Shown here: positions 1 to 64,000 of the stretch, one piece after another
How the letters are laid out: each line of letters begins with the position of its first letter
How positions within the stretch are numbered: the stretch's first letter is position 1
Notes under the pieces: model-generated
Told to the model about the DNA's origin: nothing
Databases searched by the model: none
What the model saw: only the letters and a program-made list of their open reading frames with translations
DNA from: Clostridia bacterium
GTDB lineage: Bacteria > Bacillota > Clostridia > Oscillospirales > UBA644
Assembly: GCA_017427285.1 (NCBI GenBank)
Contig: JAFRTE010000046.1
Span: 7,401-71,400 of the forward strand
DNA length: 64,000 nt
Direction of reading: 5' to 3'
Program-made: the position numbers and the translations under genes

Positions 1-2
1 AA

Positions 3-638
3 CAATTCCTCAACAATTTGAAGGAACATCCATTGGATTTGTCGGTTTTTCCAGATCGGATAAAGCAGGTCAGAACGGTTATACAAAGGAATTTGTTTTC
101 AATCTGCTTTTGTGAGAATGCACTGAACGAAACTTTGTGGCTCAAATATGCAGAGAGCTATAGCGGTTTTGCTATGGTCTATGATATAAAGAATGAAAAC
201 ACCTTTTTATGCGGTAAAGAGGACACCTGCAAAAACTGTCGTTCATCGATTGAACATCCGTCAATATATCCTGTTTATTACACTGATGCACCCTATGATG
301 CAACGCAATTTGCTTTTGCGTGTCTATTGTGGGGAACCCAAGTCCCGCCGCAGTTTTTAGAGTTCAGTTATAAAGTCGTCATGTGGGAAGCTGAAAGAGT
401 TTCACTTATCAAGAAAAAGTGCCATGAATACGACGGTGAATGGCGCATGATCCGTCCGACTATGGCGCCGGATCGGACATGCATAAGAATGAGACCGCAA
501 AAAGTTATATTGGGTCTCAGAATGCCTGAATATGAACGGTTGCTGGTTGTCTCGGCAGCAAAGATTGCTGGAATTAACAAAATTGAAGAACTGTACATTG
601 ATGATTCTGATCAATTGGCGACCAGACCGTTTGCGTGA
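3..638 (+). CDS. DUF2971-like protein, 5' end outside the window
   Basis: The frame is open from the window edge, so the TTG at 18 is probably not the real start. The segment FSICFCENALNETLWLKYAESYSGFAMVYD and a later EWRMI resemble the DUF2971 signature as I recall it. Confidence 0.45.
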   Translation, partial: QFLNNLKEHPLDLSVFPDRIKQVRTVIQRNLFSICFCENALNETLWLKYAESYSGFAMVYDIKNENTFLCGKEDTCKNCRSSIEHPSIYPVYYTDAPYDATQFAFACLLWGTQVPPQFLEFSYKVVMWEAERVSLIKKKCHEYDGEWRMIRPTMAPDRTCIRMRPQKVILGLRMPEYERLLVVSAAKIAGINKIEELYIDDSDQLATRPFA

Positions 639-819
639 TTTGCCCTCGAAGTTCATTCCAGTGAGATGTATTTGAAACTTCACAATGACCATACGATAAA
701 TATGCTTGGGATATGCAGCAAGCAGTACGAGGCATCACTGTATTGTTTGGATAATCTACTCTATGAAAAAGTCAAGTACGATTCGGCAAATCATACTTGA
801 CTTTTTTTGTGATGCGATT

Positions 820-1125
820 TTAGCTTTCGTCCATCGTTAGCTCTGCAAATGGCGCGTCTGTTCCAACGAAGATTTCGTGTGCGAAGCGAGCGTCGAGGCG
901 GAAGCCAGTGACGAAACTGTCGAGGCTGTTGGCGTCGAGAAGGTTGGCGGAGACTGAGAGGTATTGCTCAAAGATTGCCCGTTGTTCCTCGGTGAACGAA
1001 TTATTCAGATTGGACTCAAGGTCGCTCTGCTTCTGCGCGAGCTTTTGCACTAGGCTGCCCGGGCGAACGGCGCGCTGGCAGGGTGAGATGTTTCCATAGT
1101 ATAGGTCTTCCAATATGTTCGGCAT
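820..1125 (-). CDS. small helical hypothetical protein (N-terminal LEDLYYGNISP motif, a type I associate with Firmicutes mobile elements)
   Basis: 101-aa ORF. The ATG is preceded on the minus strand by ACAGGAGGAACACCC, a strong SD at good spacing. I recognise no catalytic motif. Confidence 0.4.
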   Translation of the reverse strand: MPNILEDLYYGNISPCQRAVRPGSLVQKLAQKQSDLESNLNNSFTEEQRAIFEQYLSVSANLLDANSLDSFVTGFRLDARFAHEIFVGTDAPFAELTMDES

Positions 1126-1246
1126 GGGTGTTCCTCCTGTTAAATTCGGTATGATCCGTGGAGGAAGAATGCGCGCAGGGTGCCGATAATACTTGATTTT
1201 GTTGTGGTTTAGTCAAATCCGTTATCTCCACTCGGACCAACAAAAA

Positions 1247-1271
1247 GCAGTGATTCTATCACTGCTTTTTT
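1247..1271. terminator. bidirectional rho-independent terminator
   Basis: Perfect 8-bp stem GCAGTGAT / ATCACTGC with a 3-nt loop, flanked by AAAAA upstream and TTTTTT downstream. Confidence 0.7.
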
Positions 1272-1490
1272 GCGATTTGTATCAAAGATGTCGCTTCGCT
1301 GATGATATGACGGTCTCAGTCCGGTATACATATATCCTTCCGAGTTGCTGCCGCTTACGTATATTTTCACGCTGCCGAGATTGTTTTCGATCTCTCTTGT
1401 ACCGCTGAAATCCGCGCAGATGTAAAGATTTAATTTAGCGGATAAAGCAGCCCGTCCCGTAAGATATTATCGGTCGGGATAATATTTTTC

Positions 1491-1519
1491 TTGACAATCA
1501 TCTTTGCATATGATATAAT
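1491..1519 (+). promoter_or_regulatory. sigma-A type promoter of lipoprotein paralog P1
   Basis: TTGACA (1491-1496), 17-nt spacer, TGaTATAAT (extended -10; TATAAT at 1514-1519). Confidence 0.75.
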
Positions 1520-1560
1520 CATAAAAACAAAGAAAAATGACAGACAAGGGAGGAAAAAAT

Positions 1561-2967
1561 GTGAAAAACATTCTGAAACTGTCCGTACTGCTGCTCGTTT
1601 TTGTGCTGATATGCTCATCGTGCAGTCAGGAGGCGCCGGAGATAATACCGGAATATGAGATAAGTCTGAACGGAATGAATCTTGACGGACTTACCGTAAA
1701 CTGGGGCTTTTCGATGGATCGTTACCACGATAACGTAGACAATGTTTTCGGGTTTATTCCCGGGACCGCTTTTGCTGACCAGGTGGCTGATCGGAAAAAA
1801 CAGGTGGAAAACGACCTTAACTGTAAGATCAACGTTGACAATAATTCCAACTCATACATTATCAACGACAGACTTAATGCATCGATCGTTTCCGGATCGC
1901 GGCTTTACGATATCACTACGTCGGACTCCAGCTTACTCAGAGGCATGGTGAGAGCGGGCGGATATCTTACTGGTCTTTCCTCTCTTCTCGACGTTCAAAA
2001 TACCGATAAATGGGGCCCTCCCAATATGCTTTATATGCTGCTTTGGAAGGACGATTTATACGGAGTCGTTCCCTTCGCATGGCCCGAACTGCTTTATTCG
2101 ACGACCGGTCATGTGATCGCCGTTAACGAAACGCTTGTTTCGCAGCTTGCGCAGACCGATCCGCGCGAATTTGTTGAAAACGGCAGCTGGACGTGGGATA
2201 AATTTGAAGAAGTCCTTCACGCATACACTTATCAGGATTCAGGCAGAACTATCTACGGCATGCTTACGCACCATGCGTATTTCGCAATGAATATGTTCCT
2301 TTCAAACGGCGTGGCGTTCTCGTCTTTTGAAGACGGAAACGTGGTCTGCGGTATTTATACCGAGCCGGGCAGAGTTGCGCTTGAACGCGCAAAGTCTATA
2401 CACAACGATACCTGTAAGGACTGTTTTTACCCCGAAGACACGACAAGCAACGAATATTTCCAGAACGGCGATTCGGTTATGGTCGTAGTTTCTCACGGCG
2501 GACTGATAAGCACCTCGGAATCGCTTATGTATAAAATGGATAATATCGGTATCCTGCCGTTCCCGATCGGCCCGAACGCAACGCCGGGCGTATACCGTTC
2601 ATATTACGAGCAGATCGCATTTTCAACGGTAATACCGGTAAATACCTCCGACGCGCAGGCGGCGGCTATCGTGCTTTCCGCAATGTTCGAACCTTTCCCT
2701 GGGCTCGAAACGAAAGCCGACATCGCCGAATACCTTGCAACACAGACATTCTTTGATATCCGCGACGCCGAGGTGTTTATAAACACGATCACAAATACGG
2801 AATACGGCTTTTTCTGGGAGGGCGGAAGAGGCGCGATAGAAACTTCCATCAATGCCAACACTCCCGTTTCACAGATTCTTGAAGCTCAGCAAAATACTTA
2901 CGACCAGCTCGTTGAAGACTATCTTGTCAATCACTATGCCGGCAGAGTAGCCGTCTACGGAGAATAA
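1561..2967 (+). CDS. SBP-like lipoprotein paralog P1 (distant family-1 extracellular solute-binding protein fold, no transporter partner)
   Basis: The long ORF is 1537-2967. The GTG at 1561 sits 8 nt after AAGGGAGG, while the ATG at 1537 has no SD. Signal peptide KNILKLSVLLLVFVLICSSCSQ. Family motifs: EIIPEY after the Cys, YGVVPFAWPEL, DPREFVENGSWTWDKFEE, GILPFPIGPNATPG, EYGFFWEGGR, C-terminal AVYGE. Confidence 0.85.
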   Translation: MKNILKLSVLLLVFVLICSSCSQEAPEIIPEYEISLNGMNLDGLTVNWGFSMDRYHDNVDNVFGFIPGTAFADQVADRKKQVENDLNCKINVDNNSNSYIINDRLNASIVSGSRLYDITTSDSSLLRGMVRAGGYLTGLSSLLDVQNTDKWGPPNMLYMLLWKDDLYGVVPFAWPELLYSTTGHVIAVNETLVSQLAQTDPREFVENGSWTWDKFEEVLHAYTYQDSGRTIYGMLTHHAYFAMNMFLSNGVAFSSFEDGNVVCGIYTEPGRVALERAKSIHNDTCKDCFYPEDTTSNEYFQNGDSVMVVVSHGGLISTSESLMYKMDNIGILPFPIGPNATPGVYRSYYEQIAFSTVIPVNTSDAQAAAIVLSAMFEPFPGLETKADIAEYLATQTFFDIRDAEVFINTITNTEYGFFWEGGRGAIETSINANTPVSQILEAQQNTYDQLVEDYLVNHYAGRVAVYGE

Positions 2968-2980
2968 TAAATAACTATAT

Positions 2981-3012
2981 CGCCCCGACGCATTGTGCTC
3001 GGGGCGGTTTTA
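2981..3012 (+). terminator. rho-independent terminator after P1
   Basis: Stem CGCCCCGA / TCGGGGCG with a 10-nt loop, followed by GTTTTA. Confidence 0.7.
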
Positions 3013-3064
3013 TGCCGTCGGCATGTTGACACTGAGCGGTTTTTCGCATATTTTCTTACCGATA

Positions 3065-3093
3065 TTGACAAATAACCGTTGTTTTGTTATAAT
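3065..3093 (+). promoter_or_regulatory. sigma-A type promoter of paralog P2
   Basis: TTGACA (3065-3070), 17-nt spacer, TGtTATAAT (TATAAT at 3088-3093). It lies inside the track ORF that starts at 3079, so that start is rejected. Confidence 0.75.
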
Positions 3094-3129
3094 TTAATCA
3101 AAATACAAATTGAAGCGGGGGATATTGCA

Positions 3130-4509
3130 ATGAAACTGTTTGTAAGAGTATCTGTTATTATTCTTGCGGCATTTTTGGTTTTGTGTTCGTGCGGTCGGGA
3201 GGGTGATGAAATTATCCCGGAATTCGACGCCGCAGCAGGGGATCCACTCAATTATAACGGAATGGAAATAACCTTTCTCAGCGATACGCCGCTTTATTTC
3301 CGTTATGAAGATTACACCCCGTCTTACGACGCGATCACGAAGAGGATAAAAGAGGTCGAAAAGAAATATAACTGCAAAATAACGTATAATTCAACCGGTT
3401 CGCTCGAACTTCTCGTCACGTCCGCCGCCGCAAGCGGAGATAAGCTATGCGACGCCATTTTTATGGACGGTAAGCCGTTTCGAAATCTTTCAGTCGCCGG
3501 ATATCTTCTCGATTTTGCCGCGTATTCCGATATTATAGATATAAACGACTCTTTCAGATGGGGTACGAAAAACGTGCTTGAGATCTGTTCGGCAAACGGC
3601 CGTCTTTACGGCGTAACTCCAGCCGCATGGGTTGATAAGCTCGCGCCTTACTATTTTCTTGTTGTTACAAATAACGATATCGTTATGAGAAACGGATTTT
3701 CCCATCCGCACGAATATTATGAAAACGGATCGTGGAACAGAGACGTTTTTGCCGAAATGGTAAGCACTTGCGCCGATCTTGAAAAAAATATCTACGGCAT
3801 AGATACGTCAAACGCGTTTATCGGCCGTATGGCGGTTTATTCGGACGGTATCGGGCTTGTTGACGATTCTTCCGAAACGCCGCGTTCAACATGGCACAGC
3901 TCAATTGTTCAGGACGATTTGCAGTGGGCTGCCGATTTCATAGCGGCAAACGGCGATTATATTACTCAAAACGGCGAAAGCTACGATAAATTCATTGAAG
4001 GCAGCGCCGCGATGGCTCTTCCCGCAATTCACCATTTTTGCAGAAAAATCATTTATACAACAGCCATGGAAAGCTATTCTTTAATGCCGTTTCCGTGCAG
4101 CGACGCCGTTGAAGCGGGCACCTGCGGCGGCTTTTTCTCAACGGGTCTCGATACGATCTCTCTACCCGCGTTTACAACAAACGAAAGAGAGACCGCAACC
4201 GTAATAAACGATATCTTCGCTCCGATGGACGGCATAGATACCGCAGACGCTCTTGATTCATACTATATTTCCAATGTTTTCTTCAGCTCCACCGACCTGG
4301 AAATATATCAGAAATGCATGTCGAACACAAGATACAATTATTGGGTCGAAGGAGCTTTCACGCCCCTTGAAAATATAATAAACAACGTAATAAGCGGCAA
4401 ATATACTCCGTCCCAGGCAATAGACGCATATATAGAGACCGCGGACGAATACATAATAAACGTTATCGTCCCGAACGAGGAGGGGCTTAAAGAGTACTTC
4501 GCAAACTGA
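3130..4509 (+). CDS. SBP-like lipoprotein paralog P2 (divergent subfamily)
   Basis: ATG at 3130 follows GCGGGGGA. Signal peptide MKLFVRVSVIILAAFLVLCSCGRE, then EIIPEF. Shares YGVTPAAW, HPHEYYENGSWNRDVF and LMPFPC with the family. Confidence 0.8.
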   Translation: MKLFVRVSVIILAAFLVLCSCGREGDEIIPEFDAAAGDPLNYNGMEITFLSDTPLYFRYEDYTPSYDAITKRIKEVEKKYNCKITYNSTGSLELLVTSAAASGDKLCDAIFMDGKPFRNLSVAGYLLDFAAYSDIIDINDSFRWGTKNVLEICSANGRLYGVTPAAWVDKLAPYYFLVVTNNDIVMRNGFSHPHEYYENGSWNRDVFAEMVSTCADLEKNIYGIDTSNAFIGRMAVYSDGIGLVDDSSETPRSTWHSSIVQDDLQWAADFIAANGDYITQNGESYDKFIEGSAAMALPAIHHFCRKIIYTTAMESYSLMPFPCSDAVEAGTCGGFFSTGLDTISLPAFTTNERETATVINDIFAPMDGIDTADALDSYYISNVFFSSTDLEIYQKCMSNTRYNYWVEGAFTPLENIINNVISGKYTPSQAIDAYIETADEYIINVIVPNEEGLKEYFAN

Positions 4510-4524
4510 AAACCGAAGACAAAA

Positions 4525-4547
4525 ACCCGTGATTTCCACGGGTTTTT
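4525..4547. terminator. bidirectional terminator
   Basis: Stem ACCCGTG / CACGGGT, loop ATTTC, with an A-run before and TTTTT after. Confidence 0.7.
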
Positions 4548-4564
4548 GATGCTTTTATTATCGT

Positions 4565-4765
4565 TTATTTGAATTCCTCCAGCACCTGGCTGAGCAGCAG
4601 GGGATCGTCCGTCATAATGCAGTCAACGCCCATTTTTATTAGTGTTCGCATATCGTCCGCGTCGTTTATCGTCCAGTACTGAACGGCGATGTTTCTTCGG
4701 TGAGCGCGGTCAACAATGCTTTTGCTTACAAGCGGGAGCTCAATGCCCACGTCATACGACATGGG
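4565..4765 (-). pseudogene. glycerophosphodiester phosphodiesterase (GDPD) 3' fragment
   Basis: Only the C-terminal roughly 65 aa look genuine: SIVDRAHRRNIAVQYWTINDADDMRTLIKMGVDCIMTDDPLLL, the classic GDPD C-terminus. The rest of the 153-aa ORF is antisense to the GNAT fragment and shows no GDPD features. Confidence 0.6.
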
Positions 4766-5131
4766 TATCTGCAGACACGCAAAATCGCCGACGGGCTGAT
4801 CCTGAAGATTAACGAGCAGACTCAACATAACGAGCTTGATATCCTGTTCGTGTCGCCGGACGTTCACAGCAAGGGCGTCGGCACCGCCGCATGGCGGGAG
4901 GTAGAGCGCCTTTACCCCGATACCGTAGTTTGGGAGACCTGCACGCCGTATTTCGAGAAGCGGAATATCCACTTCTACGTCAACAAACTCGGCTTTCACA
5001 TTGTCGAATTCTTCTGCGAATACCACCGCGATCCGCTCGAAAACGAGCGCTACGGCCCGCAGGATGACGAATATCCCGAAGACGACGAAGGTCCCGACGA
5101 GATGTTCAGATTTGTAAAATATATGAAATAA
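4700..5131 (+). pseudogene. GNAT acetyltransferase, N-terminally truncated fragment
   Basis: Motif A region ILFVSPDVHSKGVGTAAW and C-terminal TPYFEKRNIHFYVNKLGFHIVEFF are present. Only about 47 aa precede motif A, and the first 20-25 codons are antisense to the GDPD remnant. No SD at 4700. Confidence 0.55.
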
Positions 5132-5145
5132 GTCCCTATGTACCG

Positions 5146-5169
5146 GAGCAGGTTTTCCTGCTCATTTTT
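5146..5169 (+). terminator. rho-independent terminator
   Basis: Stem GAGCAGG / CCTGCTC, loop TTTT, followed by ATTTTTG. Confidence 0.7.
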
Positions 5170-5362
5170 GATTATTCTCATTCTTCAGTTTCTTCTCCGT
5201 CGTCACCATAGCGGACCTTGAGCGGCTCGCAGGAGATTTATTCCGCCTAAACGCCCTGACGGGTGTCCTCCGAAAAGCGTATCAGCGATTCTTGAGTTTC
5301 CTCTGAATAAAACTGTCACTGCAGAAATGCTTTTATATTTCGGTATTTTTTCGCGCTTACTA

Positions 5363-5391
5363 TTGACAAACCGTTATGGATTATGTATAAT
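5363..5391 (+). promoter_or_regulatory. sigma-A type promoter of paralog P3
   Basis: TTGACA (5363-5368), 17-nt spacer, TATAAT (5386-5391). It overlaps the track ORF start at 5383, which is therefore rejected. Confidence 0.75.
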
Positions 5392-5421
5392 ATGGAAAAT
5401 TTATTCAAAAAGGAGCGAAAC

Positions 5422-6810
5422 ATGAAATATTTCAAGCTGACGGCTGTAACCCTGTTATTTGCGGTTCTTTTAATATCGTGCGGAGTTTCCTCCGAGATCG
5501 TTCCGGAATACGATGTAACGTCCGACACTACGGATTTTTACGGGACAACATTCAACTGGGGTTTCTCTATGCACCGCTATGCAAGCAGCACCGATAATGT
5601 TTTCGGATATAAGCCGGATACCAATTTTGCAGATATGGCTCTTGAAAGGCTGAAAGATGTCGAGAAAAGATTCAACTGCACTATTAATATCGACAATAAT
5701 TCAAGTTCATATGTAATCGGCGACAGGCTCAATGTTTCGCTGAAAACAGGCGTTCACCTGTATGATATCGCAACCTGTGACACAGGTATTCTGTCATCAA
5801 TTGTCAGAGCAGGCGGCTATCTCGCAGGTCTTTCAAATTTGCTTGATGTTAAGAATACCGCAAAATTCGGAAGACCTAACATGCTTCAGATGATGCTCTG
5901 GAAAGACGATCTTTATGGCGTTGTTCCCTGCGCATGGCCGCTGCTTGTTTCTTCAAGAATAGGACATGTTCTTGCGATCAATGAAACCCTGGTTGCCAGA
6001 CTGGGAGAGACCGACCCCAGAGAATATGTTGAAAATTCTACATGGACCTGGGATAAATTTGAAGAGGTCCTCGAGGCTTTCACATATAAAGAAGGTGAAA
6101 GAACAGTCTATGGACTGAGCAGCCATGATGCTTATTTCGCCATGAACATGTTCCTTTCCAACGGCGTAACTTTTTCGGAATACGTAGACGGAAAAGTCGT
6201 TTTCGGCGCATATACGGACGCGGGAAGAGAAGCACTTGAGCGCGCTGCGTCTATATACAATGTCACCTGCAAGCCCTTTATCTATCCCGACGCCAGCACC
6301 ACAGACCATTTCAGGGACGGCTCGTCGGTAATGTGCGGCTACTTTTTAGACGGAGTCATAAACACGCTCATGTATGAAATGGAAAACGCAGGCATAATTC
6401 CTTTCCCCCAGGGACCGAAGGCGACCCCCGGCGTATATCCCACATATTATGAGGAATTCACTTATGCTACCGTAATACCCGCCAACGCAATCGACACAAG
6501 CGCTTCCGCAGCAATCATAGACGCAATGTTTGAGCCGTTTAAAGGATTGGAAACCAGGGACGATATGATTGATTATTTAACATCTCAGGTGTTCTTTGAT
6601 CCCAGAGACTCGGCGGTATTTCTCGGAGCAGTCGAATATACCGAGTACGGATTTTTCTGGGAAGGCGGACGCAGCGGCATAGAGCAATGCATAAGAACAT
6701 TAAAACCCGTTTCCGAAGCCCTTGAAGGACTTGAAAATGTTTACGATAAACTTGTTGAGGAATATCTGGTTCCTCATTACAACGGAAGGATTGCTGTTTA
6801 CGGTGAATAA
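5422..6810 (+). CDS. SBP-like lipoprotein paralog P3 (same subfamily as P1)
   Basis: ATG at 5422 follows AAAAAGGAGCG. Signal peptide MKYFKLTAVTLLFAVLLISCG, then EIVPEY. Collinear with P1 along its whole length, with identical blocks such as LWKDDLYGVVP, TWTWDKFEEVL, AYFAMNMFLSNGV and TEYGFFWEGGR. Confidence 0.85.
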   Translation: MKYFKLTAVTLLFAVLLISCGVSSEIVPEYDVTSDTTDFYGTTFNWGFSMHRYASSTDNVFGYKPDTNFADMALERLKDVEKRFNCTINIDNNSSSYVIGDRLNVSLKTGVHLYDIATCDTGILSSIVRAGGYLAGLSNLLDVKNTAKFGRPNMLQMMLWKDDLYGVVPCAWPLLVSSRIGHVLAINETLVARLGETDPREYVENSTWTWDKFEEVLEAFTYKEGERTVYGLSSHDAYFAMNMFLSNGVTFSEYVDGKVVFGAYTDAGREALERAASIYNVTCKPFIYPDASTTDHFRDGSSVMCGYFLDGVINTLMYEMENAGIIPFPQGPKATPGVYPTYYEEFTYATVIPANAIDTSASAAIIDAMFEPFKGLETRDDMIDYLTSQVFFDPRDSAVFLGAVEYTEYGFFWEGGRSGIEQCIRTLKPVSEALEGLENVYDKLVEEYLVPHYNGRIAVYGE

Positions 6811-6893
6811 CGGCATTTGCCTAAACAAAAACAGACTGAAGTATGCATTTGTATCGGAAAATGATTTAAGGAGTATTGCCGTTTATAACAATT

Positions 6894-7493
6894 ATGGAAA
6901 TTTTAGCGTGGGTATTCGGAATAGCCAGCATAATAGCTAATTTTATACTTTATCAGCAGAAAGAACGAAAAAGACTTCTTATCTCAAAGATGATAGTTGA
7001 CACACTGTCGATAGTGCATTACAGCTGCCTCGGCGCCTGGAGCGGGGCAGCGATATGCCTTGTTGCTGTTTTCAGAACTTTCGTATTTATGCATGAGGAC
7101 AAAAAATGGGCAGGCGGAAAGAAGTGGCTGCTTGTTTTTCTTGCAATGAATATCATACTCGCTTTCTTTACATGGAAAAACATTTTCAGTATTTTTCCGC
7201 TCATCGCTACTGCCGGCGCGATTTTCAGCTTCTGGCAAAATAACACGAAGCTTACAAAAATACTTGTCTATCCGATATCGGGATGCATGATAACATATGA
7301 CATCCCCAGCGGGTCTTATACCGGACTTGTTAACGAGACGTTCGCCATCGTCTCTGCAACCATCAGCCTTATTTCGATGCATAAGAGCAGAAAGAACAGC
7401 GAGATCTCCGCGGAAAGCGGAAACGAGCAAACGGATGAAACAGAAACGTTAAATGAAAAACAGGTAACAGAGGACTCCGCCGGGAGTTTATGA
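6894..7493 (+). CDS. YgjV-like inner membrane protein
   Basis: Five or six hydrophobic helices and a sequence pattern reminiscent of the Imp-YgjV family. The start is ambiguous: TTG at 6876 is 2 nt after AAGGAG, ATG at 6894 is 20 nt after it. Confidence 0.5.
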   Translation: MEILAWVFGIASIIANFILYQQKERKRLLISKMIVDTLSIVHYSCLGAWSGAAICLVAVFRTFVFMHEDKKWAGGKKWLLVFLAMNIILAFFTWKNIFSIFPLIATAGAIFSFWQNNTKLTKILVYPISGCMITYDIPSGSYTGLVNETFAIVSATISLISMHKSRKNSEISAESGNEQTDETETLNEKQVTEDSAGSL

Positions 7494-7611
7494 AAGAATC
7501 ATGGAAAAGAACAGCAGAGTATTGTGATGAAAAGTCCTCACAACCTGTTGCCTTCATATTTCGCAATCAGCGTAATGCGTGATTCATATTGATTTTAAGA
7601 GGAGTAATAGT

Positions 7612-8937
7612 ATGGAAAACAGCAGAGAGCTGCTCAGGTTCTTTGACGAGAATCAGTCGTTTATGGATGAGCAGATAAAAACAGGTATCGAAGCGAACCG
7701 CAAGAGCGGCGCGGTGTTTATTTTCCGTGACGAACAGGGAAACCCTCTGACCGACGTGCACGCCGAGATTCATCAGCAAAAACACGATTTCAGGTTCGGG
7801 GCGAATATATTCATGCTTGATGAGCTTGAGACTGATGAAAAGAACGGGCAGTATAAGAATGCTTTTGCAGAGCTGTTCAATCAGGCAACCCTTCCGTTCT
7901 TCTGGTCGGATCTTGAACCCGTTCAGGGACAGCCCAGGTATGCAAAAAACTCCCCGAGGATATACCGCAGGCCGTCTACTGATCTGTGCGTAGAGTTTTG
8001 CGAGAAAAACGGTATCGAACCGAAAATGCACTGTCTGAACTACGGAATGTGGACGCCTCTCTGGGTCCCTCAGGATGTTCAGGGCACGAAAAGATGCCTT
8101 GAAAAGCATATGGCCGAACTCGGCGAAAGGTATGCGGACAGAATACCCGCGATTGAAGTAACAAACGAGACTCTTCATGTTGAAAACTGGGATCAGACCA
8201 CCGGTCTGAACACACTCTTCTTCCGTGAACCCGATTATGTGGAGTGGAGCTTTGAACACGCGAGAAAATATTTTCCCTGCAACGAGCTTATTATCAACGA
8301 AGCGCCTCTTATGTGGGCTGACGGTTTCAAATACAACCGCAGCGCTTACTATATGCTTATAGAACGCGCTCTGTCCAAAGGCGCGCCGATCGACACTATA
8401 GGTATGCAGTTTCAGGCGGGCGGTAATCCTCCTGCAAAACTGTTTGATCCTGTCAAAATCTATCAGGTGCTTGATCAGTATGCTAAACTCGGTAAAGCGA
8501 TACAGATTTCCGAGGTAACTATTCCTATGATTACGCATGATGAGGAGGGCGCGGAACTTCAGGCGGAGCTGATCGGGAAGCTTTACAGACTCTGGTTCAG
8601 TCATCCGGCTATGAGCTCTATCATATACTGGAATGTCGCCGACGGCTATGCGCACGGTGCAAAACCCGGAGATATGGAGGTCGCGGAAAACAGATACCGC
8701 GGCGGACTTCTGAATTTTGACATGTCTCCCAAACCCGCGTATAAAGTACTTAAAAAACTTATACACGAGACATGGAAAACCGATCTTTCGCTGGACAGCG
8801 GAAGCGACAGCAGAATATTTATGAGAGGATTTCACGGAGAGTATTCCGTAACGGCATTTTCAGGCGGAAAGACCGCAAAAACCTCGATACATCTGACCAA
8901 AGGCGCGGCAAACCGGTTTGAAATAACACTGCGATAA
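7612..8937 (+). CDS. glycoside hydrolase family 10-like protein (xylanase-like), cytoplasmic
   Basis: ATG at 7612 follows AAGAGGAG. FRFGANIF, LPFFWSDLEP, AIEVTNE (acid/base-like) and IQISEVTI (nucleophile-like) fit the GH10 pattern. No signal peptide. Confidence 0.6.
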   Translation: MENSRELLRFFDENQSFMDEQIKTGIEANRKSGAVFIFRDEQGNPLTDVHAEIHQQKHDFRFGANIFMLDELETDEKNGQYKNAFAELFNQATLPFFWSDLEPVQGQPRYAKNSPRIYRRPSTDLCVEFCEKNGIEPKMHCLNYGMWTPLWVPQDVQGTKRCLEKHMAELGERYADRIPAIEVTNETLHVENWDQTTGLNTLFFREPDYVEWSFEHARKYFPCNELIINEAPLMWADGFKYNRSAYYMLIERALSKGAPIDTIGMQFQAGGNPPAKLFDPVKIYQVLDQYAKLGKAIQISEVTIPMITHDEEGAELQAELIGKLYRLWFSHPAMSSIIYWNVADGYAHGAKPGDMEVAENRYRGGLLNFDMSPKPAYKVLKKLIHETWKTDLSLDSGSDSRIFMRGFHGEYSVTAFSGGKTAKTSIHLTKGAANRFEITLR

Positions 8938-9076
8938 TGCTTCTGAATAGTCTGAATATGCAGAATTTCAGGTAAAGCTGCAGTATTGAAATAACAATGC
9001 GGATTTCATTCATTTAACGGAAAGCCGGGAATGATAAACATTTTTTCGCCGGGAGTATTACGGTAAAACATAAAGT

Positions 9077-9105
9077 ACGGGAATGAGCGAACTGCTCATT
9101 CCCGT
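9077..9105. terminator. strong hairpin, probable terminator between convergent genes
   Basis: 12-bp perfect stem ACGGGAATGAGC / GCTCATTCCCGT, loop GAACT, followed by GTTTA. Confidence 0.6.
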
Positions 9106-9213
9106 GTTTAATTATTGAAAGTCCTGCCTGATTGATATTTGCAAATACGCATGCTTTTCATCTGTTTCATATCCCGGTTATTCGTCAGTCATATTATCTC
9201 ATTTCGGGCAGCG

Positions 9214-10191
9214 TCAATCGCCGGCAGCGTTTTCAGCGTTGTCGGGTTTGTATTTTCTTATCGGGATATATTTGCAGACCTGCGAAGTATAGTCCGCATA
9301 TTTCGGGTATTTGCCCGAGGATATCTTTTCGCCGAGCACGGAGCTTCCCATAAACAGCAAAACAAGCAGCAGCGGTCCCGCAAAGGTTATGTGGAATATT
9401 CCGAATTTCGTTACGCCTGCCGCTATCGCAAATATATAAAGACTGAGCCATATTCCCTGCTCGCCCAGATAATTGGGATGTCTCATATACGCCCACGGAC
9501 CAAACGTATTAAAGCCGAGACTGTACGGATACGGCAGGTCGGAAAGCTTTCCCGCCTCTTTTAACAGCGCATTTTTCTCTTTATGAAATGCCCACTGATA
9601 TTCGTCCGAAACCGTTTCGAGCAAAAGGAAAGCAACGGCAAGCCCCGCGGCAATAATATCGGTCAAACCGAACGGAACATCCGATTCCGTGCAGGCAAGG
9701 CAGGGGAGACATATCGCGAGAACGAGCAGATTCTGATAAACGCTTATAAACAGCAGATCAAAAAGCGTCCATGCAAAACCGTGGCTGAAAATCGGGTTTT
9801 TTCTTACTATAGACCAGCGGTAATCTTCGTTGCCTTCCCAGAATTTAAGACGGTATGCGCCTTTTCTCGCAAAATTGACAGTAAGGCGAATGCCCCATGC
9901 GGTAACGATCAGAGCGTATACGACCGTTCTGACGCTCATGCCGCCGTGAAAAACGATCACCCACGCATATATTACGGGCAGCAGGCTCCAAAGCTTGTCC
10001 ATCTGCGAATAATTGTGAGTGATCTCTCCCGCGATAAAACAGTAGGCGATGCTGCACGAGCATATCATCAGCAAAATATTCAGCGTTGCTGTCTGATTTG
10101 CGGAAAAATCGCGTCCGCCCGCCGCAATGCTGAAAAATATCAGCGCGATAACAATACATATACATAAAACAGTAACAATCGTTTTTTTCAT
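9214..10191 (-). CDS. DUF1295 / steroid 5-alpha-reductase-ICMT superfamily membrane protein
   Basis: Polytopic membrane protein with the C-terminal YMRHPNYLGEQGIW motif typical of this superfamily. Confidence 0.65.
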   Translation of the reverse strand: MKKTIVTVLCICIVIALIFFSIAAGGRDFSANQTATLNILLMICSCSIAYCFIAGEITHNYSQMDKLWSLLPVIYAWVIVFHGGMSVRTVVYALIVTAWGIRLTVNFARKGAYRLKFWEGNEDYRWSIVRKNPIFSHGFAWTLFDLLFISVYQNLLVLAICLPCLACTESDVPFGLTDIIAAGLAVAFLLLETVSDEYQWAFHKEKNALLKEAGKLSDLPYPYSLGFNTFGPWAYMRHPNYLGEQGIWLSLYIFAIAAGVTKFGIFHITFAGPLLLVLLFMGSSVLGEKISSGKYPKYADYTSQVCKYIPIRKYKPDNAENAAGD

Positions 10192-10348
10192 TGTAAAACC
10201 ACCGTATCTTATTTTTTTTACATTATACTGTTTTTTTTACGCGTTGTCAAGATAATATTCGGAGTTGTCTTCTCTTTACTCTATTGAAAATATTCAGACA
10301 ATATGCTATAATGAGCCGTATATTTAAAATGCGCGAAGGAGAATAAAG

Positions 10349-11794
10349 ATGTATCTTACCAATTTATACCCGAAGCCGCTCGGTTTTGAAGAAAATGAAT
10401 GTGAAAGGTTCGTTTTCGGCGCAAAACTGACCGCAAAAGTCGAAGGACTGTCCCGCGCGGCAGCGGGGCGGGTAAAAAGTCTATGGCAACACTTTTCATG
10501 CGGCGCCTGTGAGCTCGAACTGACCGAAGGCGCGGACGGATATTCGTTTTCCGTCGGTGAAGTTGAATGCGATCTTAAAAAAGACGATTACTATGCGCTC
10601 TGCGTCGCCTCAAACGGAATTAAAGTAAAAGGACGCGACGAAAAAAGTCTTTTTGACGGGATTACAACGCTGTTGCAGCTTATATGTCCCGATGATCTTT
10701 CCGTCGGAAACGAGTCTCTTTATATTTCAGCAGCGGAAATACACGATTCTCCCGCAATTCCATTCAGAGCGGTACATTTATGCGTTTTCCCCGATACTAA
10801 GCTTTACAATATTGAAAAAGCGATACATCTTGCCGGTTTTTTGAAATTTACGCACATAATCCTCGAGTTTTGGGGGACTTTCAGGTATGAATGTCTTCCG
10901 GAACTGTCCTGGAAAGACAAATCGTTTTCAAAAAAGGACCTCAAATATCTTATAGACCTCATGAGAAGCTACGGCATGCAGCCGATACCAATGTCCAATC
11001 AGCTCGGCCACGCCACACAGTCGCGGGCGCGCTACGGCAGACATGTCGTCCTAAATACAAACCCGCGTCTTTCGCGTTTTTTCGAGCCGGACGGGTGGAC
11101 GTGGTGTCTGTCAAATCCCGATACGGTAAAGCTTCTTCGTGAAATGCGAGGCGAAATGATCGATTTTTGCGGAGAAGGGGAGTTTTTCCATCTCGGTTTT
11201 GACGAATCGTATTCGTTTGCAACGTGCGACAGATGCCGAAAAAAGATCCCGCATGAAATTCTGTCGGACTTTTTGAACGGAGTGACCGAAGAGCTGCTTG
11301 CGGCAGGCAGACGTCCGATAATCTGGCACGATCAGCTGATTAGACATTCCGATTTTTCAAATTTCAAGGAAGGAAGCTACGTTATCGCAAGCGGAGACAA
11401 CAAAAACACTGCAGAAGCGATAGATCATCTGAACAGAGATATTATTGTAGCGGACTGGCAGTACGGTTATACCAAAGGTTTTAACCCTACGACAAAATAT
11501 TTCATCGATAAGGGCTTCGATACGCTCGTCTGTCCATGGTCCAATGCGGAAAACATACTTTCTCTTGCAAACGACGCAAAAAAATACAATGCCTTCGGTA
11601 TTCTGATCACAACCTGGGATCATCTCCCCGCCTGGCTGAGCGACGCTGCGTTTGCGGCGGGCTGCATATGGGAAAAGAGCGAAGAAAGACCCGCTTACGC
11701 AGTCACCGAAGAGGCGGCGATACTGAGAAAACTGTTTGATTCGGCAGGCGATTACTTCTCTTCGGGCTGGAACATGAACGAAGTAATTCAGTAA
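10349..11794 (+). CDS. glycoside hydrolase family 20-like protein (hexosaminidase-like), cytoplasmic
   Basis: IPFRAVHLCVF, THIILEFWG and FHLGFDES (D-E pair as in the GH20 HxGGDE motif). No signal peptide. Promoter TTGAAA-N17-TATAAT upstream. Confidence 0.5.
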   Translation: MYLTNLYPKPLGFEENECERFVFGAKLTAKVEGLSRAAAGRVKSLWQHFSCGACELELTEGADGYSFSVGEVECDLKKDDYYALCVASNGIKVKGRDEKSLFDGITTLLQLICPDDLSVGNESLYISAAEIHDSPAIPFRAVHLCVFPDTKLYNIEKAIHLAGFLKFTHIILEFWGTFRYECLPELSWKDKSFSKKDLKYLIDLMRSYGMQPIPMSNQLGHATQSRARYGRHVVLNTNPRLSRFFEPDGWTWCLSNPDTVKLLREMRGEMIDFCGEGEFFHLGFDESYSFATCDRCRKKIPHEILSDFLNGVTEELLAAGRRPIIWHDQLIRHSDFSNFKEGSYVIASGDNKNTAEAIDHLNRDIIVADWQYGYTKGFNPTTKYFIDKGFDTLVCPWSNAENILSLANDAKKYNAFGILITTWDHLPAWLSDAAFAAGCIWEKSEERPAYAVTEEAAILRKLFDSAGDYFSSGWNMNEVIQ

Positions 11795-11839
11795 ACGGTT
11801 CTCTTTAACCTTTCCCGTAAAGCTGTTTTAAAACCGAAA

Positions 11840-11880
11840 AATCCGGTTTAACATACCGTTAAGCCGGATTTGTATTTTTT
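11840..11880. terminator. bidirectional terminator between convergent genes
   Basis: 13-bp stem AATCCGGTTTAAC / GTTAAGCCGGATT with one G-U pair, followed by TGTATTTTTT. Confidence 0.7.
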
Positions 11881-11888
11881 AATTAGTT

Positions 11889-12680
11889 TTACTCGCCGTC
11901 CTCAATCATTATCCATAATGCGGGGCGGACGCAGAAATCGTCTCTGTCTACGGATTCTCCCAATTCCCATATTCCTCCGTATGCATCAATAATCGAAGCG
12001 TTAAATTGAAAAAGACCGGGCGTGCGAAGCCACCAGACGCACGAAGGACCTTCTTTTTCATATTCCTTCTCCGTCCATTCTCCGTTTTCGTCAAATTCTC
12101 CGTAATACATTTTGTCGTCAACCGTCAGCGCGCCCTGTGAAACGGCGTATGCGGTAGGGTAGCACAGTTTTTTATCAAACGAATAAAAATATTTGTCCGC
12201 CTCTTTTTTGCTCAGAAGAAAAACCCTGTCCGTCGTGTCGTTTCCGCAGTAAGTATAATAGTTGCCTTCTTCATGGTATATGGAGTCTTCGTCCGCAGGA
12301 ACTGTTGAAGTGACTATTATCGTTTGCTCCGTCTCATCAAACGCTTCGTTTATAAAAGTGCCGTTCATCCATTCACGAAGCGAACATGTTTCCCATGTCA
12401 CATCACTCTCTTCAACGTTGTAAGGCATACAGTCAAGAGCGTATCTGCTTATTAAAAGCGCAGCGCCGTTATTTATTTCAATAACTTTCCATTCAATTTC
12501 TTCTTTTCCGTTTTCCAGGTCGTTGTCCTGTTCGTATTTACCGAATTTAATATAATCCCCGACGGCAATTCCCCCGAAAACAGGTTTACTGACATTTGAG
12601 GATGTCTGTCCGTCGCACGATGCCACAATAATCATACAAACTGCAAATATAACGGTAAAAATACATCTTTTAATCTTCAT
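11889..12680 (-). CDS. lipoprotein, DUF6273-like
   Basis: Signal peptide with lipobox IIVASCDG. The pattern FGKYEQ...IEWKVIE...ALLISRYALD...SLREWMNGTFINEAF...RVFLLSKKEA...WWLRTPG...VRPALWI matches what I recall of DUF6273. Confidence 0.5.
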   Translation of the reverse strand: MKIKRCIFTVIFAVCMIIVASCDGQTSSNVSKPVFGGIAVGDYIKFGKYEQDNDLENGKEEIEWKVIEINNGAALLISRYALDCMPYNVEESDVTWETCSLREWMNGTFINEAFDETEQTIIVTSTVPADEDSIYHEEGNYYTYCGNDTTDRVFLLSKKEADKYFYSFDKKLCYPTAYAVSQGALTVDDKMYYGEFDENGEWTEKEYEKEGPSCVWWLRTPGLFQFNASIIDAYGGIWELGESVDRDDFCVRPALWIMIEDGE

Positions 12681-12856
12681 AACATTCTCCTTTGTAATTC
12701 ATTGTGTGTTTCAGGTTTTATTATAATGCTTTCAAGGCAAATTGTCAAGTTTCGAGCGAAAAATCGGTAAAATGTATCTCAAAGTCTTGATTTTTCTTGT
12801 AAAAAAGGGTATAATGACATTAATTAAGGCGAATAAACGTTAAGGGGTGCTGATTA

Positions 12857-13600
12857 ATGGATAACGGAAAAATACAGCGGTTTGCCGAGCTTATAAAAAA
12901 CAGCAACAGCGCCGTTTTTTTCGGCGGGGCGGGCGTTTCCACGGAAAGCGGCATGAAGGATTACAGAAGCAGGGACGGACTTTACAATACCGTAAAAAAA
13001 TACAAAGTATCGCCCGAAACGATCCTCAGCCACAGCTTTTTTGAGAGCCACCCCGATGTTTTCTACGATTTTTACCATAATTATTTCCTCAATACCTCCG
13101 CTCAGCCGAACAGAGCGCATATCGCTTTGGCTCAGCTTGAAAAAAACGGTAAGCTTAAAGCCGTTATCACTCAGAATATCGACGGACTTCATCAGCGTGC
13201 GGGAAGTGTTAACGTTATAGAGCTTCACGGCACAACGCTGCGCCATTACTGCCCTTACTGCAAAACCGAAATGTCAAACGAAAAGATCAAAGAGCTGTAT
13301 GGCGGTGTACCGAAATGCGAAAAGTGCGGACATACCGTAAGACCCGATGTCGTCCTTTACGAAGAACAGTTGAACGAACAGGTTATCGAATCTGCAATCA
13401 ATGCCATTTCGTCGGCAGATCTTCTCATTATCGGCGGCACGTCTCTTGCAGTTTATCCCGCAGCGGGTTTTCTGCATTATTTCGGCGGCGAAAACATCGT
13501 TTTGATCAACCGCGACGAAACTCCGTTTGACAAACTCGCTTCTCTCGTTTTCAGGGACAGCATCGGCGACGTGCTGAGCGAAACAGTAAAGAGGCTGTAA
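12857..13600 (+). CDS. cobB: NAD-dependent protein deacylase (Sir2 family)
   Basis: GAGVSTESGMKDYRS, TQNIDGLHQRAG, ELHG, Zn ribbon CPYC...CEKCG, RPDVVLYEE. TTGATT-N17-TATAAT promoter upstream. Confidence 0.9.
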   Translation: MDNGKIQRFAELIKNSNSAVFFGGAGVSTESGMKDYRSRDGLYNTVKKYKVSPETILSHSFFESHPDVFYDFYHNYFLNTSAQPNRAHIALAQLEKNGKLKAVITQNIDGLHQRAGSVNVIELHGTTLRHYCPYCKTEMSNEKIKELYGGVPKCEKCGHTVRPDVVLYEEQLNEQVIESAINAISSADLLIIGGTSLAVYPAAGFLHYFGGENIVLINRDETPFDKLASLVFRDSIGDVLSETVKRL

Positions 13601-13624
13601 AACCGATAATCAGAGACAATAATG

Positions 13625-13661
13625 ATCAGGACGTTCAACATAAGCCGAATGTCCTGATTTT
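13625..13661 (+). terminator. terminator after cobB
   Basis: Stem ATCAGGAC / GTCCTGAT followed by TTTT. Confidence 0.6.
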
Positions 13662-13711
13662 AATATTTCGAGGGATAGACCTTTCCGTGGGGTGGGAGGA
13701 GATTTTTGCGG

Positions 13712-13739
13712 CAAAAGACGGCGCCTTTGCGGCGCCGTC
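13712..13739 (-). terminator. terminator after the AIM24-like gene
   Basis: 9-bp GC stem GACGGCGCC / GGCGCCGTC, loop TTTGC, with a T-run on the minus strand (complement of CAAAA). Confidence 0.7.
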
Positions 13740-13752
13740 GGATTGTCTGTTA

Positions 13753-14433
13753 TCAGTTTCCGGATTTCGGAAGCACGCGTGATATCGCTCCCGCAAAACC
13801 GCTGATCGGCATTGTCTGAAGTATTATTTTCCCGGGGCCGGTCACAACGGTATTGAAAAAGCTCTCGCCGCCGAAAAGTTTGTTTTTCAGCCCCTGTACG
13901 GATTGAATATCCATCGTGCAGGAGGCGTCCATCATGGCGAGATATCCTGTGTCAACGACCATCTGCTGACCGGGAGCAAGGACGTACTCTATTGCCGTAC
14001 CGTCGATTTCGAGAAACGCAGTTCCGTTTCCGGAAAGCTTCTGCATAACGAAACCTTCGCCGCCGAAAAGCCCCGTTCCGATCTTCCTTTGAAAGTATAC
14101 GGAAAGTTCAACGCCTGTTTCCGCGGCAAGAAAACCGGATTTCTGAACGATTATCGGATGATCGGGCGTGATCTTAACCGCGCGGATCGATCCGGGAAAG
14201 CTCGATGCGAAGGCGATCATACCGTCGCCGCCGCGAGCCGAATAGATATTCTGGAACATGGATTCGCCCGAAAACATACGTCCGAAAGCTTTCCCGATAC
14301 CTCCTGCGCTGGTCTGCATTTCCATGTTAGGCGTCATCCAGCTCATTGCTCCGCCTTCGGAGATAATGGATTCACCGTTTGCAATGCTGCAAATAACTAC
14401 CGGCATCGGTTCGCCTGTGATCTGATACTGCAT
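13753..14433 (-). CDS. AIM24 / TIGR00266 family protein
   Basis: MQYQITGEPMPVVICSI...GESIISEGGAMSWM...NMEMQT and a Gly-rich beta-rich body typical of this family. Confidence 0.8.
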   Translation of the reverse strand: MQYQITGEPMPVVICSIANGESIISEGGAMSWMTPNMEMQTSAGGIGKAFGRMFSGESMFQNIYSARGGDGMIAFASSFPGSIRAVKITPDHPIIVQKSGFLAAETGVELSVYFQRKIGTGLFGGEGFVMQKLSGNGTAFLEIDGTAIEYVLAPGQQMVVDTGYLAMMDASCTMDIQSVQGLKNKLFGGESFFNTVVTGPGKIILQTMPISGFAGAISRVLPKSGN

Positions 14434-14472
14434 TTGAGTTCCTCCGTTAGCTGTAAAAGTTACAGGATATTA

Positions 14473-15156
14473 TCATTTCTTATTAATGGTGATCAGTTTG
14501 TAGCAGATCGCCGCAAGAATACCGCCTGCGAGCGGAGCTACGATGAATACCCAGAGATTTGCAAGAGCGTCGCCGCCTGCAAGAAGAGCGGGACCGAAAG
14601 AACGCGCGGGGTTAACGGATGTTCTGGTAAGTCCTATGCCGAGGATATGAACGAGCACAAGCGTAAGGCCTATTACTATGCCTGCAACGCTGCCGTTTTC
14701 AACTTTGCTTATAACGCCGAGAATTGCGAGAACGAAAACGAATGTCAGAAGGACTTCGATTATCAGCGACGCTATAACGTTGCCGCCCGCAAGACCGTTC
14801 GAACCGAGAGCGCCTGTTTTGTCTTCAAGTCCGGCAAGAGCAAAGATACCTTTGAGGATCGCCGCGCCTGCTGTCGCGCCCGCAAACTGCGCTACGATAT
14901 AAATAAAGAATTCCGATACCGTCATTTTGCCCGATATCAGCATGGCGATCGATACAGCGGGGTTTATGTGGCAGCCCGAAACGTTTCCTATCGAATACGC
15001 CATCGCAACGATTACAAGACCGAACGCAAACGCAGTGAGAATATATCCGCTGCCGTTTACGGCGTCACATCCAACCGTCATTGCGGTTCCGCAGCCGATA
15101 AAAACCAAAACGCATGTGCCTATAAATTCCGCTATCGCTTTTTTCAGTTTTTCCAT
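14473..15156 (-). CDS. aqpZ: aquaporin (MIP family channel)
   Basis: Two NPA boxes (HINPAVS and SVNPARS), six hydrophobic helices, 227 aa. Confidence 0.9.
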   Translation of the reverse strand: MEKLKKAIAEFIGTCVLVFIGCGTAMTVGCDAVNGSGYILTAFAFGLVIVAMAYSIGNVSGCHINPAVSIAMLISGKMTVSEFFIYIVAQFAGATAGAAILKGIFALAGLEDKTGALGSNGLAGGNVIASLIIEVLLTFVFVLAILGVISKVENGSVAGIVIGLTLVLVHILGIGLTRTSVNPARSFGPALLAGGDALANLWVFIVAPLAGGILAAICYKLITINKK

Positions 15157-15381
15157 ATTAATTCTCCTTTTATTATTTTACTTCGCGGCGTTTTGCCGCT
15201 CAGATTGTCTTAATTATACATCATTTTAGCGACAATGTCAAGTTTTTTCGCAATACGATCTGCAATTTGGCTTAATAATTATTTTCACAGTCTTTTTTAG
15301 TTTTATATTGCATTTTTACGGGAAATATGATATAATCCTTAATAATGTTAATTATATAAAGACAAAACAGGAGGTTTCAAA

Positions 15382-16323
15382 ATGGAAATCAAAGCGGTTA
15401 AATTCAGAAAAGACGGGTTTTATTCTCAACCGTTCGCTTTCGGCGGCGAAGAAGGCGCCGATAAATTTGATAAAAATATCCGTTATCGCGGAAGTTTACA
15501 GAATTATCTCATAGATACTGGCAAAGAAGTATTCCTCGTCGATACGGGGCTTCCCGCAGGCACGCCGGAAGAAATTCCAGACGAAAACAGTCCCGCATTT
15601 ACCGGTAAAGACATTTCGTCGTATATGGACGCTCTTTCTGCGCTCGGATACGCTCCCGAACAGATCACTGCCATACTTCTTACTCACAAACATGCGGATC
15701 ATTCGGGCGAACTCAGGTCTTTTCCCAATGCGAAAATTTACGTAAATGCGGCTGAAACATCCGCTGAGGAGCTTCAAGGCATAAACAATATCGTTCCCGT
15801 TCATTTTACCGATGGTAAGTATTACAATTTTCCCGAAAGTCAGAAGATAGCAGACGGTATTTATCTTATCAAAGCAACAGGTCACACAAACGGCAACAGC
15901 ATCGTAATTGTTGAAAACGACGGCCTTTTTTATATGCTCCACGGCGATATTACTTACGTTGACGAAGCGCTTTACGAAAACAAGCTGTCTGTTGTATTCG
16001 ACGACCTACCAGCCGCGCGCAAAACGCTCGACCGCGTACGCGAGTTCATCGCCGCCCATCCTACCGTTTATTGCGGTACTCATACCCCGCAGGGCTACGA
16101 AAATCTCGAAGCGAAAAGGGTTATGGACCTGAACAACCCCGTAAAAACCGTTTTTGCGGAAGTTGATTTCGGCGCAAAAGAGGCGTCAGGTAAATATGTA
16201 TGCTCCGTATGCGGATACGTTTACGATCCCGCAGAGCACGGCGGCATTGCTTTTGAAGACCTTCCCGAAGACTGGAAATGTCCACGCTGCAAACAGCCGA
16301 AAACAAAATTCGGCAAAGCATAA
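15382..16323 (+). CDS. MBL-fold metallo-hydrolase fused to a C-terminal rubredoxin
   Basis: [11 protein letters not shown] (HxHxDH). The C-terminal [13 protein letters not shown]...[12 protein letters not shown] is a canonical rubredoxin CxxC...CxxC. Confidence 0.85.
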
Positions 16324-16499
16324 GCAGCTTTTTTTCGATGATCGCGCCTCAGGGCATGATTATAATATTATAAACAGGAGAGAACTGTTTGAAAAACTTC
16401 AATTTATCGGAGATAGCATTCTGACCGGGAGGTCTGACAGCTTTCTTGAGGACCTCCCGCGCAAGCAATTGACGTCAACAATTTTCAGGAGGCTAAAAA

Positions 16500-17126
16500 A
16501 TGAATAAAAATGACTTTACGATCCGTTTGGAAAAAGAGGAAGACTACAGACAGGTAGAAAACCTTATAAGAGAATCGTTCTGGAATATTTACCGCCCGGG
16601 ATGCAGCGAACATTACGTTATCCATGTGCTGCGCGGCGATCCTGCATTCGTAAAAGAGCTTGATTTCGTAATGGAATCAAACGGCGTAATCATAGGACAG
16701 AATATGTTTATGAAAACCGTTATCGACTCGGACGACGGAAAAACCGTGCCGGTATTGACGATGGGCCCGATCTGCATAAGACCGGAGCTGAAACGCTGCG
16801 GATACGGCAAGGCGCTGCTTGATTATTCGCTTCAAAAAGCCGAAGAGCTCGGCTACGGCGCAGTCCTTTTTGAAGGGAATATACGCTTTTACGGCAAGTG
16901 CGGCTTTACGTATGCGTCTGAGTTCGGTATATGTTATCACGGTCTTCCCGAGGGCGCCGACGCATCGTTTTTCCTTTGCAGGGAGCTTATCAGCGGCTAC
17001 CTTAACGGAATAACGGGCGTTTACCAAACGCCTCAGGGCTATTATGCGGACGATAACGACGTCGAAGCATTCGACAGAGGTTTTCCGCCCAAAGAAAAAC
17101 TTAAACTTCCGTGCCAGATTTTCTGA
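16500..17126 (+). CDS. GNAT family N-acetyltransferase
   Basis: RCGYGKALLDYSLQKAEELGYGAVLFEG (motif A). SD AGGAGG upstream. Confidence 0.8.
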   Translation: MNKNDFTIRLEKEEDYRQVENLIRESFWNIYRPGCSEHYVIHVLRGDPAFVKELDFVMESNGVIIGQNMFMKTVIDSDDGKTVPVLTMGPICIRPELKRCGYGKALLDYSLQKAEELGYGAVLFEGNIRFYGKCGFTYASEFGICYHGLPEGADASFFLCRELISGYLNGITGVYQTPQGYYADDNDVEAFDRGFPPKEKLKLPCQIF

Positions 17127-17234
17127 CGGAACCGCCGTATCTGCGGCAAAAAAACAGGGGAGACGGCGTCTTGCCGTTTCCCCGAAAGAGTTGTTGACAT
17201 GATTTGATACCGATATTTCGGATAAGGAGAGCAT

Positions 17235-18263
17235 ATGAACAACAGAGAATGGTTTAAAACCGCAGGATACGGCATGATGGTCCATTTCGGGCTTTATTCC
17301 ATGCTCGGCGGAGAATACAGGGGAGAGCGGACGCCAACGTACGGCGAATGGGCTCAGTCGTGGTTCGGCATAAAAACGGAAGAGTATTCCGCGCTTGCAA
17401 AATGCTTCGATCCCGTTTATTTCAATGCCGACGAGTGGATCTCCGCCGCAAAATCTTTTGGAATGAAGTATTTTGTAATTACCTCAAAACATCACGAGGG
17501 CTTTGCTCTTTTCCGTTCGAAAGCGGATAAATTCAACGTTGTTGACGCAACCCCTTTCGGACGGGACATTATCGCCGAGCTTGCCGAGGCGTGCTATAAA
17601 TACGGTTTGAAATTCGGTCTTTACTACTCGCAGGAGCTTGACTGGCATGATCCCGACGGCGGCGGCTACGACAAAAAAGGCGGCTGCTCGGGAAGAGACT
17701 GGTTTAATTCGTGGGACTGGCCCGATATTGCCGCAAAGGATTTTTCACGCTGCTTTGAAAACAAGATAAAACCGCAGGTAAAAGAGATCCTTACCGGTTA
17801 CGGCGATCTGTGCCTTATCTGGTTTGACACACCGGGCGTAATTACAAAAGAGCAGAGTCTTGAGCTTTACGATATGGTCAAGGAGTATCAGCCGGACTGC
17901 CTTATAAATTCGCGGCTCGGCAACGGCGCTTACGATTACGTATCTTTAGGCGACAACGAAATCCCCAAAGAGCCGCCGAAAGATATGACGGCTGAGGAAT
18001 CGGGCGATATGAACGGACTCGGCGGATATAAACGCTCGCCTTACGGTCTTTATGAAACTGCAGCCACGCTCAACGATACGTGGGGCTTCAAATATTTTGA
18101 CCATAACTGGAAATCTCCCGAAACGATCGCCGCAAACAAGCGGCATCTGAACGGAATGGGAATAAACTATCTTCTCAACGTCGGTCCCGACGGACTGGGA
18201 AGGATCCCGTCGTTTTCGCTTGACATACTGCGCCGAGCGCATGAAATTGACGAAAACGGCTGA
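17235..18263 (+). CDS. alpha-L-fucosidase (GH29), catalytic domain only, cytoplasmic
   Basis: GYGMMVHFGLYS, MKYFVITSKHHEGFALFRS, FGLYYS..DW. No signal peptide. Confidence 0.85.
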   Translation: MNNREWFKTAGYGMMVHFGLYSMLGGEYRGERTPTYGEWAQSWFGIKTEEYSALAKCFDPVYFNADEWISAAKSFGMKYFVITSKHHEGFALFRSKADKFNVVDATPFGRDIIAELAEACYKYGLKFGLYYSQELDWHDPDGGGYDKKGGCSGRDWFNSWDWPDIAAKDFSRCFENKIKPQVKEILTGYGDLCLIWFDTPGVITKEQSLELYDMVKEYQPDCLINSRLGNGAYDYVSLGDNEIPKEPPKDMTAEESGDMNGLGGYKRSPYGLYETAATLNDTWGFKYFDHNWKSPETIAANKRHLNGMGINYLLNVGPDGLGRIPSFSLDILRRAHEIDENG

Positions 18264-18352
18264 TTTAAGATATAAATACGTTTCGGGAGCGACTTTTTAT
18301 CCCGAACGGATAGAATTAAGTATTAAAGAAATATGTTTACGGAGTGTAAATT

Positions 18353-20701
18353 ATGACACTTAAAGATCTGTCTGTCGGACACAGAGCCGTCGTTACCGCA
18401 GTAGGGGGAGAGGGAGCGACGCGTCAGCATTTCCTCGATATGGGTATCATACCCGGAACAGAGGTTTCTGTCGTTAAATACGCGCCTATGGGCGACCCTG
18501 TGGAAATCTGCGTTCACGGTTACGAGCTTACGCTCAGGCTTGACGACGCCGCAAAAATAGAGGTTGACGAATCGGCGGTCTCCGATCAGCAAAAGGACGT
18601 TAAAGCCGCAAAGGGCATAAACGAGCATTACGGTCTCGGCGAAGGCGGACGTTTTCACCCGAAGGGAAGCGGCGACCCCGTCCCGAAAGGCGAAACTCTT
18701 ACTTTTGCGCTTGTCGGAAATCAGAATTCCGGAAAAACCACCCTTTTCAATCAGCTGACGGGCTCGAGACAGCATGTCGGAAATTTCCCCGGCGTTACGG
18801 TAGACAGAAAAGACGGCGCGATAATAGGACATCCCAACACGTCCATAACAGACCTTCCGGGCATTTATTCCATGTCGCCTTACTCAAGCGAAGAGCTCGT
18901 ATCGCGGAATTTTGTCCTTGACGAAAAACCGCTTGGTATAATCAATATCGTAGACGCTACCAACATTGAGCGGAATCTGTATCTTACAATGCAACTTCTT
19001 GAAATGGAGATCCCCGTCGTTGTTGCGCTGAATATGATGGATGAGGTCGCGGGAAACGGCGGATCGGTAGATGTAAACACGATGGAAGCTATGCTCGGGG
19101 TGCCAGTTATTCCGATATCGGCGGCTAAAAATCAGGGCGTTAACGAGCTTGTAGAGCATGCTCTTCACATAGCAAGCTACCGTGAAAAACCTCTGAGACA
19201 GGATTTTTGCGGCGAGGACGAGCATGGGGGAGCAGTTCACCGCTGTATCCACGCGGTAACGCACCTTATTCAGGACCATGCCGAGTCCGTAGGGCTTCCC
19301 GTCCGATTTGCTGCAAGCAAGGCGATCGAGGGCGACAGTCTTATTATAAATCAGCTCAATCTTGACGAAAACGAAAGAGAAACTCTTGACCATATTGCTC
19401 TTCAGATGGAAAAGGAGCGGGGACTTGACAGAAGCGCCGCCATTGCGGATATGCGCTTTGCTTTTATAATGAAAGTATGCGATACCTGTGTAACAAAACC
19501 GCAGGAAAGCAAAGAAAGCATAAGAAGCCGTAAGATCGACCGTTTTCTTACCGGCAAATATACCGCTCTGCCTATTTTCATCTGCGTGATGGGACTTATC
19601 TTCTTTCTTACTTTCAACGTAATAGGCACATTTTTGCAGGGACTGCTCGAAACGGGCATCGGCGCGCTTACTGAGATCGTAGACGGCGCAATGGCGGCGG
19701 GCGGAGTAAACGAAGTATTGCGAAGTCTTGTTATCAACGGCATTTTTGAAGGCGTAGGCAGCGTTTTAAGCTTTCTGCCCATAGTAGTTACGATGTTCTT
19801 TTTCCTTTCTTTGCTCGAAGACAGCGGATATATCGCCCGCGTCGCATTTGTTATGGATAAGCTTCTGCGAAAACTCGGTCTTTCGGGACGTAGCATAGTT
19901 CCGTTGCTTATCGGTTTCGGCTGCACCGTTCCCGCAGTTATGGCGACCAGAACTCTTCCGAGCGAACGCGACAGAAAAATGACGGTTTTGCTCACGCCGT
20001 TTATGAGCTGTACCGCAAAACTGCCGATTTACGCGTTTTTCGTAGACGCGTTCTTCCCGAAATACAAAGCCCTTGTAATGATCGGTCTTTACGTAACGGG
20101 CATACTTTTCGGAATACTCGTCGCTTTTCTTTACAAAAAAATCATGTTTAAGGGCGAAGCCGTTCCGTTCGTTATGGAATTACCCAATTACCGCATGCCA
20201 AGCGTAAGAAATGTTGCGCAGCTTCTTTGGGAAAAGGCGAAAGATTTTCTGCAGAAGGCGTTTTCGGTCATCCTTGTTGCAACGGTCGTCGTATGGTTCC
20301 TTCAGACGTTCGATTTCCATTTCAATATCGTTGAAAACTCGCAGAACAGTATTCTTGCCGTTATTTCGGGTTTCCTCGTTCCCCTGTTCAATCCTCTCGG
20401 GTTGGGCGACTGGCGAATCGTAACTTCTCTTATAAGCGGGTTTATGGCAAAAGAAAGCGTTGTATCAACTCTTGAAGTCCTTTTCGGCGCAGAAGGCGGG
20501 ATATCCGTGGCGATAAGCTCAGTTGCAGCGCTTTCGCTGCTCGTTTTCAGCCTTCTTTATACGCCGTGCGTTGCCGCAATTGCTTCGATACGCAGAGAAC
20601 TCGGCTTTAAGTGGGCATTTTACGTTGTAATATGGCAGTGCGTCGTGGCGTGGATAGCCGCTTTCCTCGTACGTCTGATCGGAATGTTTGCCGGTGCGTA
20701 A
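18353..20701 (+). CDS. feoB: ferrous iron transporter, FeoA-FeoB fusion
   Basis: N-terminal FeoA SH3-like domain (VGHRAVVTAV...GIIPGTEVSVV), G-domain LVGNQNSGKTTLFNQLTG, and a large polytopic C-terminal part. Confidence 0.95.
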   Translation: MTLKDLSVGHRAVVTAVGGEGATRQHFLDMGIIPGTEVSVVKYAPMGDPVEICVHGYELTLRLDDAAKIEVDESAVSDQQKDVKAAKGINEHYGLGEGGRFHPKGSGDPVPKGETLTFALVGNQNSGKTTLFNQLTGSRQHVGNFPGVTVDRKDGAIIGHPNTSITDLPGIYSMSPYSSEELVSRNFVLDEKPLGIINIVDATNIERNLYLTMQLLEMEIPVVVALNMMDEVAGNGGSVDVNTMEAMLGVPVIPISAAKNQGVNELVEHALHIASYREKPLRQDFCGEDEHGGAVHRCIHAVTHLIQDHAESVGLPVRFAASKAIEGDSLIINQLNLDENERETLDHIALQMEKERGLDRSAAIADMRFAFIMKVCDTCVTKPQESKESIRSRKIDRFLTGKYTALPIFICVMGLIFFLTFNVIGTFLQGLLETGIGALTEIVDGAMAAGGVNEVLRSLVINGIFEGVGSVLSFLPIVVTMFFFLSLLEDSGYIARVAFVMDKLLRKLGLSGRSIVPLLIGFGCTVPAVMATRTLPSERDRKMTVLLTPFMSCTAKLPIYAFFVDAFFPKYKALVMIGLYVTGILFGILVAFLYKKIMFKGEAVPFVMELPNYRMPSVRNVAQLLWEKAKDFLQKAFSVILVATVVVWFLQTFDFHFNIVENSQNSILAVISGFLVPLFNPLGLGDWRIVTSLISGFMAKESVVSTLEVLFGAEGGISVAISSVAALSLLVFSLLYTPCVAAIASIRRELGFKWAFYVVIWQCVVAWIAAFLVRLIGMFAGA

Positions 20702-20711
20702 GGAGGGTTAA

Positions 20712-20867
20712 ATGAATCCGATAGACTGGATAATAATTGCCGTTGTCGTTCTTTTTCTCGCTTTTGCCGTATGGCAGGTCGTCAGGCGAAAAAAAGGAAA
20801 ATGTTCGGGCTGCTGCGGAGGATGTAACGGTCAGTGTGGCAAACCCGTAAAAAAGAAAACCGACTAA
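20712..20867 (+). CDS. FeoB-associated Cys-rich small membrane protein
   Basis: Not in the ORF track (51 aa): MNPIDWIIIAVVVLFLAFAVWQVVRRKKGKCSGCCGGCNGQCGKPVKKKTD. ATG is 5 nt after AGGAGGG and 10 nt after the feoB stop. One TM helix plus a CxxCCxxCxxxC tail. Confidence 0.8.
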   Translation: MNPIDWIIIAVVVLFLAFAVWQVVRRKKGKCSGCCGGCNGQCGKPVKKKTD

Positions 20868-21018
20868 AACCTGCGGACTGCCCGCAACGGACAGTCTGTA
20901 TCCGTTTTTCTTCTTGACAAACATCGTTAAATTATGTATAATAACTATATGAAATTGTCTTGACAATTATGTCTCTCCATAATATAATAATAAAAAAGGA
21001 TTCTCGGGAGAAATGTAA

Positions 21019-21312
21019 ATGAACGAATATATTTTACCTGCAGCCGCGGTTTTGTTGATAATACTGAATATTATTTCTTTTTGCCTTATGGCGTACGATA
21101 AACACTGCGCAAAAGCGGGCAGACGCCGCGTACCGGAAAAAGTGCTTTTCATTTCCGCAGCGCTTTTCGGAGGACTCGGCGGAGTGCTCGGTATGACGCT
21201 GATGAGACATAAAACGAAGCATTGGTATTTCAAGCTGTTCTTCCCCGTATTTCTCGTCGTTCAGACCGCGCTTCTCGTTTTTGCGTATCTGCTTTACGGC
21301 GGAACAGTTTGA
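21019..21312 (+). CDS. DUF1294 membrane protein
   Basis: AYDKHCAKAGRRRVPEKVLF...LFGGLGGVLGM...RHKTKHWYF. Two consensus TTGACA-N17-TATAAT promoters in tandem upstream. Confidence 0.85.
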   Translation: MNEYILPAAAVLLIILNIISFCLMAYDKHCAKAGRRRVPEKVLFISAALFGGLGGVLGMTLMRHKTKHWYFKLFFPVFLVVQTALLVFAYLLYGGTV

Positions 21313-21345
21313 TCTGAGTTTTCCGGGTAAAAGGAGTGTTGCTTA

Positions 21346-22045
21346 TTGAAACCGACAGTCGGAGTTTTGCCGCTCTGGGACGAAGCCAAAGACAGCATCT
21401 GGATGCTTCCCGGTTATATGAACGGGATTTTGGCGGCAGGTGCGGTTCCTGTCATATTGCCGTTTTCAACGGATGAACAAGACATTGAAAAAATACTTTC
21501 ATTCTGCAGCGGTTTTCTGTTTACGGGAGGGCAGGATATATCTCCCGAAATATACGGAGAAGAGCCGATTGAGGGCTTAAACGACGTATGTCAAAAGCGC
21601 GACGAGCTTGAAATTGCGGTCTTTAAAGCGGCTTTGGGGTATGATAAGCCCGTTTTGGGCATCTGCCGCGGGATCCAGCTTATTAATGCGGCTCTCGGAG
21701 GAACTTTATATCAGGATCTTCCCACACAGCGCCCTTCGGATATCGTCCATCGTCAGCAGCCCCCTTACGACGTCCCGTCCCATACGGTATCCGTATTAAA
21801 AGACACGCCGCTTTTTGAATATCTGAAAAACGAAACGCTTCAGGTCAACAGCAGTCACCATCAGGCGATAAAAACGCTGTCCGACGAGCTGAAAGCTATG
21901 GCGTTTTCGCCGGACGGGATAACCGAAGCGGTTTACAGACCGAAAAGCAGGTTTCTCTGGGCAGTTCAATGGCACCCCCGAAAGACTTTTCAATAAAAGC
22001 AGCGACCACGCAAAGATTTTCAGAGCATTTGTCAGCGCGATGTAA
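21346..22045 (+). pseudogene. class-I glutamine amidotransferase / peptidase C26 (PuuD-like gamma-glutamyl hydrolase), frameshifted near the 3' end
   Basis: GICRGIQLINAALGG (Cys nucleophile) and HHQA are present. The ORF reads ...VQWHPRKTFQ* through a C5 run at 21975-21979. Removing one C gives WHPERLFNKSSDHAKIFRAFVSAM*, which restores the canonical WHPE and the family C-terminus (stop at 22043-22045). Confidence 0.7.
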
Positions 22046-22110
22046 AATCCAATACCTTTACAGAGTAATAATTATTGTATTTTCAGAATAAACAAAGGAG
22101 ATATAAAACG

Positions 22111-24018
22111 ATGAGTGAAGAAAACATCAGAATTCAGGACGACCTTTACGAAGCGGTCAACGGCGAGTGGCTCAAAACGGCCGTAATTCCCGACGACAGA
22201 CCCACAACCGGCGGCTTTTCGGATCTTGACCAGGACGTTGAAAAAATAATGATGGCGGATTTCGCCGCTTTTGCAAAAGGTGAAAAAACGACCGATATCC
22301 CCGAGATGAAATATGCGATTTCGCTGTATAAAAAGGTTCTTGATACCGAAAGAAGAAACAGAGAGGGCATAACTCCCGCGCTCGGTTTTCTCGAAAAAAT
22401 AAAATCGGTAAAAACCCCCGAAGATCTTAACGATATCGCCGCATATTTTACCGTAAACGATATCAATCTTCCGATACAGCTCAGCGTTCAGCCGGATATG
22501 GAAAACGCCGAAAAGCATTCCGTTATCGTTCTCGGCCCCGATATCATCCTTCCCGATACAACTTATTATGCAGACGACAATCCCGCGGGCAAACAGCTTC
22601 TTGCCGTTTATTCGGATATGGCTGCAAAGGTGTTAAGCTTTACACAGCTGTCCGGGGGCGAACAGAAAAAGTATCTCGAAGATACTCTTGCATTTGATGC
22701 GCTCGTTGCAGCGAAGGTAAAGAGTCAGGTTGAATGGTCCGAATATTATAAATGTCACAATCCGATGAGCGTTGATGAAGTTGCTTCATACGTTGCTCCG
22801 TTTGACATCAAAAAGCTCCTTGCCGATCTTTACGGAGATAAGGCGCCCGATACGATCATTGTTTACGACCCGAAGGCGATAAAGGAAATGAGCGGATACT
22901 ATTCTGCCGAAAACTTTGAAATGTATATCCACTGGGCGTACGTCAAAGCCCTCATCGGCAGCACCGCATGCCTTTCCGAAGAACTTGCGTCTCTCGGCAG
23001 AACTTACAGAAAAGTACTTACGGGCGTTGCGGCAGACCCCGCGATCGAAAAACAGGCGTACAGAGTAGCGTCTATGACGTATTCTGAGCCGGTAGGCGTT
23101 TATTACGGCAGAACGTACTTCGGCGAAGAGGCAAAGAAGGACGTTGTAGATATGGTAAAGAAGATCATTGAAACTTACAAGCTCAGAGTCCGTAAAAACA
23201 CGTTCCTCGCTCAGTCTACAAAAGAAGAAGCAGTTAAAAAGCTCTCTGCGATCGAAATTAAAATGGGTTATCCCGATTCCGTAAAGGAATTCTGGTCAAC
23301 GCTCGTTTTCGACGAGGGCGATTCGTATTTCGAAGCTATGCAGAAACTCTCCGCGATCCGCAACAAAGAGGGCATAAGCAGACTTCTAAAGCCCGTAGAC
23401 CGCACAGAGTGGGTCATGCCCGGACATATGGTAAACGCATGCTACAATCCCAGCAGCAACGATATCACCTTCCCCGCCGCGATCCTTCAGAAGCCGTTTT
23501 ACTCGCTTAAACAGAGCGTAAGCGAAAATCTCGGCGGTATCGGCGCGGTTATCGGACACGAAATATCTCACGCATTCGATAACAACGGCGCAAACTTCGA
23601 CGAACACGGTAATCTTAAAAACTGGTGGACCGAAGAGGACTTCGCCGCTTTTAAAGAACTCACAAAGGGCATGATAGAGCAGTTTGACGGCATAGAATTC
23701 CACGGCGGAAAAGTTAACGGCGAACTCGTAGTAAGCGAAAATATCGCCGATAACGGCGGTATGGGCGTAACGCTCGAGATCATGCATACTCTTGAAAAAC
23801 CCGATTTTCAGGCATATTTCAAAAACTGGGCGCGCGTATGGTGCATGAAGGCAAAAGAAGAATATATTCAGCTTCTTCTTGCAAGCGACGTCCATTCTCC
23901 CGCAGTTTTAAGGGCGAATATGTCCCCGAGAAACTTCTCCGAGTGGTACGATGCTTTTGACGTGACTAAAAACGATAAAATGTATATCGCTCCCGAAAAG
24001 AGGATCAGCATCTGGTAA
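22111..24018 (+). CDS. pepO: M13 family metalloendopeptidase (PepO-like)
   Basis: ATG at 22111 follows AAAGGAG. HEISHAFD (HExxH), ENIADNGG, NAYY-like NACYNP. No signal peptide. Confidence 0.9.
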   Translation: MSEENIRIQDDLYEAVNGEWLKTAVIPDDRPTTGGFSDLDQDVEKIMMADFAAFAKGEKTTDIPEMKYAISLYKKVLDTERRNREGITPALGFLEKIKSVKTPEDLNDIAAYFTVNDINLPIQLSVQPDMENAEKHSVIVLGPDIILPDTTYYADDNPAGKQLLAVYSDMAAKVLSFTQLSGGEQKKYLEDTLAFDALVAAKVKSQVEWSEYYKCHNPMSVDEVASYVAPFDIKKLLADLYGDKAPDTIIVYDPKAIKEMSGYYSAENFEMYIHWAYVKALIGSTACLSEELASLGRTYRKVLTGVAADPAIEKQAYRVASMTYSEPVGVYYGRTYFGEEAKKDVVDMVKKIIETYKLRVRKNTFLAQSTKEEAVKKLSAIEIKMGYPDSVKEFWSTLVFDEGDSYFEAMQKLSAIRNKEGISRLLKPVDRTEWVMPGHMVNACYNPSSNDITFPAAILQKPFYSLKQSVSENLGGIGAVIGHEISHAFDNNGANFDEHGNLKNWWTEEDFAAFKELTKGMIEQFDGIEFHGGKVNGELVVSENIADNGGMGVTLEIMHTLEKPDFQAYFKNWARVWCMKAKEEYIQLLLASDVHSPAVLRANMSPRNFSEWYDAFDVTKNDKMYIAPEKRISIW

Positions 24019-24047
24019 GATCTGCCGGACGGGCGTAAGGAGAAAAA

Positions 24048-24740
24048 ATGCACGCGATACTCAAAGATAAAAAGGTCGTCTTTTTCGATATCGGCTATAC
24101 CGTTTTTTATCCCGCTTCGGGGGACTGGATGTTTACAAACAGATTCCTCGAGGTCGCGGGCGAGCGGTTTAAAAAATATACCGCTTCGCAGATAAGAGAA
24201 GCCCGTATGAAAGGGGAGGAGTATCTCCTTCATAATCATCTGTGTCATGACGAAGACGTCGAACTTGAAAGGATAAAGCATTTTTACGAAATGTTTTCAT
24301 CCTCTCTTGGTCTCGGACTGACCGACGAGGAGATAGTTTCCGTTGCAAAAGACCATACTTTCAATGCCGAAAACTACGTAAAATACCACGACGCCGTAAA
24401 GGTCCTTTCAAAATTGAGCGATCATTTTTCTCTCGGCATTATTTCAGATACCTGGCCAAGTCTTGAAACGAAGCTGAAAAAACACGGCCTCGATAAATAT
24501 TTTTCGTTTGCAACTTACAGCTTCGATCTAGGCGTCTATAAGCCGGACCCGAAAATGTTTGCCGACGCGCTTTCAAAATGCGGATGTGACGCAGACAAGA
24601 CGGTATTTATAGACGACAGACCGGAAAATCTCGCAGGCGCCGAAAAATTCGGCATTACCCCCGTCCTTATCGCCGCAACGCCCGGTTCGGACCCCGAAAC
24701 TTCGTTTTTTAAAATTCATTCGCTTTCCGAGCTTCTGTAA
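24048..24740 (+). CDS. HAD-IA family hydrolase
   Basis: Motif I VVFFDIGYTV, ISDTW, K...FIDDRPENLAGAEKFGI. Confidence 0.7.
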   Translation: MHAILKDKKVVFFDIGYTVFYPASGDWMFTNRFLEVAGERFKKYTASQIREARMKGEEYLLHNHLCHDEDVELERIKHFYEMFSSSLGLGLTDEEIVSVAKDHTFNAENYVKYHDAVKVLSKLSDHFSLGIISDTWPSLETKLKKHGLDKYFSFATYSFDLGVYKPDPKMFADALSKCGCDADKTVFIDDRPENLAGAEKFGITPVLIAATPGSDPETSFFKIHSLSELL

Positions 24741-24761
24741 ATCCCCGAAAGGATCATCCGC

Positions 24762-25793
24762 ATGAAAGTCACTTTTTTCGACTCAAAACCTTACGATATC
24801 GCCTCTTTTGAGAAATACGACCGTCAAAACGGGCTTGAATTCAGGTTTTACGAAACAAAACTCAATGAAGATACCGTAAATCTTGCCGCCGGCAGCGACG
24901 CCGTATGCGTTTTTGTAAACGATACGGTAAACGCGGCTGTTATAGACGCGCTTTACAAAAACGGAGTCAGACTTATCGCGCTTCGGTCTGCGGGTTACAA
25001 CAACGTTGACGTAAAACACGCTTTCGGCAAAATACACGTCGTCCACGTTCCCGCATATTCGCCTTACTCCGTTGCCGAACATGCAATGGCGCTGCTTTTA
25101 ACTTCTGTAAGACGCATACATAAAGCGTATAACCGTACAAGAGACAACAATTTTTCGCTGAACGGACTTATCGGCTTCGATCTTCACGGCAAAACAGTAG
25201 GCGTTATCGGTACGGGCAAAATAGGCCGTATTTTTGCGGATATCTGCCACGGCTTCGGCATGAACGTGCTCGCCTACGACAAATATCCCTCCGAGAGCAG
25301 CTTTATAAAGTATCTTCCGCTTGACGAGCTTCTCGAAAAAAGCGATATCGTCTCTCTTCACTGTCCGCTTACGGAAGAAACGCGTCATCTCATCGATTCC
25401 GCGGCAATAGCAAGGATGAAAAAAGGCGTTGTTGTGATAAATACTTCCAGGGGCGCGCTTATCGACGCGGAAGCTCTGCTTGAAGGTATAAAGCAGCGGC
25501 AGATCGGCGCCGCATGCCTTGACGTATACGAAGAAGAGGCGGATATCTTTTTTGAGGACCGTTCGGGACATATCCTTGCAGACGACGTTCTCGCCCGTCT
25601 TATAACGATGCCTAACGTTATAGTTACTTCACATCAGGCATATCTTACAACGGAAGCGCTTGACAGTATCGCAAAAACCACCGTTGAAAACATCGTATCT
25701 TTTATAAACGGCGATATTTGCGAAAACGAGCTTTGCTACCGCTGCGGCAATATCGAGCACTGCAAAAAGGAACGAAAAAACAAATGCTTTTAG
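24762..25793 (+). CDS. ldhA: D-lactate dehydrogenase / D-2-hydroxyacid dehydrogenase
   Basis: VGVIGTGKIGR (NAD fold), NTSRG, the catalytic region of D-isomer specific dehydrogenases, plus an unusual Cys-rich tail CENELCYRCGNIEHCKKERKNKCF. Confidence 0.85.
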   Translation: MKVTFFDSKPYDIASFEKYDRQNGLEFRFYETKLNEDTVNLAAGSDAVCVFVNDTVNAAVIDALYKNGVRLIALRSAGYNNVDVKHAFGKIHVVHVPAYSPYSVAEHAMALLLTSVRRIHKAYNRTRDNNFSLNGLIGFDLHGKTVGVIGTGKIGRIFADICHGFGMNVLAYDKYPSESSFIKYLPLDELLEKSDIVSLHCPLTEETRHLIDSAAIARMKKGVVVINTSRGALIDAEALLEGIKQRQIGAACLDVYEEEADIFFEDRSGHILADDVLARLITMPNVIVTSHQAYLTTEALDSIAKTTVENIVSFINGDICENELCYRCGNIEHCKKERKNKCF

Positions 25794-25827
25794 CATAAAA
25801 TATAATAAATAACAGGGAGGAAGCTCT

Positions 25828-26781
25828 ATGAAATTTACAAAACTTTTCATCCTGATCTTGGTTTTGGCTATGGCCATTTCCTTTGTTACCTCATGCACCG
25901 ACGCCCCTTCGGGAGGAAACGAACCGGAAGACAAGCCCGAAACTTCGCAGTCTCAGCAGGAACCGAGTGAAAACAACACCGAAGAAACCGAAAAGCCCGA
26001 TGAAACCGAAACCCCCGAGACATCGTCGCCTTCAGGCGCGGCTACAGTTGAATCCCACGTTATATTCGAAGACAGTGGCATAAAAATTACCGTAAAAGAG
26101 CTTGATATGGACGCTTTTTTCGGACCCGAGCTCAAATTCCTTATCGAAAACGACACGGAAGAAGATGTTGAAGTCACTGTTAACAGTGTTTCCGTAAACG
26201 GATACGCTATCTCTTCATATCTCTTTACCGACGTTTCCGCCGGCAAGAAGGCAAACGATTACATTTCTTTATCCGAGTCCGACCTTGAAGAGCGAGGCAT
26301 TTCCGTTATCGCAGATATAGAGCTCGATTTTATCGTTTATAAAAACGACTCGTGGGATCTTATCTGCCAAAGCGATATGATCCGCATCGAAACTTCCGCC
26401 GCTGACGGTTTTGTTTATACTTACGACGAATCCGGCGTTGAAGCATACAACGATAACGGAGTTTTGATCGTCACAAAAGGCATTGACGAAGACGAATTTC
26501 TCGGCGAATCCGTCGTTGTGTATATTTACAATAAAAACGACGCCGCAGTCACCGTAAGCGCGCGCAACGTTTCCGTTAACGGTTTTATGCTTGACCCGAT
26601 CTTTTCCGTTTCTGTCCCCGCCGGCAAACATGCGCTTCAGAAGCTCTATTTCTTCGACAGCGACCTTGAAGAAAACGAGATCGAACATCTCGATGACGTT
26701 GAGATCACCTTTTATATTTACTATACCGACACATGGGACGATATCGCATATTCCGATCCGGTCCATGTTACGAGAAACTGA
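25828..26781 (+). CDS. lipoprotein with an acidic P/E/T-rich linker and an internally duplicated domain
   Basis: Lipobox ISFVTSCTD, about 50 aa of PE/T-rich linker, then two similar modules (VTVNSVSVNGYAIS...SESDLEERGI...IELDFIVY..DSWD and VTVSARNVSVNGFMLD...FDSDLEENEI...VEITFYIYYTDTWD). Confidence 0.6.
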   Translation: MKFTKLFILILVLAMAISFVTSCTDAPSGGNEPEDKPETSQSQQEPSENNTEETEKPDETETPETSSPSGAATVESHVIFEDSGIKITVKELDMDAFFGPELKFLIENDTEEDVEVTVNSVSVNGYAISSYLFTDVSAGKKANDYISLSESDLEERGISVIADIELDFIVYKNDSWDLICQSDMIRIETSAADGFVYTYDESGVEAYNDNGVLIVTKGIDEDEFLGESVVVYIYNKNDAAVTVSARNVSVNGFMLDPIFSVSVPAGKHALQKLYFFDSDLEENEIEHLDDVEITFYIYYTDTWDDIAYSDPVHVTRN

Positions 26782-26806
26782 TTATTCCTTCCACCCATTT
26801 CATTTT

Positions 26807-26840
26807 CCGCCTCCCGTTCTTGCAGGGGGGGCGGTTTTTT
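26807..26840 (+). terminator. rho-independent terminator
   Basis: Stem CCGCCTCCC / GGGGGGCGG (one G-U pair) followed by TTTTTT. Confidence 0.75.
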
Positions 26841-26870
26841 ACCCAAAAATACAAAAACACTTTTTTACTC

Positions 26871-26900
26871 TTGACATTTCACCGTTATTTAGGTTATAAT
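26871..26900 (+). promoter_or_regulatory. sigma-A type promoter of paralog P4
   Basis: TTGACA (26871-26876), 18-nt spacer, TATAAT (26895-26900). Confidence 0.7.
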
Positions 26901-26930
26901 ATAAATAAAAATAGGGATGGGGTTTATTAA

Positions 26931-28319
26931 ATGCCTAAGCTTATCAGAATTTTTGCTTTACTGTTCGTTCTTGTTTTCGTGTTTTCATCGTGTCAGTCCG
27001 AAACGTCCGAAGTTGTGCCCGAATACGGGTTTGACACGCAGGAGGGCGACCTCGGCGGATATACCGCTGTTTTCGGCTGGTCCGGCACCGCGGGCGAGTC
27101 TGTCCTCGGCTTCGTTGCCGATACCGCAAACGCCGATATTGCGATGTGGCGCGTTAAAGACGTTGAAAATTCGCTTAACTGCAAAATAGATATTCATTAT
27201 GACCCCGACAACATAATCGGCATGCTGCGCGCAGGCGTAATGTCGGGCGTTCAGCCGTTTGACATTATGGAGGGTGACGGCTATCATCTCGTTTCCGACG
27301 TCCGCGCGGGCTATCTTGTTGGGCTTAAAGACCTTCTTGATATACAGAATACCGATAAATGGGGCACGCCCAACATGCTGCAGTCTATGCTTTGGAATGA
27401 TGACGTATACGGCGTTGTTCCGTTTGCATGGCCCGAACTCGTTTTCAGAACACCCGGTCATCTTCTCGCCGTCAATGAAAACATTATAGCATCCCTTGCG
27501 CAGCCCGACCCGCGCGAATTTGTTGAAAACAATACCTGGACGTGGGATCTTTTTGAAGAAAAGCTTGAAGAGTATACATACGATGCCGGCGGATACACCG
27601 TTTACGCGCTCAGATGTCATCTGCCGTATTATTCGATCAATTTCTTCCTGTCAAGCGGCGTCGCGCTCTCAACGATCGAGCTCGGGCAAGTCGTCTGCGG
27701 CCTTTATACCGATATCGGAAGAGAAGCGATGCAGCGCGCGCAGGAAACATACCAGGTCACTCACAGACACTGCTTCCACCCGCAGACCGACTCTACCGGT
27801 CACGACGAGTTTATAGGCGGAGAAGCGGTCATGTATCTCACATGGACGTACGAGCTTACGAGCGATACTACGTATATCATGTATAATATGGATAACGTAG
27901 GCGTTCTCCCGTTCCCGCAGGGTCCTCACGCAACTCCGGGCAAATATCTTTCTTATCATGAAGGACTTGCCTTTGCAACCGGCATTCCCGCCAACGCCGC
28001 AGACCCTGAAGCTTCCGCGGCGATCCTTTCCGCGCTTTACGAACCGTTTGACGAGTATAAAACGAAAGACGACATTATAGAATATATGACAAAGCAGGTC
28101 TTCCACGACAGACGCGATACCGAAGTTATTCTCGCATCCGTCCGCGATACCGAATACGGCTTCTTTAAGGAAGGCGCGCGCAAAGCGCTCGAAAACGTTT
28201 TCAATACTCACGATTCCATACAGCAGATCCTCGATTCTCTCGACGACGCTTACGACAAAATCGTTGAAGAATATATGATGCCTCACTATCAGGCGCGTCT
28301 TGCCGTTTACGGCGAATAA
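26931..28319 (+). CDS. SBP-like lipoprotein paralog P4 (P1/P3/P7 subfamily)
   Basis: Signal peptide MPKLIRIFALLFVLVFVFSSCQS, then EVVPEY. YGVVPFAWPELVF, DPREFVENNTWTWDLFEE, GVLPFPQGPHATPGKY, TEYGFFKEGAR, C-terminal AVYGE. Confidence 0.85.
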   Translation: MPKLIRIFALLFVLVFVFSSCQSETSEVVPEYGFDTQEGDLGGYTAVFGWSGTAGESVLGFVADTANADIAMWRVKDVENSLNCKIDIHYDPDNIIGMLRAGVMSGVQPFDIMEGDGYHLVSDVRAGYLVGLKDLLDIQNTDKWGTPNMLQSMLWNDDVYGVVPFAWPELVFRTPGHLLAVNENIIASLAQPDPREFVENNTWTWDLFEEKLEEYTYDAGGYTVYALRCHLPYYSINFFLSSGVALSTIELGQVVCGLYTDIGREAMQRAQETYQVTHRHCFHPQTDSTGHDEFIGGEAVMYLTWTYELTSDTTYIMYNMDNVGVLPFPQGPHATPGKYLSYHEGLAFATGIPANAADPEASAAILSALYEPFDEYKTKDDIIEYMTKQVFHDRRDTEVILASVRDTEYGFFKEGARKALENVFNTHDSIQQILDSLDDAYDKIVEEYMMPHYQARLAVYGE

Positions 28320-28342
28320 AAAATATAAATACAATGAAAAAA

Positions 28343-28366
28343 AGCTCCGATTCGCTCGGAGCTTTT
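28343..28366 (+). terminator. terminator after P4
   Basis: Stem AGCTCCGA / TCGGAGCT, loop TTCGC, followed by TTTT. Confidence 0.75.
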
Positions 28367-28537
28367 CAGCATTTAATAGAAAGGAGTAAAAAACATGAAA
28401 AAATCTATAAATGAAAGAAGTAATCTTGATTTGTGACTGAATTATAACCTAAAAACTCCGATTCGTCAACCCCTCTTGAAGTAAGTTGCATTTTTAAGGG
28501 GGTAAGTTGCAAAAAAATGAGGTAAAATACAAAAATC

Positions 28538-28562
28538 GCCTGTCCGAATTTGTCGGACAGGC
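28538..28562 (-). terminator. terminator after the repeat-protein gene
   Basis: 10-bp stem GCCTGTCCGA / TCGGACAGGC, loop ATTTG, with T-runs on both strands. Confidence 0.75.
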
Positions 28563-28580
28563 AAAAATTTTTGCTTAATC

Positions 28581-29378
28581 TTAATGTCCTCGCTTGTCAA
28601 GAAGGGCAATCGCTTTGTCAAGAAAAGCTTTCCACAGCGTTTTGACCGGCTTGTTATTACCGAAAAGCGCAACGAGCTTCGGGCTTACCGCATAATAGAT
28701 CTTAATAAACGCTTTTCCCAAAATATGCTTTTTCAGAAAACCGTCGCGAAACCGTCTCAGCGTCATGACCGGCGCGCAGTCATACGAACCGTAAACGCAT
28801 GTGGCTATATAGCACCCTTCGGAGCTGTTGTTTGTATTGTTCTCGGAATTATCCGCAGAAACGGTTTTGCTCGTCGCGGCGTTATGGTTTAGCTCGTATG
28901 CCCGCTCGATAAGCTGCGATTTTTTTTCCGTTTCCTTTTCACCTGCACCGCAGCGGGTATTTCCTCCGTATAGATCGGGCGTTGACGAATCTGTTTTGCT
29001 GCTTTCTCTTCCGTAAGAGGTATATCCGTCAAAGAAAACCGGAGAGCTGCTATCGTTTTTGCCTTGCTCACCGTAGTGAGTATAGCCTCCGAATATACCG
29101 GGGGTCGTCGAACCGGTTTTTCTTCCGTCTTTGTCGTAATTGATATACTCGCCGAAAAAGCCCGGGGAACTGCTTCCCGTTTTCTTTCCGCTTGCGTCGT
29201 AGTGCGTATACCCTCCGAAAAAACCGGGGCTTGACGAACCTGTTTTTTTGCCGTTTTTGTCGTAAGTGGTATATCCTCCGAAAATGCCGGGTGAGCTGTA
29301 TCCCGTTTTCTTTCCGTTTTCGTCGTAATGCGTATTTCCGCCGAAAATATTCGGTTCGCTGCGTCCTTTTTTCGCCAT
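28581..29378 (-). CDS. YD-like tandem-repeat protein with a Cys-rich C-terminal CYIATCVYGSYDC...LRRFRD domain
   Basis: 265 aa with no signal peptide. About 6.5 copies of a 21-aa unit (xFGGYTHYDxxGKKTGSSSPG). C-terminal GCYIATCVYGSYDCAPVMTLRRFRDGFL...YYAVSPKL resembles the widespread CFIATAAYGS...LRxFRD type domain. SD TAGGAGCA. The start is 33 nt after the P5 stop. Confidence 0.75.
   Translation of the reverse strand: MAKKGRSEPNIFGGNTHYDENGKKTGYSSPGIFGGYTTYDKNGKKTGSSSPGFFGGYTHYDASGKKTGSSSPGFFGEYINYDKDGRKTGSTTPGIFGGYTHYGEQGKNDSSSPVFFDGYTSYGRESSKTDSSTPDLYGGNTRCGAGEKETEKKSQLIERAYELNHNAATSKTVSADNSENNTNNSSEGCYIATCVYGSYDCAPVMTLRRFRDGFLKKHILGKAFIKIYYAVSPKLVALFGNNKPVKTLWKAFLDKAIALLDKRGH
28941..29348 (-). 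repeat. 63-bp (21-codon) coding tandem repeat, about 6.5 copies
   Basis: The repeat units are read directly from the translation (aa 11-146). They degenerate toward the C-terminal side. Confidence 0.85.
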
Positions 29379-29411
29379 TTTATGCTCCTACAGAGTTAAA
29401 ATAGGAAGAAA

Positions 29412-30818
29412 TCAGTTGTTGCCGTCGTTTTTCAGACTTTCAAGTATCTCAACGTTCGGAATAATTTCTTTTATAATCGAATCGTTAACTCTTTCCGCCT
29501 GACTTGAAAGTATTTCAGCGGAGGATTTTCCGTTTGACGTTGCGGTTGTGGCGTTGTTGAAAAAGTCGTATATGCTCGTTACGCTCTGATATGCCCAGCG
29601 CGTATTTTTGTAGTAATTCATTATCATGTCTATATCGCGCTCGTCAAAGAATATGTCGGACATATACTCTTTCAGGTCGTCTTCCGTTTCATATCCCCTG
29701 AAAGGATCGCAAAGACGGTCTATAACGGTAGCCGCGCAAACCTCTTCCATCGTATTGTAAAGTATCATAAACGCGATGTTTTCATGGTATGCGTTCGCCC
29801 ATTCACCGTAAGTGCCTTTCGGACCGCACGGCATGGGAACAACGCCGAAATTGTCAAGCTTATAGCTCATAAACCTTATGATATGGTCTACCGCGGTCTT
29901 GGACATTACGAGTTCGTCGTTGAGCATCTTCGCAAGCATCGTATCGTGCCCGTCAAACGTGATATAATCCTTGTTTTCGGTGAAAAGCTTTGCGCACCAG
30001 TCAAGCGTTTCGGCAACTTCGGGCGAATCTATTGCGGGAAGGATTGTTCCGTCGTCCTGGATCGTGTAATACTGCAATCCGTTCATAAACGCGAATTCCA
30101 TTATGCCCCAGGTAATATTGAGAGCGGTCGCCTTAACGGAGCCGTCATCTATCTGATAATCGGGAATAATTCTTTCAAAAGTGTCCCACGTCCATTCGCC
30201 GTTTTCAACGTAGTCTCGCGGGTCTGTCTTTCCGTAGCGCGCCACGAGATTTTCATTTACAACAAATACGCCGTAAGACGTAACTATCTGTTTGCCCGGC
30301 CATCTTGTGGGCGAAACGCTGTAAACTTCGCCTTTGTATATACCCGGTTCAAGCAGACCGTATCCGCCGTATTTCTCCTCGTCGGTATAGTCAATGTAAT
30401 CCTGCACGGCGTCGAGCGGGAAACAGAAACCGGCTCGGACAAACGACTGCTGACCGGACGTAAACAGAATATCCGCAACAAACGAGCCGCTCGCCAGCAC
30501 GGGAACAATACTGTCAAGGCGTATCGTGCCGTCCGTTTTAACGGTTATTTTACAGTTGACATCCTTTTCTATTTCTTTTATCCTTTCAAGAAGCATATCC
30601 TCCATAAGCGTGCCCGAAGGATATGAAAAAAGGCTTGTCGGGGATGTTTCAGCCATGTGATTCTGCATTATCGTGCATTCAAATCCGCCGAAATCCGTTT
30701 TGCTTCCGCCCATACCCGCGTTGAAATCTTCAAGAAATTCTTCTTTCGCTGTCTGCGAGCACGAACACATTGCAAAAATCATCAGTACGACCAGCAATAA
30801 AGATAATGTCCTTTTCAT
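29412..30818 (-). CDS. SBP-like lipoprotein paralog P5 (P5/P6 subfamily)
   Basis: ATG at 30818 is 7 nt after GGAGG; the track start at 30833 is a TTG. MKRTLSLLLVVLMIFAMCSCSQ. WPGKQ, DPRDYVENGEWTWDTFE, FGVVPMPCGPKGTYGEW, RWAYQ. Confidence 0.85.
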   Translation of the reverse strand: MKRTLSLLLVVLMIFAMCSCSQTAKEEFLEDFNAGMGGSKTDFGGFECTIMQNHMAETSPTSLFSYPSGTLMEDMLLERIKEIEKDVNCKITVKTDGTIRLDSIVPVLASGSFVADILFTSGQQSFVRAGFCFPLDAVQDYIDYTDEEKYGGYGLLEPGIYKGEVYSVSPTRWPGKQIVTSYGVFVVNENLVARYGKTDPRDYVENGEWTWDTFERIIPDYQIDDGSVKATALNITWGIMEFAFMNGLQYYTIQDDGTILPAIDSPEVAETLDWCAKLFTENKDYITFDGHDTMLAKMLNDELVMSKTAVDHIIRFMSYKLDNFGVVPMPCGPKGTYGEWANAYHENIAFMILYNTMEEVCAATVIDRLCDPFRGYETEDDLKEYMSDIFFDERDIDMIMNYYKNTRWAYQSVTSIYDFFNNATTATSNGKSSAEILSSQAERVNDSIIKEIIPNVEILESLKNDGNN

Positions 30819-30857
30819 TTTCAACCTCCGCAATTATCAATAATGTAAGTTTATGTT

Positions 30858-32240
30858 TCAGTCTTTTTTCTCTTCTTCATAAAGCTGCAGAATTGTTTCC
30901 GCATTAGGTTTTACATACTGCTTTACGCGTTCGTTTACGGCGTCCGCAAATCTGTCAACGATCTCCGCGCCCGTTTTTCCTCTTTTTGCCCAGTCGGTGG
31001 CGCTCGAAAAATAATCCCATATCCCAAGCGTATAGTAATTCCACCTTGAATATTTCATAAACGTGGTAAACAGCTCAACGTCACGGCGATCGTAAAATAT
31101 TGTTGACGCATAGTTTTGCAATTCGTCAGGAGTTTCATAGCCCTCAAACGGCTCGAATATTCTGTCGATGATCACGGCGGCGGCTTCGGGTTTCTTTGCG
31201 TTTACCCATATTGCCATACTGTCGGCTCCCGAATAAGCGTTGACCCATTCTCCGTATGTGCCGTTTGGACCGCACGGAAACGGAATTGCGCCGTAATTGT
31301 CAACGTCGTATATCATTTCGTTTATCATATGCGAAAAAGAGGTCTGCGCAAGAGTTATATTTCCGTTGATAAATCCCGCGACCATATCGTAGTGCCCGAG
31401 ATAACTGATTATATCCGCATGGTTTGCAAGCAGCTTTGAACACCAGTCAAAAGCGTCGATCACATTTTGCGAGTCAAGAGACGGAGCAACATTTCCGTCG
31501 TCTGAAACGGAGATATAGTCAACTCCGTTCATCATAACAAAATCAAGGATCGTCCACGTTAAATTCATCGCGGTCGACGTATATTCGCCGTCAACGACCT
31601 GATAATCGGGCAAAGCTTTTTCAAAAGTCTCCCACGTCCATTCGCCGCGCTCAACGTATTCTCGGGGATCGGTAAGCCCGTATTTTGAAACGGTGTCTTC
31701 GTTTACCGCAAAAATATTGTATGCGTAAAGCTTTTGTTTTCCGGGCCACGAAACGGGCGATACCGTATACGGTATTCCGTCGAACATTCCCTGCTCAAGT
31801 ATGCCGGGGCTTCCGAATTTTTCCGCATTAGTATAGTCGAGATAATCTTTCAGCACGTCAAGAGGGTAGTAAAGGCCGTCTTTTGCGGGATTGTGAGGCG
31901 AGTGGGAGCATGCGATTTCACCTACGTAAAGGTTTGAGGCGATTCTTGCGGTCTCGTTTCCCTGTATCGTCTGTACGGTTATATCGCAGTTATATTCGTT
32001 CGATATATCTTTAAGTCTCTGAAGATACATATCACCCATAAGCGTTCCGACGGGATACTGAAACGGATGGTCTATGTCGTAATCCTGAACGATCGGACAT
32101 TCGTATCCGTTAAGATCGGTTACTTCGGAACTCTGCAACGTATCAAATTCCAAAAGAAACTCTTCCTGCTCTTTCTGCGCGCATGAACATACGGCTAAAA
32201 GGGCAATAATCAATATAATTACCGACGTCAGCTTTTTCAT
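30858..32240 (-). CDS. SBP-like lipoprotein paralog P6 (P5/P6 subfamily)
   Basis: MKKLTSVIILIIALLAVCSCAQ. WPGKQ, DPREYVERGEWTWETFE, YGAIPFPCGPNGTYGEW. TTGACA-N17-TATATT promoter upstream on the minus strand. 39 nt upstream of P5. Confidence 0.85.
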   Translation of the reverse strand: MKKLTSVIILIIALLAVCSCAQKEQEEFLLEFDTLQSSEVTDLNGYECPIVQDYDIDHPFQYPVGTLMGDMYLQRLKDISNEYNCDITVQTIQGNETARIASNLYVGEIACSHSPHNPAKDGLYYPLDVLKDYLDYTNAEKFGSPGILEQGMFDGIPYTVSPVSWPGKQKLYAYNIFAVNEDTVSKYGLTDPREYVERGEWTWETFEKALPDYQVVDGEYTSTAMNLTWTILDFVMMNGVDYISVSDDGNVAPSLDSQNVIDAFDWCSKLLANHADIISYLGHYDMVAGFINGNITLAQTSFSHMINEMIYDVDNYGAIPFPCGPNGTYGEWVNAYSGADSMAIWVNAKKPEAAAVIIDRIFEPFEGYETPDELQNYASTIFYDRRDVELFTTFMKYSRWNYYTLGIWDYFSSATDWAKRGKTGAEIVDRFADAVNERVKQYVKPNAETILQLYEEEKKD

Positions 32241-32390
32241 TTCTTACTGCCTCCCGTTTATTTCGCTTTATATATTAAAATATATCATATTTTTCATATT
32301 ATGTCAACCACAAAATGATATTTAAGGTTGACTTTTTGCTGCGAAAAGAGTATAATACAACGGGAAATAATTAAAAAGGAGATCGATTTT

Positions 32391-32810
32391 ATGAAAACAG
32401 TCAGATCAGCCGGAGTAATCAAAACCGCGCTTGTTTTTCTTTTGCTTATTTCAGTAATTCTTTCTCTCTCTTCTTGCGGTAAATACGTATCGCATTATAA
32501 AGCAGTCGGATTCGTTCACTCAAACGAACCGTCGTCTGCATTTATGAATTTTTATTCCTTTGATGGCAGCATGGTCTTTGTGATGAACAAAAAAGAGTCC
32601 GAACGGCTTGATTATTCGGCAAAGCTCGAAACGGGCAGTCTGAAAGTGTATTACGACAAAGACGGTGAAAAGACCGAGCTGTTTTCATTGAGCGACGGCG
32701 GATCGGCGGAATCGTCTTTTGAAGGTATAAACGACGGCACGGTGTATATCATAGTTGAAACGGACGGAACGTGTTTTAACGGAGAGCTGAATTTCAATAT
32801 CGGCGGTTAA
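32391..32810 (+). CDS. small hypothetical lipoprotein
   Basis: ATG at 32391 follows AAAAAGGAG. MKTVRSAGVIKTALVFLLLISVILSLSSCGK. TTGACT-N17-TATAAT promoter at 32328-32356, which lies inside the track ORF. Confidence 0.65.
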   Translation: MKTVRSAGVIKTALVFLLLISVILSLSSCGKYVSHYKAVGFVHSNEPSSAFMNFYSFDGSMVFVMNKKESERLDYSAKLETGSLKVYYDKDGEKTELFSLSDGGSAESSFEGINDGTVYIIVETDGTCFNGELNFNIGG

Positions 32811-32813
32811 ATC

Positions 32814-33371
32814 ATGAGCAGTGAAAAATCGTATGAAGTATTGAGGGGAGAAGGCATAGTCCTCAGAAAAGCAAGGGAGGAAGATTATGCCTCCATGCTC
32901 AAACACGTCTGGGGCGACGAAGAAGTCTATAAGTGGATGCTTTTTCAGCCGACTCTTACCTTGGAAGACGCGATCGCAAGATGCAAAAGAAGCATCGCTT
33001 TTCAGAAGGAGCATTTCGCGTGGTTCGTTGCCCTGAAAGACACCGACGAGGCGGCAGGGCTTTGCGCGATAAGAGATAATGGGCAGGGACACTGGGAAGA
33101 ATGCGGCATATGCATCGGAAAAGCATTTCAGGGCAGGGGATACGGCAAAGAGATCCTTTCTTTGCTCCTCGATCTATCCTTCAATAAACTCGGAGCGGCA
33201 GATTTTCGCTACGGGTATTTTGACGACAATGAAAAATCGAAAAACCTTGCTGAAAAATTCGGGTTTGTTTTCGACCGTTACGAAGATACGGTCCGTCAGT
33301 GGGACGGCGCGCCGAAAAAAATCGTTTCCTGTATACTATCAAAAGAAAGGTATCTGTCGCTCGGCACATAA
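32814..33371 (+). CDS. GNAT family N-acetyltransferase (RimJ/RimL-like)
   Basis: GICIGKAFQGRGYGKEILSLLLDLSFNKLGA. The start is 4 nt after the preceding stop. Confidence 0.8.
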   Translation: MSSEKSYEVLRGEGIVLRKAREEDYASMLKHVWGDEEVYKWMLFQPTLTLEDAIARCKRSIAFQKEHFAWFVALKDTDEAAGLCAIRDNGQGHWEECGICIGKAFQGRGYGKEILSLLLDLSFNKLGAADFRYGYFDDNEKSKNLAEKFGFVFDRYEDTVRQWDGAPKKIVSCILSKERYLSLGT

Positions 33372-33465
33372 TGGTAAAATCGCGATTTCGATTGCGGAAG
33401 TAAATATCACAAAATCCCCGGAACAATCAGTCCCGAGGATTTTTTTCCGTATTGTGTAATTTGCG

Positions 33466-33786
33466 TTACAGTTTATCGTATTTATCGGTTTTTCCCTTCG
33501 CTTTTTCGACCGGATATTTCGCTTCGTTTTTGCTCATCTTTTCCATGACTATCTCATCTTCGTCAAGACCCAATTTGTCAAGCAGATTGCGGCAATAAAC
33601 GATAACATCGGCAAGCTCTTCCTTTACGTGTGCAATATCGTAATTGTCGTCGCTCCACTGAAAGCATTCGAGAAGCTCGTTAGCTTCTATGGAAATCGAT
33701 TTTGCGAGGTTGGCGGGAGTATGGTATTTATCCCAGTCGCGCTCCTCGGTAAATCTGCGTATTCTGTCAACGGTCGACTGCTTCAT
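33466..33786 (-). CDS. MazG-like nucleoside triphosphate pyrophosphohydrolase (small all-alpha type)
   Basis: RRFTEERDWDKYHTPANLAKSISIEANELLECFQW...VKEELADVIVY (EExxE/D metal motifs). ATG is 2 nt after the P7 stop, with GGAG inside the P7 3' end. Confidence 0.85.
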   Translation of the reverse strand: MKQSTVDRIRRFTEERDWDKYHTPANLAKSISIEANELLECFQWSDDNYDIAHVKEELADVIVYCRNLLDKLGLDEDEIVMEKMSKNEAKYPVEKAKGKTDKYDKL

Positions 33787-33788
33787 GA

Positions 33789-35177
33789 TCAGTCTCCGTA
33801 AACCGCGTCCATTGCGCGGTAACAGGGCATCATGTATTCCTCAACGATCGTTTCGTATTTGCTGAGGTTGGATTCAAGCACCGTTGATACCGGCGTTTGC
33901 GTATTTCCTATACCTTCGAGCACGCCGCGCGCGCCTTCGTCAAAGAAGCCGTATTCGGTATTTGTAACTTCGTTTACAACTATCTCGGCGTCTCTTCTGT
34001 CAAAGAATATCTGAGTTGCCATGTAGTCTATTATATCGTCCTTCGTTTTGTATGCTTCAAAAGGTTCGCACATTTCCGAAAGAATAAGCGCGGAGGCGAT
34101 CGGGTCTCTTGCGTTTACGGGAATACCGAAACAAAGCAGCAATCCTTCGTTATATGAGAGATATTTGCCCGGAGTTGCTTTCGGACCCTGCGGGAAGGGA
34201 AGAACGCCTACGTTATCCATATTATACATGATCCATCTGGTGCTTCCCGTAAGCTCGTTCATCCATGTAAGATACATAACGCATTCGCCGTTTACAAATT
34301 CGTCGTCGCCTACGGAGTCTGTATACGGATGGAAATAGTCATGGCTTGTTTCATAATACATCTTCTGGCAGCGTTCCATCGCTTCTCTTCCGGCTTCGGT
34401 GTATACGCCGGCAACAACTTCGCCGTTCTGATACGTCGAAACGGCAACGCCGTTTGAAAGCAGACAGTCTATTGCGTAATATGGCAGATGTACTCTTACG
34501 CCGTATACCGTTCTTTCGCCTTCGGTAAACGTATACGCCTGAATAACTTCTTCAAATTTATCCCACGTCCACTGACCGTTTTCAACAAATTCACGCGGAT
34601 CGGTCTGCGCGAGTCTTACAACGAGGTTTTCGTTAACGGCAAGGATATGGCCTGAAAGTCTGTAAACAAGGTCGGGCCATGCAAAGGGAACTACGCCGAA
34701 AAGGTCGTCATTCCAAAGCATCGGAAGAAGCATGTTCGGTGTGCCCCATTTGTCAGTGTTTTTTACATCGAGGAGCGACGAAAGTCCCATCAGGTTTCTT
34801 GCACGGGCATCGTTGCGAAGCGCACCGCCTCCCGAAACTATGTCATAATCCTGAAAACCCGCAAGTATGCCTGAACGGAAATTGTCCATCATATTCGAAG
34901 ACTGTGCATGTTCGATTTTGCAGTTGAGCTTCTGCTCTACTTCTCTTCTTCGTTCAAGTACCATGTCAGCAAGCTGAGTGTCGGGAATAAATCCGAATAC
35001 GGAGCTTCCCTCAGTGCCGCCCCAGCCCCATACCAGCTTGAATCCGTCAAGGTCGGTATCCGAGACGCCTTCTTCGAAATTGTATTCGGGAATTGTTTCG
35101 GCAAGTTCTCCGCCGCATGCGGTAAGGACTAAAACCGAAATCAGCAGCATGCATAAAATCTTGATACAGGTTTTCAT
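33789..35177 (-). CDS. SBP-like lipoprotein paralog P7 (P1/P3/P4 subfamily)
   Basis: ATG at 35177 follows GCGAGGAG. MKTCIKILCMLLISVLVLTACGG, then TIPEY. FGVVPFAWPDLVY, DPREFVENGQWTWDKFEE, GVLPFPQGPKATPGKY, TEYGFFDEGAR, C-terminal AVYGD. Promoter TTGACA (35278-35273), N17, TAAAAT (35255-35250). Confidence 0.85.
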   Translation of the reverse strand: MKTCIKILCMLLISVLVLTACGGELAETIPEYNFEEGVSDTDLDGFKLVWGWGGTEGSSVFGFIPDTQLADMVLERRREVEQKLNCKIEHAQSSNMMDNFRSGILAGFQDYDIVSGGGALRNDARARNLMGLSSLLDVKNTDKWGTPNMLLPMLWNDDLFGVVPFAWPDLVYRLSGHILAVNENLVVRLAQTDPREFVENGQWTWDKFEEVIQAYTFTEGERTVYGVRVHLPYYAIDCLLSNGVAVSTYQNGEVVAGVYTEAGREAMERCQKMYYETSHDYFHPYTDSVGDDEFVNGECVMYLTWMNELTGSTRWIMYNMDNVGVLPFPQGPKATPGKYLSYNEGLLLCFGIPVNARDPIASALILSEMCEPFEAYKTKDDIIDYMATQIFFDRRDAEIVVNEVTNTEYGFFDEGARGVLEGIGNTQTPVSTVLESNLSKYETIVEEYMMPCYRAMDAVYGD

Positions 35178-35374
35178 GAAAATCTCCTCGCTTTTTTTAT
35201 ATCGGATGTAATAACTGTTCTGCTGTATATGTATACAGATACTTTCCATATTTTACTATATATTTCGCGATATGTCAATAGGAAAATTCATTTTTTGTGA
35301 ATATTATTGACATTTTATCAAATCAGGTGTAAAATAGTACATAATAATCAAATGAATCGGAGAGAAAAAACAAT

Positions 35375-35788
35375 ATGAGATTCAAACATACAAACCGTCC
35401 GGGATTCTTGCTCGGATTCATCGATTTTTTTACGGCGGGGCTGTTTTTTCTTCTGTATATGCCGTTCGGCGGACTTCAGAAAGAGCTCGAATATATTCTC
35501 GGGCATAAAGTCCGACCCTACTGGAAGGCATATCTGCTCGGAATACCTACGCTGTTTATCTATACGCTCGTATGGATGGCGAATATTGCCGAAGAGCTGA
35601 AAACAAAGGCGGAGGAAATGCATCTTGAAGGTCCGCATACTTCGTGGAAACATATGTTCTGGTGGAATATGCTCGGATGTCTCTGCTTCGGGCCCATGAT
35701 AGCCACTCGCCGCTTTTTTTGCACATTAAACAAAACGGAATCCGAGCTTAACTTACAAGGCGAACGGAAAAACCGTTTTGCCGAATAA
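35375..35788 (+). CDS. DUF4234-like small membrane protein
   Basis: Two or three TM segments. The FIDFFTAGLFFLLYM region resembles the DUF4234 TxGIYxLxW core. TTGACA-N17-TAAAAT promoter upstream. Confidence 0.45.
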   Translation: MRFKHTNRPGFLLGFIDFFTAGLFFLLYMPFGGLQKELEYILGHKVRPYWKAYLLGIPTLFIYTLVWMANIAEELKTKAEEMHLEGPHTSWKHMFWWNMLGCLCFGPMIATRRFFCTLNKTESELNLQGERKNRFAE

Positions 35789-35885
35789 AAATCGAAATTA
35801 ATACTTTACAAGAGCCGAGAAAAATGGTATACTGTATAAAATAACGTTCTTCACTCGATCTGAAAAACGTCAAAAGGAGAAAAAT

Positions 35886-38057
35886 ATGTCGGTAAATTAC
35901 AATAACGAAACAAAGACATTCACGCTTACAGGCAAAAATCTCTGCTACGCTTTCTGGATAAACGATCTCGGATATCCCGAACATCTTTATTTCGGCGCTC
36001 CGATAGGTTCGGACGATCTGCGCTTCACCCGTGCTTTCGGCGCAACTTCTATGGCAGCGACCCCTCCTGGGATAGACAACGTTCCCTCGTATAACGCTTA
36101 TCCATCCGAGCTTTCGTTTTTCGGTACGGGAGATTACCGCGAACCCGCAGTCCAGGTCGTAAATCCTTCAGGAGACCGCCTTTGCGAACTTCTTTTCGAC
36201 TCTTATGAGGTCGTTTCGCTCAAACCGAAAATATCCGGAATGCCTTCTCTTGACGGCGGCGAAACGCTTATAATCCATCTTAAAGACCGACTAAACCGTT
36301 TTGCGGCGGATTTATACTATACCGTCTACGACGACTGCTCTGTTATAGCTAGAAGAGCAGTTTATAAAAATCTCGGCGCGTCGGAAATAAGACTTGAAAG
36401 AGCATATTCTTTTTCTCTCGCTCTGCCTGACCGCAGCTACGAAATGCTCTCGCTTTACGGCGTATGGGCAAAGGAACGTCATATCGACCGTATTCCTCTT
36501 CATCACGGCGTAGTTTCGATAGACTCGAAACGCACGACCTCTTCCGCAACGCTTAACCCGTTTATGGCATTGCTCCGCCCAGATACTTCGGAAAGCCACG
36601 GAGAAGCAATTGGCGTAAATCTCGTTTACAGTTCGTCTTACGTCCTTAAGGCCGAAGTCAATCCCGACGGCACAACGCAGCTGACGGGAGGAATTAACGA
36701 TTTTGATTTCAACTGGAAACTTGCTCCGGGCGAAGAATTCGAAACGCCCGAAGCGGTTATCGCATATTCCGACGAGGGCATCGGAGGCATGAGCCGCGCT
36801 TTTCACGACGCTTACCGCGAACACCTTATCAATAAACGCTTCGTAAAATCGCCTCGTCCGCTGCTTATAAACAACTGGGAGGCAACGTATTTCAACTTTG
36901 ACGTTCCCAAGCTCTGCGCCATTGCCGACGCAGTAAACGGACTCGGTATAGACACCCTTGTCCTTGACGATGGCTGGTTCGGCAAACGAGACAACGATAC
37001 TTCGGGGCTCGGCGACTGGGTCGTAAATACCGAAAAACTTCACGGAGGGCTTAAAGCCATTATCGACCACGTCCACTCTCTCGGTATGAAGTTCGGTCTA
37101 TGGTTCGAGCCGGAGATGGTCAGCGAAGATTCCGACCTTTTCCGCGCGCATCCCGACTGGACAATCGGCGTTCCTGACAGAAAACGCTGCTACAGCCGTC
37201 ATCAGTTCGTGCTTGATCTAACGAGAAAAGACGTCCGCGACCATATCGTTAAGGCGGTAAGCGACATTATAGAAAACAATGAGATAGACTATGTTAAATG
37301 GGATTACAACCGCAACGTTACCGAGTCGTGGTCATACTGCCTCGAAGCGGAAAGACAGATGGAATTTGCCCATCGCTACGCTCTCGGTTTTTATGATATC
37401 TGCGAACGTATAGTAAACGGACATCCCGACGTCTTTTTTGAGGGCTGCTCGGGCGGCGGCGCAAGATTTGACCCTGCAGTACTGTATTATTTCCCGCAGA
37501 TATGGACAAGCGACGACTCAGACGCCGAGGAAAGGACAAAAATTCAGTACGGCACATCAGTTGTCTATCCGCTTTCGTCCATGTCGTGCCACGTTTCCGT
37601 ATGTCCCAATCATCAGACGAACCATACAACACCGTTTGAAACGCGCGCGATCATAGCGCATCTCGGCGCAACCGGCTATGAGCTTGACTCAACGAGATTT
37701 ACAGAAGAAGAAAAAGCCGCGGTAAAACGTCAGACAGAGGCATACAAAAAATCGGAGGATCTCGTTTTGACGGGCGATCTTTACCGTATAGACAGTCCGT
37801 TTGAAACGGAATTCTTTACCGAAGCGATAGTTGCAAAGGATAAATCAAAAGCGGAGCTTATCTGCTACCGCAGATTTTCATCAATCAATAACGAAATCAA
37901 GCGCGTAAAAATGGCGGGACTTGACCCGCAGGCGACATATCGCCTCGAAGAAAAAGGCATTGTTGCAAAGGGTTCAACGTTTATGAACGTCGGTTTTGCG
38001 CCCGATTTTCCGCGCCATGATTTCTATGCTTTAAAATACCATTTTACAGAGATCTGA
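35886..38057 (+). CDS. alpha-galactosidase (GH36)
   Basis: LINNWEATYFNFD, VLDDGWFGKRDNDTSGLGDW, KWDYNR, CSGGGARFD. 723 aa. Confidence 0.95.
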   Translation: MSVNYNNETKTFTLTGKNLCYAFWINDLGYPEHLYFGAPIGSDDLRFTRAFGATSMAATPPGIDNVPSYNAYPSELSFFGTGDYREPAVQVVNPSGDRLCELLFDSYEVVSLKPKISGMPSLDGGETLIIHLKDRLNRFAADLYYTVYDDCSVIARRAVYKNLGASEIRLERAYSFSLALPDRSYEMLSLYGVWAKERHIDRIPLHHGVVSIDSKRTTSSATLNPFMALLRPDTSESHGEAIGVNLVYSSSYVLKAEVNPDGTTQLTGGINDFDFNWKLAPGEEFETPEAVIAYSDEGIGGMSRAFHDAYREHLINKRFVKSPRPLLINNWEATYFNFDVPKLCAIADAVNGLGIDTLVLDDGWFGKRDNDTSGLGDWVVNTEKLHGGLKAIIDHVHSLGMKFGLWFEPEMVSEDSDLFRAHPDWTIGVPDRKRCYSRHQFVLDLTRKDVRDHIVKAVSDIIENNEIDYVKWDYNRNVTESWSYCLEAERQMEFAHRYALGFYDICERIVNGHPDVFFEGCSGGGARFDPAVLYYFPQIWTSDDSDAEERTKIQYGTSVVYPLSSMSCHVSVCPNHQTNHTTPFETRAIIAHLGATGYELDSTRFTEEEKAAVKRQTEAYKKSEDLVLTGDLYRIDSPFETEFFTEAIVAKDKSKAELICYRRFSSINNEIKRVKMAGLDPQATYRLEEKGIVAKGSTFMNVGFAPDFPRHDFYALKYHFTEI

Positions 38058-38059
38058 CT

Positions 38060-39178
38060 ATGATAGCAAACAAAGAAATACTTATCGATCTTTTCTGCCG
38101 CCTTGTATCGTGCGACAGTCCGTCTTACAACGAAAATGCGGTCAGAGACGCAGTTGTTTCGGAGCTTAACAGCCTCGGAATTGCCGTTGAAGAGGACTGC
38201 GCGGCGGAGATGATAGGCGGAAAATGCGGAAATCTTTACGCAAAAATCGACGGTGACCCGTCGCTTGAGCCGATACTTCTTTCCGCGCATCTTGATACGG
38301 TCGAACCGTCGCACGGCAAAAAGGCGGTCGTTCATCCGGACGGACTGATAACCTCCGCAAAAGACACTGTCCTCGGCGCAGACGACGCTGCGGGGCTCGC
38401 CTCGATAATTCACGCGGTAAAAAACGTTATCGAAAACGGCGTTTCACACCGTCCCGTCGAACTTGTTTTTGACGTCTGCGAGGAAAAATACTGCGTCGGC
38501 ATACAGAGATTTGACTATTCAAAGATCGATTCAAAACAGGTATATGTGCTTGACGTAGACGGCAGGGTAGGGCGCGCGGCTTTTCAGGCGCCGTCCATAG
38601 TGCAGTACAGGGCTGTTTTCAGGGGCAGAGCCGCTCATGCGGGATTTTCACCCGAGGAAGGGCTTCACGCCATAAAAACCGCAGCCGAAGCGATAAACGG
38701 CATCACCTGCGGAAGAACGGGTGATATGACTGTGAATATCGGCAGCATAAGCGGCGGTATAGCGGATAATATCGTCCCTCCCGAATGCACGGTAACGGGA
38801 GAGATACGCGGCTTTAACAATTGTGAAGTAACCGCAAAAACCGACGAGATAGGCGCGAAAATGAGATCCGTTGCCGAAAAAAACGGTCTTGGCTGCGATT
38901 TTTCGAAAACCGTAATTTGCAAAGCGTTCAAGACCGAAGAGGACAGCGAAATATGTCTGAATTACGCAAAGGCGTGTGAAAAAGCCGGAGTAAAGCCGGA
39001 GTTTATAAAAACTTACGGCGCTTCAACAAACAATCACTGGTCTGAATGGGGCTTTTGCGGCCTTGTTATAAGCTGCGGCATGAATAACTGCCATTCCGTT
39101 GAAGAATGGACAACCGCCGACGAGCTTTGCCGTTCCGCGGAGATCGTATACAATATAATTACGGACTGCAAAGGTTAA
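38060..39178 (+). CDS. M20 family metallopeptidase (PepT/tripeptidase-like)
   Basis: SAHLDTV, GADDAAG, CEE, AAHAG. The start is 2 nt after the GH36 stop. Confidence 0.8.
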   Translation: MIANKEILIDLFCRLVSCDSPSYNENAVRDAVVSELNSLGIAVEEDCAAEMIGGKCGNLYAKIDGDPSLEPILLSAHLDTVEPSHGKKAVVHPDGLITSAKDTVLGADDAAGLASIIHAVKNVIENGVSHRPVELVFDVCEEKYCVGIQRFDYSKIDSKQVYVLDVDGRVGRAAFQAPSIVQYRAVFRGRAAHAGFSPEEGLHAIKTAAEAINGITCGRTGDMTVNIGSISGGIADNIVPPECTVTGEIRGFNNCEVTAKTDEIGAKMRSVAEKNGLGCDFSKTVICKAFKTEEDSEICLNYAKACEKAGVKPEFIKTYGASTNNHWSEWGFCGLVISCGMNNCHSVEEWTTADELCRSAEIVYNIITDCKG

Positions 39179-39254
39179 AATCCTCAAGAAAAACAAAAAC
39201 CGACCCGAACAAAAACTGCCGGGTCGGTTTCTTTCTGTATTCAGTTTATATATT

Positions 39255-40658
39255 TCAGTTTTCAAACGTGCCCCAGACGGCTTCAGAGCCGCGAATGGCA
39301 GGCATTACATATTTATCGAATATCTCCGCAGCAGATTCTCTGTTGCTTTCGATGTAACTGCTTATCGATCCGTTGTAGGTGATAAATTCCTTGTATTTAG
39401 AGCCGATATTGCAGTTGTTGAAAAGATTGTCCCACGAAAGATACAATTTGTAGAAATTGTCGCAGTCACGCTCGTCAAAGAAATAATAGCGCGACATATG
39501 CTCTTTTATCTTTTCAAACGTTTCAAATCCCGTAAGTGGCTCGTAAAGCTTATCAAGTACGGTTGCCGTTGCTTCCGCATCGTGGGTAAGTACGGGGATA
39601 GTAATGCAGTTTCCGTAACCGGAAAATACCGAACAGGCAGAGCCCGGTTCGGCGTTCGGGCCGGTGGGATATATAAGCAGGGCGTAATTATTCAAACATT
39701 TCGATATATAAAAGTCTTCTTTTCCGAAAATGTATGGAGTACAGCACATTCCCGCCTCGCCTGCGTCGAATTTTTCAACGGTAGGAACAGGCAATGCGGT
39801 ATAAACCGCATAGGAAAGACTGCCTTTTAATATATCTCTTGCCTCTTCCATCGCGGCCGCCGCGGAATCGGAAGAAAAGCCGAAAACAAATTCTCCGTTT
39901 GCGTCTCTTCCAACCATACGGTCGCCGTTTGATCTTACAAACATTTCAACGTATGCGCTGTCGGTTGTTGAAAATCCGTAGATTTTCACTTCGCCGCTTT
40001 CGATTACGGTATAGTCTTCTATACATTTGCGAAACTGCGCCCAGGTCCATGCGTCAGTTTCAACGTATTCGCGCGGATCGGGCAGCGCAAGCTGAGAAAC
40101 TATATCCTCGTTTACAACGAGAGGATATCCGAACTGCGACTGCGTAAGCAGGGGCCATGATATGGGAAAAACGCCGTAAACGTCGTCCTCGTAGCATAAT
40201 GCGAAAAGATGCTTTCTGTTTCCCCATTTCTCGCTGTCGTTGTAATCGATTATCCCTCCCAGCGATTTTATTCCGGTAAGGACTCCCGCACGGATCGCTT
40301 CCGTCGCCGAATTTGTGTTTCCGCACAGGATATCGCATAAAAACGTACCGGCATAGGAAGAGGCGATAATTTCCCCGAAGCCGTATCCGCCGTAAACGAT
40401 ATCCAGCTTGCAGTTGAGCTCTTTTTCCGTTCGGTTTACGGCTTCTTTTGCAAGATCGGCAAATTCCGTGCCGATCTCGTAACCGAGAACGGTTTCGTCC
40501 GAATATGCCGTTGCATATACTACCGTTTTTCCGCCGAGATCGGTGCCTACAGAAGAAAATGCGTTGAAATCCATGTCAAAAACCTCAACGGGCGCCGAAC
40601 ATGAGCATACGGAGAGCATAATCGCGGCAATAGTCAGTAATTCTACGATCTTTTTCAT
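39255..40658 (-). CDS. SBP-like lipoprotein paralog P8 (divergent)
   Basis: MKKIVELLTIAAIMLSVCSCSA. YGVFPISWPLL, DPREYVETDAWTWAQF, LLIYPTGPNAEPG. 47 nt downstream of P9. Confidence 0.8.
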   Translation of the reverse strand: MKKIVELLTIAAIMLSVCSCSAPVEVFDMDFNAFSSVGTDLGGKTVVYATAYSDETVLGYEIGTEFADLAKEAVNRTEKELNCKLDIVYGGYGFGEIIASSYAGTFLCDILCGNTNSATEAIRAGVLTGIKSLGGIIDYNDSEKWGNRKHLFALCYEDDVYGVFPISWPLLTQSQFGYPLVVNEDIVSQLALPDPREYVETDAWTWAQFRKCIEDYTVIESGEVKIYGFSTTDSAYVEMFVRSNGDRMVGRDANGEFVFGFSSDSAAAAMEEARDILKGSLSYAVYTALPVPTVEKFDAGEAGMCCTPYIFGKEDFYISKCLNNYALLIYPTGPNAEPGSACSVFSGYGNCITIPVLTHDAEATATVLDKLYEPLTGFETFEKIKEHMSRYYFFDERDCDNFYKLYLSWDNLFNNCNIGSKYKEFITYNGSISSYIESNRESAAEIFDKYVMPAIRGSEAVWGTFEN

Positions 40659-40705
40659 AACAATCTCCCGAAATATTATAGGTTATTTGACCGTATTGCG
40701 GATTG

Positions 40706-42124
40706 TCAGCCGAAAATCTCCTCCGCAGTAGTTTCCATATTAACAACGTATTTTACTCTGTTCTGTTCGTCTGCATCCGCATATGCGTCAAGAGCTTCCC
40801 TCATCGTTCTGCTGCTGTTCATATTGATGTAAACGTCCGTACATGCTTCGTGTCTGTAATTGTAAAGTACGGTTTTATACATATCCACAAAGTTGTAAAC
40901 GTCTCTGTCGTCAAAGAAATACTGCTTTCTCAGATAATCGATAATATCTTCTTCATTTTCATATCCGGGGAGCGGTTCGTATATCGCGTTGAGCAATACT
41001 GCGGACATAGCGGGGTCTTTTGCGCAAAGAGACGGGATTGCTGTTGAAAATCTCGTTGTTGTTATCGTCGAGCCGGTGTTTGCAACGCTTCCGTTAGGAC
41101 CGTGCGGGAACGGAACTACGCCGAAATTATCCATGTTGAATACTATCGAGTTGTCTGTTCCGCAAAGGTCTGTGCCGTTCATCAGGGTGAGGACCGATTT
41201 TCCGTCAAGAAATGCCTGCAGCATATTCGTCCAGTTATTGTTCAGGTCGATATTGACGTATGTGGAATACTCGCCGAAAGTCCAGTTCCATGCAGTCTGC
41301 ATAGCTTCAAACGTGATGGGGGAGTGGAGACTGAGCTGGAACTCGCCCTTGTCGTCTTTAATAATAACGGGTTCGCCGTTTGTTGTATGCATCGTTCTGA
41401 AAAGCCAGTGGATAGTTGTCTGAAGCGCCTTTACCTCGTCGCCTGCATCGTTTATATGATTGTATATGGGCATAAGCTCTTCAAGTTTGCTCCACGTCCA
41501 CTCGTCGCGCTCAACAAACTCTCTCGGGTCTGTCTGGCTCAGACGGCTGATGATCGTTTCGTTAACAACCATTGCTCCGTCGATCGAACGGTATTTCAGC
41601 AATGGCCATGCGGCCGGAATAACGCCGAAAAGACCTCCGTCCCAGCACAGCGGTTTAAGGTCTTCCTTCGTTCCCCATTTATCCGCTTTTGTATAATCGA
41701 TAATATCACCGAGATAAGTAAAGTCGTATAAATATCCCGCTCTTGCAAGATTTGCTATCGTGCTTGATTCAGACTGAGCGGCATCGTAAAGAATAAGTCC
41801 GGCGATAGAAGAGGACGTTATCAGGTCGGAAAGTCCCTGTCCCGAAGTGTTGAGTTTTATAACAACATTGTAAGTATCCTCAACGTCCTTCAGACGTCTT
41901 GAGGCAAGATCGGCAAATTCGGTGTTTACTACGTAACCGAAGTATTCTTCGCCCGTTGAATGCTCCTCGTTTCTCTGAACAAAAACGAACTCCGCGCCGC
42001 GGTAGTCGATACCCGTGATCTCCGTTGAATAATCGGGTATTATTTCCTGCTCCGCCTGCTGTCCGCACGAACAGAGAGCAAAAACGATAAAGAATACAAT
42101 AGCCATGGAAATAATCTTTTTCAT
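40706..42124 (-). CDS. SBP-like lipoprotein paralog P9 (divergent)
   Basis: MKKIISMAIVFFIVFALCSCGQ, then EIIPDY. FGVIPAAWPLL, DPREFVERDEWTWSKLEE, FGVVPFPHGPNGS. TTGACA-N17-TATAAT promoter upstream on the minus strand. Confidence 0.8.
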   Translation of the reverse strand: MKKIISMAIVFFIVFALCSCGQQAEQEIIPDYSTEITGIDYRGAEFVFVQRNEEHSTGEEYFGYVVNTEFADLASRRLKDVEDTYNVVIKLNTSGQGLSDLITSSSIAGLILYDAAQSESSTIANLARAGYLYDFTYLGDIIDYTKADKWGTKEDLKPLCWDGGLFGVIPAAWPLLKYRSIDGAMVVNETIISRLSQTDPREFVERDEWTWSKLEELMPIYNHINDAGDEVKALQTTIHWLFRTMHTTNGEPVIIKDDKGEFQLSLHSPITFEAMQTAWNWTFGEYSTYVNIDLNNNWTNMLQAFLDGKSVLTLMNGTDLCGTDNSIVFNMDNFGVVPFPHGPNGSVANTGSTITTTRFSTAIPSLCAKDPAMSAVLLNAIYEPLPGYENEEDIIDYLRKQYFFDDRDVYNFVDMYKTVLYNYRHEACTDVYINMNSSRTMREALDAYADADEQNRVKYVVNMETTAEEIFG

Positions 42125-42259
42125 ATCGATGTTCCTTTCCAGAATAGTTTTCAGTTATGATTCGCTGTTTGTATTATAATCTATTTTTTTGAATTTGTCA
42201 ATAAAAATATTGATAAAAACAGTCTGTATTTATTAATTATAACAACACGAGCAGCATTT

Positions 42260-42679
42260 TCATATCTTCGCTTCCGTTTCAGACCGTAAAAGATCGCTCA
42301 GCTTTTTGCCGTAAAAGAAATCGTGGATCATTTTATCGTATTCTGCCCACATAGGAAGCGTCTGACATTTTTCTTTTCTCGGACATTCGTTTTTGCTGTC
42401 CGCAAGGCATGCGACCGGGTAGAGCGGACCTTCGGTAATCTCGAGTATTTCGCCTACGTTATACTCTTCGGGTTTTCTGCAAAGCTTGTATCCTCCTCTC
42501 TTGCCGCTTGCGGCTTCGACAAGACCGCCTTCGACCATATCCTTTACAATGATCTCAAGATATTTTTTCGATATTTCCTGTCTTGCGGCAATATCTTTTA
42601 AAGGAATAAAACTGCCGTTTCCGTTTTCGGCAAGGTCGATCATCACGCGTATTGCGTATCTTCCTCTTGTGGAAATCAT
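42260..42679 (-). CDS. Rrf2 family transcriptional regulator (IscR/CymR-like, probable Fe-S ligands)
   Basis: MISTRGRYAIRVMIDLAE (wHTH). Cys cluster VACLADSKNECPRKEKCQ. Divergent from nifS-nifU. Confidence 0.9.
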   Translation of the reverse strand: MISTRGRYAIRVMIDLAENGNGSFIPLKDIAARQEISKKYLEIIVKDMVEGGLVEAASGKRGGYKLCRKPEEYNVGEILEITEGPLYPVACLADSKNECPRKEKCQTLPMWAEYDKMIHDFFYGKKLSDLLRSETEAKI

Positions 42680-42728
42680 TTAAAACGCCTCTTTTCTTTT
42701 TTTATTATATCATAAAGAAACGTGATAA

Positions 42729-42762
42729 GTCAATAGGTAAAAAAAATTTTTTACCTATTGAC
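42729..42762. promoter_or_regulatory. 34-bp perfect palindrome, candidate Rrf2 operator carrying both divergent -35 boxes
   Basis: GTCAATAGGTAAAAAA-AA-TTTTTTACCTATTGAC. The right arm provides TTGACA for nifS. The left arm provides TTGACT on the minus strand for the Rrf2 gene (18-nt spacer, TATAAT). Confidence 0.7.
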
Positions 42763-42786
42763 AATATAGGCGAATAGGTGTATAAT
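42758..42786 (+). promoter_or_regulatory. nifS-nifU promoter
   Basis: TTGACA (42758-42763), 17-nt spacer containing ATAGG..ATAGGT, TATAAT (42781-42786). Confidence 0.8.
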
Positions 42787-42819
42787 ATGGGCAGTAATCC
42801 TTTGAAAGGGGTTTGATAC

Positions 42820-44004
42820 ATGATTTATGCAGACAATGCAGCAACCACCAAAATGAGTGCAGCTGCGGTTAAAACTATGATATCGCTTGCCGAAGAGGCG
42901 TGGGGCAATCCTTCAAGCCTTTATTCTCACGGACAGCAGGCAAAAGAGGTCCTCGAAAAGGCGAGAGCCGATATAGCCGCCGTTATCGGCGCGGAGCCGA
43001 GAGAGATCTATTTCACTTCGGGCGGTAGCGAAGCGGATAATCAGGCGATAATATCTGCCGCGGCAGAGGGACGAAAGAAAGGAAAAATGCATATCGTTTC
43101 CTCCGCTTTTGAGCACCATGCCGTTTTGCACACGCTCGAAAAGCTGAGAAAGGAAGGGTTTGAGATAACTCTTCTGGACGTTCATACAAACGGACTTATC
43201 ATTCCTGCGGAAGCCGAAAAAGCTATACGCGAAGACACCTGCCTTGTTACCGTTATGTATGCAAACAATGAGATAGGCACAATTCAGCCCATAAAGGAAT
43301 TGGGCGAGATATGCAGAAAAAGAAACGTAACGTTTCATGTAGATGCGGTTCAGGCGGTGGGTAATATCCCCGTAAATGTCGTGAGCGACAATATAGATAT
43401 GCTTTCCGCATCGGCACATAAGTTTCACGGACCGAAAGGAACAGGTTTTCTGTATGCAAAGAAAGGGATACGCCTGACAAATCTCATAGAAGGCGGCGCT
43501 CAGGAGCGCGGAAAACGCGCAGGAACCGAAAATGTTCCGTCAATCGCCGCGATGGCGGAGGCTCTGAGAGAAGAAAACGCTAAAATGGGAAAAAAAGCCG
43601 CGTATCTCACGAAAATACGTGATAAAATCATAAACGGTCTTTCAGAAATACCGCATTCCGCGTTGAACGGAGATTTGCAGAAACGTCTTCCGGGCAACGT
43701 AAACTTCTGTTTTGAGGGTATCGAAGGCGAGTCTTTGCTGCTTCTTCTCGATGACAGAGGGATCTGCGCGTCGTCCGGCTCTGCATGCACGTCGGGTTCG
43801 CTCGATCCGAGCCATGTTCTTCTCGCTATAGGCAGAGTACACGATGTGGCTCACGGTTCTCTGCGGCTGAGCATCGGAGAAGACATTACGGACGGTGACG
43901 CGGATTATATTATAAAATCGGTAAAAGAAGTAGTTGAATATTTAAGAGGATTTTCTCCGATCTGGAGAGACCTTATTAACGGAAAGAAAGAGTTTATTTT
44001 ATAA
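42820..44004 (+). CDS. nifS: cysteine desulfurase
   Basis: PLP lysine in SASAHKFHGPKG, active-site SSGSACTSG, 394 aa. Confidence 0.95.
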   Translation: MIYADNAATTKMSAAAVKTMISLAEEAWGNPSSLYSHGQQAKEVLEKARADIAAVIGAEPREIYFTSGGSEADNQAIISAAAEGRKKGKMHIVSSAFEHHAVLHTLEKLRKEGFEITLLDVHTNGLIIPAEAEKAIREDTCLVTVMYANNEIGTIQPIKELGEICRKRNVTFHVDAVQAVGNIPVNVVSDNIDMLSASAHKFHGPKGTGFLYAKKGIRLTNLIEGGAQERGKRAGTENVPSIAAMAEALREENAKMGKKAAYLTKIRDKIINGLSEIPHSALNGDLQKRLPGNVNFCFEGIEGESLLLLLDDRGICASSGSACTSGSLDPSHVLLAIGRVHDVAHGSLRLSIGEDITDGDADYIIKSVKEVVEYLRGFSPIWRDLINGKKEFIL

Positions 44005-44016
44005 GGAGGCATAAAA

Positions 44017-44400
44017 ATGGCTTTATACAGCGAAAAAGTAATGGATCATTTCCGCAATCCCCGCAACGTCGGCATTATAGAGGACGCAAACGGAATAGGC
44101 GAGGTAGGCAACGCAAAATGCGGCGATATCATGAAAATGTATCTTAAAATAGAAGACGGTATAGTCAAAGACGTAAAGTTTGAAACTTTCGGATGCGGCA
44201 GCGCGATAGCTTCAAGCTCGATGGCAACCGAAATGATAAAAGGCAAACCTGTAAGCGAAGTAAAACAGCTTACAAACAAAGCGGTCGCGGAAGCGCTCGA
44301 CGGACTTCCCGACTACAAAATGCACTGCAGCGTTCTTGCGGAAGAAGCGATCAAGCTGGCCCTTGAGGACTATCAGAAAAGAACAGGCGAAGAAATTTGA
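44017..44400 (+). CDS. nifU: Fe-S cluster assembly scaffold protein
   Basis: GNAKCGD, FGCGSAIASSS, HCSVLAEEA (the three conserved Cys of IscU/NifU-N). Confidence 0.95.
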   Translation: MALYSEKVMDHFRNPRNVGIIEDANGIGEVGNAKCGDIMKMYLKIEDGIVKDVKFETFGCGSAIASSSMATEMIKGKPVSEVKQLTNKAVAEALDGLPDYKMHCSVLAEEAIKLALEDYQKRTGEEI

Positions 44401-44411
44401 AATTTTTGTGA

Positions 44412-44445
44412 ACCTATTGACATAGTAGGTAAATGATGCTATAAT
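44412..44445 (+). promoter_or_regulatory. promoter of the sulfur amino-acid operon with a copy of the ACCTATTGAC half-site
   Basis: ACCTATTGAC (44412-44421) is identical to the right arm core of the 42729-42762 palindrome. TTGACA (44417-44422), 17-nt spacer containing TAGGT, TATAAT (44440-44445). Confidence 0.75.
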
Positions 44446-44476
44446 GTCCGCAATCAGAAAAAAGGAGGCGCAAAAG

Positions 44477-44602
44477 ATGATCGGCTATACGACTTTAAAC
44501 GGAAATATCTTCATGTGTTGTCGAATGCTATGCTCCCGGGATCCTTCTTCGGAAGGGGCGTTCGATTGCCTGCAACTGCGCCTCGATAATATACGATGTT
44601 GA
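44477..44602 (+). CDS. candidate regulatory leader peptide, Cys/Met-rich (41 codons)
   Basis: AGGAGG (44463-44468), 8 nt, then ATG. Peptide MIGYTTLNGNIFMCCRMLCSRDPSSEGAFDCLQLRLDNIRC has 5 Cys and 3 Met, with MCCRMLC clustered. It lies in the roughly 250-nt leader of metY-cysK-cysE. Whether it is coding or regulatory is unproven. Confidence 0.4.
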   Translation: MIGYTTLNGNIFMCCRMLCSRDPSSEGAFDCLQLRLDNIRC

Positions 44603-44704
44603 CTTGAAAATTCCTCATTGTATTCCGACTGCCCGGGAGCTTAAAATAAGTTGCCGGGCATTTACTGTATCAAAAATAAGAAAGAAAGCAAAAGGAGATT
44701 AAAA

Positions 44705-45985
44705 ATGAGTAATTATAGATTTGAAACTTTACAGCTTCATGTAGGTCAGGAAAATGCGGATCCCGCAACCGATGCGCGGGCTGTCCCCATATATCAGACG
44801 ACTTCGTATGTTTTTCATAACAGCAAACACGCCGCGGACCGTTTCGGACTTGCGGATTCGGGCAACATTTACGGCAGACTTACAAACTCCACTCAGGAAG
44901 TTCTCGAAAAGAGAGTTGCGGCGCTCGAAGGCGGAAGCGCGGCGCTTGCGCTTGCATCCGGCGCGGCAGCCATAACCTATACGATTGAAGCGCTTGCGGC
45001 AAACGGCGGACATATCGTAGCGCAGAAGACCATTTACGGCGGAAGCTACAACCTTCTTGCACATACTCTTCCGCTGTACGGCATAAAAACAACGTTTGTA
45101 AACATACACGATCTCAAAGAGGTCGAAGACGCGATAACAAAAGACACACGCGCGATTTTCCTTGAAACGCTCGGCAATCCCAACAGCGATATCCCCGATA
45201 TAGACAGCGTTTCTCAGATCGCGCATACACACGGACTTCCCGTAGTTATCGACAATACCTTCGGCACGCCGTATCTTATCAGACCGATCGAGCACGGCGC
45301 GGATATCGTCGTACATTCCGCAACAAAATTCATAGGAGGACACGGCACAACTCTCGGCGGGATAATCGTGGAATCGGGAAAATTCAACTGGAAAGCAAGC
45401 GGAAAATACTCCAATATCGCTGCTCCTAATCCGAGTTATCACGGAGTATCTTTTTACGACGCGGTAGGGCCCGCCGCATTTGTTACGTATATCCGCGCGA
45501 TACTTTTGCGCGATACGGGAGCGACGATCTCTCCGTTTAATGCTTTTCTGCTTCTTCAGGGCGTTGAAACTCTTTCTCTCCGTCTTGAACGTCATGCCGA
45601 AAACACGAAAAAAGTCGTTGAATTTCTGAAAAACCATCCTAAGGTTGAGAAAGTAAACCATCCTTCTCTTCCCGCTCATCCCGACCATGCGCTTTATGAA
45701 AGGTATTTCCCCAACGGAGGCGGTTCGATTTTCACTTTCGATATAAAGGGCGGCCGCGAAGAGGCGTGGAAGTTTATAGACAACCTTAAGATCTTCTCTC
45801 TTCTTGCGAATGTCGCAGACGTAAAAAGTCTTGTTATACATCCTGCGTCAACAACGCATTCACAGCTTTCAAAAGAAGAGCTTGACGAACAGAACATACA
45901 TGAAAATACGATCAGACTGTCAATAGGCACGGAACATATCGACGATATCATCGCCGATCTCGAAAACGGCTTCAACGCCATATGA
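44705..45985 (+). CDS. metY: O-acetylhomoserine sulfhydrylase (PLP-dependent Cys/Met metabolism family)
   Basis: ATG at 44705 follows [31 protein letters not shown] and [10 protein letters not shown] (PLP lysine) are typical MetY/CysD. Confidence 0.9.
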
Positions 45986-46007
45986 CCGTCAAACGGAGGT
46001 ATGAAAA

Positions 46008-46940
46008 ATGTCTAATATATATAAAGGAATAACCGAACTTATCGGCAAAACACCGCTTGTAGAAATAGCAAATATAGAAAATAAACTCGAACTCGGCGCA
46101 AAAATACTTGTAAAACTTGAATATTTCAACCCCGCAGGAAGCGTAAAGGATCGAATTGCAAAGGCGATGATAGAAGACGCCGAAAACAGAGGGCTTCTTA
46201 AGAGCGGCTCGGTTATTATCGAGCCAACTTCGGGAAACACCGGAATAGGTCTTGCCGCTATCGGAGCGTCGAAAGGATACAGGGTAATTCTTACTATGCC
46301 AGAAACAATGAGCGTTGAAAGAAGAAATATCCTTAAAGCTTACGGAGCAGAGGTAGTTTTAACCGAGGGCGCGAAAGGCATGAAAGGGGCAATACAGAAA
46401 GCGGAAGAGCTTGCAAAGGAAATTGAAAACAGCTTTATTCCCGGTCAGTTTGTAAATCCCGCAAATCCCGCAATTCACAAAGCGACGACCGGCCCCGAAA
46501 TCTGGAACGATACCGACGGAGCCGCAGACTTTTTCATCGCGGGAGTAGGCACGGGCGGCACATTGACCGGAGCGGGGGAGTATCTGAAAGAAAAGAATCC
46601 CGATATCCGTATAATCGCCGTTGAACCCGAAGATTCTCCCGTTCTTTCCGAAGGAAGATCCGGCGCGCATAAAATCCAGGGTATAGGCGCGGGTTTCGTC
46701 CCCGATGTCCTTAATACGAAAATCTACGATGAGATAATAAGAGTTGCCAATCAGGACGCCTTCGACACTTCTAAACTTCTCGCCAAAAACGAAGGGATAT
46801 CAGTCGGTATTTCGTCCGGCGCCGCACTTTTTGCGGCAATTTCAGTAGCAAAACGTCCCGAAAACAGAGGTAAAACCGTAGTTGTGCTTTTGCCGGACAG
46901 CGGAGACAGATATTATTCCACCGCGCTTTTTTCGGACTGA
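46008..46940 (+). CDS. cysK: cysteine synthase A (O-acetylserine sulfhydrylase)
   Basis: [16 protein letters not shown] (PLP lysine), [22 protein letters not shown]. Confidence 0.95.
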
Positions 46941-46979
46941 TTTCAAATTGACCTACTGCTTGTTTCGGGGGTGAAGACC

Positions 46980-47858
46980 ATGTATTCTGTCGGTAAAATT
47001 TTGCGTGAGCTTGACGGCATTACGGTAAAATCGGATCTGTCCGATGGTAATTCCGCCCGCGCTCTGCCCGATACAGAGAAGATATGCGGGATAATTAACG
47101 ATACTCTTTCCTTGTTATTCCCCGGGTATTTCGGAGCTGCCGACGGAGGTACGCGCGAAGCCGTCGCTGAAAGAGCAGTTTCCTGTCTGTCTGAACAGAT
47201 AGATGCGGTCTTTGATTCCGAAAAAAGATTATCCGGCAGGTGCGGCGTGGAAACAGCGTGGAAATTTCTTGAAAAGCTTCCGAAACTGAAAGAAATACTT
47301 CTTACGGATATTGAAGCGCTTTATAACGGAGACCCTGCGGCTAAAAACCGCGAGGAAGTGCTGATCTGCTATCCCGGTTTTTTCGCCGTTGCCGTATACA
47401 GGATCGCTCATGAACTGTTTTTAATGGGCGTTCCCGTGATCCCGAGGATAATGACCGAATACGCTCACGGCAAAACGGGGATAGATATCCATCCCGGAGC
47501 GGAAATAGGCGACCATTTTTTCATCGACCACGGCACGGGAATAGTTATTGGCGAAACGACCGTTATCGGCAGCAACGTCAAGCTATATCAGGGAGTAACT
47601 CTCGGAGCAAGAAGCTTTGAGCATGACAAAGACGGAAATCCCGTAAAAAACCTGAAAAGGCATCCCAATATTGGAAACAACGTTATTATTTACGCAAACG
47701 CAACCATACTCGGAGGCAACACTTTTATCGGGGATAACTGCATAATAGGCGCAAGCACCTGGATCGTTCAGTCCGTCCCAGAAAACAGCACCGTTCTGTA
47801 TTCGTCCAACACCGAAAAAATACTTCAGCTGTGGGGCGATAACGGTTCGGGTATTTAA
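46980..47858 (+). CDS. cysE: serine O-acetyltransferase (long form)
   Basis: Hexapeptide-repeat region DIHPGAEIGDHFFIDHGTGIVIGETTVIGSNVKLYQGVTLG. ATG at 46980 follows GGGGGTG. The alternative GTG is at 46971. Confidence 0.85.
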   Translation: MYSVGKILRELDGITVKSDLSDGNSARALPDTEKICGIINDTLSLLFPGYFGAADGGTREAVAERAVSCLSEQIDAVFDSEKRLSGRCGVETAWKFLEKLPKLKEILLTDIEALYNGDPAAKNREEVLICYPGFFAVAVYRIAHELFLMGVPVIPRIMTEYAHGKTGIDIHPGAEIGDHFFIDHGTGIVIGETTVIGSNVKLYQGVTLGARSFEHDKDGNPVKNLKRHPNIGNNVIIYANATILGGNTFIGDNCIIGASTWIVQSVPENSTVLYSSNTEKILQLWGDNGSGI

Positions 47859-47899
47859 ACGTAAATCAAATCAGTTTCCAAAACGGAAGGAGAAACAAA

Positions 47900-48931
47900 A
47901 TGACATCAAAAGAACGTATAGACGCCGTTTTGAACGGACGTCCCACTGACAGAACGCCTTTCTGTCTCGTTGACGGAGGCGCCTGGATAGCAAAAACAGA
48001 AAACATCTCTTACCGCACGCTTTACGGAATGCCGGACGGAGGAGCAGAACTTATCGCAAAATGGACCGACGATATCGAAACCGACATCGTCAGCGCTGTT
48101 TCCGGCGTTTTTACCGCCTGTCTCAACGCTTTCGGTTCACCCATACATATCGACGATATCGGAAGTCCCGTAAATGCGGGCCCCGCTCTTAAAGACCCTG
48201 AAAACGAAATCCCGCTTCTCGACAAAAGCACTATAAGAGAAAAGCTTCTCGCAAACGAATTTGTCCGCAATATGATAACACAGACAAAAAACGTTAAAAA
48301 GCTCGTCGGAGACAGAAAATATCTTCTCGGCGATATAGCCGCTCCGTTTACTATGGCCTCCGTGTTAGTCGGAACTCAGGATTTTATCATGCTTATGGCG
48401 GACGAACCCGAGCTTGTCGAACAGCTTATGGATTTTACAACGGAAGTAAGCGCGGAAATGTTCCGTCTTCTTTGCGAAAACGGATGCGATATCGCCATGC
48501 CCGCCGATCCCGTTGCCAGCGGAAATCTCATCAGTCAGACGATGTATGAAGAGTGGGCTCTTCCCGCGCTTGTAAACCTTAAAAACAAAGTTTCCGAATA
48601 TAAATATTTCATGGCCCATGTCTGCGGCGCGTCGGGCGCACGCGTTCAGTCTCTCAGAGATGCCGGAGTCCGCGCATTCTCCTGCGATTATCTTGTAGAT
48701 CTCGATAAGGCGCTTACCGATGCGGACGGAAAAATGGCTATAATGGGAAATCTTAACCCCGCAGGCGTCCTGCTTGCCGGTACACCCGAAGAAGTATATG
48801 CGGAAGCGTGCGAAAGAATAAAAACCGCAAACGGAAGGCCGTATATTCTTGCCCCCGGTTGCGATATGGGCTCTGCAACACCTTATGAAAACGTTAAAAT
48901 GTTCATAAAGGCGGTCAAAGATCTCGCATAA
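47900..48931 (+). CDS. uroporphyrinogen-decarboxylase-fold protein of the MtaA/CmuA thiol methyltransferase type
   Basis: URO-D family layout. It retains AHVCG (HxC) and APGCD, the positions I recall as Zn ligands in MtaA-type methylcobamide:thiol methyltransferases. Last gene of the metY-cysK-cysE operon. Confidence 0.65.
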   Translation: MTSKERIDAVLNGRPTDRTPFCLVDGGAWIAKTENISYRTLYGMPDGGAELIAKWTDDIETDIVSAVSGVFTACLNAFGSPIHIDDIGSPVNAGPALKDPENEIPLLDKSTIREKLLANEFVRNMITQTKNVKKLVGDRKYLLGDIAAPFTMASVLVGTQDFIMLMADEPELVEQLMDFTTEVSAEMFRLLCENGCDIAMPADPVASGNLISQTMYEEWALPALVNLKNKVSEYKYFMAHVCGASGARVQSLRDAGVRAFSCDYLVDLDKALTDADGKMAIMGNLNPAGVLLAGTPEEVYAEACERIKTANGRPYILAPGCDMGSATPYENVKMFIKAVKDLA

Positions 48932-48951
48932 ACGTAATACATAAGAAAAAA

Positions 48952-48980
48952 AGCTCTCCTGCGTTTTTCGCAGGAGAGCT
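48952..48980. terminator. terminator between convergent genes (T-run on the minus strand)
   Basis: 12-bp stem AGCTCTCCTGCG / CGCAGGAGAGCT, loop TTTTT, preceded by AAAAAA. Confidence 0.75.
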
Positions 48981-48990
48981 GTCAGTTATT

Positions 48991-50292
48991 TTATAATTCT
49001 ATATCGAGCACCGTAAGCGTCGCCAAAATCGTCGGTACTGAAACCGCGGCTCCGTATTTGACAAAATCACCGAAACCGAATTTAACTTTCTGAAATCTCA
49101 GTATCGAAGACCACATTATTCCCGCAAGCGCGCCAACAGGCGTTAAAAACGCTCCGATATTCGATCCCACAACCGAAGCGTATATCGCTCTTGTTTTTGC
49201 GGCTCCCGTAAGCGGCTCGGCTATCGAACTGAAAAGAACGCTCATCGGAATATTGTTGATTATGTTTGCTGAGGCAAAAGACGTGACTCCGAAAGAGAAG
49301 ACCTCGTCGCCCTGCGAGATGATATCGTCTATCTTTTGCGTAACTCCGTTTTGCGAAAGAGAGAGTATCATCACAAACATCGATAAAACAAACGGGATAA
49401 GCGCCCATGGAGAACGTTTAAGACATTCGATAAGCTCGACAGGCTTTCTTTTTCTTGCTGCCGAAATAATAAGTACCCATACCGCAAGACTTACGGCGAA
49501 GCCGAGCGAGACGTAATACATCTCGATATGTATATACGAGCTTACCGCAAGCAGCGCCGTGCAAAGTCCGAGGTGCGCTATCCCAACGTAAAGAAGCAGT
49601 CTGTCTTTGATTTCGGCTTTCGCTTTTGCGGGGAGTATCGGCTGTGAAAGCTGCTTTTTGAAAATAAGGAAAAGGACCGTAAACGAAACGATGCCCGCCG
49701 TAAGCGTAGGCAGGATCATTTTGACGAAATAATCAAGAAATCCTATATCGTTTGCCGTTGCCAGATATATGTTTGTGGGGTTTCCTATGATCAGCGCCAT
49801 ACTCCACGTATTTGCCGCAATAAATTCGGCAAAAAGATACGGCATAGGACTTATCGACGCATTTTTGGCAAAATAGCAGATAAAAGGCGTGAAAGTAAGA
49901 ATAATGATATCGTTCGATGTGAATACCGTCAGTATCGAAACGATCCCGTAAAGATACAAAAACAGCGTAAACTGACTTCTTCCCGCTTTTTCGAGCGTAA
50001 CAGCCGCCAGATACGAAAAAAATCCGACTTCGTCGAGAAAAATCGACAAAACGGTCATTGAAATAAAAAGAACGAGTATTTTTAGCGGATTGATCGCCGT
50101 ATCTGCGGTAAGAGCTTCGCTTACTGCAGAAATATCCGCCGTATGCGATAAAAGAATTGCTGCGGCGCCGATAAGCGTTATTATCCAGTATGTGTTTATT
50201 TCATGTCCTTTTATCGCGATTTTCGGGAAAAACAGTATCGACGCTATCATCAGCGCGCATGTGATCCCGCATATCACCACTGAAGCAACCAT
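48991..50292 (-). CDS. ArsB/NhaD superfamily anion permease (YbiR/CitMHS-like)
   Basis: 433 aa, about 11-12 TM helices, with a two-fold repeat layout typical of this superfamily. The substrate cannot be assigned. Confidence 0.6.
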   Translation of the reverse strand: MVASVVICGITCALMIASILFFPKIAIKGHEINTYWIITLIGAAAILLSHTADISAVSEALTADTAINPLKILVLFISMTVLSIFLDEVGFFSYLAAVTLEKAGRSQFTLFLYLYGIVSILTVFTSNDIIILTFTPFICYFAKNASISPMPYLFAEFIAANTWSMALIIGNPTNIYLATANDIGFLDYFVKMILPTLTAGIVSFTVLFLIFKKQLSQPILPAKAKAEIKDRLLLYVGIAHLGLCTALLAVSSYIHIEMYYVSLGFAVSLAVWVLIISAARKRKPVELIECLKRSPWALIPFVLSMFVMILSLSQNGVTQKIDDIISQGDEVFSFGVTSFASANIINNIPMSVLFSSIAEPLTGAAKTRAIYASVVGSNIGAFLTPVGALAGIMWSSILRFQKVKFGFGDFVKYGAAVSVPTILATLTVLDIEL

Positions 50293-50560
50293 AAAAACAA
50301 ATCCTCTTGACAGACCCGTAAAGGCTTATCGCGTTCTGACTGTTTTCTTATCCGAAATCCGAAAAAAACAGTCAAACGCACAAGTCAGTATTATATAACA
50401 AAAATTACGGATTGTCAATAGTAAAAAAGGAGCGTTTGCAATAATTTTTTGGAACAAAAACGGTTATCGCCGTCGTTCGTGGCGGTTTTGCTTCCACTGC
50501 TGCATATTGTTCTTGACAAAACGCGGCGGATAAAGCATAATAAAAGTAAGCGTGCGCTGT

Positions 50561-50820
50561 TTATTCTTCCAAAGCTCCTGCGGCTCTCAGATTTTCAAGC
50601 GCCTTTTTAACGTCGCTTGCAATCAGCTCTTCGTTAGCGTCAAAGCGGGATTTCAAAGCGGCGACAATTTCCTTTTCCGAGATTTCCTTTTCAAGCAGCT
50701 GAACTATCGCTCCGAAAGTGGCGTTCCCTGGATTATTCCGTGAAATTCCGTATCTCCTACGGGAACAAGCAGAGTTTTTCCGTTTGCTTCATGAACGATA
50801 AAATCCGATTTTAATTTCAT
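50561..50820 (-). pseudogene. PqqD-family (RiPP recognition element-like) protein, frameshifted
   Basis: MKLKSDFIVHEANGKTLLVPVGDTEFHGIIQG then a stop. The next frame continues as NATFGAIVQLLEKEISEKEIVAALKSRFDANEELIASDVKKALENLRAAGALEE. Total length is 260 nt (not divisible by 3), with one base apparently missing near 50720-50735. Confidence 0.6.
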
Positions 50821-50833
50821 TTTTTTCTCCTGA

Positions 50834-51296
50834 AATAATACTTTTTTTATCAACAATTATGCAGGGACTTTTAAAGCGGAAATCAACTCGCTGTATCCGG
50901 ATGTCCACAAATACTGCGCAGAAGATCAGACTTCGGAGTTTGCGGACTATACCGTAACTGTAACACAGTCAGATATAGACGCAGAGCGCGAGTATTCGTT
51001 ACGCGAAAGTCAGATCGAAGGCATTTCCGCGCCCGAATATCCGGACAGTTATCTTGAAAAGCTTGCCGTTCTCAGAAAAATGTCGGACGAGCTGATCAGC
51101 AGAAACACGCTTCTTTTTCACGGCTCCGCAGTTTCTCTTGACGGCGACGGATATCTCTTGACGGCAAAATCGGGTACAGGCAAATCAACGCATACGCGAC
51201 TTTGGCGCGAATATTTCGGAGACCGCGCAGTTATTGTAAATGACGATGAACCGTTTCTGCAAATATCCGACGAAGGAGTGATCGTATTCGGCTCTC
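50834..51296 (+). pseudogene. HPr-kinase-like (HprK-related) P-loop protein fragment, truncated at both ends
   Basis: LLFHGSAVSLDGDGYLLTAKSGTGKSTHTRLWREYFGDRAVIVNDDEPFL matches the HprK-like family that accompanies PqqD proteins. There is no in-frame start codon between the TGA at 50831 and the Met at 51080. Family similarity ends around 51296. Confidence 0.55.
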
Positions 51297-51800
51297 CTTG
51301 CGGCGGAAACTCAGCAATCCGTTCCCGAAAGTCCCGAACAGCAGATATCCGACAGTCCGTCTTCCGATTCTTCTCAGGCCGAAGAGACCGAGCCGGACAA
51401 TACGCAGCAGCAAAACGGCGATACTCCTTTGCAAACCGCAGATACAACGTATCAGGGCTCTGAGATCGAGCTGCCCGAGGTAGATATTTTCGATTGGCTT
51501 TCATGGTTTTCAGATTATGCTTCCTCCGATGACAGCGGCGTAAACGGAAACGAACAGTCTTCTTCTGCCCAAAACGGGACCGACACTCAAAACACTCCGC
51601 CCGACGGCTCATCCGAAAATCACTTTGATGAATCATCCGGTAATCAGAACGGTTCTGATACCGAAACGCCCGAGGAAAACGCGGCGCCGCAGACCCCCGA
51701 ACAGAGTATAGATTCCGATCCGACGTCATCACCCGCTCCCGATCAGGACGGTATTTGTTTCGACGAAAACGGCGATATTATTCTGCCCGAAGTGCCGTAA
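51282..51800 (+). pseudogene. 3' fragment of an acidic, S/T/P/Q-rich low-complexity protein fused out of frame to the kinase fragment
   Basis: The frame is open from 51282 (…AETQQSVPESPEQQISDSPSSDSSQAEETEPDN…ICFDENGDIILPEVP*). The first Met, at 51429, lacks an SD. Confidence 0.35.
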
Positions 51801-51818
51801 AAATGTTTAATGTATTTA

Positions 51819-51849
51819 AGACAGACAGATTTCGACTGTCTGTCTTTTT
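51819..51849 (+). terminator. rho-independent terminator
   Basis: 10-bp stem AGACAGACAG / CTGTCTGTCT, 7-nt loop, followed by TTTTT. Confidence 0.8.
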
Positions 51850-51875
51850 ATTGTTAAAAAACGGGGAAGCGGGGC

Positions 51876-51904
51876 TTGATTTTTGCGTGTTTATATAGTA
51901 TAAT
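51876..51904 (+). promoter_or_regulatory. promoter of the three-gene TerB/ATPase/helicase operon
   Basis: TTGATT (51876-51881), 17-nt spacer, TATAAT (51899-51904). Confidence 0.7.
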
Positions 51905-51942
51905 ATATAATAGTGGTTTATCTGTAAAGGGGATGGCGGACA

Positions 51943-53757
51943 ATGAGGATATCGGATCTTACCGCATACGCTGCGGAAAAATACCGTATTGAAGAAATTC
52001 ACAAATGGTCCGACTTCCCGGGCTTTTCCGTGCTCTGCCATCCCGAAACCGGTAAATGGGTTGCGCTTCTGATGCGCCAGTGGAACTCAGATCTCGGCGA
52101 AGAGATCGAACGCTGCGATATAAAATGCGGTCACGGCGTTCCTATGCGCCCGTATATCACGTCTCCTTTTCGCATGCAGGGCGACAGATGGCAGGGTATC
52201 GCTTTTAACGACGAGACCGAAGAAACCGTAGTTTTTTCTCTTCTGGACAGAGCAATTTCAGAGGGTTCTCCGAGCGGTTACAAAATTGTGCTTGCATCTC
52301 AGCTTCCCGTAAAGGATAACGCATACAGGGAAACACCGCTACCGTTTTCTTCGGGGACAAATCGGTCCGCTCAGACGAGAGCTCCCGAGCGCATTCGCGA
52401 AATGCGCCGACTTTATGAATACGGCAGAGAGTCCGTTGAGTCAAGAGCTGAGAATTTTTACAATCAGGCGGTCTTCATGCGCGATTATGAAGACGATTAT
52501 CCGTGGTCAGGAGATTTTGTCTGCTATTTCCCAACTTATCACGACCTTACCACAAATCAGCTCCGCGGTTATTTTTCATGGCGCAAAAATATAAGAAAAG
52601 GCGATTTTAAGCCGATCTCCGCCTCTGCTGCTTATATTTATATATACGAGCTTTTAAACGGTGTCGGTGCAGATTCTCCGACAGACGCGATAGATAAGCT
52701 GAAAGCGTTTGACGAGGGATTTATAGGCGCTGGTTTCGGCAACGACAGAATGCGGCAAAATATCCGCCGCTGGATGTTTGAGCTTGCAATAATAAAAGCT
52801 TTGCCTATCGATTTTACCGCAAAAACAGCCGATCCGGAAGTTCAGAAAAGAGATATTTCTCTTTCCGTACTTAAAACACCCGAAGAGTTTTCCGATAACG
52901 AAATATTTGACGCTCTCTGCATCCTTTCCGGTAAAAAAACGTGGGATTCTCCCGTCATAAAAGCCGATTCCGCCCGCGGAATGCGCCTGTTTGCCGAGGC
53001 GTGGAAGGCGATCCGTTCATACAGGCGCGAAGATAAGCCATTTTTTCAGCTCTGTTTCGGCAAAAAAGTCTCACGTCGCTGGCATCCTCTCGCAAATGCC
53101 GTTTATTATACCGGCAAAATGTCGTCAGACGCCGATTATCTTCTTAATCCCTGCCGAAATTACCGTTGCCGTAACGGTATATGGACCGTGACCGCATACG
53201 ACAAACAGTTTTTTAACCTTGAGCTTCTGCGCGCCTTTATCAGACTGACGGACGCTCTTTTGCGCCGATATCTGAAAACGGGAAAGTATCTGAAAGAAAA
53301 TCCCGAAGACGAGTGGGCAGCTCCGTTTATTCTTGCCGTTATCGAAGCCGATAAAAATGCGGCTGCCGAAGCGTCAAAACCGAAGATCACGATAGATCTT
53401 TCAGAACTTGACAAAATACGGGCCGATTCCGATATTACAAGAGACAGTCTTTTGACGGAGGATGAAACGGACGATTTCGAAGAACTCCCCGAACCTCTTA
53501 GGGAGGTTGAAAAGACGGATATCCCTCTTGACGAAACACAGATAAAACTTATTCGTTTGCTGCTTTCGGGCGGCGACGTCTCGGGATTGCTTAAATCAGC
53601 GCACCTTATGCCGTCCGTTGCGGCAGATTCGATCAACGAGGCCCTTTTTGACGATATAGGAGATACGGTTTTGCTGTGTGAAAACGGTATTCTCGCATTG
53701 GTTGACGATTATATAGACGATTTAGAGCGTTTGCTCGGAGGAAACAGTAATGGATGA
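51943..53757 (+). CDS. sngA: TerB-N / TerB-C domain protein with an N-terminal YjbR/MmcQ-like module (Shango SngA-like)
   Basis: Middle region FVCYFPTYHDLTTNQLRGYFSWRKNIRKGDFKPISASAAYIYIYELLNGVG gives the TerB-N signature. C-terminal LDETQIKLIRLLLSG...SINEALFDDIGDTVL is TerB-C-like. The first roughly 110 aa resemble YjbR-type proteins. SD AAAGGGGA. Confidence 0.75.
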   Translation: MRISDLTAYAAEKYRIEEIHKWSDFPGFSVLCHPETGKWVALLMRQWNSDLGEEIERCDIKCGHGVPMRPYITSPFRMQGDRWQGIAFNDETEETVVFSLLDRAISEGSPSGYKIVLASQLPVKDNAYRETPLPFSSGTNRSAQTRAPERIREMRRLYEYGRESVESRAENFYNQAVFMRDYEDDYPWSGDFVCYFPTYHDLTTNQLRGYFSWRKNIRKGDFKPISASAAYIYIYELLNGVGADSPTDAIDKLKAFDEGFIGAGFGNDRMRQNIRRWMFELAIIKALPIDFTAKTADPEVQKRDISLSVLKTPEEFSDNEIFDALCILSGKKTWDSPVIKADSARGMRLFAEAWKAIRSYRREDKPFFQLCFGKKVSRRWHPLANAVYYTGKMSSDADYLLNPCRNYRCRNGIWTVTAYDKQFFNLELLRAFIRLTDALLRRYLKTGKYLKENPEDEWAAPFILAVIEADKNAAAEASKPKITIDLSELDKIRADSDITRDSLLTEDETDDFEELPEPLREVEKTDIPLDETQIKLIRLLLSGGDVSGLLKSAHLMPSVAADSINEALFDDIGDTVLLCENGILALVDDYIDDLERLLGGNSNG

Positions 53758-55078
53758 GCCAAAAAAAGCGCCTAAACGCATTGCGCAAACGGTGATCAAT
53801 TCCTTAAAAGGCGGCGTTGTTCCCAGAATAGGGCTGCCGTATATTACGGTCGGACGCAAAAGCGAAATCGAGGCGCTGCTTCACGACGTCGAAATAATTT
53901 CTGAAGGCGGCGCGTCTTTCCGATTCATTGTCGGACGTTACGGAAGCGGAAAAAGTTTCCTTTTGCAGACTATCCGCAACTACGTTATGGACCGCGGCTT
54001 TATCGTTGCGGACGCCGATCTTTCTCCCGAAAGACGTTTGCAGGGCACAAAAGGACAGGGGCTTGCAACGTACCGTGAGCTTATTTCCAATCTTTCAACG
54101 AAGACAAAGCCCGAGGGAGGCGCGCTGACTCTTGTTTTAGACCGCTGGATAAGCGCTGTTCAGACCGAAGCGGTCGTTGAAACGGGGCTTTCGCCAGACA
54201 GTCCGGCTCTTGCTGAAGCGACAGACAAAAAAATTTTTGCCGTTACAGCGTCTGTCAGCGAGCTTGTTCACGGTTTTGAGTTTGCAAAGCTGCTTTCCGC
54301 ATATTACAGGGCATATATCAACGGCGACGACGAAACAAAGGCGAACGTCGTTAAGTGGTTCCGCGGCGAATATGCTCTTAGAAGCGAAGCGAAAGAGGCG
54401 CTCGGCGTAAATATCATTATTACTGACGACGATTGGTACGACTATCTCAAACTGTTTGCTGCGTTTTTCCGTCTTGCGGGATATACAGGTATGTTTATTA
54501 TGATAGACGAACTTGTAAATATCTATAAAATCCCCAATTCCGTCACAAGACAGTATAATTACGAAAAACTGCTTACCATGTATAACGACACTTTGCAGGG
54601 GAAGGCAAAATATCTCGGCATTCTTATGGGCTCAACCCCTCAGTCGCTCGAAGACAAACGCCGCGGTATTTACAGCTACGAAGCGCTCCGCTCTCGACTT
54701 GCGGAAGGACGTTTTTCCAAACCCGGGTCCCGCGATCTGCTCGCGCCGGTAATACGTCTCGAACCTCTTACGGCGGAGGAAATGCTCGTTCTTTGCGAAA
54801 AACTATCCGAAATGCATGCGGATTTATATGCTTATAAACGTTCGGTCACGACCGATGACCTCGTCGGCTTTATCAAGATCGAGTATTCCCGCATAGGCGC
54901 AGATAGCAACATTACCCCGCGCGAGGTTATAAGAGATTTTATAGAACTTCTTGATTTGCTTTATCAGCATACCGAAATGAGCATTTCGTCGCTCCTTGAA
55001 TCGGACGAATTCAGTTATGCTAAATCCGAAGCCGTTTCGGACGATGCCGATGCGGGGTATGTGGAGTTTACCGTATGA
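53750..55078 (+). CDS. sngB: P-loop ATPase of the DUF2791 / BrxD-like type (Shango SngB-like)
   Basis: Walker A VGRYGSGKSF, Walker B MFIMIDELV. N-terminal VVPRIGLPYITVGRKSEIEAL is typical of DUF2791. The start overlaps the upstream stop by 8 nt (ATGGATGA). Confidence 0.75.
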   Translation: MDEPKKAPKRIAQTVINSLKGGVVPRIGLPYITVGRKSEIEALLHDVEIISEGGASFRFIVGRYGSGKSFLLQTIRNYVMDRGFIVADADLSPERRLQGTKGQGLATYRELISNLSTKTKPEGGALTLVLDRWISAVQTEAVVETGLSPDSPALAEATDKKIFAVTASVSELVHGFEFAKLLSAYYRAYINGDDETKANVVKWFRGEYALRSEAKEALGVNIIITDDDWYDYLKLFAAFFRLAGYTGMFIMIDELVNIYKIPNSVTRQYNYEKLLTMYNDTLQGKAKYLGILMGSTPQSLEDKRRGIYSYEALRSRLAEGRFSKPGSRDLLAPVIRLEPLTAEEMLVLCEKLSEMHADLYAYKRSVTTDDLVGFIKIEYSRIGADSNITPREVIRDFIELLDLLYQHTEMSISSLLESDEFSYAKSEAVSDDADAGYVEFTV

Positions 55079-57312
55079 ACGTATTTGAACGCTACTCACC
55101 GTTTATTCAGGACTATATCTACCGTTCCGGCTGGCAAAGCCTGCGCGCCGTACAGAATGCCGCGGGTGACGCGATTTTCGGGACCGATGAAAACGTGCTT
55201 CTTACCGCCTCCACGGCTTCCGGAAAAACAGAAGCGGCGTTTTTCCCAATACTTACTCTTCTTGACGAAAGCCCGTCCGCAACTGTCGGCGTATTGTATA
55301 TTGCGCCTCTGAAAGCGCTTATCAACGACCAGTTCGGACGGCTTACCGAATTATGCGAGGAAGAGGGTATATCCGTAACACGCTGGCACGGAGATTCCAA
55401 TCAGACGGCGAAAAGAAAGCTCATAAAAAAGCCGTCCGGTATCCTGCAGATAACCCCAGAATCCCTCGAATCACTTCTTATAAACAAGCATATGGAGATC
55501 CCGTCCCTTTTCGGCGATCTGCGCTTTATAGTTATAGACGAAATTCATTCTCTTCTGCGCGCGGACAGGGGTCTGCAGACCTTCTGCCTTATTGAAAGAC
55601 TGTGTTCCCTTGCGGGCTGCGATCCGCGCAGGATCGGGCTTTCCGCAACTATCGGCAATCCCTCCCTCGCAGGCAAATTTCTTTCGGCCGGCAGCAACAG
55701 AAAAACGGTTATTCCGCAGTTTGACGGCGGAAAAGAGGTCTGGCGGCTTTCAATGGAGCATTTTTACAATACCCCTCCGCAGGCGGATGAAGGTAAAGCC
55801 GGAAATGCGCTTACACCGCCTCTTGAACAGCCGACCGATAAGGCTCCGCTTGCCGCCGACCCCGGTATCGGATATATTTTTGAGCATACAAAGGGTAAAA
55901 AGTGCCTTGTTTTTACAAATTCCCGCGAGGAATGCGAAGCTGTATGCCAGCAGCTAAGACAGTATTGCGAGGCAAATCACGAGCCGGACAGATTTTTGAT
56001 CCACCACGGCAATCTTTCCGCCTCCTACCGCGAAAGCGCGGAAGAGGAGATGAAAGACGACGACTCGTATATGTCGGTCTGCGCTACCGCAACGCTTGAG
56101 CTCGGTATCGACGTAGGACGTCTCGAACGCGCGTTTCAGATCGACGCGCCGTTTACCGTTTCGGGATTTTTACAGCGGATGGGCAGAACGGGCCGCAGGG
56201 GAGACCCGTCGGAAATGTGGTTTGTTATGCGCGAGGACCATCAGGAGGCACGCGCAATGCTGCCCGACAGTATCCCTTGGTATCTTATTCAGGGCATCGC
56301 CCTCGTTCAGCTTTATATAGAAGAACGTTTCGTCGAGCCGCCCCGCACGGAAAGAATGCCTTTCAGTCTTCTTTATCATCAAACTATGAGCACGCTTGCC
56401 TCTCACGGCGAAATGACTCCCGCAGAGCTTGCGTCCCGCGTTTTAACGCTTTCCGCTTTTTGTTATATAGGCAAAGAAGATTATCAGACGCTTCTGAGAC
56501 ATCTTATTGAAACAGACCATATAAACCGCACCGAAAACGGAGGACTTATTCTCGGCATCACCGGAGAAAGAATTGTAAACAACTATAAATTTTACGCTGT
56601 TTTCCGCGAAAACGTGGAATATACCGTGCGTTCCGGCTCCGAACAGCTCGGCACTATCGTAAAACCGCCGCCGATTGGCGACAAGATCGCAATTGCGGGC
56701 CGCGTCTGGGTGGTCGAAGATGTCGATCACAAACGGCGCGAGGTTTTCTGTACGCTTGTTAAAGGCAATATCCCCGCATATTTCGGCGACGTTGCCGGAG
56801 ATATAAACACACGCATCCTCGAGCGGATGTATGCCGTTTTAAGAGAAGATAAGCAGTATCCTTATCTGATGTCTCATGCCGTCAGCAGACTTGCCGACGC
56901 GAGAGAAACTTTCCGCAAATCGCTCATGTCCGAGCGTCCGCTCGTTCACCTCGGCGGCAATATGTGGGCGCTCTTTCCGTGGGTAGGCACATACGCGTTT
57001 CTTGCGACCGAGCGTTTCCTCAAAATCCGCTGCGGAAAAAAACTCGGGCTTAAAGGACTTCAGTCTTCGCGCCCGTATTATATGCAGTTTACGATGCAGG
57101 CAAGCGAGGAAGAGTTTTACGAAACCGTATGCAAAGAAGCTCAGACGGAATTTGACCCGCTCGAAATTGTTTATCCGAACGAGATCCCCGTATTTGAAAA
57201 ATATGACGAATATGTCCCTCCCTCTCTTGTCCGTAAAGGTTTTGCTCACGGCATTCTCGATATTGAGGATATGAAAAAGCATATCCTCGTCTGGCAAAAA
57301 TTCATCACATAA
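55075..57312 (+). CDS. sngC: superfamily-2 DExH helicase, Lhr-like (Shango SngC-like)
   Basis: Motif I ASTASGKTEAA, motif II VIDEIHSL, motif III SATIGN, motif V TATLELGIDVG, motif VI QRMGRTGRR, plus about 350 aa of C-terminal extension. ATGA start/stop overlap. Confidence 0.85.
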   Translation: MNVFERYSPFIQDYIYRSGWQSLRAVQNAAGDAIFGTDENVLLTASTASGKTEAAFFPILTLLDESPSATVGVLYIAPLKALINDQFGRLTELCEEEGISVTRWHGDSNQTAKRKLIKKPSGILQITPESLESLLINKHMEIPSLFGDLRFIVIDEIHSLLRADRGLQTFCLIERLCSLAGCDPRRIGLSATIGNPSLAGKFLSAGSNRKTVIPQFDGGKEVWRLSMEHFYNTPPQADEGKAGNALTPPLEQPTDKAPLAADPGIGYIFEHTKGKKCLVFTNSREECEAVCQQLRQYCEANHEPDRFLIHHGNLSASYRESAEEEMKDDDSYMSVCATATLELGIDVGRLERAFQIDAPFTVSGFLQRMGRTGRRGDPSEMWFVMREDHQEARAMLPDSIPWYLIQGIALVQLYIEERFVEPPRTERMPFSLLYHQTMSTLASHGEMTPAELASRVLTLSAFCYIGKEDYQTLLRHLIETDHINRTENGGLILGITGERIVNNYKFYAVFRENVEYTVRSGSEQLGTIVKPPPIGDKIAIAGRVWVVEDVDHKRREVFCTLVKGNIPAYFGDVAGDINTRILERMYAVLREDKQYPYLMSHAVSRLADARETFRKSLMSERPLVHLGGNMWALFPWVGTYAFLATERFLKIRCGKKLGLKGLQSSRPYYMQFTMQASEEEFYETVCKEAQTEFDPLEIVYPNEIPVFEKYDEYVPPSLVRKGFAHGILDIEDMKKHILVWQKFIT

Positions 57313-57317
57313 AAACA

Positions 57318-57348
57318 GACCATCGGGTCCCCGATGGTCATTTTTTTT
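57318..57348. terminator. bidirectional terminator
   Basis: Stem GACCATCGG / CCGATGGTC, with AAAAA before and TTTTTTTT after. Confidence 0.8.
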
Positions 57349-57360
57349 ATTTCAGTCGTT

Positions 57361-58665
57361 TTATTCTTCCGTCTTTTCAGGTACGATCGCTCCCTGAGTT
57401 TTCAGATATTCTCTTACTTCGTTTACGTCGACCGAGCGTGTGTCGAAGTCCCCTCTGCGGAAAGCTGCCGCGGCTGCGGCTCCGGCTGCCTGGCCCATCG
57501 CCATACACGACGCTTTAACCCTTATCGCAGACTGACACTGTCTGTCCGCAGATACGCACCGCCCAGCAACGTAAACGTTTTTCAGCCCTTTCGGGCGCAT
57601 GGCGCCGAGCGATATCGTCGGCGTTTTTTCGTCTTTCAGATATACTATTTGAGACGGTCCGTTGTCGCGGTGTATATCGATAAACCAGTATGTGTAGCAT
57701 ACGGCGTCGTCGTAAATGCGTTTTTTGAGATAATCATCGCCGGTCATTACCGTATCTCCGGTTATCCGTCTGCTTTCTCTCGGCGCGGATTCGGGAGCGC
57801 TTCCAATAACGTCCATGGGCGCTGCGTTTTCCTTCATGACGGTAAGCAGTTTTACGATATCGCGCCTTGATCTTATTTCCGTTTCGCTCCTTTTTTCGCT
57901 GTCAGCCGTATTCAGACCGCATATATGGTTTGTATTGTCGCCGCGCGAAGAAAGAAGATTCTCAAATCTGCCCGAACACATCATTTCCCTCAGTTCGGGT
58001 CTGGCTTTTACCATTTCGGACCATGCCTTATCGGCATTTTCAAAAGCGGAAGAGCCGTTTTTTATTTCCGTCGGATAAAGACGCATCGTACCCGGCTGCA
58101 GAGAGTCCGATATCATGTATTCAGCTCCCGCCCATACGCAGATATCGCCGTCTCCCGTGCAGTCTATAAACATTTTCGCCCTGTGACGGACAAGTCCGTT
58201 TTTTGTGGTAACTATGACCGAATCGATGCGTATTCCTTCCGGCGTTTTTGAGGTTTCAACGGCCACAACGCCTTGTCTGTAGTAAAGACTTACGTTTGCC
58301 TGCAAAAGAAAATCGTCCATGCACTGCGCCGCCGCGACCGGATTTACTTTAACACCGTACTGCCAGTGAACGCGGTAGGGCGCGTCCATATCGGGAATAT
58401 CGGCAAATCCGCGCTTTGAAAGCTCTTTTACAAATTCCCAGCCGATGCCTTCGATCACCATTTTTTTCCCTGTCGGCCGGTGCGGATTGTTAAACTGATC
58501 TATCGAATTGCTGCCGAGGACCGTCAGAGACCCTCCAGGCATAGCAAAATGCTCGAAAAGACCGACTTTCAGTCCGCTTCTGCCTGCCTGAACAGCCGCA
58601 CAGAATCCTGCGCAGCCCGCGCCGGCGACTATAACGTCAAATTCCCTGCCTTCAAGAATATCCAT
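57361..58665 (-). CDS. FAD-dependent oxidoreductase
   Basis: N-terminal DVIVAGAGCAGFCAAVQAGRSGLKVGLFE (GxGxxG, beta-alpha-beta with acidic end). 434 aa. Confidence 0.75.
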   Translation of the reverse strand: MDILEGREFDVIVAGAGCAGFCAAVQAGRSGLKVGLFEHFAMPGGSLTVLGSNSIDQFNNPHRPTGKKMVIEGIGWEFVKELSKRGFADIPDMDAPYRVHWQYGVKVNPVAAAQCMDDFLLQANVSLYYRQGVVAVETSKTPEGIRIDSVIVTTKNGLVRHRAKMFIDCTGDGDICVWAGAEYMISDSLQPGTMRLYPTEIKNGSSAFENADKAWSEMVKARPELREMMCSGRFENLLSSRGDNTNHICGLNTADSEKRSETEIRSRRDIVKLLTVMKENAAPMDVIGSAPESAPRESRRITGDTVMTGDDYLKKRIYDDAVCYTYWFIDIHRDNGPSQIVYLKDEKTPTISLGAMRPKGLKNVYVAGRCVSADRQCQSAIRVKASCMAMGQAAGAAAAAAFRRGDFDTRSVDVNEVREYLKTQGAIVPEKTEE

Positions 58666-58744
58666 CGTATTGATCCTTTTTTGCTTTTATTTACGCTTAT
58701 AATATCATACAATTATTAACAATATGTGACGATGAAGATTGATA

Positions 58745-60856
58745 TTATCCGATCGTATAATTAGTTGAGCTTATGCCTTCCGCCCAGATCCAGCCGCCCG
58801 AAACGGCGTTTTTCAGCGTAAATGAATATGTGCTTCCGTTATATGTGAAGCTGTGAGCTCCGGGAGATATATTGCCCGAGTATACAACGTATCCGTCGGG
58901 AAGACTTGCGCTTCCGAATCCGCCGCCACCAAAGCCACCGCCGTGACCTCCGCCGAAGCCGCCTCCGCCGAAGCCGCCGAATCCTCCGCCGAAGCCGCCC
59001 CCCTGAGAACCGGGAACTGCCCCGAGAGCAACGATTATTCCGCCTGTTACAGAAATGCTGCCGTCAACGTCCATTGCGGACATCATACCGGCTGAATCCG
59101 CATTCGGATTGCTTACCAAAACAAATCCGCCGGTCTGAACATAGCTGCCGTTGCTGTCTATTCCGTCTACGTCTCTGCCGGATACTTCCGCAACGATATA
59201 TCCTCCCGATACCGTTATAAGACCGTCGGAGCCCCGGTTTGAAGAGCTTGTTGCGTTGATCGCGTCATCAGTTGCATAGACGTATATATTACCGTTTTCA
59301 ACCGTTATATAATGTCCTTCAAGTCCTTCGCGTGAATAATCGATATTGACCGTACCGCCCGTAAACAGAAGCGTTCCGTCTGCGTGAATGCCGTCGTCGC
59401 CGGTATATGCTATTGTAACCGTTCCGCCCGAAACCGTTACGTCGCCTTTCGGCGTTTCTCCGTTTTCAAGCGCGTTGTCGTTATTGGCGTGTATCGCGTC
59501 GTCTGCGGACTTTATCACGTTTACCGTTCCTCCGCCGATGTTTACGGTATTGTTTGCCGCAAGACCTTTGCCGCCGGTATTTACAACGGTTATCTCTCCG
59601 TCCGTTACTACTATATCATACGCTGCGTCGATCCCGTCATCGTAAGCCGTGAGCTTAAGTGTACCTCCCGATACCGTAACCGTACCGCGCTGATTGCCCT
59701 TGCTTGAAATATCCGAGTTTTCCGTCTTTATTGCGTCTCCGCCCGTCGATACTGCGGTTATGTCTCCGGATTCAACCGTTACCGAGTCGTTGCCCTTGAT
59801 CGCGTTGTTGGGCGCAGTGACCGAGAGGGAGAGATTTTTTATCTTGAGATCGTCTTTTGTGTGAATACCGTTGTTGTATCTGTTTACCGTAACGTTAAGC
59901 GTTCCTTTGCCTACAAGATTAAGATCGCAAAGCGCATAAATTGCCGCGGACCCTTCCGTATCGTTTTCGCCCTGAACATAATCTCTTGCGTCCGTAACCG
60001 TATTTACGGTCCCTTCCGCCGCCTTTATCTTAACTTTGTCTGCGTTGACGGCATAAATAGGGGAGTCTGTCGAACAGGATATATTCGCGCCGTTAAGCTC
60101 GATCTCAACTTCGTCTTCATCACCTGCATTTATAATGATCTGTCCGTTAGAGAGACTACCTGTTAAAACGTACGTTCCCGCTGCGGAAACGGTATAAACG
60201 TTGCCGTTTTTCGTTACGCTGCCGCCGGAAGTGGTTATCGTGAAATTGCCGTCTCCGACCGTGATCTGAGTATCTGTCTCTTCCGTTTCGGAAATATCTT
60301 CCGACGTATCTTCATGTGCGTCGGATCCTTCCGTTTTTTCGCTATCCGAAACGGGCTTTTCTTCCGCAATCTGCTGTTGATCGGAAGAAGTTTGCTCTGT
60401 TTGGCTTATTTCTTCGTTTTCCGAAGTTTCTTCGGAATTCTGCGCCTCTGCGCCCGACTGTTTTTCCGATCCGTCTGTTTTTTCGCTATCCGAAACGGGT
60501 GTTTCTTCCGCAATCTGCTGTTGATCGGAAGAAGTTTGCTCTGTTTGGTTTAATTCTTCGTTTTCCGAAGTTTCTTCGGTGTTGCTTTCAGTTGAATTTT
60601 CTTCGGGATCCGGCATCTCCTCGCCCGACTGATTATCTTCTTCGTTTATTTCAGGTTCGGTCTCTTCCGCTTCCGGAGTATTTACCGTTTTCGTATTTTC
60701 ATCGGAGTTGACGTTTTCTTCTTCAAAAGCGGATACCGAACTGCTTTGGTCGGTTATCCCGCCCGATATGCCGTTTCCGACAGTTCCGCAGGCGCATATG
60801 CCCGTAATTATCAATACAGCCAGCAAAGAGGCCGCAATCTTTTTTAAATGTTTCAT
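58745..60856 (-). CDS. lipoprotein with an acidic repeat linker, a Cthe_2159-like parallel beta-helix carbohydrate-binding region and a Gly/Phe-rich segment
   Basis: Lipobox IITGICACG. Recurrent GDDGIHA / DDAINA / DGIDSNG turns. GGGFGGGFGGFGGGGFGGGHGGGFGGGGFG lies near the C-terminus. Confidence 0.7.
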   Translation of the reverse strand: MKHLKKIAASLLAVLIITGICACGTVGNGISGGITDQSSSVSAFEEENVNSDENTKTVNTPEAEETEPEINEEDNQSGEEMPDPEENSTESNTEETSENEELNQTEQTSSDQQQIAEETPVSDSEKTDGSEKQSGAEAQNSEETSENEEISQTEQTSSDQQQIAEEKPVSDSEKTEGSDAHEDTSEDISETEETDTQITVGDGNFTITTSGGSVTKNGNVYTVSAAGTYVLTGSLSNGQIIINAGDEDEVEIELNGANISCSTDSPIYAVNADKVKIKAAEGTVNTVTDARDYVQGENDTEGSAAIYALCDLNLVGKGTLNVTVNRYNNGIHTKDDLKIKNLSLSVTAPNNAIKGNDSVTVESGDITAVSTGGDAIKTENSDISSKGNQRGTVTVSGGTLKLTAYDDGIDAAYDIVVTDGEITVVNTGGKGLAANNTVNIGGGTVNVIKSADDAIHANNDNALENGETPKGDVTVSGGTVTIAYTGDDGIHADGTLLFTGGTVNIDYSREGLEGHYITVENGNIYVYATDDAINATSSSNRGSDGLITVSGGYIVAEVSGRDVDGIDSNGSYVQTGGFVLVSNPNADSAGMMSAMDVDGSISVTGGIIVALGAVPGSQGGGFGGGFGGFGGGGFGGGHGGGFGGGGFGSASLPDGYVVYSGNISPGAHSFTYNGSTYSFTLKNAVSGGWIWAEGISSTNYTIG
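60326..60577 (-). repeat. 144-bp (48-codon) tandem duplication inside the acidic linker
   Basis: EETSENEE(L/I)(N/S)QTEQTSSDQQQIAEE(T/K)PVSDSEKT(D/E)GS occurs twice (aa 94-129 and 142-177). The DNA copies are near-identical. Confidence 0.85.
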
Positions 60857-61074
60857 AAAATCAACCCACCTTTGTTTCTTTTGGGCGTATTATATCACGG
60901 AATCCTTGAATCAAGATTGAAGTTTTTAATTTTTCTTTCATAATCTTTTCCTTGACAATTTCCGAATTATTGTGTATAATGTATAAAGTGGATTTTCGGT
61001 TATGCGATTTGTTTTGAAAAAACGGCGCAACCGCTTCAAAATTCAGTAATTATATATTATTAAGGAGAATTGTC

Positions 61075-62220
61075 ATGGCAGTAAATCGTTTTGTATTAAA
61101 CGGTATTTCCTATCACGGTCACGGGGCCATCAGGGAAATTCCCGGTCTTTTGAAAGCTCGCGGGTTCAAAAAAGCGTTTGTCGCTTCCGACCCCGACCTT
61201 GTTAAATTCGGCGTAACACAGAAAGTTACCGATCTTCTGAAGGAAAACGGAATTGATTACGTTGTATATTCCGATATAAAACCCAACCCGACCATAGAAA
61301 ACGTTCAGCACGGTGTTGAAGCATATAAGACGTCCTGCGCGGACTGTATGATCACAATCGGCGGCGGCTCGTCGATGGATACCGGCAAAGGCATCGGAAT
61401 TATAGTAAACAATCCCGAATTTGCAGACGTTCGCTCTCTTGAAGGCGTTGCGCCCACTAAACACCGCACGGTATTTACTATAGCGGTCCCCACTACGGGC
61501 GGTACCGGCGCCGAATCAACGATCAACTACGTTATTACGGATGTTGAACGTAAACGTAAATTTGTATGCGTAGACCCCAACGATATCCCCGATATCGCAG
61601 TCGTAGACCCCGACATGATGTCTACCATGCCCAAAGGACTTACCGCCTCAACGGGTATGGACGCCCTTACTCACGCAATCGAAGGATATACCACCGCTGC
61701 CGCATGGGAGCTTGCGGATGTTCTTAATCTCGAAGCAATTCAGCTTATTGCAAAAAATCTGAGAAAAGCAGTTCTTAACGATCCCGACGGACGTGAAGGG
61801 ATGGCGCTTGCCCAGTATGTTACGGCAATGGCGTATTCCAATGTCGGACTCGGAATAGCCCATTCGATGGCTCATACTCTCGGCGCGGTCTATGATACGC
61901 CTCACGGTGTCGCCTGCGCTATGATGCTGCCTATCGTTATGGAATTCAACCAGGAATACACCGGTGAGAAATTCAAGGCAATCGCCGAAGCATTCGGCGT
62001 AGATACCTCGTCAATGTCCAAAGAAGAATACCGTAAAGCGGCTATCGCGGCAGTCCGTCAGCTTTCAGTTGATGTTGGTATTCCCACAAAGCTTGAAAAG
62101 CTCAAAGAAGAGGATCTGCCCTTCCTTTGTCAGTCCGCAGCGGCAGACGCATGCGCGCCCGGCAATCCCCGCCATGCGGAAATATCCGATTTTGAAGAAA
62201 TGTTCAGAAAACTGATGTGA
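61075..62220 (+). CDS. iron-containing alcohol dehydrogenase (lactaldehyde/1,2-propanediol oxidoreductase-like)
   Basis: GGGSSMDTGKGIG, metal-binding HSMAHTLG...HG. Its 381 aa and N-terminal layout are similar to FucO. Confidence 0.85.
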   Translation: MAVNRFVLNGISYHGHGAIREIPGLLKARGFKKAFVASDPDLVKFGVTQKVTDLLKENGIDYVVYSDIKPNPTIENVQHGVEAYKTSCADCMITIGGGSSMDTGKGIGIIVNNPEFADVRSLEGVAPTKHRTVFTIAVPTTGGTGAESTINYVITDVERKRKFVCVDPNDIPDIAVVDPDMMSTMPKGLTASTGMDALTHAIEGYTTAAAWELADVLNLEAIQLIAKNLRKAVLNDPDGREGMALAQYVTAMAYSNVGLGIAHSMAHTLGAVYDTPHGVACAMMLPIVMEFNQEYTGEKFKAIAEAFGVDTSSMSKEEYRKAAIAAVRQLSVDVGIPTKLEKLKEEDLPFLCQSAAADACAPGNPRHAEISDFEEMFRKLM

Positions 62221-62241
62221 TCTCTTTAAATATAATATATG

Positions 62242-62271
62242 AGGATTCCCCGAAAAGGGGAATCCTTTTTC
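62242..62271 (+). terminator. rho-independent terminator
   Basis: 10-bp stem AGGATTCCCC / GGGGAATCCT, loop GAAAA, followed by TTTTT. Confidence 0.85.
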
Positions 62272-62287
62272 AATTAAAAAACTGTGA

Positions 62288-64000
62288 TCAGAAAATAATT
62301 TTAACCGAAACGCCTTTCGGAGACGACGGATATTCTATATACGTCGTTTCAGTTTTTTTGTCGTAACTTGTTTTGGTTTCCGCTTTTTCCGAACCGATCT
62401 TTGCCGTGACGAATTTCGGCGGGCGCTTTGTCCATATACGCATACATCCGTTCATTTCACTCGGCGATTTTATTTTGCAGCATAAAGACCTCTGTCCTTG
62501 TTTTACGTTTGAGATCCTTCCGGAAACGGCAAGAATATCCGAATCGGACGATTTATCCGTTTTTGACAGGTCGATAAACAGTTTTACCTCTCCCGCGCGT
62601 ATCTTCGGCGAGTTTAAAATCGACAGTTTGTCGTTAAACATATCGATATAATCGCCCTGCAGCGTAAGAATATCGTTTCCCGCTTCTTCAAAAGCCGCCG
62701 CTGCAACGTATCTTCCTCTGCGCAGCGCAAAGTGTGAAGACGGGGTGAAACTTTCGCCTCCGGAGGCAAACACGTTCTTTATTACAGATAAATATCTGTC
62801 GCAAAGCGCGGCGTTTTTTGCAATTTCGCGCGGAGCGAGAGGAATAAAAGTCAGCGTTCCTTTGCCCGCTTTATAAACTCCTTCGGCTAAGTCTCGCGAA
62901 AGTCCGAGCGATTCGAAAAGATGCTCCGCAGGGTCGTTGTAGTGGGCTTTTCCGCTGTTCCACCAATGCCTGATCTTATGGAACGAGTCTTTCCCGTCTC
63001 CCACATAAATCAGCTCGCCGCCGTTTTTGACCCACTCGGCTATCGCATTGTTTATATCCGGAGCTTCGGGCTTCATAAATTCGTAGGACAGGACAAGTTT
63101 TTTGTAACCGTCAAAATATCCGGGATATCTGGCTATGTTTTCGAGCTGAACGGGACGGACGCAGAGCCCGTTTTTCAGAAGCGGCAGCGCAAGGCCGAAA
63201 AACGGATCCCACATTACCGTAAGACTGTCTTCGTGCTGCGCGTCTCCCCGAGGATAAAACCTCTGGAACATACACGTATCCGAAAGGATCACGCCTACCG
63301 TTTTTGTGTCCGTGATCCATTCAACGTCATCCGTTTTCATATCCCGCAAAGCGTGCATTACCGTGAGAAGATTTGTTCTGTATTCTTCCGGCATTCCTTC
63401 TTTGTCGGTTCCGTCTTCATTCGGATATTTGCCCGTGAAAACACGGTTCGGCCACGGAGAGACTTCATAGTTTGATATTTCGGGATGAAACAGCGATGCA
63501 ACGACTGTCCTGTAATAGTTTTCGCGGTAGTCTTTCCAAGTATGATGCAGATTGTCTTCAATAGGATCGTGCAAAAACCACATATTTCTGTTTGTACCGC
63601 TTACGAGCTCCTGCATAATACCGTATTCGAGAAAGGCAGTCTCAAACGTTCTTTCACGGCAGATACCGCGGTAATTGTTTCTTACTCTCGAAGTTCCCGT
63701 CCATACCTGCGCGATATATCCGTCAACGGACGGAACGTCGAGAAGAGAGGATTCGGGAGAGACTATCTTCCACTGGCAGTAGTTTATCAGAGAATGGGTA
63801 GGAATATAAAAACGTATCATTCTGCCGTATTTTATAAGCGAATATTCTTTCAGCTCCGCGCAAAGTCTGTCAATGGTCCGTTTGTAAAGATACTGTTTCA
63901 GCTTTGACGCTTTATACTGACCTTCGCAGGTTTTCTGAGGGTCTGTCCACGGTTCGTTGTAGAAAATATTCCATTCACGCTTAAACGCTTCGGAATATCC
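62288..64000 (-). CDS. conserved hypothetical protein, 5' end outside the window (possibly a glycan-active enzyme)
   Basis: The frame stays open to the window edge (…GYSEAFKREWNIFYNEPWTDPQKTCEGQYKASKLKQYLYKRTIDRL… precedes the track Met at 63820). Blocks such as DGYIAQVWTGTSR, ERTFETAFLEYG and YEVSPWPNRVF look conserved, but I cannot place the family. Confidence 0.6.
   Translation of the reverse strand, partial: GYSEAFKREWNIFYNEPWTDPQKTCEGQYKASKLKQYLYKRTIDRLCAELKEYSLIKYGRMIRFYIPTHSLINYCQWKIVSPESSLLDVPSVDGYIAQVWTGTSRVRNNYRGICRERTFETAFLEYGIMQELVSGTNRNMWFLHDPIEDNLHHTWKDYRENYYRTVVASLFHPEISNYEVSPWPNRVFTGKYPNEDGTDKEGMPEEYRTNLLTVMHALRDMKTDDVEWITDTKTVGVILSDTCMFQRFYPRGDAQHEDSLTVMWDPFFGLALPLLKNGLCVRPVQLENIARYPGYFDGYKKLVLSYEFMKPEAPDINNAIAEWVKNGGELIYVGDGKDSFHKIRHWWNSGKAHYNDPAEHLFESLGLSRDLAEGVYKAGKGTLTFIPLAPREIAKNAALCDRYLSVIKNVFASGGESFTPSSHFALRRGRYVAAAAFEEAGNDILTLQGDYIDMFNDKLSILNSPKIRAGEVKLFIDLSKTDKSSDSDILAVSGRISNVKQGQRSLCCKIKSPSEMNGCMRIWTKRPPKFVTAKIGSEKAETKTSYDKKTETTYIEYPSSPKGVSVKIIF

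Follow-up and report, generated by a model that had tools for sequence, protein, structure and literature searches.

The genes for the binding proteins of sugar ABC importers normally accompany those for their own permeases, and this rule is used to annotate the transporters of gut bacteria and their sugar-utilization loci. The stretch of DNA analyzed here (64 kb, hereafter the window) carries nine lipoprotein genes resembling such binding proteins and no transporter gene beside them, which raises the question of whether these proteins are solute-binding proteins (SBPs) at all and, if so, what they deliver their ligands to.

Results

Nine diverged paralogs, seven of them with their own promoter

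Nine ORFs, P1 to P9, were found where the original prediction had placed them (Table 1), and they occupy about 12.6 of the 64 kb, the one fifth that had been estimated. They align over their full length with 24–59% identity, and all pairs reach a BLASTP E-value of 1e-29 or lower, so that the proposed paralogy is well founded. Clustering at 40–50% identity reproduced the expected subfamilies P1/P3/P4/P7 and P5/P6 and left P2, P8 and P9 as singletons. P2 is the most divergent paralog, with 24–28% identity to the other eight (E-values of 1e-29 to 1e-46). The start codons proposed for P1, P2, P3, P5 (30818) and P7 (35177) are backed by promoter and ribosome binding site positions, and the longer ORF starts of these genes are disfavored.

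Table 1. Coordinates, tether motifs, promoters and orthologs of the nine family genes (positions in the window; promoters scored as matches out of 12 to TTGACA-N17/18-TATAAT; identity and dN/dS refer to the ortholog).
Gene	Position	Strand	Length (aa)	Tether motif	Promoter position (strand)	Promoter score	Ortholog identity (%)	dN/dS	Further features
P1	1561-2967	+	468	EIIPEY (encoded at 1639-1656)	1491-1519 (+)	12/12, perfect sigma-70-type consensus	78	0.115	SBP-fold lipoprotein; GTG start; Cys21
P2	3130-4509	+	459	EIIPEF	3065-3093 (+)	12/12			
P3	5422-6810	+	462	EIVPEY	5363-5391 (+)	12/12	67	0.10	57-59% identity to P1
P4	26931-28319	+	462	EVVPEY	26871-26900 (+)	12/12	83	0.067	
P5	29412-30818	-	468	EEFLEDF (variant)			94	0.057	
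P6	30858-32240	-	460	EEFLLEF (variant)	32279-32307 (-)	11/12	82	0.062	42% identity to P5
P7	33789-35177	-	462	ETIPEY	35250-35278 (-)	11/12	93	0.057	57% identity to P4
P8	39255-40658	-	467	EVFDMDF (variant)			90	0.139	
P9	40706-42124	-	472	EIIPDY	42173-42201 (-)	12/12	92	0.063	

Most of the genes had been expected to possess their own promoter and terminator. The promoter part of this claim was confirmed for seven of the nine genes, while for the terminators the evidence is weaker. The window contains 14 perfect sites of the sigma-70-type consensus against 0.01 expected, and five of them precede family genes. A ribosome binding site stands before every one of P1 to P9. P5 and P8 lack a strong promoter of their own and follow P6 and P9 after only 39 and 47 bp, respectively; they are therefore probably co-transcribed with these genes. 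Rfam and tRNA scans of the 64-kb window gave no matches.

Fold and family assignment

The predicted type II periplasmic-binding fold was confirmed by Pfam, by a profile of the family and by structural models. P1 scores above the gathering cut-offs of SBP_bac_1 and SBP_bac_8 (26 and 27 bits) with 37.4 and 34.6 bits, and P4 does so for SBP_bac_8 (30.0 bits). The other seven proteins remain below these thresholds, yet they are homologous to P1/P4 at E-values of 1e-29 or lower. Searched against PDB sequences, the family profile matched the arabino-oligosaccharide-binding protein AbnE (E = 6.6e-10) as well as YesO and other sugar SBPs. The canonical blocks of CUT1 SBPs (YG.P...N, P.TW.EF and PFP.GP) are found in the family. 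The AlphaFold and Foldseek comparison proposed with the original prediction was carried out for P1 and P5 (pLDDT 91.3 and 89.8). Both models match CUT1 oligosaccharide-binding proteins with E-values of about 1e-14 to 1e-16, the best matches being GacH, TMBP, MalE3, CbpB, Lmo0181, a beta-glycoside-binding protein and AbnE. Target-normalized TM scores of the two models against MalE3, TMBP, GacH, CbpB, AbnE and UgpB lie between 0.55 and 0.74, at a very low identity of 11–16% to the solved structures. The P5 model adopts the CUT1 SBP fold although P5 has no Pfam match, and in both models the two-lobe hinge architecture is as complete as in transport SBPs.

Lipoprotein signal and tether

All nine proteins possess the expected signal peptide, and residue 20 or 21 is the lipobox Cys, which lies within a CSC sequence in five of them and CSSC in P1. 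Among 95 full-length relatives, an automated rule detected lipobox Cys and export signal in at least 89, and inspection of the remaining six revealed an N-terminal signal with a Cys. The predicted motif E-(I/V/T)-(I/V)-P-(E/D)-(Y/F) is present in six of the nine paralogs, 5–6 residues past the lipobox Cys, and variant forms occur in P5, P6 and P8 (Table 1). It lies in a short, disordered tether of about 20 residues. This conserved acidic-aromatic motif was found in about 86% of the family members and is absent from outgroup SBPs, whose tethers are long and of low complexity.

Distribution, copy number and selection

The family was detected in about nine metagenome-assembled genomes (MAGs) of uncultured ruminant-gut Clostridia among 185,579 species genomes, with many copies in each, which agrees with the lineage-specific expansion that had been proposed. 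At least 28 copies are present in one genome (RGIG8738), tandem arrays reach eight genes, and the downstream flank of the window carries a tenth copy, giving at least ten on the contig. Orthologs in other MAGs were identified for eight of the nine paralogs, with 67–94% identity compared to at most 59% to any paralog in the window; P2 has no close ortholog among the related loci examined. The dN/dS analysis that had been suggested gave values of 0.06–0.14 for these eight paralogs, which are thus functional genes under purifying selection. In one population variant (L002), the counterpart of P7 is split between two ORFs. In a literature search of partial coverage, no account of this family turned up, nor any of orphan CUT1 arrays among rumen Clostridia.

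Permease genes are absent from the window, its flanks and related loci

As predicted, no ABC permease or ATPase gene was found in the 64 kb by Pfam, a Walker-A/LSGGQ regular expression, phmmer and CUT1 permease HMMs; the Pfam scans for ABC components covered the other large ORFs of the window. None occurs in the 8.5 kb upstream or the 10 kb downstream flank either. The search for MalF/MalG-type neighbors was extended to the surroundings of some 190 family genes, about 1.1 Mb in all (501 kb from MAGs and 599 kb from metagenomes, ±10 kb around matches obtained with the paralog sub-alignments A2 and A4 as queries). It detected none, the best permease-profile match having an E-value of 0.23, and even arrays of eight consecutive receptors contain no permease. 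Since the absence holds across these related loci, the orphan state characterizes the family and does not result from how the window was cut. By comparison, at least two permease genes are present at 23 of 36 outgroup SBP loci, in most cases immediately upstream of the SBP gene, and the nearest outgroup SBPs are conventionally ordered (permease-permease-SBP). Cognate permeases in conserved pairs, which would have contradicted the original prediction, are thus very unlikely.

The membrane proteins encoded near the receptors were also surveyed. The top 25 of the 42 Pfam families obtained from 44 of 58 representatives include no sugar transporter of any recognized class, which suggests that the uptake systems are few and encoded elsewhere.

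Several candidates were rejected. An apparent operon at 44651-47858, whose genes by size might represent a binding protein with two permeases, encodes O-acetylhomoserine sulfhydrylase, cysteine synthase and serine acetyltransferase according to the translations. The only ABC system adjoining family genes, beside a five-gene array (L040), has BPD_transp_2 permeases and is a Bmp-type nucleoside importer that does not recur beside other arrays; in another locus (L135), a system of this type comes with a Bmp binding protein of its own and is encoded on the strand opposite to the array. ATPase-like ORFs near family genes in L013–L016, a single syntenic set, are paired with an ABC-2-type membrane protein and probably belong to an exporter. 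Six-TM proteins directly upstream of two arrays (L007, L009) are PlsY-type acyltransferases, not transporters.

Neighboring genes

The enzymes said to be interleaved with the receptor genes are indeed there, namely GH10-like, GH20, GH29 and GH36 glycosidases together with C26, M13 and M20 peptidases, and they are without signal peptides, in line with the cytoplasmic location assigned to them. A GH95 gene lies just downstream of the window. Pfam revealed no histidine kinase, response regulator or chemoreceptor in the 64-kb window, and the recurrent neighbors in related loci include no signaling protein. Neither a recognizable regulator gene nor an alternative partner gene conserved beside the family genes was found in the loci. 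One related locus (L020) encodes a 5TM-LYT/SpoIIE phosphatase, with a family gene about 1 kb away.

Discussion

P1 to P9 belong to one CUT1-fold (SBP_bac_1, maltose-binding-protein-like) family, within which they have diverged and are maintained individually. They share the two-lobe type II fold with the SBPs of the CUT1 class (TC 3.A.1.1; PF01547/PF13416), such as MalE, Thermococcus TMBP, Geobacillus AbnE, Clostridium thermocellum CbpB and Bacillus YesO, and they correspond to these in block order, in the size of oligosaccharide binders (about 440 aa in the mature form) and in Gram-positive lipoprotein anchoring. Oligosaccharides are the probable ligand class. The family differs from known CUT1 SBPs in its very low similarity, its tandem arrays and the lack of linked MalF/MalG-type (BPD_transp_1) genes in the loci searched. 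The high copy number and the short motif-bearing tether, which replaces a long low-complexity one, set it apart as well. Homologs are already annotated publicly as “extracellular solute-binding protein”.

The reading we prefer, with a probability of roughly 0.55, is that many specialized oligosaccharide receptors deliver their ligands to a small number of common translocators whose genes lie elsewhere. After export, each protein would receive its lipid at Cys20 or Cys21, and the tether of about 20 residues with its acidic-aromatic motif would keep the receptor near the outer surface of the cytoplasmic membrane. Every receptor would then close on its own oligosaccharide and pass it to one or few MalFGK2-type translocators common to many receptors, and the imported oligosaccharides would be cut by the cytoplasmic GH10-like, GH20, GH29, GH36 and GH95 enzymes whose genes lie between the receptor genes. 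Since these glycosidases have no signal peptide, an importer is needed. The shared translocator itself is an assumed partner. Three points count against it: the searches of the window, of both flanks and of ±10 kb in the related loci gave no translocator for the family; we know of no precedent in the CUT1 class for at least 28 receptors served by a few translocators; and the conserved short tether motif, together with the many charged residues that are invariant across paralogs of about 25% identity, might indicate that the receptors have some other partner in common.

Smaller deviations from permease linkage are known. The E. coli MppA is reportedly an orphan SBP that borrows OppBCDF. LT-SBP paralogs of Bifidobacterium are encoded away from the permeases and broaden the set of substrates that one transporter takes up (PMC8110962). 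Both cases involve one to few extra receptors, whereas the present contig carries at least ten and a single genome at least 28, and no permease-bearing anchor operon for the family was found in the loci searched. Another parallel is offered by the Bug/TctC receptors of Bordetella and other proteobacteria. They are heavily over-represented, mostly orphans and thought to use few promiscuous translocators in common; Bordetella pertussis has 76–79 orphan Bug proteins and two TctAB sets (PMC5812351). The likeness consists in many receptor paralogs without adjoining membrane components (nine in the window and at least 28 in RGIG8738), and it is an analogy of genome organization, not homology: Bug proteins are Gram-negative periplasmic members of the TctC family that serve a secondary tripartite tricarboxylate transporter, whereas ours are SBP_bac_1 lipoproteins of Clostridia. 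Pfam scans of P1 to P9 gave SBP_bac_1/SBP_bac_8 only and no match to TctC (PF03401). The interleaving with glycosidases recalls the Gram-positive polysaccharide utilization loci, which combine glycosidases, a CUT1 ABC transporter and a regulator; the loci described here have no permease, ATPase or recognizable regulator, and their glycosidases are all cytoplasmic.

Alternatively, the SBP fold might have been re-used, independently of any ABC transporter, for holding or sequestering glycans on the cell surface, for instance in adhesion to plant fiber or mucin or in keeping oligosaccharides from competitors, with uptake through an unrelated system and the tether motif docking a non-ABC partner. 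We regard this as unlikely, though it is the most serious competitor. The lack of a CUT1 permease near any of the approximately 190 family genes argues for it, as do the very high copy number with tandem arrays and the restriction of the motif, in its disordered segment, to this family. The models, however, suggest that the full hinge architecture of transport SBPs has been kept, the adjoining cytoplasmic glycosidases require an importer, and a short tether that holds the protein at the membrane fits delivery to a translocator better than reaching insoluble substrates; moreover, no other candidate partner is conserved beside the genes. A more specific and somewhat more doubtful version is that the maltose-binding-protein fold was turned into a large, diversified and ABC-free surface glycan-capture set, a Gram-positive counterpart of SusD-like glycan capture in which the disordered tether motif, [E/D]-hydrophobic-hydrophobic-P-[E/D]-[Y/F], docks another membrane partner.

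That the proteins are ligand sensors, which upon solute binding signal via a histidine kinase, chemoreceptor or phosphatase, appears improbable. SBP-fold proteins are known as co-receptors, for example LuxP and ChvE, and the phosphatase gene of L020 might be quoted in favor of such a role. Co-receptors of signaling systems are set apart from the family by the composition of the window and of the recurrent neighbors, where no histidine kinase or chemoreceptor adjoins, and dozens of sensors without an adjoining signaling partner would be unusual. The conventional arrangement, in which each SBP has its own permease pair a little further off or elsewhere in conserved pairs, is suggested by the gene order of the nearest outgroup SBPs, but it is largely refuted and hardly credible, given zero permeases within ±10 kb of the family genes, including the eight-receptor arrays, and a nucleoside importer as the sole adjoining ABC system.

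The family breaks the permease-linkage rule, since dozens of diverged receptors are retained under purifying selection throughout a clade of ruminant-gut Clostridia, none of them with a local permease. If a few translocators are common to all of them, this would be, to our knowledge, the most extreme case of many receptors serving one transporter in the carbohydrate ABC class, with the unexplained Bug proteins as its Gram-negative parallel; the substrate range of such bacteria would then have to be read from genomes by counting receptors, not transporters. If the proteins act without a transporter, they would represent a new use of the SBP fold. Being small and soluble, they can be screened for ligands, and this would reveal which glycans are harvested by this uncultured group.

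Results

Translation of the ORF listing yielded the nine predicted genes for the SBP-like lipoproteins P1 to P9 (459-472 aa; Table), and all-against-all BLASTP aligned each pair over approximately its full length with 24-59% identity (E<=1e-29). The proposed subfamilies P1/P3/P4/P7 and P5/P6, with P2, P8 and P9 standing singly, were recovered by clustering at 40-50% identity, and the shorter start sites, including the GTG start of P1, were favoured by promoter and RBS positions. Most genes indeed have a promoter of their own, five with a perfect 12/12 match to TTGACA-N17/18-TATAAT and two with 11/12; P5, close behind P6, and P8, close behind P9, are probably co-transcribed. The window holds 14 perfect TTGACA-N16-18-TATAAT promoters versus 0.01 expected from shuffles, and full-consensus promoters are unusually frequent in the source organism. 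Since they are common there, the family genes are ordinary, strongly promoted transcription units.

The suggested SBP fold was settled by Pfam, a family profile and structural models. In P1 and P4 the match to SBP_bac_1 and/or SBP_bac_8 exceeded its Pfam gathering score; matches of the other seven were weak or lacking, and an NCBIfam search gave none. The shared core blocks proved to be canonical blocks of the SBP superfamily, and a 55-sequence family profile compared with solved sugar-binding protein sequences matched AbnE best (E=6.6e-10), followed by YesO and others. AlphaFold2 models of P1 (pLDDT 91.3) and P5 (89.8; no Pfam match) were confident throughout except for the tether, and Foldseek searches of the PDB with both retrieved nothing but ABC-importer receptors for carbohydrates that resemble maltose-binding protein (GacH, TMBP, MalE3, CbpB, Lmo0181, a beta-glycoside-binding protein, AbnE and UgpB; E values 1e-14 to 1e-16, target-normalised TM scores 0.55-0.74).

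All nine proteins carry the expected lipoprotein signal, a basic and hydrophobic signal peptide with the lipobox Cys at residue 20 or 21. The E-(I/V/T)-(I/V)-P-(E/D)-(Y/F) motif follows this Cys by five to six residues in six of them, and P5, P6 and P8 have an acidic-aromatic variant in its place. Among 181 full-length family members, 114 contain [E/D]-hydrophobic-hydrophobic-P-[E/D]-[Y/F] and another 41 the variant E-x-F-x-x-D-F; the motif was absent from every non-family ORF of the fetched loci. Whereas outgroup SBPs, the nearest conventional relatives, have low-complexity T/A/E/P tethers of 30-50 residues, the family tether between lipidated Cys and first strand spans only about 20 residues, predicted to be disordered in P1 and P5 (pLDDT below 50). 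For a linear motif to be conserved in a disordered segment suggests that it binds a partner.

The presumed lineage-specific expansion was borne out when one genome from each species was scanned: full-length relatives turned up in about nine uncultured ruminant-gut MAGs (Clostridia, Oscillospiraceae or Ruminococcaceae). With the family HMM, full-length members score ~240-680 bits and ordinary SBPs at most 94 bits, a clean separation. In 501 kb of MAG loci there are about 100 members, at least 28 of them in MAG RGIG8738, with tandem arrays of up to eight genes (L007, L011); a metagenome scan added 91 members in a further, partly overlapping 599 kb. The public protein universe contains 496 clusters (50% identity) at E<=1e-30 with the family profile, and those of the best 150 that are full-length have ~450-500 aa, none being long enough for a fused extra domain.

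Orthologs of eight of the nine paralogs occur in another MAG with 67-94% identity, well above the identity to any window paralog (<=59%), which places the duplications before these species diverged. Purifying selection maintains every copy, as the ortholog comparisons give a Nei-Gojobori dN/dS of 0.06-0.14. Maintenance is also supported by recurrent synteny: the order M13 peptidase, lipoprotein, P4-like gene is conserved in L019, L020 and L022, and these three loci and L017 also contain several more of the neighbouring genes of the window. One population variant carries P7 as two separate ORFs, and a related MAG has a broken family gene, suggesting some turnover with occasional pseudogenisation.

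Pfam scans of the other large window ORFs and a Walker-A/LSGGQ regex run on the window detected no ABC permease or ATPase, as had been stated. Pfam identified GH10-like, GH20, GH29 and GH36 enzymes, C26, M13 and M20 peptidases, FeoAB, a YgjV-like protein, DUF1295, an ArsB/CitMHS transporter, sulfur-amino-acid enzymes and a defence-like cluster. The scaffold (175 kb) comes from a ruminant gastrointestinal metagenome. The 10 kb downstream of the window contain no ABC component; they hold a 709-aa protein and a tenth family member adjoining two GH95 fucosidase-like genes and serC/serA-like genes. The 8.5 kb upstream are of mobile-element/defence type, and an integrated element may adjoin P1-P3.

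Searches of all family loci with 49 outgroup permeases (phmmer) and, at maximum sensitivity, with a profile of 80 found no MalF/MalG-type permease (best hit E=0.23). In the positive control, loci of the nearest conventional SBPs, 23 of 36 showed at least two such permeases, mostly directly upstream of the SBP. Orphan status thus characterises the family at large and is not peculiar to the window. A Pfam census took in 44 of 58 membrane-protein representatives from the loci of the clade, and the majority of the remaining 14 were scanned one by one; the census returned MatE, FtsX, P-type ATPases, TrkH, CstA, MIP and others, with no sugar transporter class among the top 25 of 42 Pfam families. 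The only ABC system beside an array, in L040, was rejected as a partner: it is a Bmp-type nucleoside importer, does not recur and has its own binding protein in L135.

Two further lipoproteins are encoded in the window. The 317-aa one has no Pfam match and lies just ahead of P4, as it does of the P4 ortholog in three further MAG loci (L019, L020, L022); the 703-aa one probably binds glycans at the cell surface and is no relative of the SBP family. The 265-aa protein, likewise without Pfam match, has about five tandem ~22-aa repeats (G-G-Y-T-H-Y-D-x-x-G-K-K-T-G-S-S-S-P-G-x-F); its C-terminal segment is rich in Cys (CYIATCVYGSYDCAPVMTLRRFRD), and the strain variants L001-L003 conserve the protein. 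The YgjV-family protein is the only membrane protein immediately adjoining a family gene within the window, and was not found as a recurrent neighbour at other family loci.

Table. Features of the window and of fetched loci (L numbers)
Feature	Position	Strand	Remark
P1	1561-2967	+	GTG start
P2	3130-4509	+	
P3	5422-6810	+	
P4	26931-28319	+	
P5	29412-30818	-	
P6	30858-32240	-	
P7	33789-35177	-	
P8	39255-40658	-	
P9	40706-42124	-	
Perfect promoters (four of 14)	1491-1519, 10222-10250, 20914-20942, 44417-44445		
YgjV-family inner-membrane protein	6876-7493	+	205 aa, directly downstream of P3
Aquaporin-like protein	14473-15156		recognised from translated sequence only
317-aa lipoprotein	25828-26781	+	acidic low-complexity linker, two similar domains
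265-aa protein	28581-29378	-	directly downstream of P5, same strand
Defence-like cluster	51943-57312		TerB_N/TerB_C protein, BrxC/BrxD-type ATPase, 745-aa DEAD/Helicase_C protein (weak Cas3-like match at C-terminus)
703-aa lipoprotein	58745-60856	-	long acidic repeat region, Cthe_2159 carbohydrate-binding domain, Gly-rich C-terminal stretch
C-terminal portion of 709-aa protein	62288-63820		extends beyond window
Tenth family member	L083 10699-11631	-	~10 kb past window end; 459 aa by gene call, partly fetched
Upstream flank	L004 1-9600		TnpV, MZB, DEAD/ResIII helicase, SLFN_AlbA_2/Fic-like, HTH proteins
Broken P7	L002 14142-15586	-	
Broken family gene	L017 12918-14345	+	
Arrays of a different family	L068 9734-17911, L081 9386-14044		

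Discussion

P1-P9 are members of an established superfamily, and homologs are already annotated as 'extracellular solute-binding protein' in public databases. As far as a partial literature search shows, three features appear to be new, namely an expansion into arrays that is restricted to one clade, the lack of linked permeases throughout, and the conserved tether motif.

Judging from protein size and the nearest structures, the ligands would be oligosaccharides. These would have to be imported, since the glycosidases and peptidases near family genes have no signal peptides. The most economical reading, to which we give a probability of roughly 0.55, is that many specialised lipoprotein receptors would deliver to one or a few shared translocators of the CUT1 class (carbohydrate ABC importers with MalF/MalG-type permeases) encoded elsewhere. 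A borrowed translocator is known on a small scale from MppA with Opp. Orphan Bifidobacterium LT-SBPs are another small-scale precedent (PMC8110962). Bordetella pertussis has 76-79 Bug proteins versus two membrane sets, for a reason still unclear (PMC5812351); this is a large-scale precedent, but in an unrelated receptor family.

A role independent of any transporter, such as surface capture or retention, adhesion, or docking via the tether motif, is a tentative alternative to which we give perhaps one chance in four, and a role in sensing seems improbable. A conventional one-to-one pairing of receptor and permease is very hard to uphold, given the family loci searched.

Tandem arrays of three to five ~500-aa SBP_bac_1 lipoproteins of a different family, with the tether motif FSPNIP and no CUT1 permease within 10 kb, were observed in other uncultured ruminant-gut Clostridia (L068, L081). 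Orphan receptor arrays may be broader than the single P1-P9 family.

Follow-up and report, generated by a model that had tools for sequence, protein, structure and literature searches.

The closest described systems to the locus analysed here are the carbohydrate-type ABC solute-binding lipoproteins (AbnE; SBP_bac_8/SBP_bac_1), the RHS/YD-repeat proteins (Pfam PF05593), which include Rhs and Tc-toxin shells with dozens of repeat units, and the proteins of NCBIfam NF041770. NF041770 is itself a domain of unknown function, carried at the C-terminus with the signature C-[FY]-I-A-T ... L-R-x-F-R-D. The RefSeq name 'CFI-box-CTERM domain-containing' is also borne by plasmid proteins which match the C-terminus of the repeat protein described below. 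No paper containing 'CFI-box' or its motif strings was found in the literature. The window, a 64-kb stretch of a Clostridia bacterium contig, places two solute-binding protein (SBP)-like lipoproteins, P6 and P5, directly before a 265-aa repeat protein, here called REP. This arrangement is probably a species-level tricistronic unit which arose by local gene turnover, with REP lodged behind the stop codon of P5 and ahead of the terminator, and with no conserved functional partnership among the three.

P6, P5 and REP are co-directional on the minus strand with one promoter and one terminator. The promoter is of the sigma-70 type (TTGACA-17-TATATT, 32279..32307, 11/12 matches) and has a TG in front of its -10 box. 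In the P6 loci of sister species L098 and L099 the -35 box and TGnTATATT are invariant while the flanks have diverged. P6 (30858..32240) encodes a 460-aa lipoprotein. A spacer of 39 nt (30819..30857) with the P5 Shine-Dalgarno site GGAGG separates it from P5 (29412..30818, start at the ATG at 30818), which encodes a 468-aa lipoprotein, the same length as NCBI MBQ6053526.1. Only a weak promoter-like match (9/12) was present in this spacer. In L096 and L100 each P5 orthologue has its own long upstream region, which agrees with the window only around the Shine-Dalgarno site. In a second spacer of 33 nt (29379..29411), which forms the upstream edge of the REP indel, the Shine-Dalgarno site of REP (AGGAG) lies 8 nt ahead of the start codon ATG. 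REP (28581-29378) is followed by an intrinsic terminator common to the unit, a 12-bp stem (7 G-C) and a T-run (28536..28564). The other minus-strand terminator candidates between promoter and terminator were 5-6-bp stems inside coding sequence, and no Rfam match was found in the window.

This anatomy had been set out in a preliminary description, and every sequence-level statement in it held with slightly shifted coordinates. The promoter, given there at about 32275-32303, runs from 32307 to 32279, and the single convincing terminator, given as a 10-bp hairpin at 28538-28562, runs from 28564 to 28536 with 12 pairs. Both gaps and the Shine-Dalgarno site in front of REP were as reported. The description had also proposed a single transcript. 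P6, P5 and REP plausibly form one transcription unit, given the short gaps, the absence of an intervening terminator, the conserved promoter footprint and the single P5-type terminator.

P5 and P6 are 42% identical. P6 corresponds exactly to NCBI MBQ6053527.1, whose cluster includes a protein annotated 'extracellular solute-binding protein'. They are two of nine SBP-like lipoprotein paralogues in the window. Their lipoprotein nature, also claimed beforehand, was evident in lipoboxes read from the sequence. The P6 lipobox ends in LAVCSC with the family-invariant Cys at residue 20 (region MKKLTSVIILIIALLAVCSC), the P5 lipobox ends in FAMCSC (region MKRTLSLLLVVLMIFAMCSC), and all nine paralogues share the lipobox Cys. 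The description 'SBP-like' was upheld in part. Neither P5 nor P6 alone had a Pfam match at E <= 0.01. SBP_bac_8 was matched by paralogues (E 6e-7); against SBP family models the paralogue at 26931-28319 scored 30 bits, above the cutoff of 27, and the paralogue at 33789-35249 scored 23.5 bits, below the cutoff. A profile of the nine paralogues matched the sugar-binding protein AbnE (PDB 6rjy, E 1.7e-7) at profile positions 208-345 only. P5, P6 and their paralogues are like carbohydrate-type SBPs in size (~460 aa) and lipoprotein signal. They differ in that P5 and P6 alone fall below Pfam detection, nine paralogues occur within 64 kb and no cognate permease or ATPase gene is nearby; no ABC permease or ATPase was found among the window ORFs scanned against Pfam. 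The SBP-like genes of the window can be classed as encoding 'orphan' binding proteins because they stand singly or in tandem pairs adjoining glycoside hydrolases. P5 and P6 would be divergent carbohydrate-type surface lipoproteins, most likely capturing glycans for transporters encoded elsewhere. This dense cluster of orphan SBP-like lipoproteins near glycoside hydrolases is relevant to glycan foraging by gut and rumen Clostridia.

REP consists of three parts. Residues 1-104 (29067..29378, minus strand) contain five 21-aa YD-like units of the form F-G-G-Y-T-x-Y-D-x-x-G-K-K-T-G-x-S-x-P, predicted to form five beta-hairpins. Residues 105-188 (28815..29066, minus strand) contain two degenerate units and a low-complexity linker, and this stretch is a species-specific expansion. 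Residues 189-265 (28584..28814, minus strand) form the CFI-box-CTERM domain (GCYIATCVYGSYDC...LRRFRD...), a predicted four-helix module. The tandem repeats noted previously were recovered by Tandem Repeats Finder with a period of 63 nt; the units start at residues 11, 32, 53, 74 and 95 and the degenerate units at residues 115 and 136. The lack of a signal peptide was equally apparent, with no hydrophobic stretch at the N-terminus. AlphaFold2 predicted ten strands for the repeat part (pLDDT about 90), disorder for residues 105-188 (pLDDT < 50) except a helix at 151-165, and a CFI-box domain which when modelled alone had a pLDDT of 88 and a pTM of 0.71. Residues 189-256 matched positions 1-68 of the 69 positions of NF041770 (72.2 bits, cutoff 40). 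GCYIATCVYGSYDC begins at residue 188 of 265, with the C-[FY]-I-A-T signature at the start of the C-terminal domain, as in NF041770 proteins. The hairpin N-terminus is additional to NF041770 in the REP subfamily. Across 80 homologues, taken as the best of 518 genome matches, C189, Y190, A192 and T193 do not vary.

The label 'YD-like' was partly upheld. RHS_repeat (PF05593) matched 24/80 REP homologues (best E 2.4e-5) but did not match the window REP at E <= 1. With RHS/YD proteins REP shares the Y-x-Y-D-x-x-G-K core, the ~21-aa period and the predicted beta-hairpins. Rhs and Tc shells have dozens of units whereas REP has five to seven, so a closed shell is not possible. Unlike Rhs proteins REP has no plug, aspartyl protease, toxin C-terminus or secretion signal, and it ends in the helical CFI-box. 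It is best described as resembling YD hairpins and not as an Rhs protein. The full REP model had no PDB match at E <= 1e-3 and found only generic hairpin-repeat folds. The REP family profile touched Rhs core structures weakly (E about 0.4). No fold match to the CFI-box domain model was found in PDB or BFVD. REP would be an intracellular protein that combines a short five-hairpin sheet, which presumably serves as a binding surface, with a compact four-helix CFI-box module.

REP can be assigned to a large uncharacterised Clostridia family of at least 1657 clusters at 90% identity, with 518 matches across species-representative genomes. The N-terminal hairpin array appears to mark a Clostridia-specific subfamily without a Pfam or NCBIfam model. 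The window REP is the longest member seen (265 aa compared to 183-225 aa) owing to its insert of degenerate repeats and linker. The CFI-box module is also joined to other cytoplasmic heads across phyla, including an annotated cold-shock domain. From their sequences further heads were read as Sel1/TPR-like repeats, a Cys-rich zinc-ribbon-like head and short acidic tails, and a 571-aa head encoded beside an Hsp70-family gene was read as J-domain-like. No signal peptide was found in the fusion proteins inspected. We infer from the variety of cytoplasmic heads that the CFI-box may be a common localisation or assembly module. The family, with its confidently predicted yet unmatched fold, is a by-product of this analysis. 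A phage or defence origin of REP was rejected: PHROGs and PADLOC gave no matches, and the one phage-like record and ten plasmid records which matched did so in the CFI-box part only.

The loci of the REP family were examined in other Clostridia species using the best 80 of the 518 genome matches. REP-family genes usually stand alone with a median upstream gap of about 190 nt. The palindrome GTCC-N8-GGAC was found in 23/58 upstream regions, 11 nt before the -10 box; this conserved operator could point to the regulator of the family. It was absent upstream of the short CFI-box-only protein P0171. The terminator hairpin of the window was considered as a relative of the operator and rejected, its spacing being N9. 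No conserved neighbour was identified. The commonest neighbour family, labelled vWA-like on our reading of its sequence, was present at 9/71 loci only, followed by a 271-aa SWIM-like (7/71) and a macro-domain-like family (6/71). These recurrent neighbours probably reflect shared ancestry within Acutalibacteraceae.

The preliminary description had suggested a functional connection between REP and the lipoproteins, and had named co-occurrence in related genomes as a check and a lack of conserved synteny in relatives as a refuting result. The latter was the outcome, and the suggestion was not borne out. No P5/P6-type gene was found within +-10 kb of the REP-family gene in 79 of the 80 other-species loci (best 80 of 518), and the sole SBP-paralogue match was weak and about 6 kb away. 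The nine-paralogue HMM found nothing among 1080 ORFs neighbouring REP-family genes. Conversely, a REP homologue was absent from all 50 metagenome loci retrieved with P5 and P6. The 50 include five sister-species loci with clear P5 or P6 orthologues (67-84% identity). L096 and L097 contain P5 (82-84% identity) and L100 contains P5 (67% identity), in each case without P6 or REP, while L098 and L099 contain P6 (80-83% identity) without P5 or REP. Among the loci seen, P6-P5-REP in this order was confined to strains of this species. The near relative L005 has the P5-REP junction too: REP directly follows the P5 3' end there and precedes the same terminator. With no REP/SBP synteny elsewhere a conserved functional partnership is not indicated; a recent lineage-specific link is compatible with this pattern. 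The adjacency looks like a lineage-specific juxtaposition, a chance insertion more than a hidden partnership.

Comparison with L096 located the edges of the event. The two sequences cease to be homologous close to the P5 stop codon and align again from the terminator on, at 78% identity, and L096 has about 100 unrelated nt where the window has REP. Since P5 in L096 runs into the same terminator, REP is an indel of ~850 bp flanked by the stop codon of P5 on one side and the P5 terminator on the other. Its direction is taken here as insertion of REP, the alternative being loss in L096. In L096, which lacks REP, the hairpin directly after P5 is homologous to the terminator hairpin of the window, and the stem shows one compensatory change (T:A to G:C). 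The idea that REP brought the terminator with it was rejected on this ground. REP is under purifying selection. Compared to the 183-aa orthologue in L005, which lacks the 82-aa expansion, dN/dS was 0.28 in the repeats and 0.09 in the CFI-box. A foreign origin from composition was rejected, with GC and GC3 matching those of the neighbours. On the dN/dS values and composition REP looks like a working, resident gene.

The proposed sequence of events is as follows. Most likely REP, a normally stand-alone gene, ended up behind the stop codon of P5 and ahead of the P5 terminator. On arrival it would have shed its own promoter and operator and would now ride on the lipoprotein transcript. The P6 promoter would drive a probable tricistronic P6-P5-REP message, closed by the original P5 terminator. 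The neighbourhood itself would be the outcome of local turnover of genes within a cluster of SBP-like paralogues that is highly plastic. Insertion into a 3' UTR can alone yield tight spacing and a shared promoter and terminator. Because the adjacency would reflect local gene turnover, the operon-like arrangement here is unsuitable for inferring the function of either partner.

It is unlikely that REP is instead transcribed alone from a promoter inside the P5 3' coding region, with the operon only apparent. In most members of the family expression starts from the gene's own promoter, and two candidate sites lie about 230-250 nt before the REP ATG, at 29647->29620 (TTGACG-16-GATAAT, 10/12) and 29632->29604. 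However, the first overlies a conserved F-D-x-R-D coding motif, and the same hexamers, in a better form (TATAAT), occur over this motif in REP-less L096. The 29647 site is thus a coding by-product and was rejected as an internal promoter. The palindrome is absent across the whole window, as is the family module of palindrome plus -10 box, and with no terminator between P5 and REP read-through would take place in any case.

Functional coupling restricted to this lineage, in which REP was recruited to P5 and P6 after landing in the operon, is very unlikely as an alternative to the turnover described above. REP could act as a cytoplasmic or membrane-face partner in glycan uptake, or as a carbohydrate-binding hairpin array alongside the lipoproteins. 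The hairpin array does weakly resemble glucan- and choline-binding repeat folds, every match having E > 1e-3. All strains seen and L005 keep the tight spacing together with the common promoter and terminator, REP is under purifying selection in its present position and its 82-aa expansion is species-specific. These points are weighed against the 80 REP-family loci (best of 518) and 50 P5+P6 loci which gave no co-occurrence beyond the one weak match, and against the sister species with P5 or P6 and no REP. REP has no export signal while the lipoproteins are extracytoplasmic, and elsewhere genes of the REP family come with a conserved operator of their own. A broader, highly improbable version would see in the proteins with YD-like hairpins and a CFI-box a widespread but so far unrecognised family of intracellular proteins in gut and rumen Clostridia, and in the capture of REP an adaptive rewiring to glycan sensing or uptake. 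If this were true the expression of REP would be tied to glycan sensing or uptake, and the link would be functional, real and recent.

That the REP gene survives only as a non-functional remnant, a passenger decaying in the 3' UTR of P5, is scarcely credible: its degenerate repeats, its disordered low-complexity insert and a strain-level count of 7 non-synonymous to 3 synonymous changes, too few to be meaningful, are set against an ORF intact in every strain, a strong Shine-Dalgarno site and the dN/dS values of 0.09 (CFI-box) and 0.28 (repeats) already given. In strain L012 the P5 gene is split, and a P5 pseudogene, with REP kept independently of it, was considered. It was rejected because the split is a scaffold gap of 10 N with duplicated sequence; besides the gap, P5 of L012 has no mismatches to that of L013.

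The probable transcription unit lies on the minus strand and runs from 32307 to 28536, in the order promoter, P6, P5, REP and terminator that had been proposed in the preliminary description. The promoter is of the sigma-70 type (TTGACA, 17 nt, TATATT, with a TG upstream of the -10 box; 32307 to 32279). The P6 loci of two sister species preserve its -35 box and TGnTATATT element unchanged between flanks that have diverged, so there is more to the promoter than agreement with the consensus. P6 (30858-32240) encodes a lipoprotein of 460 amino acids and P5 (ATG at 30818 down to 29412) one of 468. The two genes are separated by 39 nt containing GGAGG. REP, the gene for a 265-amino acid repeat protein (28581-29378), follows P5 after 33 nt with AGGAG located 8 nt before the ATG. 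The unit ends in a hairpin with a 12-bp stem and a T-run (28564 to 28536). All other minus-strand terminator-like sites inside the unit were stems of 5-6 bp within coding sequence. Once comparative data are weighed this arrangement is ordinary. It is probably a lineage-specific tricistronic unit made by an indel, with no conserved functional relationship between its genes.

P5 and P6 matched MBQ6053526.1 and MBQ6053527.1 exactly, both from a 'Clostridia bacterium' metagenome-assembled genome at NCBI. They share 42% identity. In both, a lipobox follows the N-terminal signal peptide, and its cysteine is invariant across the family. Neither matched Pfam or NCBIfam by itself. They belong to a set of nine paralogues in the window resembling solute-binding proteins (SBPs), 24-57% identical and including three tandem pairs. 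The other members are located at 1537-2967, 3079-4509, 5383-6810, 26931-28319, 33789-35249, 39255-40658 and 40706-42124. Two of the nine matched the Pfam model SBP_bac_8, among them 26931-28319 (30 bits, cutoff 27). A profile of all nine matched AbnE (6rjy), an arabino-oligosaccharide-binding protein, with an E value of 1.7e-7. The earlier label 'SBP-like' was therefore fair, and both proteins are probably divergent representatives of the SBP superfamily. They are also orphans, as no ABC permease or ATPase was found among the window ORFs scanned against Pfam. Peptidases and GH10, GH20, GH29 and GH36 glycosidases neighbor the paralogues, the glycosidases interspersed with them. The locus is highly plastic, with P5 or P6 alone in sister species or a GH20-like gene inserted. 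The orphan SBP cluster may merit separate follow-up.

The REP protein begins with five 21-residue units, starting at residues 11, 32, 53, 74 and 95, with the consensus F-G-G-Y-T-x-Y-D-x-x-G-K-K-T-G-x-S-x-P. Two further units, both degenerate, and a linker of low complexity come next. The C-terminal 77 residues form a CFI-box-CTERM domain (NCBIfam NF041770, 72 bits, cutoff 40). AlphaFold2 with 80 homologues predicted five beta-hairpins in residues 1-103 (pLDDT about 90), disorder in residues 106-186 and a helical C-terminal domain. Modeled alone, the CFI-box domain was a four-helix module (pLDDT 88, pTM 0.71). PDB and BFVD gave no significant match to either this module or the full model, and the weak structure matches of the hairpin array were to generic beta-hairpin-repeat proteins. 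The fold of the CFI-box, having no structural match, may merit separate follow-up. REP had been described as YD-like. This was reasonable at family level, where RHS_repeat (Pfam) matched 24 of 80 homologues, but not for the window protein, which had no match to that model. Rhs cores were reached by the family profile at an E value of about 0.4, and the window protein is far too small for an Rhs-type shell. REP may act as a five-hairpin binding surface carried on a compact helical C-terminal module.

The REP family is large, with at least 1657 clusters (E ≤ 1e-3) and, among species-representative genomes, 518 confirmed stretches. Locus comparisons cover the best 80 of these 518 stretches (1.18 Mb in total, median 16.6 kb), nearly all of which derive from metagenome-assembled genomes of gut or rumen Clostridia. 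Typical lengths in the family are 183-225 amino acids, and no member seen is longer than the window copy. The window REP thus adds a new member of unusual length to a family that NCBIfam already lists as a domain of unknown function. The CFI-box was also found behind other heads (loci L089, L090, L093 and L095; L153, 2653-3234; L154, 1507-3222; proteins P0133-P0250) in Clostridia, Betaproteobacteria and Bacteroidota. From sequence reading these heads include short acidic tails, Sel1/TPR-like repeats and a Cys-rich zinc-ribbon-like protein. On Burkholderia plasmids the head is an annotated cold-shock domain with a Cys-rich stretch. A 571-amino acid Haliscomenobacter protein has a J-domain-like N-terminus, also by sequence reading, and its gene adjoins an Hsp70-family gene. 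Signal peptides were absent from all of these CFI-box proteins with other heads, which supports the earlier view of REP as cytoplasmic-looking. No literature on the CFI-box domain was found. As a module common to many unrelated cytoplasmic proteins, it probably serves localization or assembly.

REP-family genes are mostly stand-alone, as the median gap upstream of them is about 190 nt. A palindrome, AGTCCGTTTTATGGGACA (GTCC-N8-GGAC), is conserved upstream of these stand-alone genes. A TAGAAT/TATAAT-type -10 box follows after 11 nt, and the palindrome overlaps a weak -35 box. Sites were located 63-155 nt upstream of the start codons in loci L018-L074. The strict pattern occurred in 14 of 58 upstream regions (0.76 expected) and the weight matrix detected the palindrome in 23 of the 58; these sites account for nearly all of its matches in the 1.18 Mb. 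The palindrome was absent upstream of a short CFI-box-only gene. The matrix had no match in the window, so the window REP has lost the control module usual in its family. With only 33 nt upstream of REP and no terminator behind P5, its expression would most simply be by read-through from the lipoprotein promoter. Independent transcription of REP is unlikely. It could draw on a promoter-like site at 29647 to 29620, the best inside the unit, but that site overlaps a conserved coding motif and exists in better form in L096, a sister-species locus with no REP. It therefore does not speak for a promoter of REP's own. The conserved GTCC-N8-GGAC operator may merit separate follow-up.

A functional link between REP and the lipoproteins had been suggested from their shared transcript. 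Conserved synteny had been named there as a test; examined in both directions, it gave no conserved association. Using tblastn, all nine paralogues gave one weak match in the 80 REP-family loci, in a single locus and about 6 kb off. The paralogue HMM matched none of 1080 ORFs neighboring REP-family genes, and neighbor clustering gave no conserved partner (maximum 9 of 71 loci). No REP homologue was present in the 50 metagenome loci retrieved with P5 and P6. Five of these loci hold clear orthologues and are informative. In the sister-species loci L096 and L097 the order is a GNAT acetyltransferase, P5 (82-84% identity) and a convergent orthologue of 26931-28319. In L098 it is GNAT, a small lipoprotein, P6 (83%), a GH20-like gene and the orthologue of 26931-28319; L099 and L100 have P6 or P5 in other contexts. 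The P6-P5 tandem itself is therefore absent in these sister species. The P6-P5-REP order is kept in strains of the window species, and the P5-REP-terminator junction also in the near relative L005, where REP has the canonical 183-amino acid form. A recent genuine recruitment of REP to the lipoproteins is accordingly given little credence. Loci L007-L009 encode the identical 265-amino acid REP as a called gene. Its absence from an exact-sequence look-up was an index inconsistency, as those loci belong to the same collection. An apparent P5 pseudogene in strain locus L012 (8360-8413; ORFs of 318 and 152 amino acids) was a scaffolding artefact of 10 N and duplicated sequence.

The indel boundaries could be placed by comparison with L096. 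Homology to the window stops near the P5 stop codon, restarts at the terminator hairpin and runs about 360 nt beyond it at 78% identity. In place of the window's Shine-Dalgarno site and REP, L096 has about 100 unrelated nt. The window hairpin (28536-28564) is homologous to that at 7506-7530 of L096, with a compensatory T:A to G:C change in the stem (GCCTGTCCG/CGGACAGGC versus GCCTTTCCG/CGGAAAGGC), a difference that fits selective maintenance of the hairpin. Because the hairpins are homologous, the terminator is ancestral to P5, and REP lies within what is the P5 3' UTR of other loci. Under the indel reading, a stand-alone REP gene would have been put between P5 and its terminator. That REP is a decaying passenger is very hard to credit, given that dN/dS against L005 is 0.28 in the repeats and 0.09 in the CFI-box and that the ORF is intact in all strains. 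Its GC and GC3 are in line with those of its neighbors. By these sequence measures REP is a working gene, neither debris nor a compositionally foreign arrival.

The REP terminator and the convergent paralogue at 26931-28319 flank a conserved non-coding element (28330-28511, minus strand). It contains two direct TGCAACTTAC repeats 21 nt apart (28481-28511), which occur once in the window, followed by TTGACG-17-TATAAT (28469 to 28441). The repeat geometry resembles that of LytTR-type promoters. Next comes a U-rich stretch of roughly 100 nt, where a predicted loop contains the anti-Shine-Dalgarno-like ACUCCUUUC, and the element ends with a strong terminator (28367 to 28339). Its fold z-score is -3.45, and it had no Rfam match. 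The element is conserved in L005, L013 and L096, and absent in L098. As a candidate for a regulated small RNA, it may merit separate follow-up. Further along the window, a run of three genes on the plus strand (51943-57312) looks like a defence-type module; their products are a TerB_N/TerB_C protein, a BrxC/BrxD-type ATPase (E 1e-168) and a DEAD/Helicase_C protein.

Follow-up and report, generated by a model that had tools for sequence, protein, structure and literature searches.

Within the window, as the whole analysed stretch of 64,000 nucleotides from a Clostridia bacterium is called here, a plus-strand operon assigned from Pfam and NCBIfam matches comprises metY (44705-45985), cysK (46008-46940), a serine O-acetyltransferase gene (cysE, 46971-47858) and a gene of the URO-D family (47900-48931), with gaps of only 22-41 nt between neighbouring genes across 44705-48931. 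The operon is preceded by a sigma-70-type promoter on the same strand (44417-44445), TTGACA-17-TATAAT with an extended -10 TG, which matches the consensus at 12/12 positions and is kept, in a form beginning TTGACATAGTAGGT, at about 45 related loci. Overlapping the -35 box is an operator-like inverted repeat, ACCTA-N9-TAGGT (44412-44430, assigned to neither strand). A second copy of this box lies at the nifS/iscS promoter (42754-42770), against a chance expectation of 0.05 matches, and in many relatives the box is present at both the metY and the nifS promoter. The neighbour of the metY locus is a minus-strand gene for an Rrf2-family regulator (42260-42679), the product of which scores 114.5 bits against the superfamily model and falls under the IscR and CymR equivalog cut-offs; the box is presumed to be a site for this regulator.

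The leader between the promoter and metY contains a short upstream ORF (uORF) of 41 codons plus stop on the plus strand (44477-44602; stop codon 44600-44602), translated as MIGYTTLNGNIFMCCRMLCSRDPSSEGAFDCLQLRLDNIRC and led by a Shine-Dalgarno (SD) sequence, AAGGAGG (44462-44468, plus strand), located 8 nt 5' of the ATG at 44477. It contains a putative sensor cluster, ATG TGT TGT CGA ATG (M-C-C-R-M; 44513-44527, plus strand). The presence of 5 Cys among 41 codons is improbable at the Cys frequency of this genome (p≈7e-4), and the sensor codons are rare ones, TGT making up 30% of Cys codons and CGA 6.5% of Arg codons. The leader peptide has no match in Pfam or NCBIfam, and a single-sequence database search found nothing; a profile search returned only 14 clusters, all of them unnamed or ‘hypothetical’ gene-caller predictions.

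The same leader offers two exclusive pairings, all on the plus strand. The 5' strand of a putative antiterminator, GCTCCCGGG (44532-44540), is perfectly complementary to the 3' strand, CCCGGGAGC (44632-44640), and the uORF runs on for 25 codons past the 5' strand. The 3' strand overlaps the 5' arm of an intrinsic terminator (44630-44670), a hairpin (44630-44660) followed by the U-poor tail ATTTACTGTA. This hairpin combines the stem TGCCCGG/CCGGGCA (44630-44636 with 44654-44660) with an inner stem (44638-44643 with 44647-44652), and folding assigns it -21 kcal/mol with a weak tail, ATTTACTGT. A simple terminator scan of the window missed the leader terminator because its U-tract, TTTACTGT, is weak, and the element was therefore characterised by folding. 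Immediately 3' of the first antiterminator strand, a UUCG hairpin, CCTTC-TTCG-GAAGG (44543-44556), stands in place of an antiterminator extension; it is specific to the window, as in most relatives the corresponding segment reads CAUnnAAUAUGGC / CATnTAnTATGGC in the family alignment and lengthens the antiterminator.

Further plus-strand segments could hold the leader in other folds. The P1 5' strand, GAGGCGCA (44465-44472), lies in the SD region and in the minimum free energy (MFE) fold of the free RNA pairs with the P1 3' strand, TGCGCCTC (44577-44584), which has an alternative partner at 44557-44561 with which it forms hairpin P3. A potential anti-antiterminator strand 1, GTCGAATGCT (44520-44529), takes in the final two bases of Cys codon number two along with the Arg, Met and Leu codons, and forms a 10-bp helix in the free-RNA fold with strand 1', GGCGTTCGAT (44557-44566), the latter being able to pair either with strand 1 or with 44578-44582. 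Hairpin P4, ATACGATG/CATTGTAT (44591-44623), holds the final uORF codons and the stop. The metY SD (44691-44698) lies about 30 nt beyond the terminator, and the fold prediction leaves it unpaired. For the window taken alone this is weak evidence that the structure exceeds chance, since a perfect 9-nt inverted repeat arose in 458 of 5000 leader shuffles (9%); across relatives, as set out below, the aligned sequences point clearly to an excess over chance. The earlier note on this DNA had reported the promoter, the 41-codon uORF with its SD 8 nt before the ATG and its Cys/Met cluster, the competing 9-bp pairing, the terminator hairpin with its weak U-tract, and the UUCG hairpin; all of these are present where it placed them, the last being a peculiarity of this window that most relatives do not keep.

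No described RNA family accounts for the leader. At the gathering score Rfam gave no match anywhere in the window, and at E<=10 the leader region (44350-44800) returned nothing credible, only two eukaryotic chance matches with E>2; among 40 related loci no match explained the leader, the sole hit being an unrelated azaaromatic riboswitch in L069. The T-box (RF00230), absent from the window, from 44350-44800 at E<=10 and from the 40 related loci, was thus rejected, as were the S-box/SAM-I and other SAM riboswitches, for which the window, the leader and the same 40 loci yielded no Rfam match. The statement of the earlier note that neither a T-box nor an S-box core is visible here is upheld.

Approximately 130 distinct related leaders were found, in rumen and gut Bacillota (Clostridia). 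The sample was assembled in two ways: 120 loci were fetched from metagenomes by a pattern that fixed TGTCGAATG and CTCCCGGG, and about 33 leaders selected through MetY are free of this pattern bias, so that conservation of the bases of TGTCGAATG and CTCCCGGG can be judged only from these 33 or so. In 111 of 120 leaders the first strict SD-ATG shares its frame with the motif (p≈3e-42). Of 146 motif instances, 139 are preceded in the same frame by a start codon with an SD; the remaining seven are high-GC matches due to chance. Over the interval -45 to +33 relative to the motif, frame 0 stays open in 125 of 130 relatives; the corresponding counts for the other two frames are 38 and 34. Indels in the cluster comprise whole codons (MCCCRM, MCCWRM, MCCYRM), and the conserved core of the peptide can be written M-(M)-C-C-R-M. 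A Cys codon occupies position -1 from CGA in 96% of leaders, a figure in which TGT was fixed by the metagenome pattern, and in about 27 of 33 in the MetY-selected set; Cys is found at -2 in 80%, and Met at -3 in 55% and at -4 in 38%. Every canonical leader of the unbiased MetY-selected set carries CGAATG unchanged. The conserved frame and the whole-codon indels indicate that the uORF is under selection for translation.

One alternative is that the uORF encodes a functional Cys-rich small protein, or a RiPP/SCIFF-type precursor, in which case the hairpins would be ordinary mRNA structure or a leaky terminator. The peptides, at 30-45 residues with 3-7 Cys, have a composition compatible with such a product, a second Cys-enriched zone lies near the C-terminus, where the sequence often ends in RC before the stop, and gene callers predict the ORF in the 14 database clusters mentioned above. 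Nevertheless, the N-terminal part is variable in sequence and length and nearly free of Cys, C-terminal length is unconstrained, and neither Pfam nor NCBIfam recognises the peptide. The conserved C-terminal positions fall on paired RNA, RL corresponding to the P1/P3 strand GCGCCUC, and the immediate downstream genes at the loci examined serve sulfur amino acid metabolism or transport, with no maturase among them. A small protein or precursor is, on this balance, the most doubtful of the explanations considered here.

The RNA elements are likewise conserved. The antiterminator 3' strand, which formed no part of the search pattern, is found about 100 nt downstream in 127 of 130 leaders; in the family alignment the antiterminator core is 98.8% paired and its extension 87.8%, each of the 5 pairs of the extension showing compensatory changes. 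The observed pairing was not reached in any of 500 shuffles or in any slid control, and RNAalifold independently selects the long-range antiterminator helix as the family consensus. Within the MetY-selected set, double changes from G-C to A-U are seen twice in L028 and once in L037. A hairpin with a T-rich tail, mostly 5-7 T in 8 bases, follows in 125 of 127 relatives; the window, with its weak U-tract and a 9-bp antiterminator that has no extension, is a weaker member of the family. P1 pairing is sequence-specific across the family (mean run 7.55 versus 6.72±0.14 with permuted partners); pairing in the P3 hairpin GGGGCG/CGCCUC stands at 75%, and compensatory changes occur there too. The alignment, inspected by eye, also reveals a variable hairpin at the P4 position in relatives. 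Helix 1:1' is 67% paired across the family, and in 60 of 127 leaders the best partner of strand 1 falls at this location. The helix was considered as the full reason for the invariance of CGAAUG and rejected as such, since only about half of the family has the partner strand. The comparison with orthologous leaders that the earlier note had proposed thus bears out its expectations, in that the uORF frame, the Cys/Met cluster and the stems at 44532, 44632 and 44654 are all conserved, with compensatory changes. Of the conditions that the note had named as refuting its proposal, two could be examined by sequence analysis, an Rfam family accounting for the structure and a uORF not kept in orthologous leaders, and neither was observed.

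An elaborate fold of this kind raises the possibility that the three-way junction formed by the antiterminator stem around P3 and P4 is a riboswitch-like aptamer that binds a ligand or a protein, the ORF being incidental or auxiliary. The outer helix with its asymmetric internal loop, the two covarying inner hairpins, the sequestering of the SD by a covarying long-range helix, and a free-RNA fold of the leader that is more stable than shuffled sequences (z = -2.3) would all suit an aptamer. Such an element would leave unexplained, however, why the frame is maintained across an N-terminus of variable length with the significance given above, and why indels in the Cys cluster come as whole codons. 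The inner hairpins are free to vary in sequence and length, the junction is missing altogether from minimal members such as L104, where a 22-nt loop separates the antiterminator strands, and Rfam offers no match. An aptamer is accordingly regarded as very unlikely.

The nature of the downstream genes provides a further line of evidence. MetY is the first gene downstream of 75 leaders and CysK of one, and the other types encountered downstream include NlpA/MetQ lipoproteins, SBP_bac_3 binding proteins, ABC permeases, NMT1-like binding proteins, an ECF S component, and a GST-like protein; cystine-type ABC transporters are represented among them, alongside further genes with a putative role in transport or sulfur metabolism. 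Leaders of Met transporters contain on average 2.0 Met codons versus 1.22 in leaders of MetY genes (p≈9e-5, in a calculation that ignores the relatedness of the leaders). The leader before metY-cysK-cysE most likely belongs to the ribosome-mediated (leader-peptide) transcription attenuators and responds to sulfur amino acids. The evidence for this comprises conservation of the parts and of the reading frame, compensatory changes, the association with particular downstream genes, and predicted folds. We infer, in addition, that tRNA charging is the signal, that the response has the direction described below, and that the timing of ribosome and polymerase allows it.

According to this model, transcription would start at the promoter at 44417-44445 and a ribosome would load on the SD and ATG (44462-44479), after which the leader RNA could form either the terminator (44630-44660) or the antiterminator (44532-44540/44632-44640), the latter consuming the 5' arm of the former. 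When Cys or Met is scarce, the ribosome would stall on M-C-C (44513-44521), and the antiterminator 5' strand would begin about one base beyond the edge of its footprint. This footprint would also mask the SD region and strand 1 (44520-44529), so that P1 and 1:1', which otherwise may help to hold the leader in the terminator state, would be blocked. The antiterminator could then form and RNA polymerase would continue into metY-cysK-cysE. When both amino acids are plentiful, the ribosome would proceed across the antiterminator strand, the terminator would form and transcription would end.

The geometry of the leader is in keeping with such a scheme and yields a regulatory logic that the earlier note could not deduce from sequence alone. 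Counted from the first base of Cys codon number two, the antiterminator strand starts 13 nt further on, just beyond the footprint of a ribosome awaiting Cys-tRNA, and starvation would thus be expected to give read-through. When the bases covered by a ribosome whose A site holds this codon are masked, the median predicted probability of the antiterminator, P(antiterminator), rises from 0.07 to 0.77 and the median P(terminator) falls from 0.67 to 0.12 (n=117); with no ribosome on the leader, the fold models favour the terminator. When the A site is scanned along the leader, mean P(antiterminator) is 0.53 at -3, 0.26 at 0 and 0.04 at +3, the last Cys codon being the last permissive position. In the model, antitermination is the predicted outcome wherever the ribosome sits between the start codon and the Cys codons, and the Cys codons are singled out only as that last permissive position; for a ribosome at the stop codon the prediction is ambiguous (mean P(antiterminator) about 0.3-0.5). 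In the window itself, equilibrium P(antiterminator) is ≈0 in every state and does not switch on stalling. A stall lowers the advantage of the terminator state from 12.9 to 2.8 kcal/mol, and a thermodynamic switch was dropped as an explanation for this window, as the bias is reduced but the equilibrium fold does not change. Since the terminator is better by 2.8 kcal/mol even in the stalled state, the case for the window rests on the order of co-transcriptional folding; the antiterminator is the MFE fold until the 3' arm of the terminator has been made. Transcription and translation have been reported to be uncoupled in Bacillus subtilis, and such uncoupling, if shared by these Clostridia, would make the timing of an attenuator harder. 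The reading advanced in the earlier note, that ribosome speed over Cys/Met codons selects between mutually exclusive stems, is supported by the comparative evidence and the fold models alike.

The alignment also indicates that the invariance of CGA-AUG at the nucleotide level goes beyond simple hungry-codon counting. One way to accommodate this is to regard the Cys-Arg(CGA)-Met core as a module for programmed arrest and not as a plain run of hungry codons, in which the peptide or the codon pair stalls the ribosome on a metabolite such as SAM, cysteine or O-acetylserine, with the same switch as its readout. Parallels exist in TnaC, which responds to tryptophan, and in the plant CGS1 leader, which responds to SAM. 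An arrest module would account for the presence of CGAATG in every canonical leader of the unbiased set, for its persistence in a family of which roughly one half has a pairing partner for this segment, and for its retention beside Cys codons in variants that have neither terminator nor antiterminator (L033, ending in YCRM before the stop; L076, with MCYRMCS before the stop; and L070, where it occurs twice). The conservation is nonetheless at the level of codons, CGA never being swapped for a synonymous Arg codon, which points to RNA or decoding and not to peptide identity; the peptide upstream of the cluster is unconserved, unlike that of known arrest peptides; the number of Met codons follows the class of the downstream gene, as would be expected of codon sensing; and Arg is replaced by Val or Leu in the Treponema-type uORFs. 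Programmed arrest with this readout is therefore considered improbable. A broader version would have UGU-CGA-AUG as a dedicated arrest module that senses sulfur status or a metabolite and is reused by several readouts, mostly the terminator, possibly Rho or translation in L033, L070 and L076, and perhaps the Treponema-type uORF, with the long uORF and the 100-nt loop as an adaptation to a polymerase that outruns the ribosome in Firmicutes; this, too, would seem unlikely.

The earlier note had mentioned CymR among the routes of control described for cysteine and methionine genes in Firmicutes, a point that needs correction to the extent that an Rrf2-type operator-like repeat overlaps the -35 box at this locus. 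The box probably adds a second layer of control, at initiation, that would be extra to the attenuator and not an alternative to it. If, instead, an Rrf2/CymR-like repressor did all of the regulating, the leader would be reduced to a constitutive partial terminator or a stability element. The maintenance of the box at both the metY and nifS promoters could be read in this way, as could some 12 relatives in which this promoter is followed by a short leader lacking the attenuator. Yet the attenuator also occurs behind promoters without the box (for example L093, L094, L104 and L184), and conservation of the uORF frame, the presence of the Cys/Met cluster and covariation in the antiterminator would find no explanation in a repressor, so that exclusive control by a repressor is most improbable.

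Among known systems, the proposed attenuator is closest in principle to the classical amino acid leader-peptide attenuators, such as those of the trp, his, leu, thr and ilv operons of E. coli and, within the Firmicutes, the leu-phe leader of Lactococcus. Further Firmicutes cases are the predicted his leader of bacilli (PMC2965389) and the ilv leader of Listeria (PMC5864092). With the classical attenuators it shares a short SD-led uORF, clustered codons for the end product, a terminator opposed by an exclusive antiterminator, a segment that sequesters the antiterminator when there is no stall, and a pairing able to close the leader's own ribosome-binding site. It differs from them in that the sensor joins two amino acids, Cys and Met, within 4-6 codons, about 100 nt, including two hairpins and the uORF stop, lie between the antiterminator strands, the uORF does not end next to the sensor but runs on for about 20-30 codons, and CGA-AUG is invariant; nor is there similarity to any Rfam leader family.

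Cysteine-sensing leader peptides have been proposed in other phyla. Leader peptides for actinobacterial cys genes were predicted in 2005, where no terminators were found (PMC1262725), and the mycobacterial polycysteine sORFs of the ‘Cys ribulon’ (bioRxiv 10.1101/834739) are described as leaderless and as acting on translation, with stalled ribosomes that unmask a downstream ribosome-binding site. In these as in the clostridial leaders, cysteine would be sensed through stalling at Cys codons of a short upstream ORF, and the device is repeated before several sulfur operons to make up a ribosome-directed regulon, whereas the clostridial uORF belongs to another phylum and has a leader and a strong SD, a terminator/antiterminator readout, and Met codons. 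The uORFC-8-2 motif (PMC8632094), confined to Rhodobacterales and to positions upstream of cysS, is also a predicted ribosome-mediated attenuator with tandem Cys codons followed by an intrinsic terminator. Its Cys codons are usually at positions 14 and 15, as by coincidence are those of the window, but it is alphaproteobacterial, consists of two simple stems, favours UGC where UGU is used here, has no Met codons and bears no sequence relation to the present family.

The family probably controls the same genes as better known Firmicutes regulators. It shares metY, cysK, cysE and the Met/Cys transporters with the S-box, SAM riboswitches, Cys/Met T-boxes and CymR, and with the RNA elements among these it shares premature termination in the leader as proposed output. 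Unlike these RNAs, it has no aptamer or tRNA-binding architecture, and the translating ribosome is the proposed sensor. The textbook control of sulfur amino acid genes in Firmicutes is by the S-box, T-boxes and CymR. Searches of the literature covered, from which subscription journals are mostly absent, brought up no Cys/Met leader peptide described for Clostridia, for Lachnospiraceae or for the region before metY. The leaders may thus be viewed as a new family within a known mechanism class, apparently undescribed for sulfur amino acids in gut and rumen Clostridia.

If this interpretation is correct, Firmicutes would possess a further route of control in which Cys and Met supply is read directly by the ribosome, and the occurrence of at least about 130 distinct leaders in rumen and human-gut Clostridia, before operons for both biosynthesis and uptake, would amount to a ribosome-directed regulon. 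It would also account for the long unannotated leader 5' of metY in many Lachnospiraceae and their relatives, giving annotators a recognisable signature, and would offer a natural test case for ribosome-mediated attenuation where the coupling of transcription and translation is thought to be loose. The carriers include the cultured strains Lachnospiraceae bacterium AC2029 and YSD2013, so that the attenuator is directly testable.

The metY leader in the window follows a consensus-matching promoter (TTGACA-17-TATAAT with an upstream TG, 44417-44445) and contains an upstream ORF (uORF) whose ATG at 44477 is preceded at 8 nt by the SD sequence AAGGAGG and whose translation is MIGYTTLNGNIFMCCRMLCSRDPSSEGAFDCLQLRLDNIRC, ending in a stop. 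Within the leader, GCTCCCGGG (44532-44540, the antiterminator 5' strand) and CCCGGGAGC (44632-44640) are exact reverse complements, and the latter overlaps the 5' arm of a two-tier terminator hairpin (44630-44636 with 44654-44660 and 44638-44643 with 44647-44652; -21 kcal/mol). These features are all present as an earlier note had described them, and the weak U-tract noted there is borne out by the tail directly 3' of the hairpin, ATTTACTGT, which is poor relative to most relatives. An Rfam scan of the leader for a known riboswitch or T-box gave nothing credible, with no match at gathering score across the 64 kb and, in the leader, nothing beyond two hits by chance to eukaryotic families (E>2). 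With Cys at a frequency of 1.8% in this genome, five in 41 codons has p≈7e-4, and the cluster uses uncommon codons: TGT accounts for 30% of the genome's Cys codons and CGA for 6.5% of its Arg codons. When the leader was shuffled, 458 of 5000 versions contained a perfect 9-nt inverted repeat. By itself, the window is suggestive and not compelling evidence for an attenuator.

A MetY-based scan with one genome per species yielded 80 loci (MetY identity 83-92%) from rumen and gut Lachnospiraceae, other Clostridia, one Anaerovibrio and several Treponema. The promoter TTGACATAGTAGGT is common to about 45 of these; some 27 have a 260-470 nt leader containing ATG-TGT-TGT-CGA-ATG-N5-CTCCCGGGCA, a few have variant Cys-rich uORFs, and in about 12 the same promoter is followed by a leader of only 60-130 nt from which the attenuator element is absent. 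A metagenome scan with the pattern TGTCGAATGN5CTCCCGGG added 120 loci, 7 of them chance high-GC matches, and 130 distinct leaders were left after removal of duplicates. Because the pattern fixes 17 bases, their conservation can be judged only in the leaders found through MetY, whereas the SD, start codon, frame, antiterminator 3' strand, terminator and downstream genes are unbiased by it. The nearest relative of the window, L004 from a Ruminococcaceae MAG, has a uORF of nearly equal length and keeps NNFMCCRMLCSR and RLD. The canonical attenuator also lies upstream of metY in two cultured rumen isolates, Lachnospiraceae bacterium YSD2013 (L025) and AC2029 (L060), which are practical experimental hosts for it.

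The reading frame of the uORF is conserved. An upstream in-frame start with an SD was found in 139 of 146 motif instances, the other 7 being chance high-GC matches, and the first ATG after GGAG or GAGG is in frame with the CGA of the Cys cluster in 111 of 120 cases, versus 1 and 8 for the other frames (binomial p≈3e-42). Between -45 and +33, this frame stays open in 125 of 130 leaders and the other two in 38 and 34. The N-terminal segment varies in sequence and length (6-17 codons) without the frame ever being broken, and indels within the cluster are whole codons (MCCCRM, MCCWRM, MCCYRM). Counted from the CGA, codon -1 is Cys in 96% of leaders (TGT is fixed there by the scan pattern; about 27/33 in the MetY-selected set) and codon -2 in 80%, codon -3 is Met in 55% and codon -4 in 38%, and codons -12 to -5 are almost without Cys. 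The leader peptide matched no Pfam or NCBIfam model, and among 5.8 billion predicted proteins it appears only in 14 unnamed clusters.

The competing RNA structures are conserved as well. The antiterminator, a 10-bp helix whose strands (CUCCCGGGCA and UGCCCGGGAG) are separated by about 100 nt, is present in 127/130 leaders, and exactly this helix is the RNAalifold consensus of a 119-sequence alignment. Family pair counts put pairing at 98.8% for its core, 87.8% for a 5-bp extension (AUGGC/GCCAU) and 75% for an inner hairpin, P3 (GGGGCG/CGCCUC); every pair of the extension shows compensatory changes, and P3 has them too. All five summary measures of pairing exceeded 500/500 shuffles and all slid controls. 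Within the unbiased set, double changes from G-C to A-U occur twice in L028 (GCUCUCAGACA/UGUCUGGGAGU) and once in L037. The terminator hairpin, which shares the antiterminator 3' strand, is followed by a T-rich tail in 125/127 leaders (median -16 kcal/mol, mostly 5-7 T per 8 bases). A long-range helix, P1, joins the SD-start region to a segment in the 3' half of the uORF (44465-44472/44577-44584 in the window; elsewhere GAGGCGTGAA/TTCACGCCTT and AGGCGTAAACAAT/ATTGTTTACGCCT) and is sequence-specific (mean run 7.55 vs 6.72±0.14 with permuted partners). Helix 1:1', formed in the window by 44520-44529 and 44557-44566, is 67% paired across the family, and roughly half of the leaders prefer this pairing. 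Of 114 leaders, 35 (L013, L020, L042 and L044 among them, but not the window) carry CCGG(G) no more than 26 nt 3' of the U-tract, vs 6/114 in a control segment; in read-through transcripts it could pair with the terminator 3' arm.

The second Cys codon has its first base 13 nt before the start of the antiterminator 5' strand, and ribosome protection is assumed, from toeprints and footprints, to reach about 12 nt downstream of the first base in the A site. A ribosome awaiting Cys-tRNA would cover the SD-proximal region and strand 1 of helix 1:1', leaving the antiterminator strand just exposed. Equilibrium partition-function folding of 117 leaders gave median probabilities of 0.07 for the antiterminator and 0.67 for the terminator in free RNA, 0.77 and 0.12 with the second Cys codon in the A site of a stalled ribosome, and 0.00 and 0.85 with a ribosome over the antiterminator 5' strand. 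When the A site was scanned along 72 leaders, mean antiterminator probability was 0.5-0.6 up to the last Cys codon and then fell sharply, to 0.26 at CGA, 0.04 one codon on and 0 through +33 nt; the Cys codons are therefore the last stall positions that still permit antitermination in the model, which would make read-through the response to starvation, the biologically sensible direction. The uORF would have to continue for at least a dozen codons for a moving ribosome to keep the antiterminator strand covered, and its stop lies a median 51 nt past the 5' strand and 28 nt before the 3' strand. The model also predicts antitermination for a ribosome anywhere upstream of the cluster, and is ambiguous for one at the stop codon.

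In the window the antiterminator lacks the extension of most relatives and has a UUCG hairpin (44543-44556) in its place. The terminator state (P1, helix 1:1' and terminator) is favoured by 12.9 kcal/mol in free RNA and by 2.8 kcal/mol under a stalled-ribosome mask, and in a transcript ending at 44642, before the terminator 3' arm is made, the antiterminator is the minimum-free-energy structure. The window thus fits the family model through folding order, not equilibrium. The earlier proposal that ribosome speed over Cys/Met codons selects between exclusive stems is supported by comparative and modelling evidence, on which the leader is quite probably a ribosome-mediated Cys/Met attenuator.

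Of the 120 leaders with a callable downstream gene, 75 precede MetY, usually with CysK and CysE behind it, and one is directly followed by CysK; other representatives are NlpA/MetQ lipoproteins, SBP_bac_3 binding proteins (some fused to NlpA), an amino-acid ABC permease, NMT1-like binding proteins, an ECF S component, a GST-like protein and two without a Pfam match. Met codons in the six before CGA average 2.0 in NlpA/MetQ leaders vs 1.22 in MetY leaders (Mann-Whitney p≈9e-5, relatedness ignored) and 0.33 in ABC-permease leaders, a difference that codon-based sensing tuned to cargo would predict. No S-box, T-box or other Rfam element was found at metY in 40 related loci; an azaaromatic (yjdF) riboswitch in a Faecalibacterium MAG (L069, 5297-5429, minus strand) lies about 1 kb past the metY end and is unrelated to the attenuator. 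In the window the genes downstream encode O-acetylhomoserine/O-acetylserine sulfhydrylase (MetY), CysK, serine O-acetyltransferase and a URO-D family protein (uroporphyrinogen-decarboxylase or methyltransferase-like, 47900-48931). The last begins 41 nt after the serine O-acetyltransferase gene and is apparently the fourth member of the operon under attenuator control, with no obvious part in the metabolism of sulfur amino acids.

In architecture the family matches classical leader-peptide attenuation, and there are precedents, known or predicted, for sensing by Cys codons: actinobacterial cys leader peptides, where terminators are absent (PMC1262725), the Rhodobacterales motif uORFC-8-2, which precedes cysS (PMC8632094), and polycysteine sORFs of mycobacteria, which are leaderless and act on translation (bioRxiv 10.1101/834739). 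Amino-acid leader peptides are considered rare in Firmicutes (PMC2965389), and the searchable papers describe no Cys/Met leader peptide in Clostridia or ahead of metY. The leaders are therefore best classed as a new family that uses a known mechanism.

The CGA-AUG right after the Cys codons (44522-44527) is nucleotide-invariant across all canonical leaders in the unbiased set, and pairing with strand 1' accounts for this invariance in no more than about half of the family; the two codons may have a slow-codon or arrest function. CGA-AUG also adjoins Cys codons in variant uORFs upstream of metY, L033 (...YCRM, then stop), L070 (twice; NRMCCC...CRMCCC) and L076 (MCYRMCS, then stop), in which neither a terminator nor an antiterminator is recognisable. 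The L033 sequence further downstream is rich in C and poor in G, a composition that may indicate Rho-dependent or translational read-out. Five Treponema loci (L002, L022, L061, L062, L063), whose MetY is horizontally related, have another conserved uORF about 140-260 nt upstream of metY, M(K/A)xYFEKLVRENFRNGxM(C/R)xCC..., with Cys codons at the C-terminus. Its many synonymous differences between species place selection at the protein level, and in L062 its stop codon abuts a hairpin with a U-run; these loci may have a Cys-sensing leader of independent origin whose peptide is conserved.

Upstream of the metY operon lie genes for an Rrf2-family regulator, NifS and NifU. An inverted repeat, ACCTA-N9-TAGGT (44412-44430), overlaps the -35 box of the metY promoter and recurs at the nifS-nifU promoter (42754-42770) and, mirrored, toward the divergent Rrf2 gene (42729-42741); many of the 80 MetY loci have it at two places. 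It is probably the operator of the neighbouring (CymR/IscR-like) Rrf2-family regulator, in which case the metY operon would be under dual control, at initiation and by attenuation.
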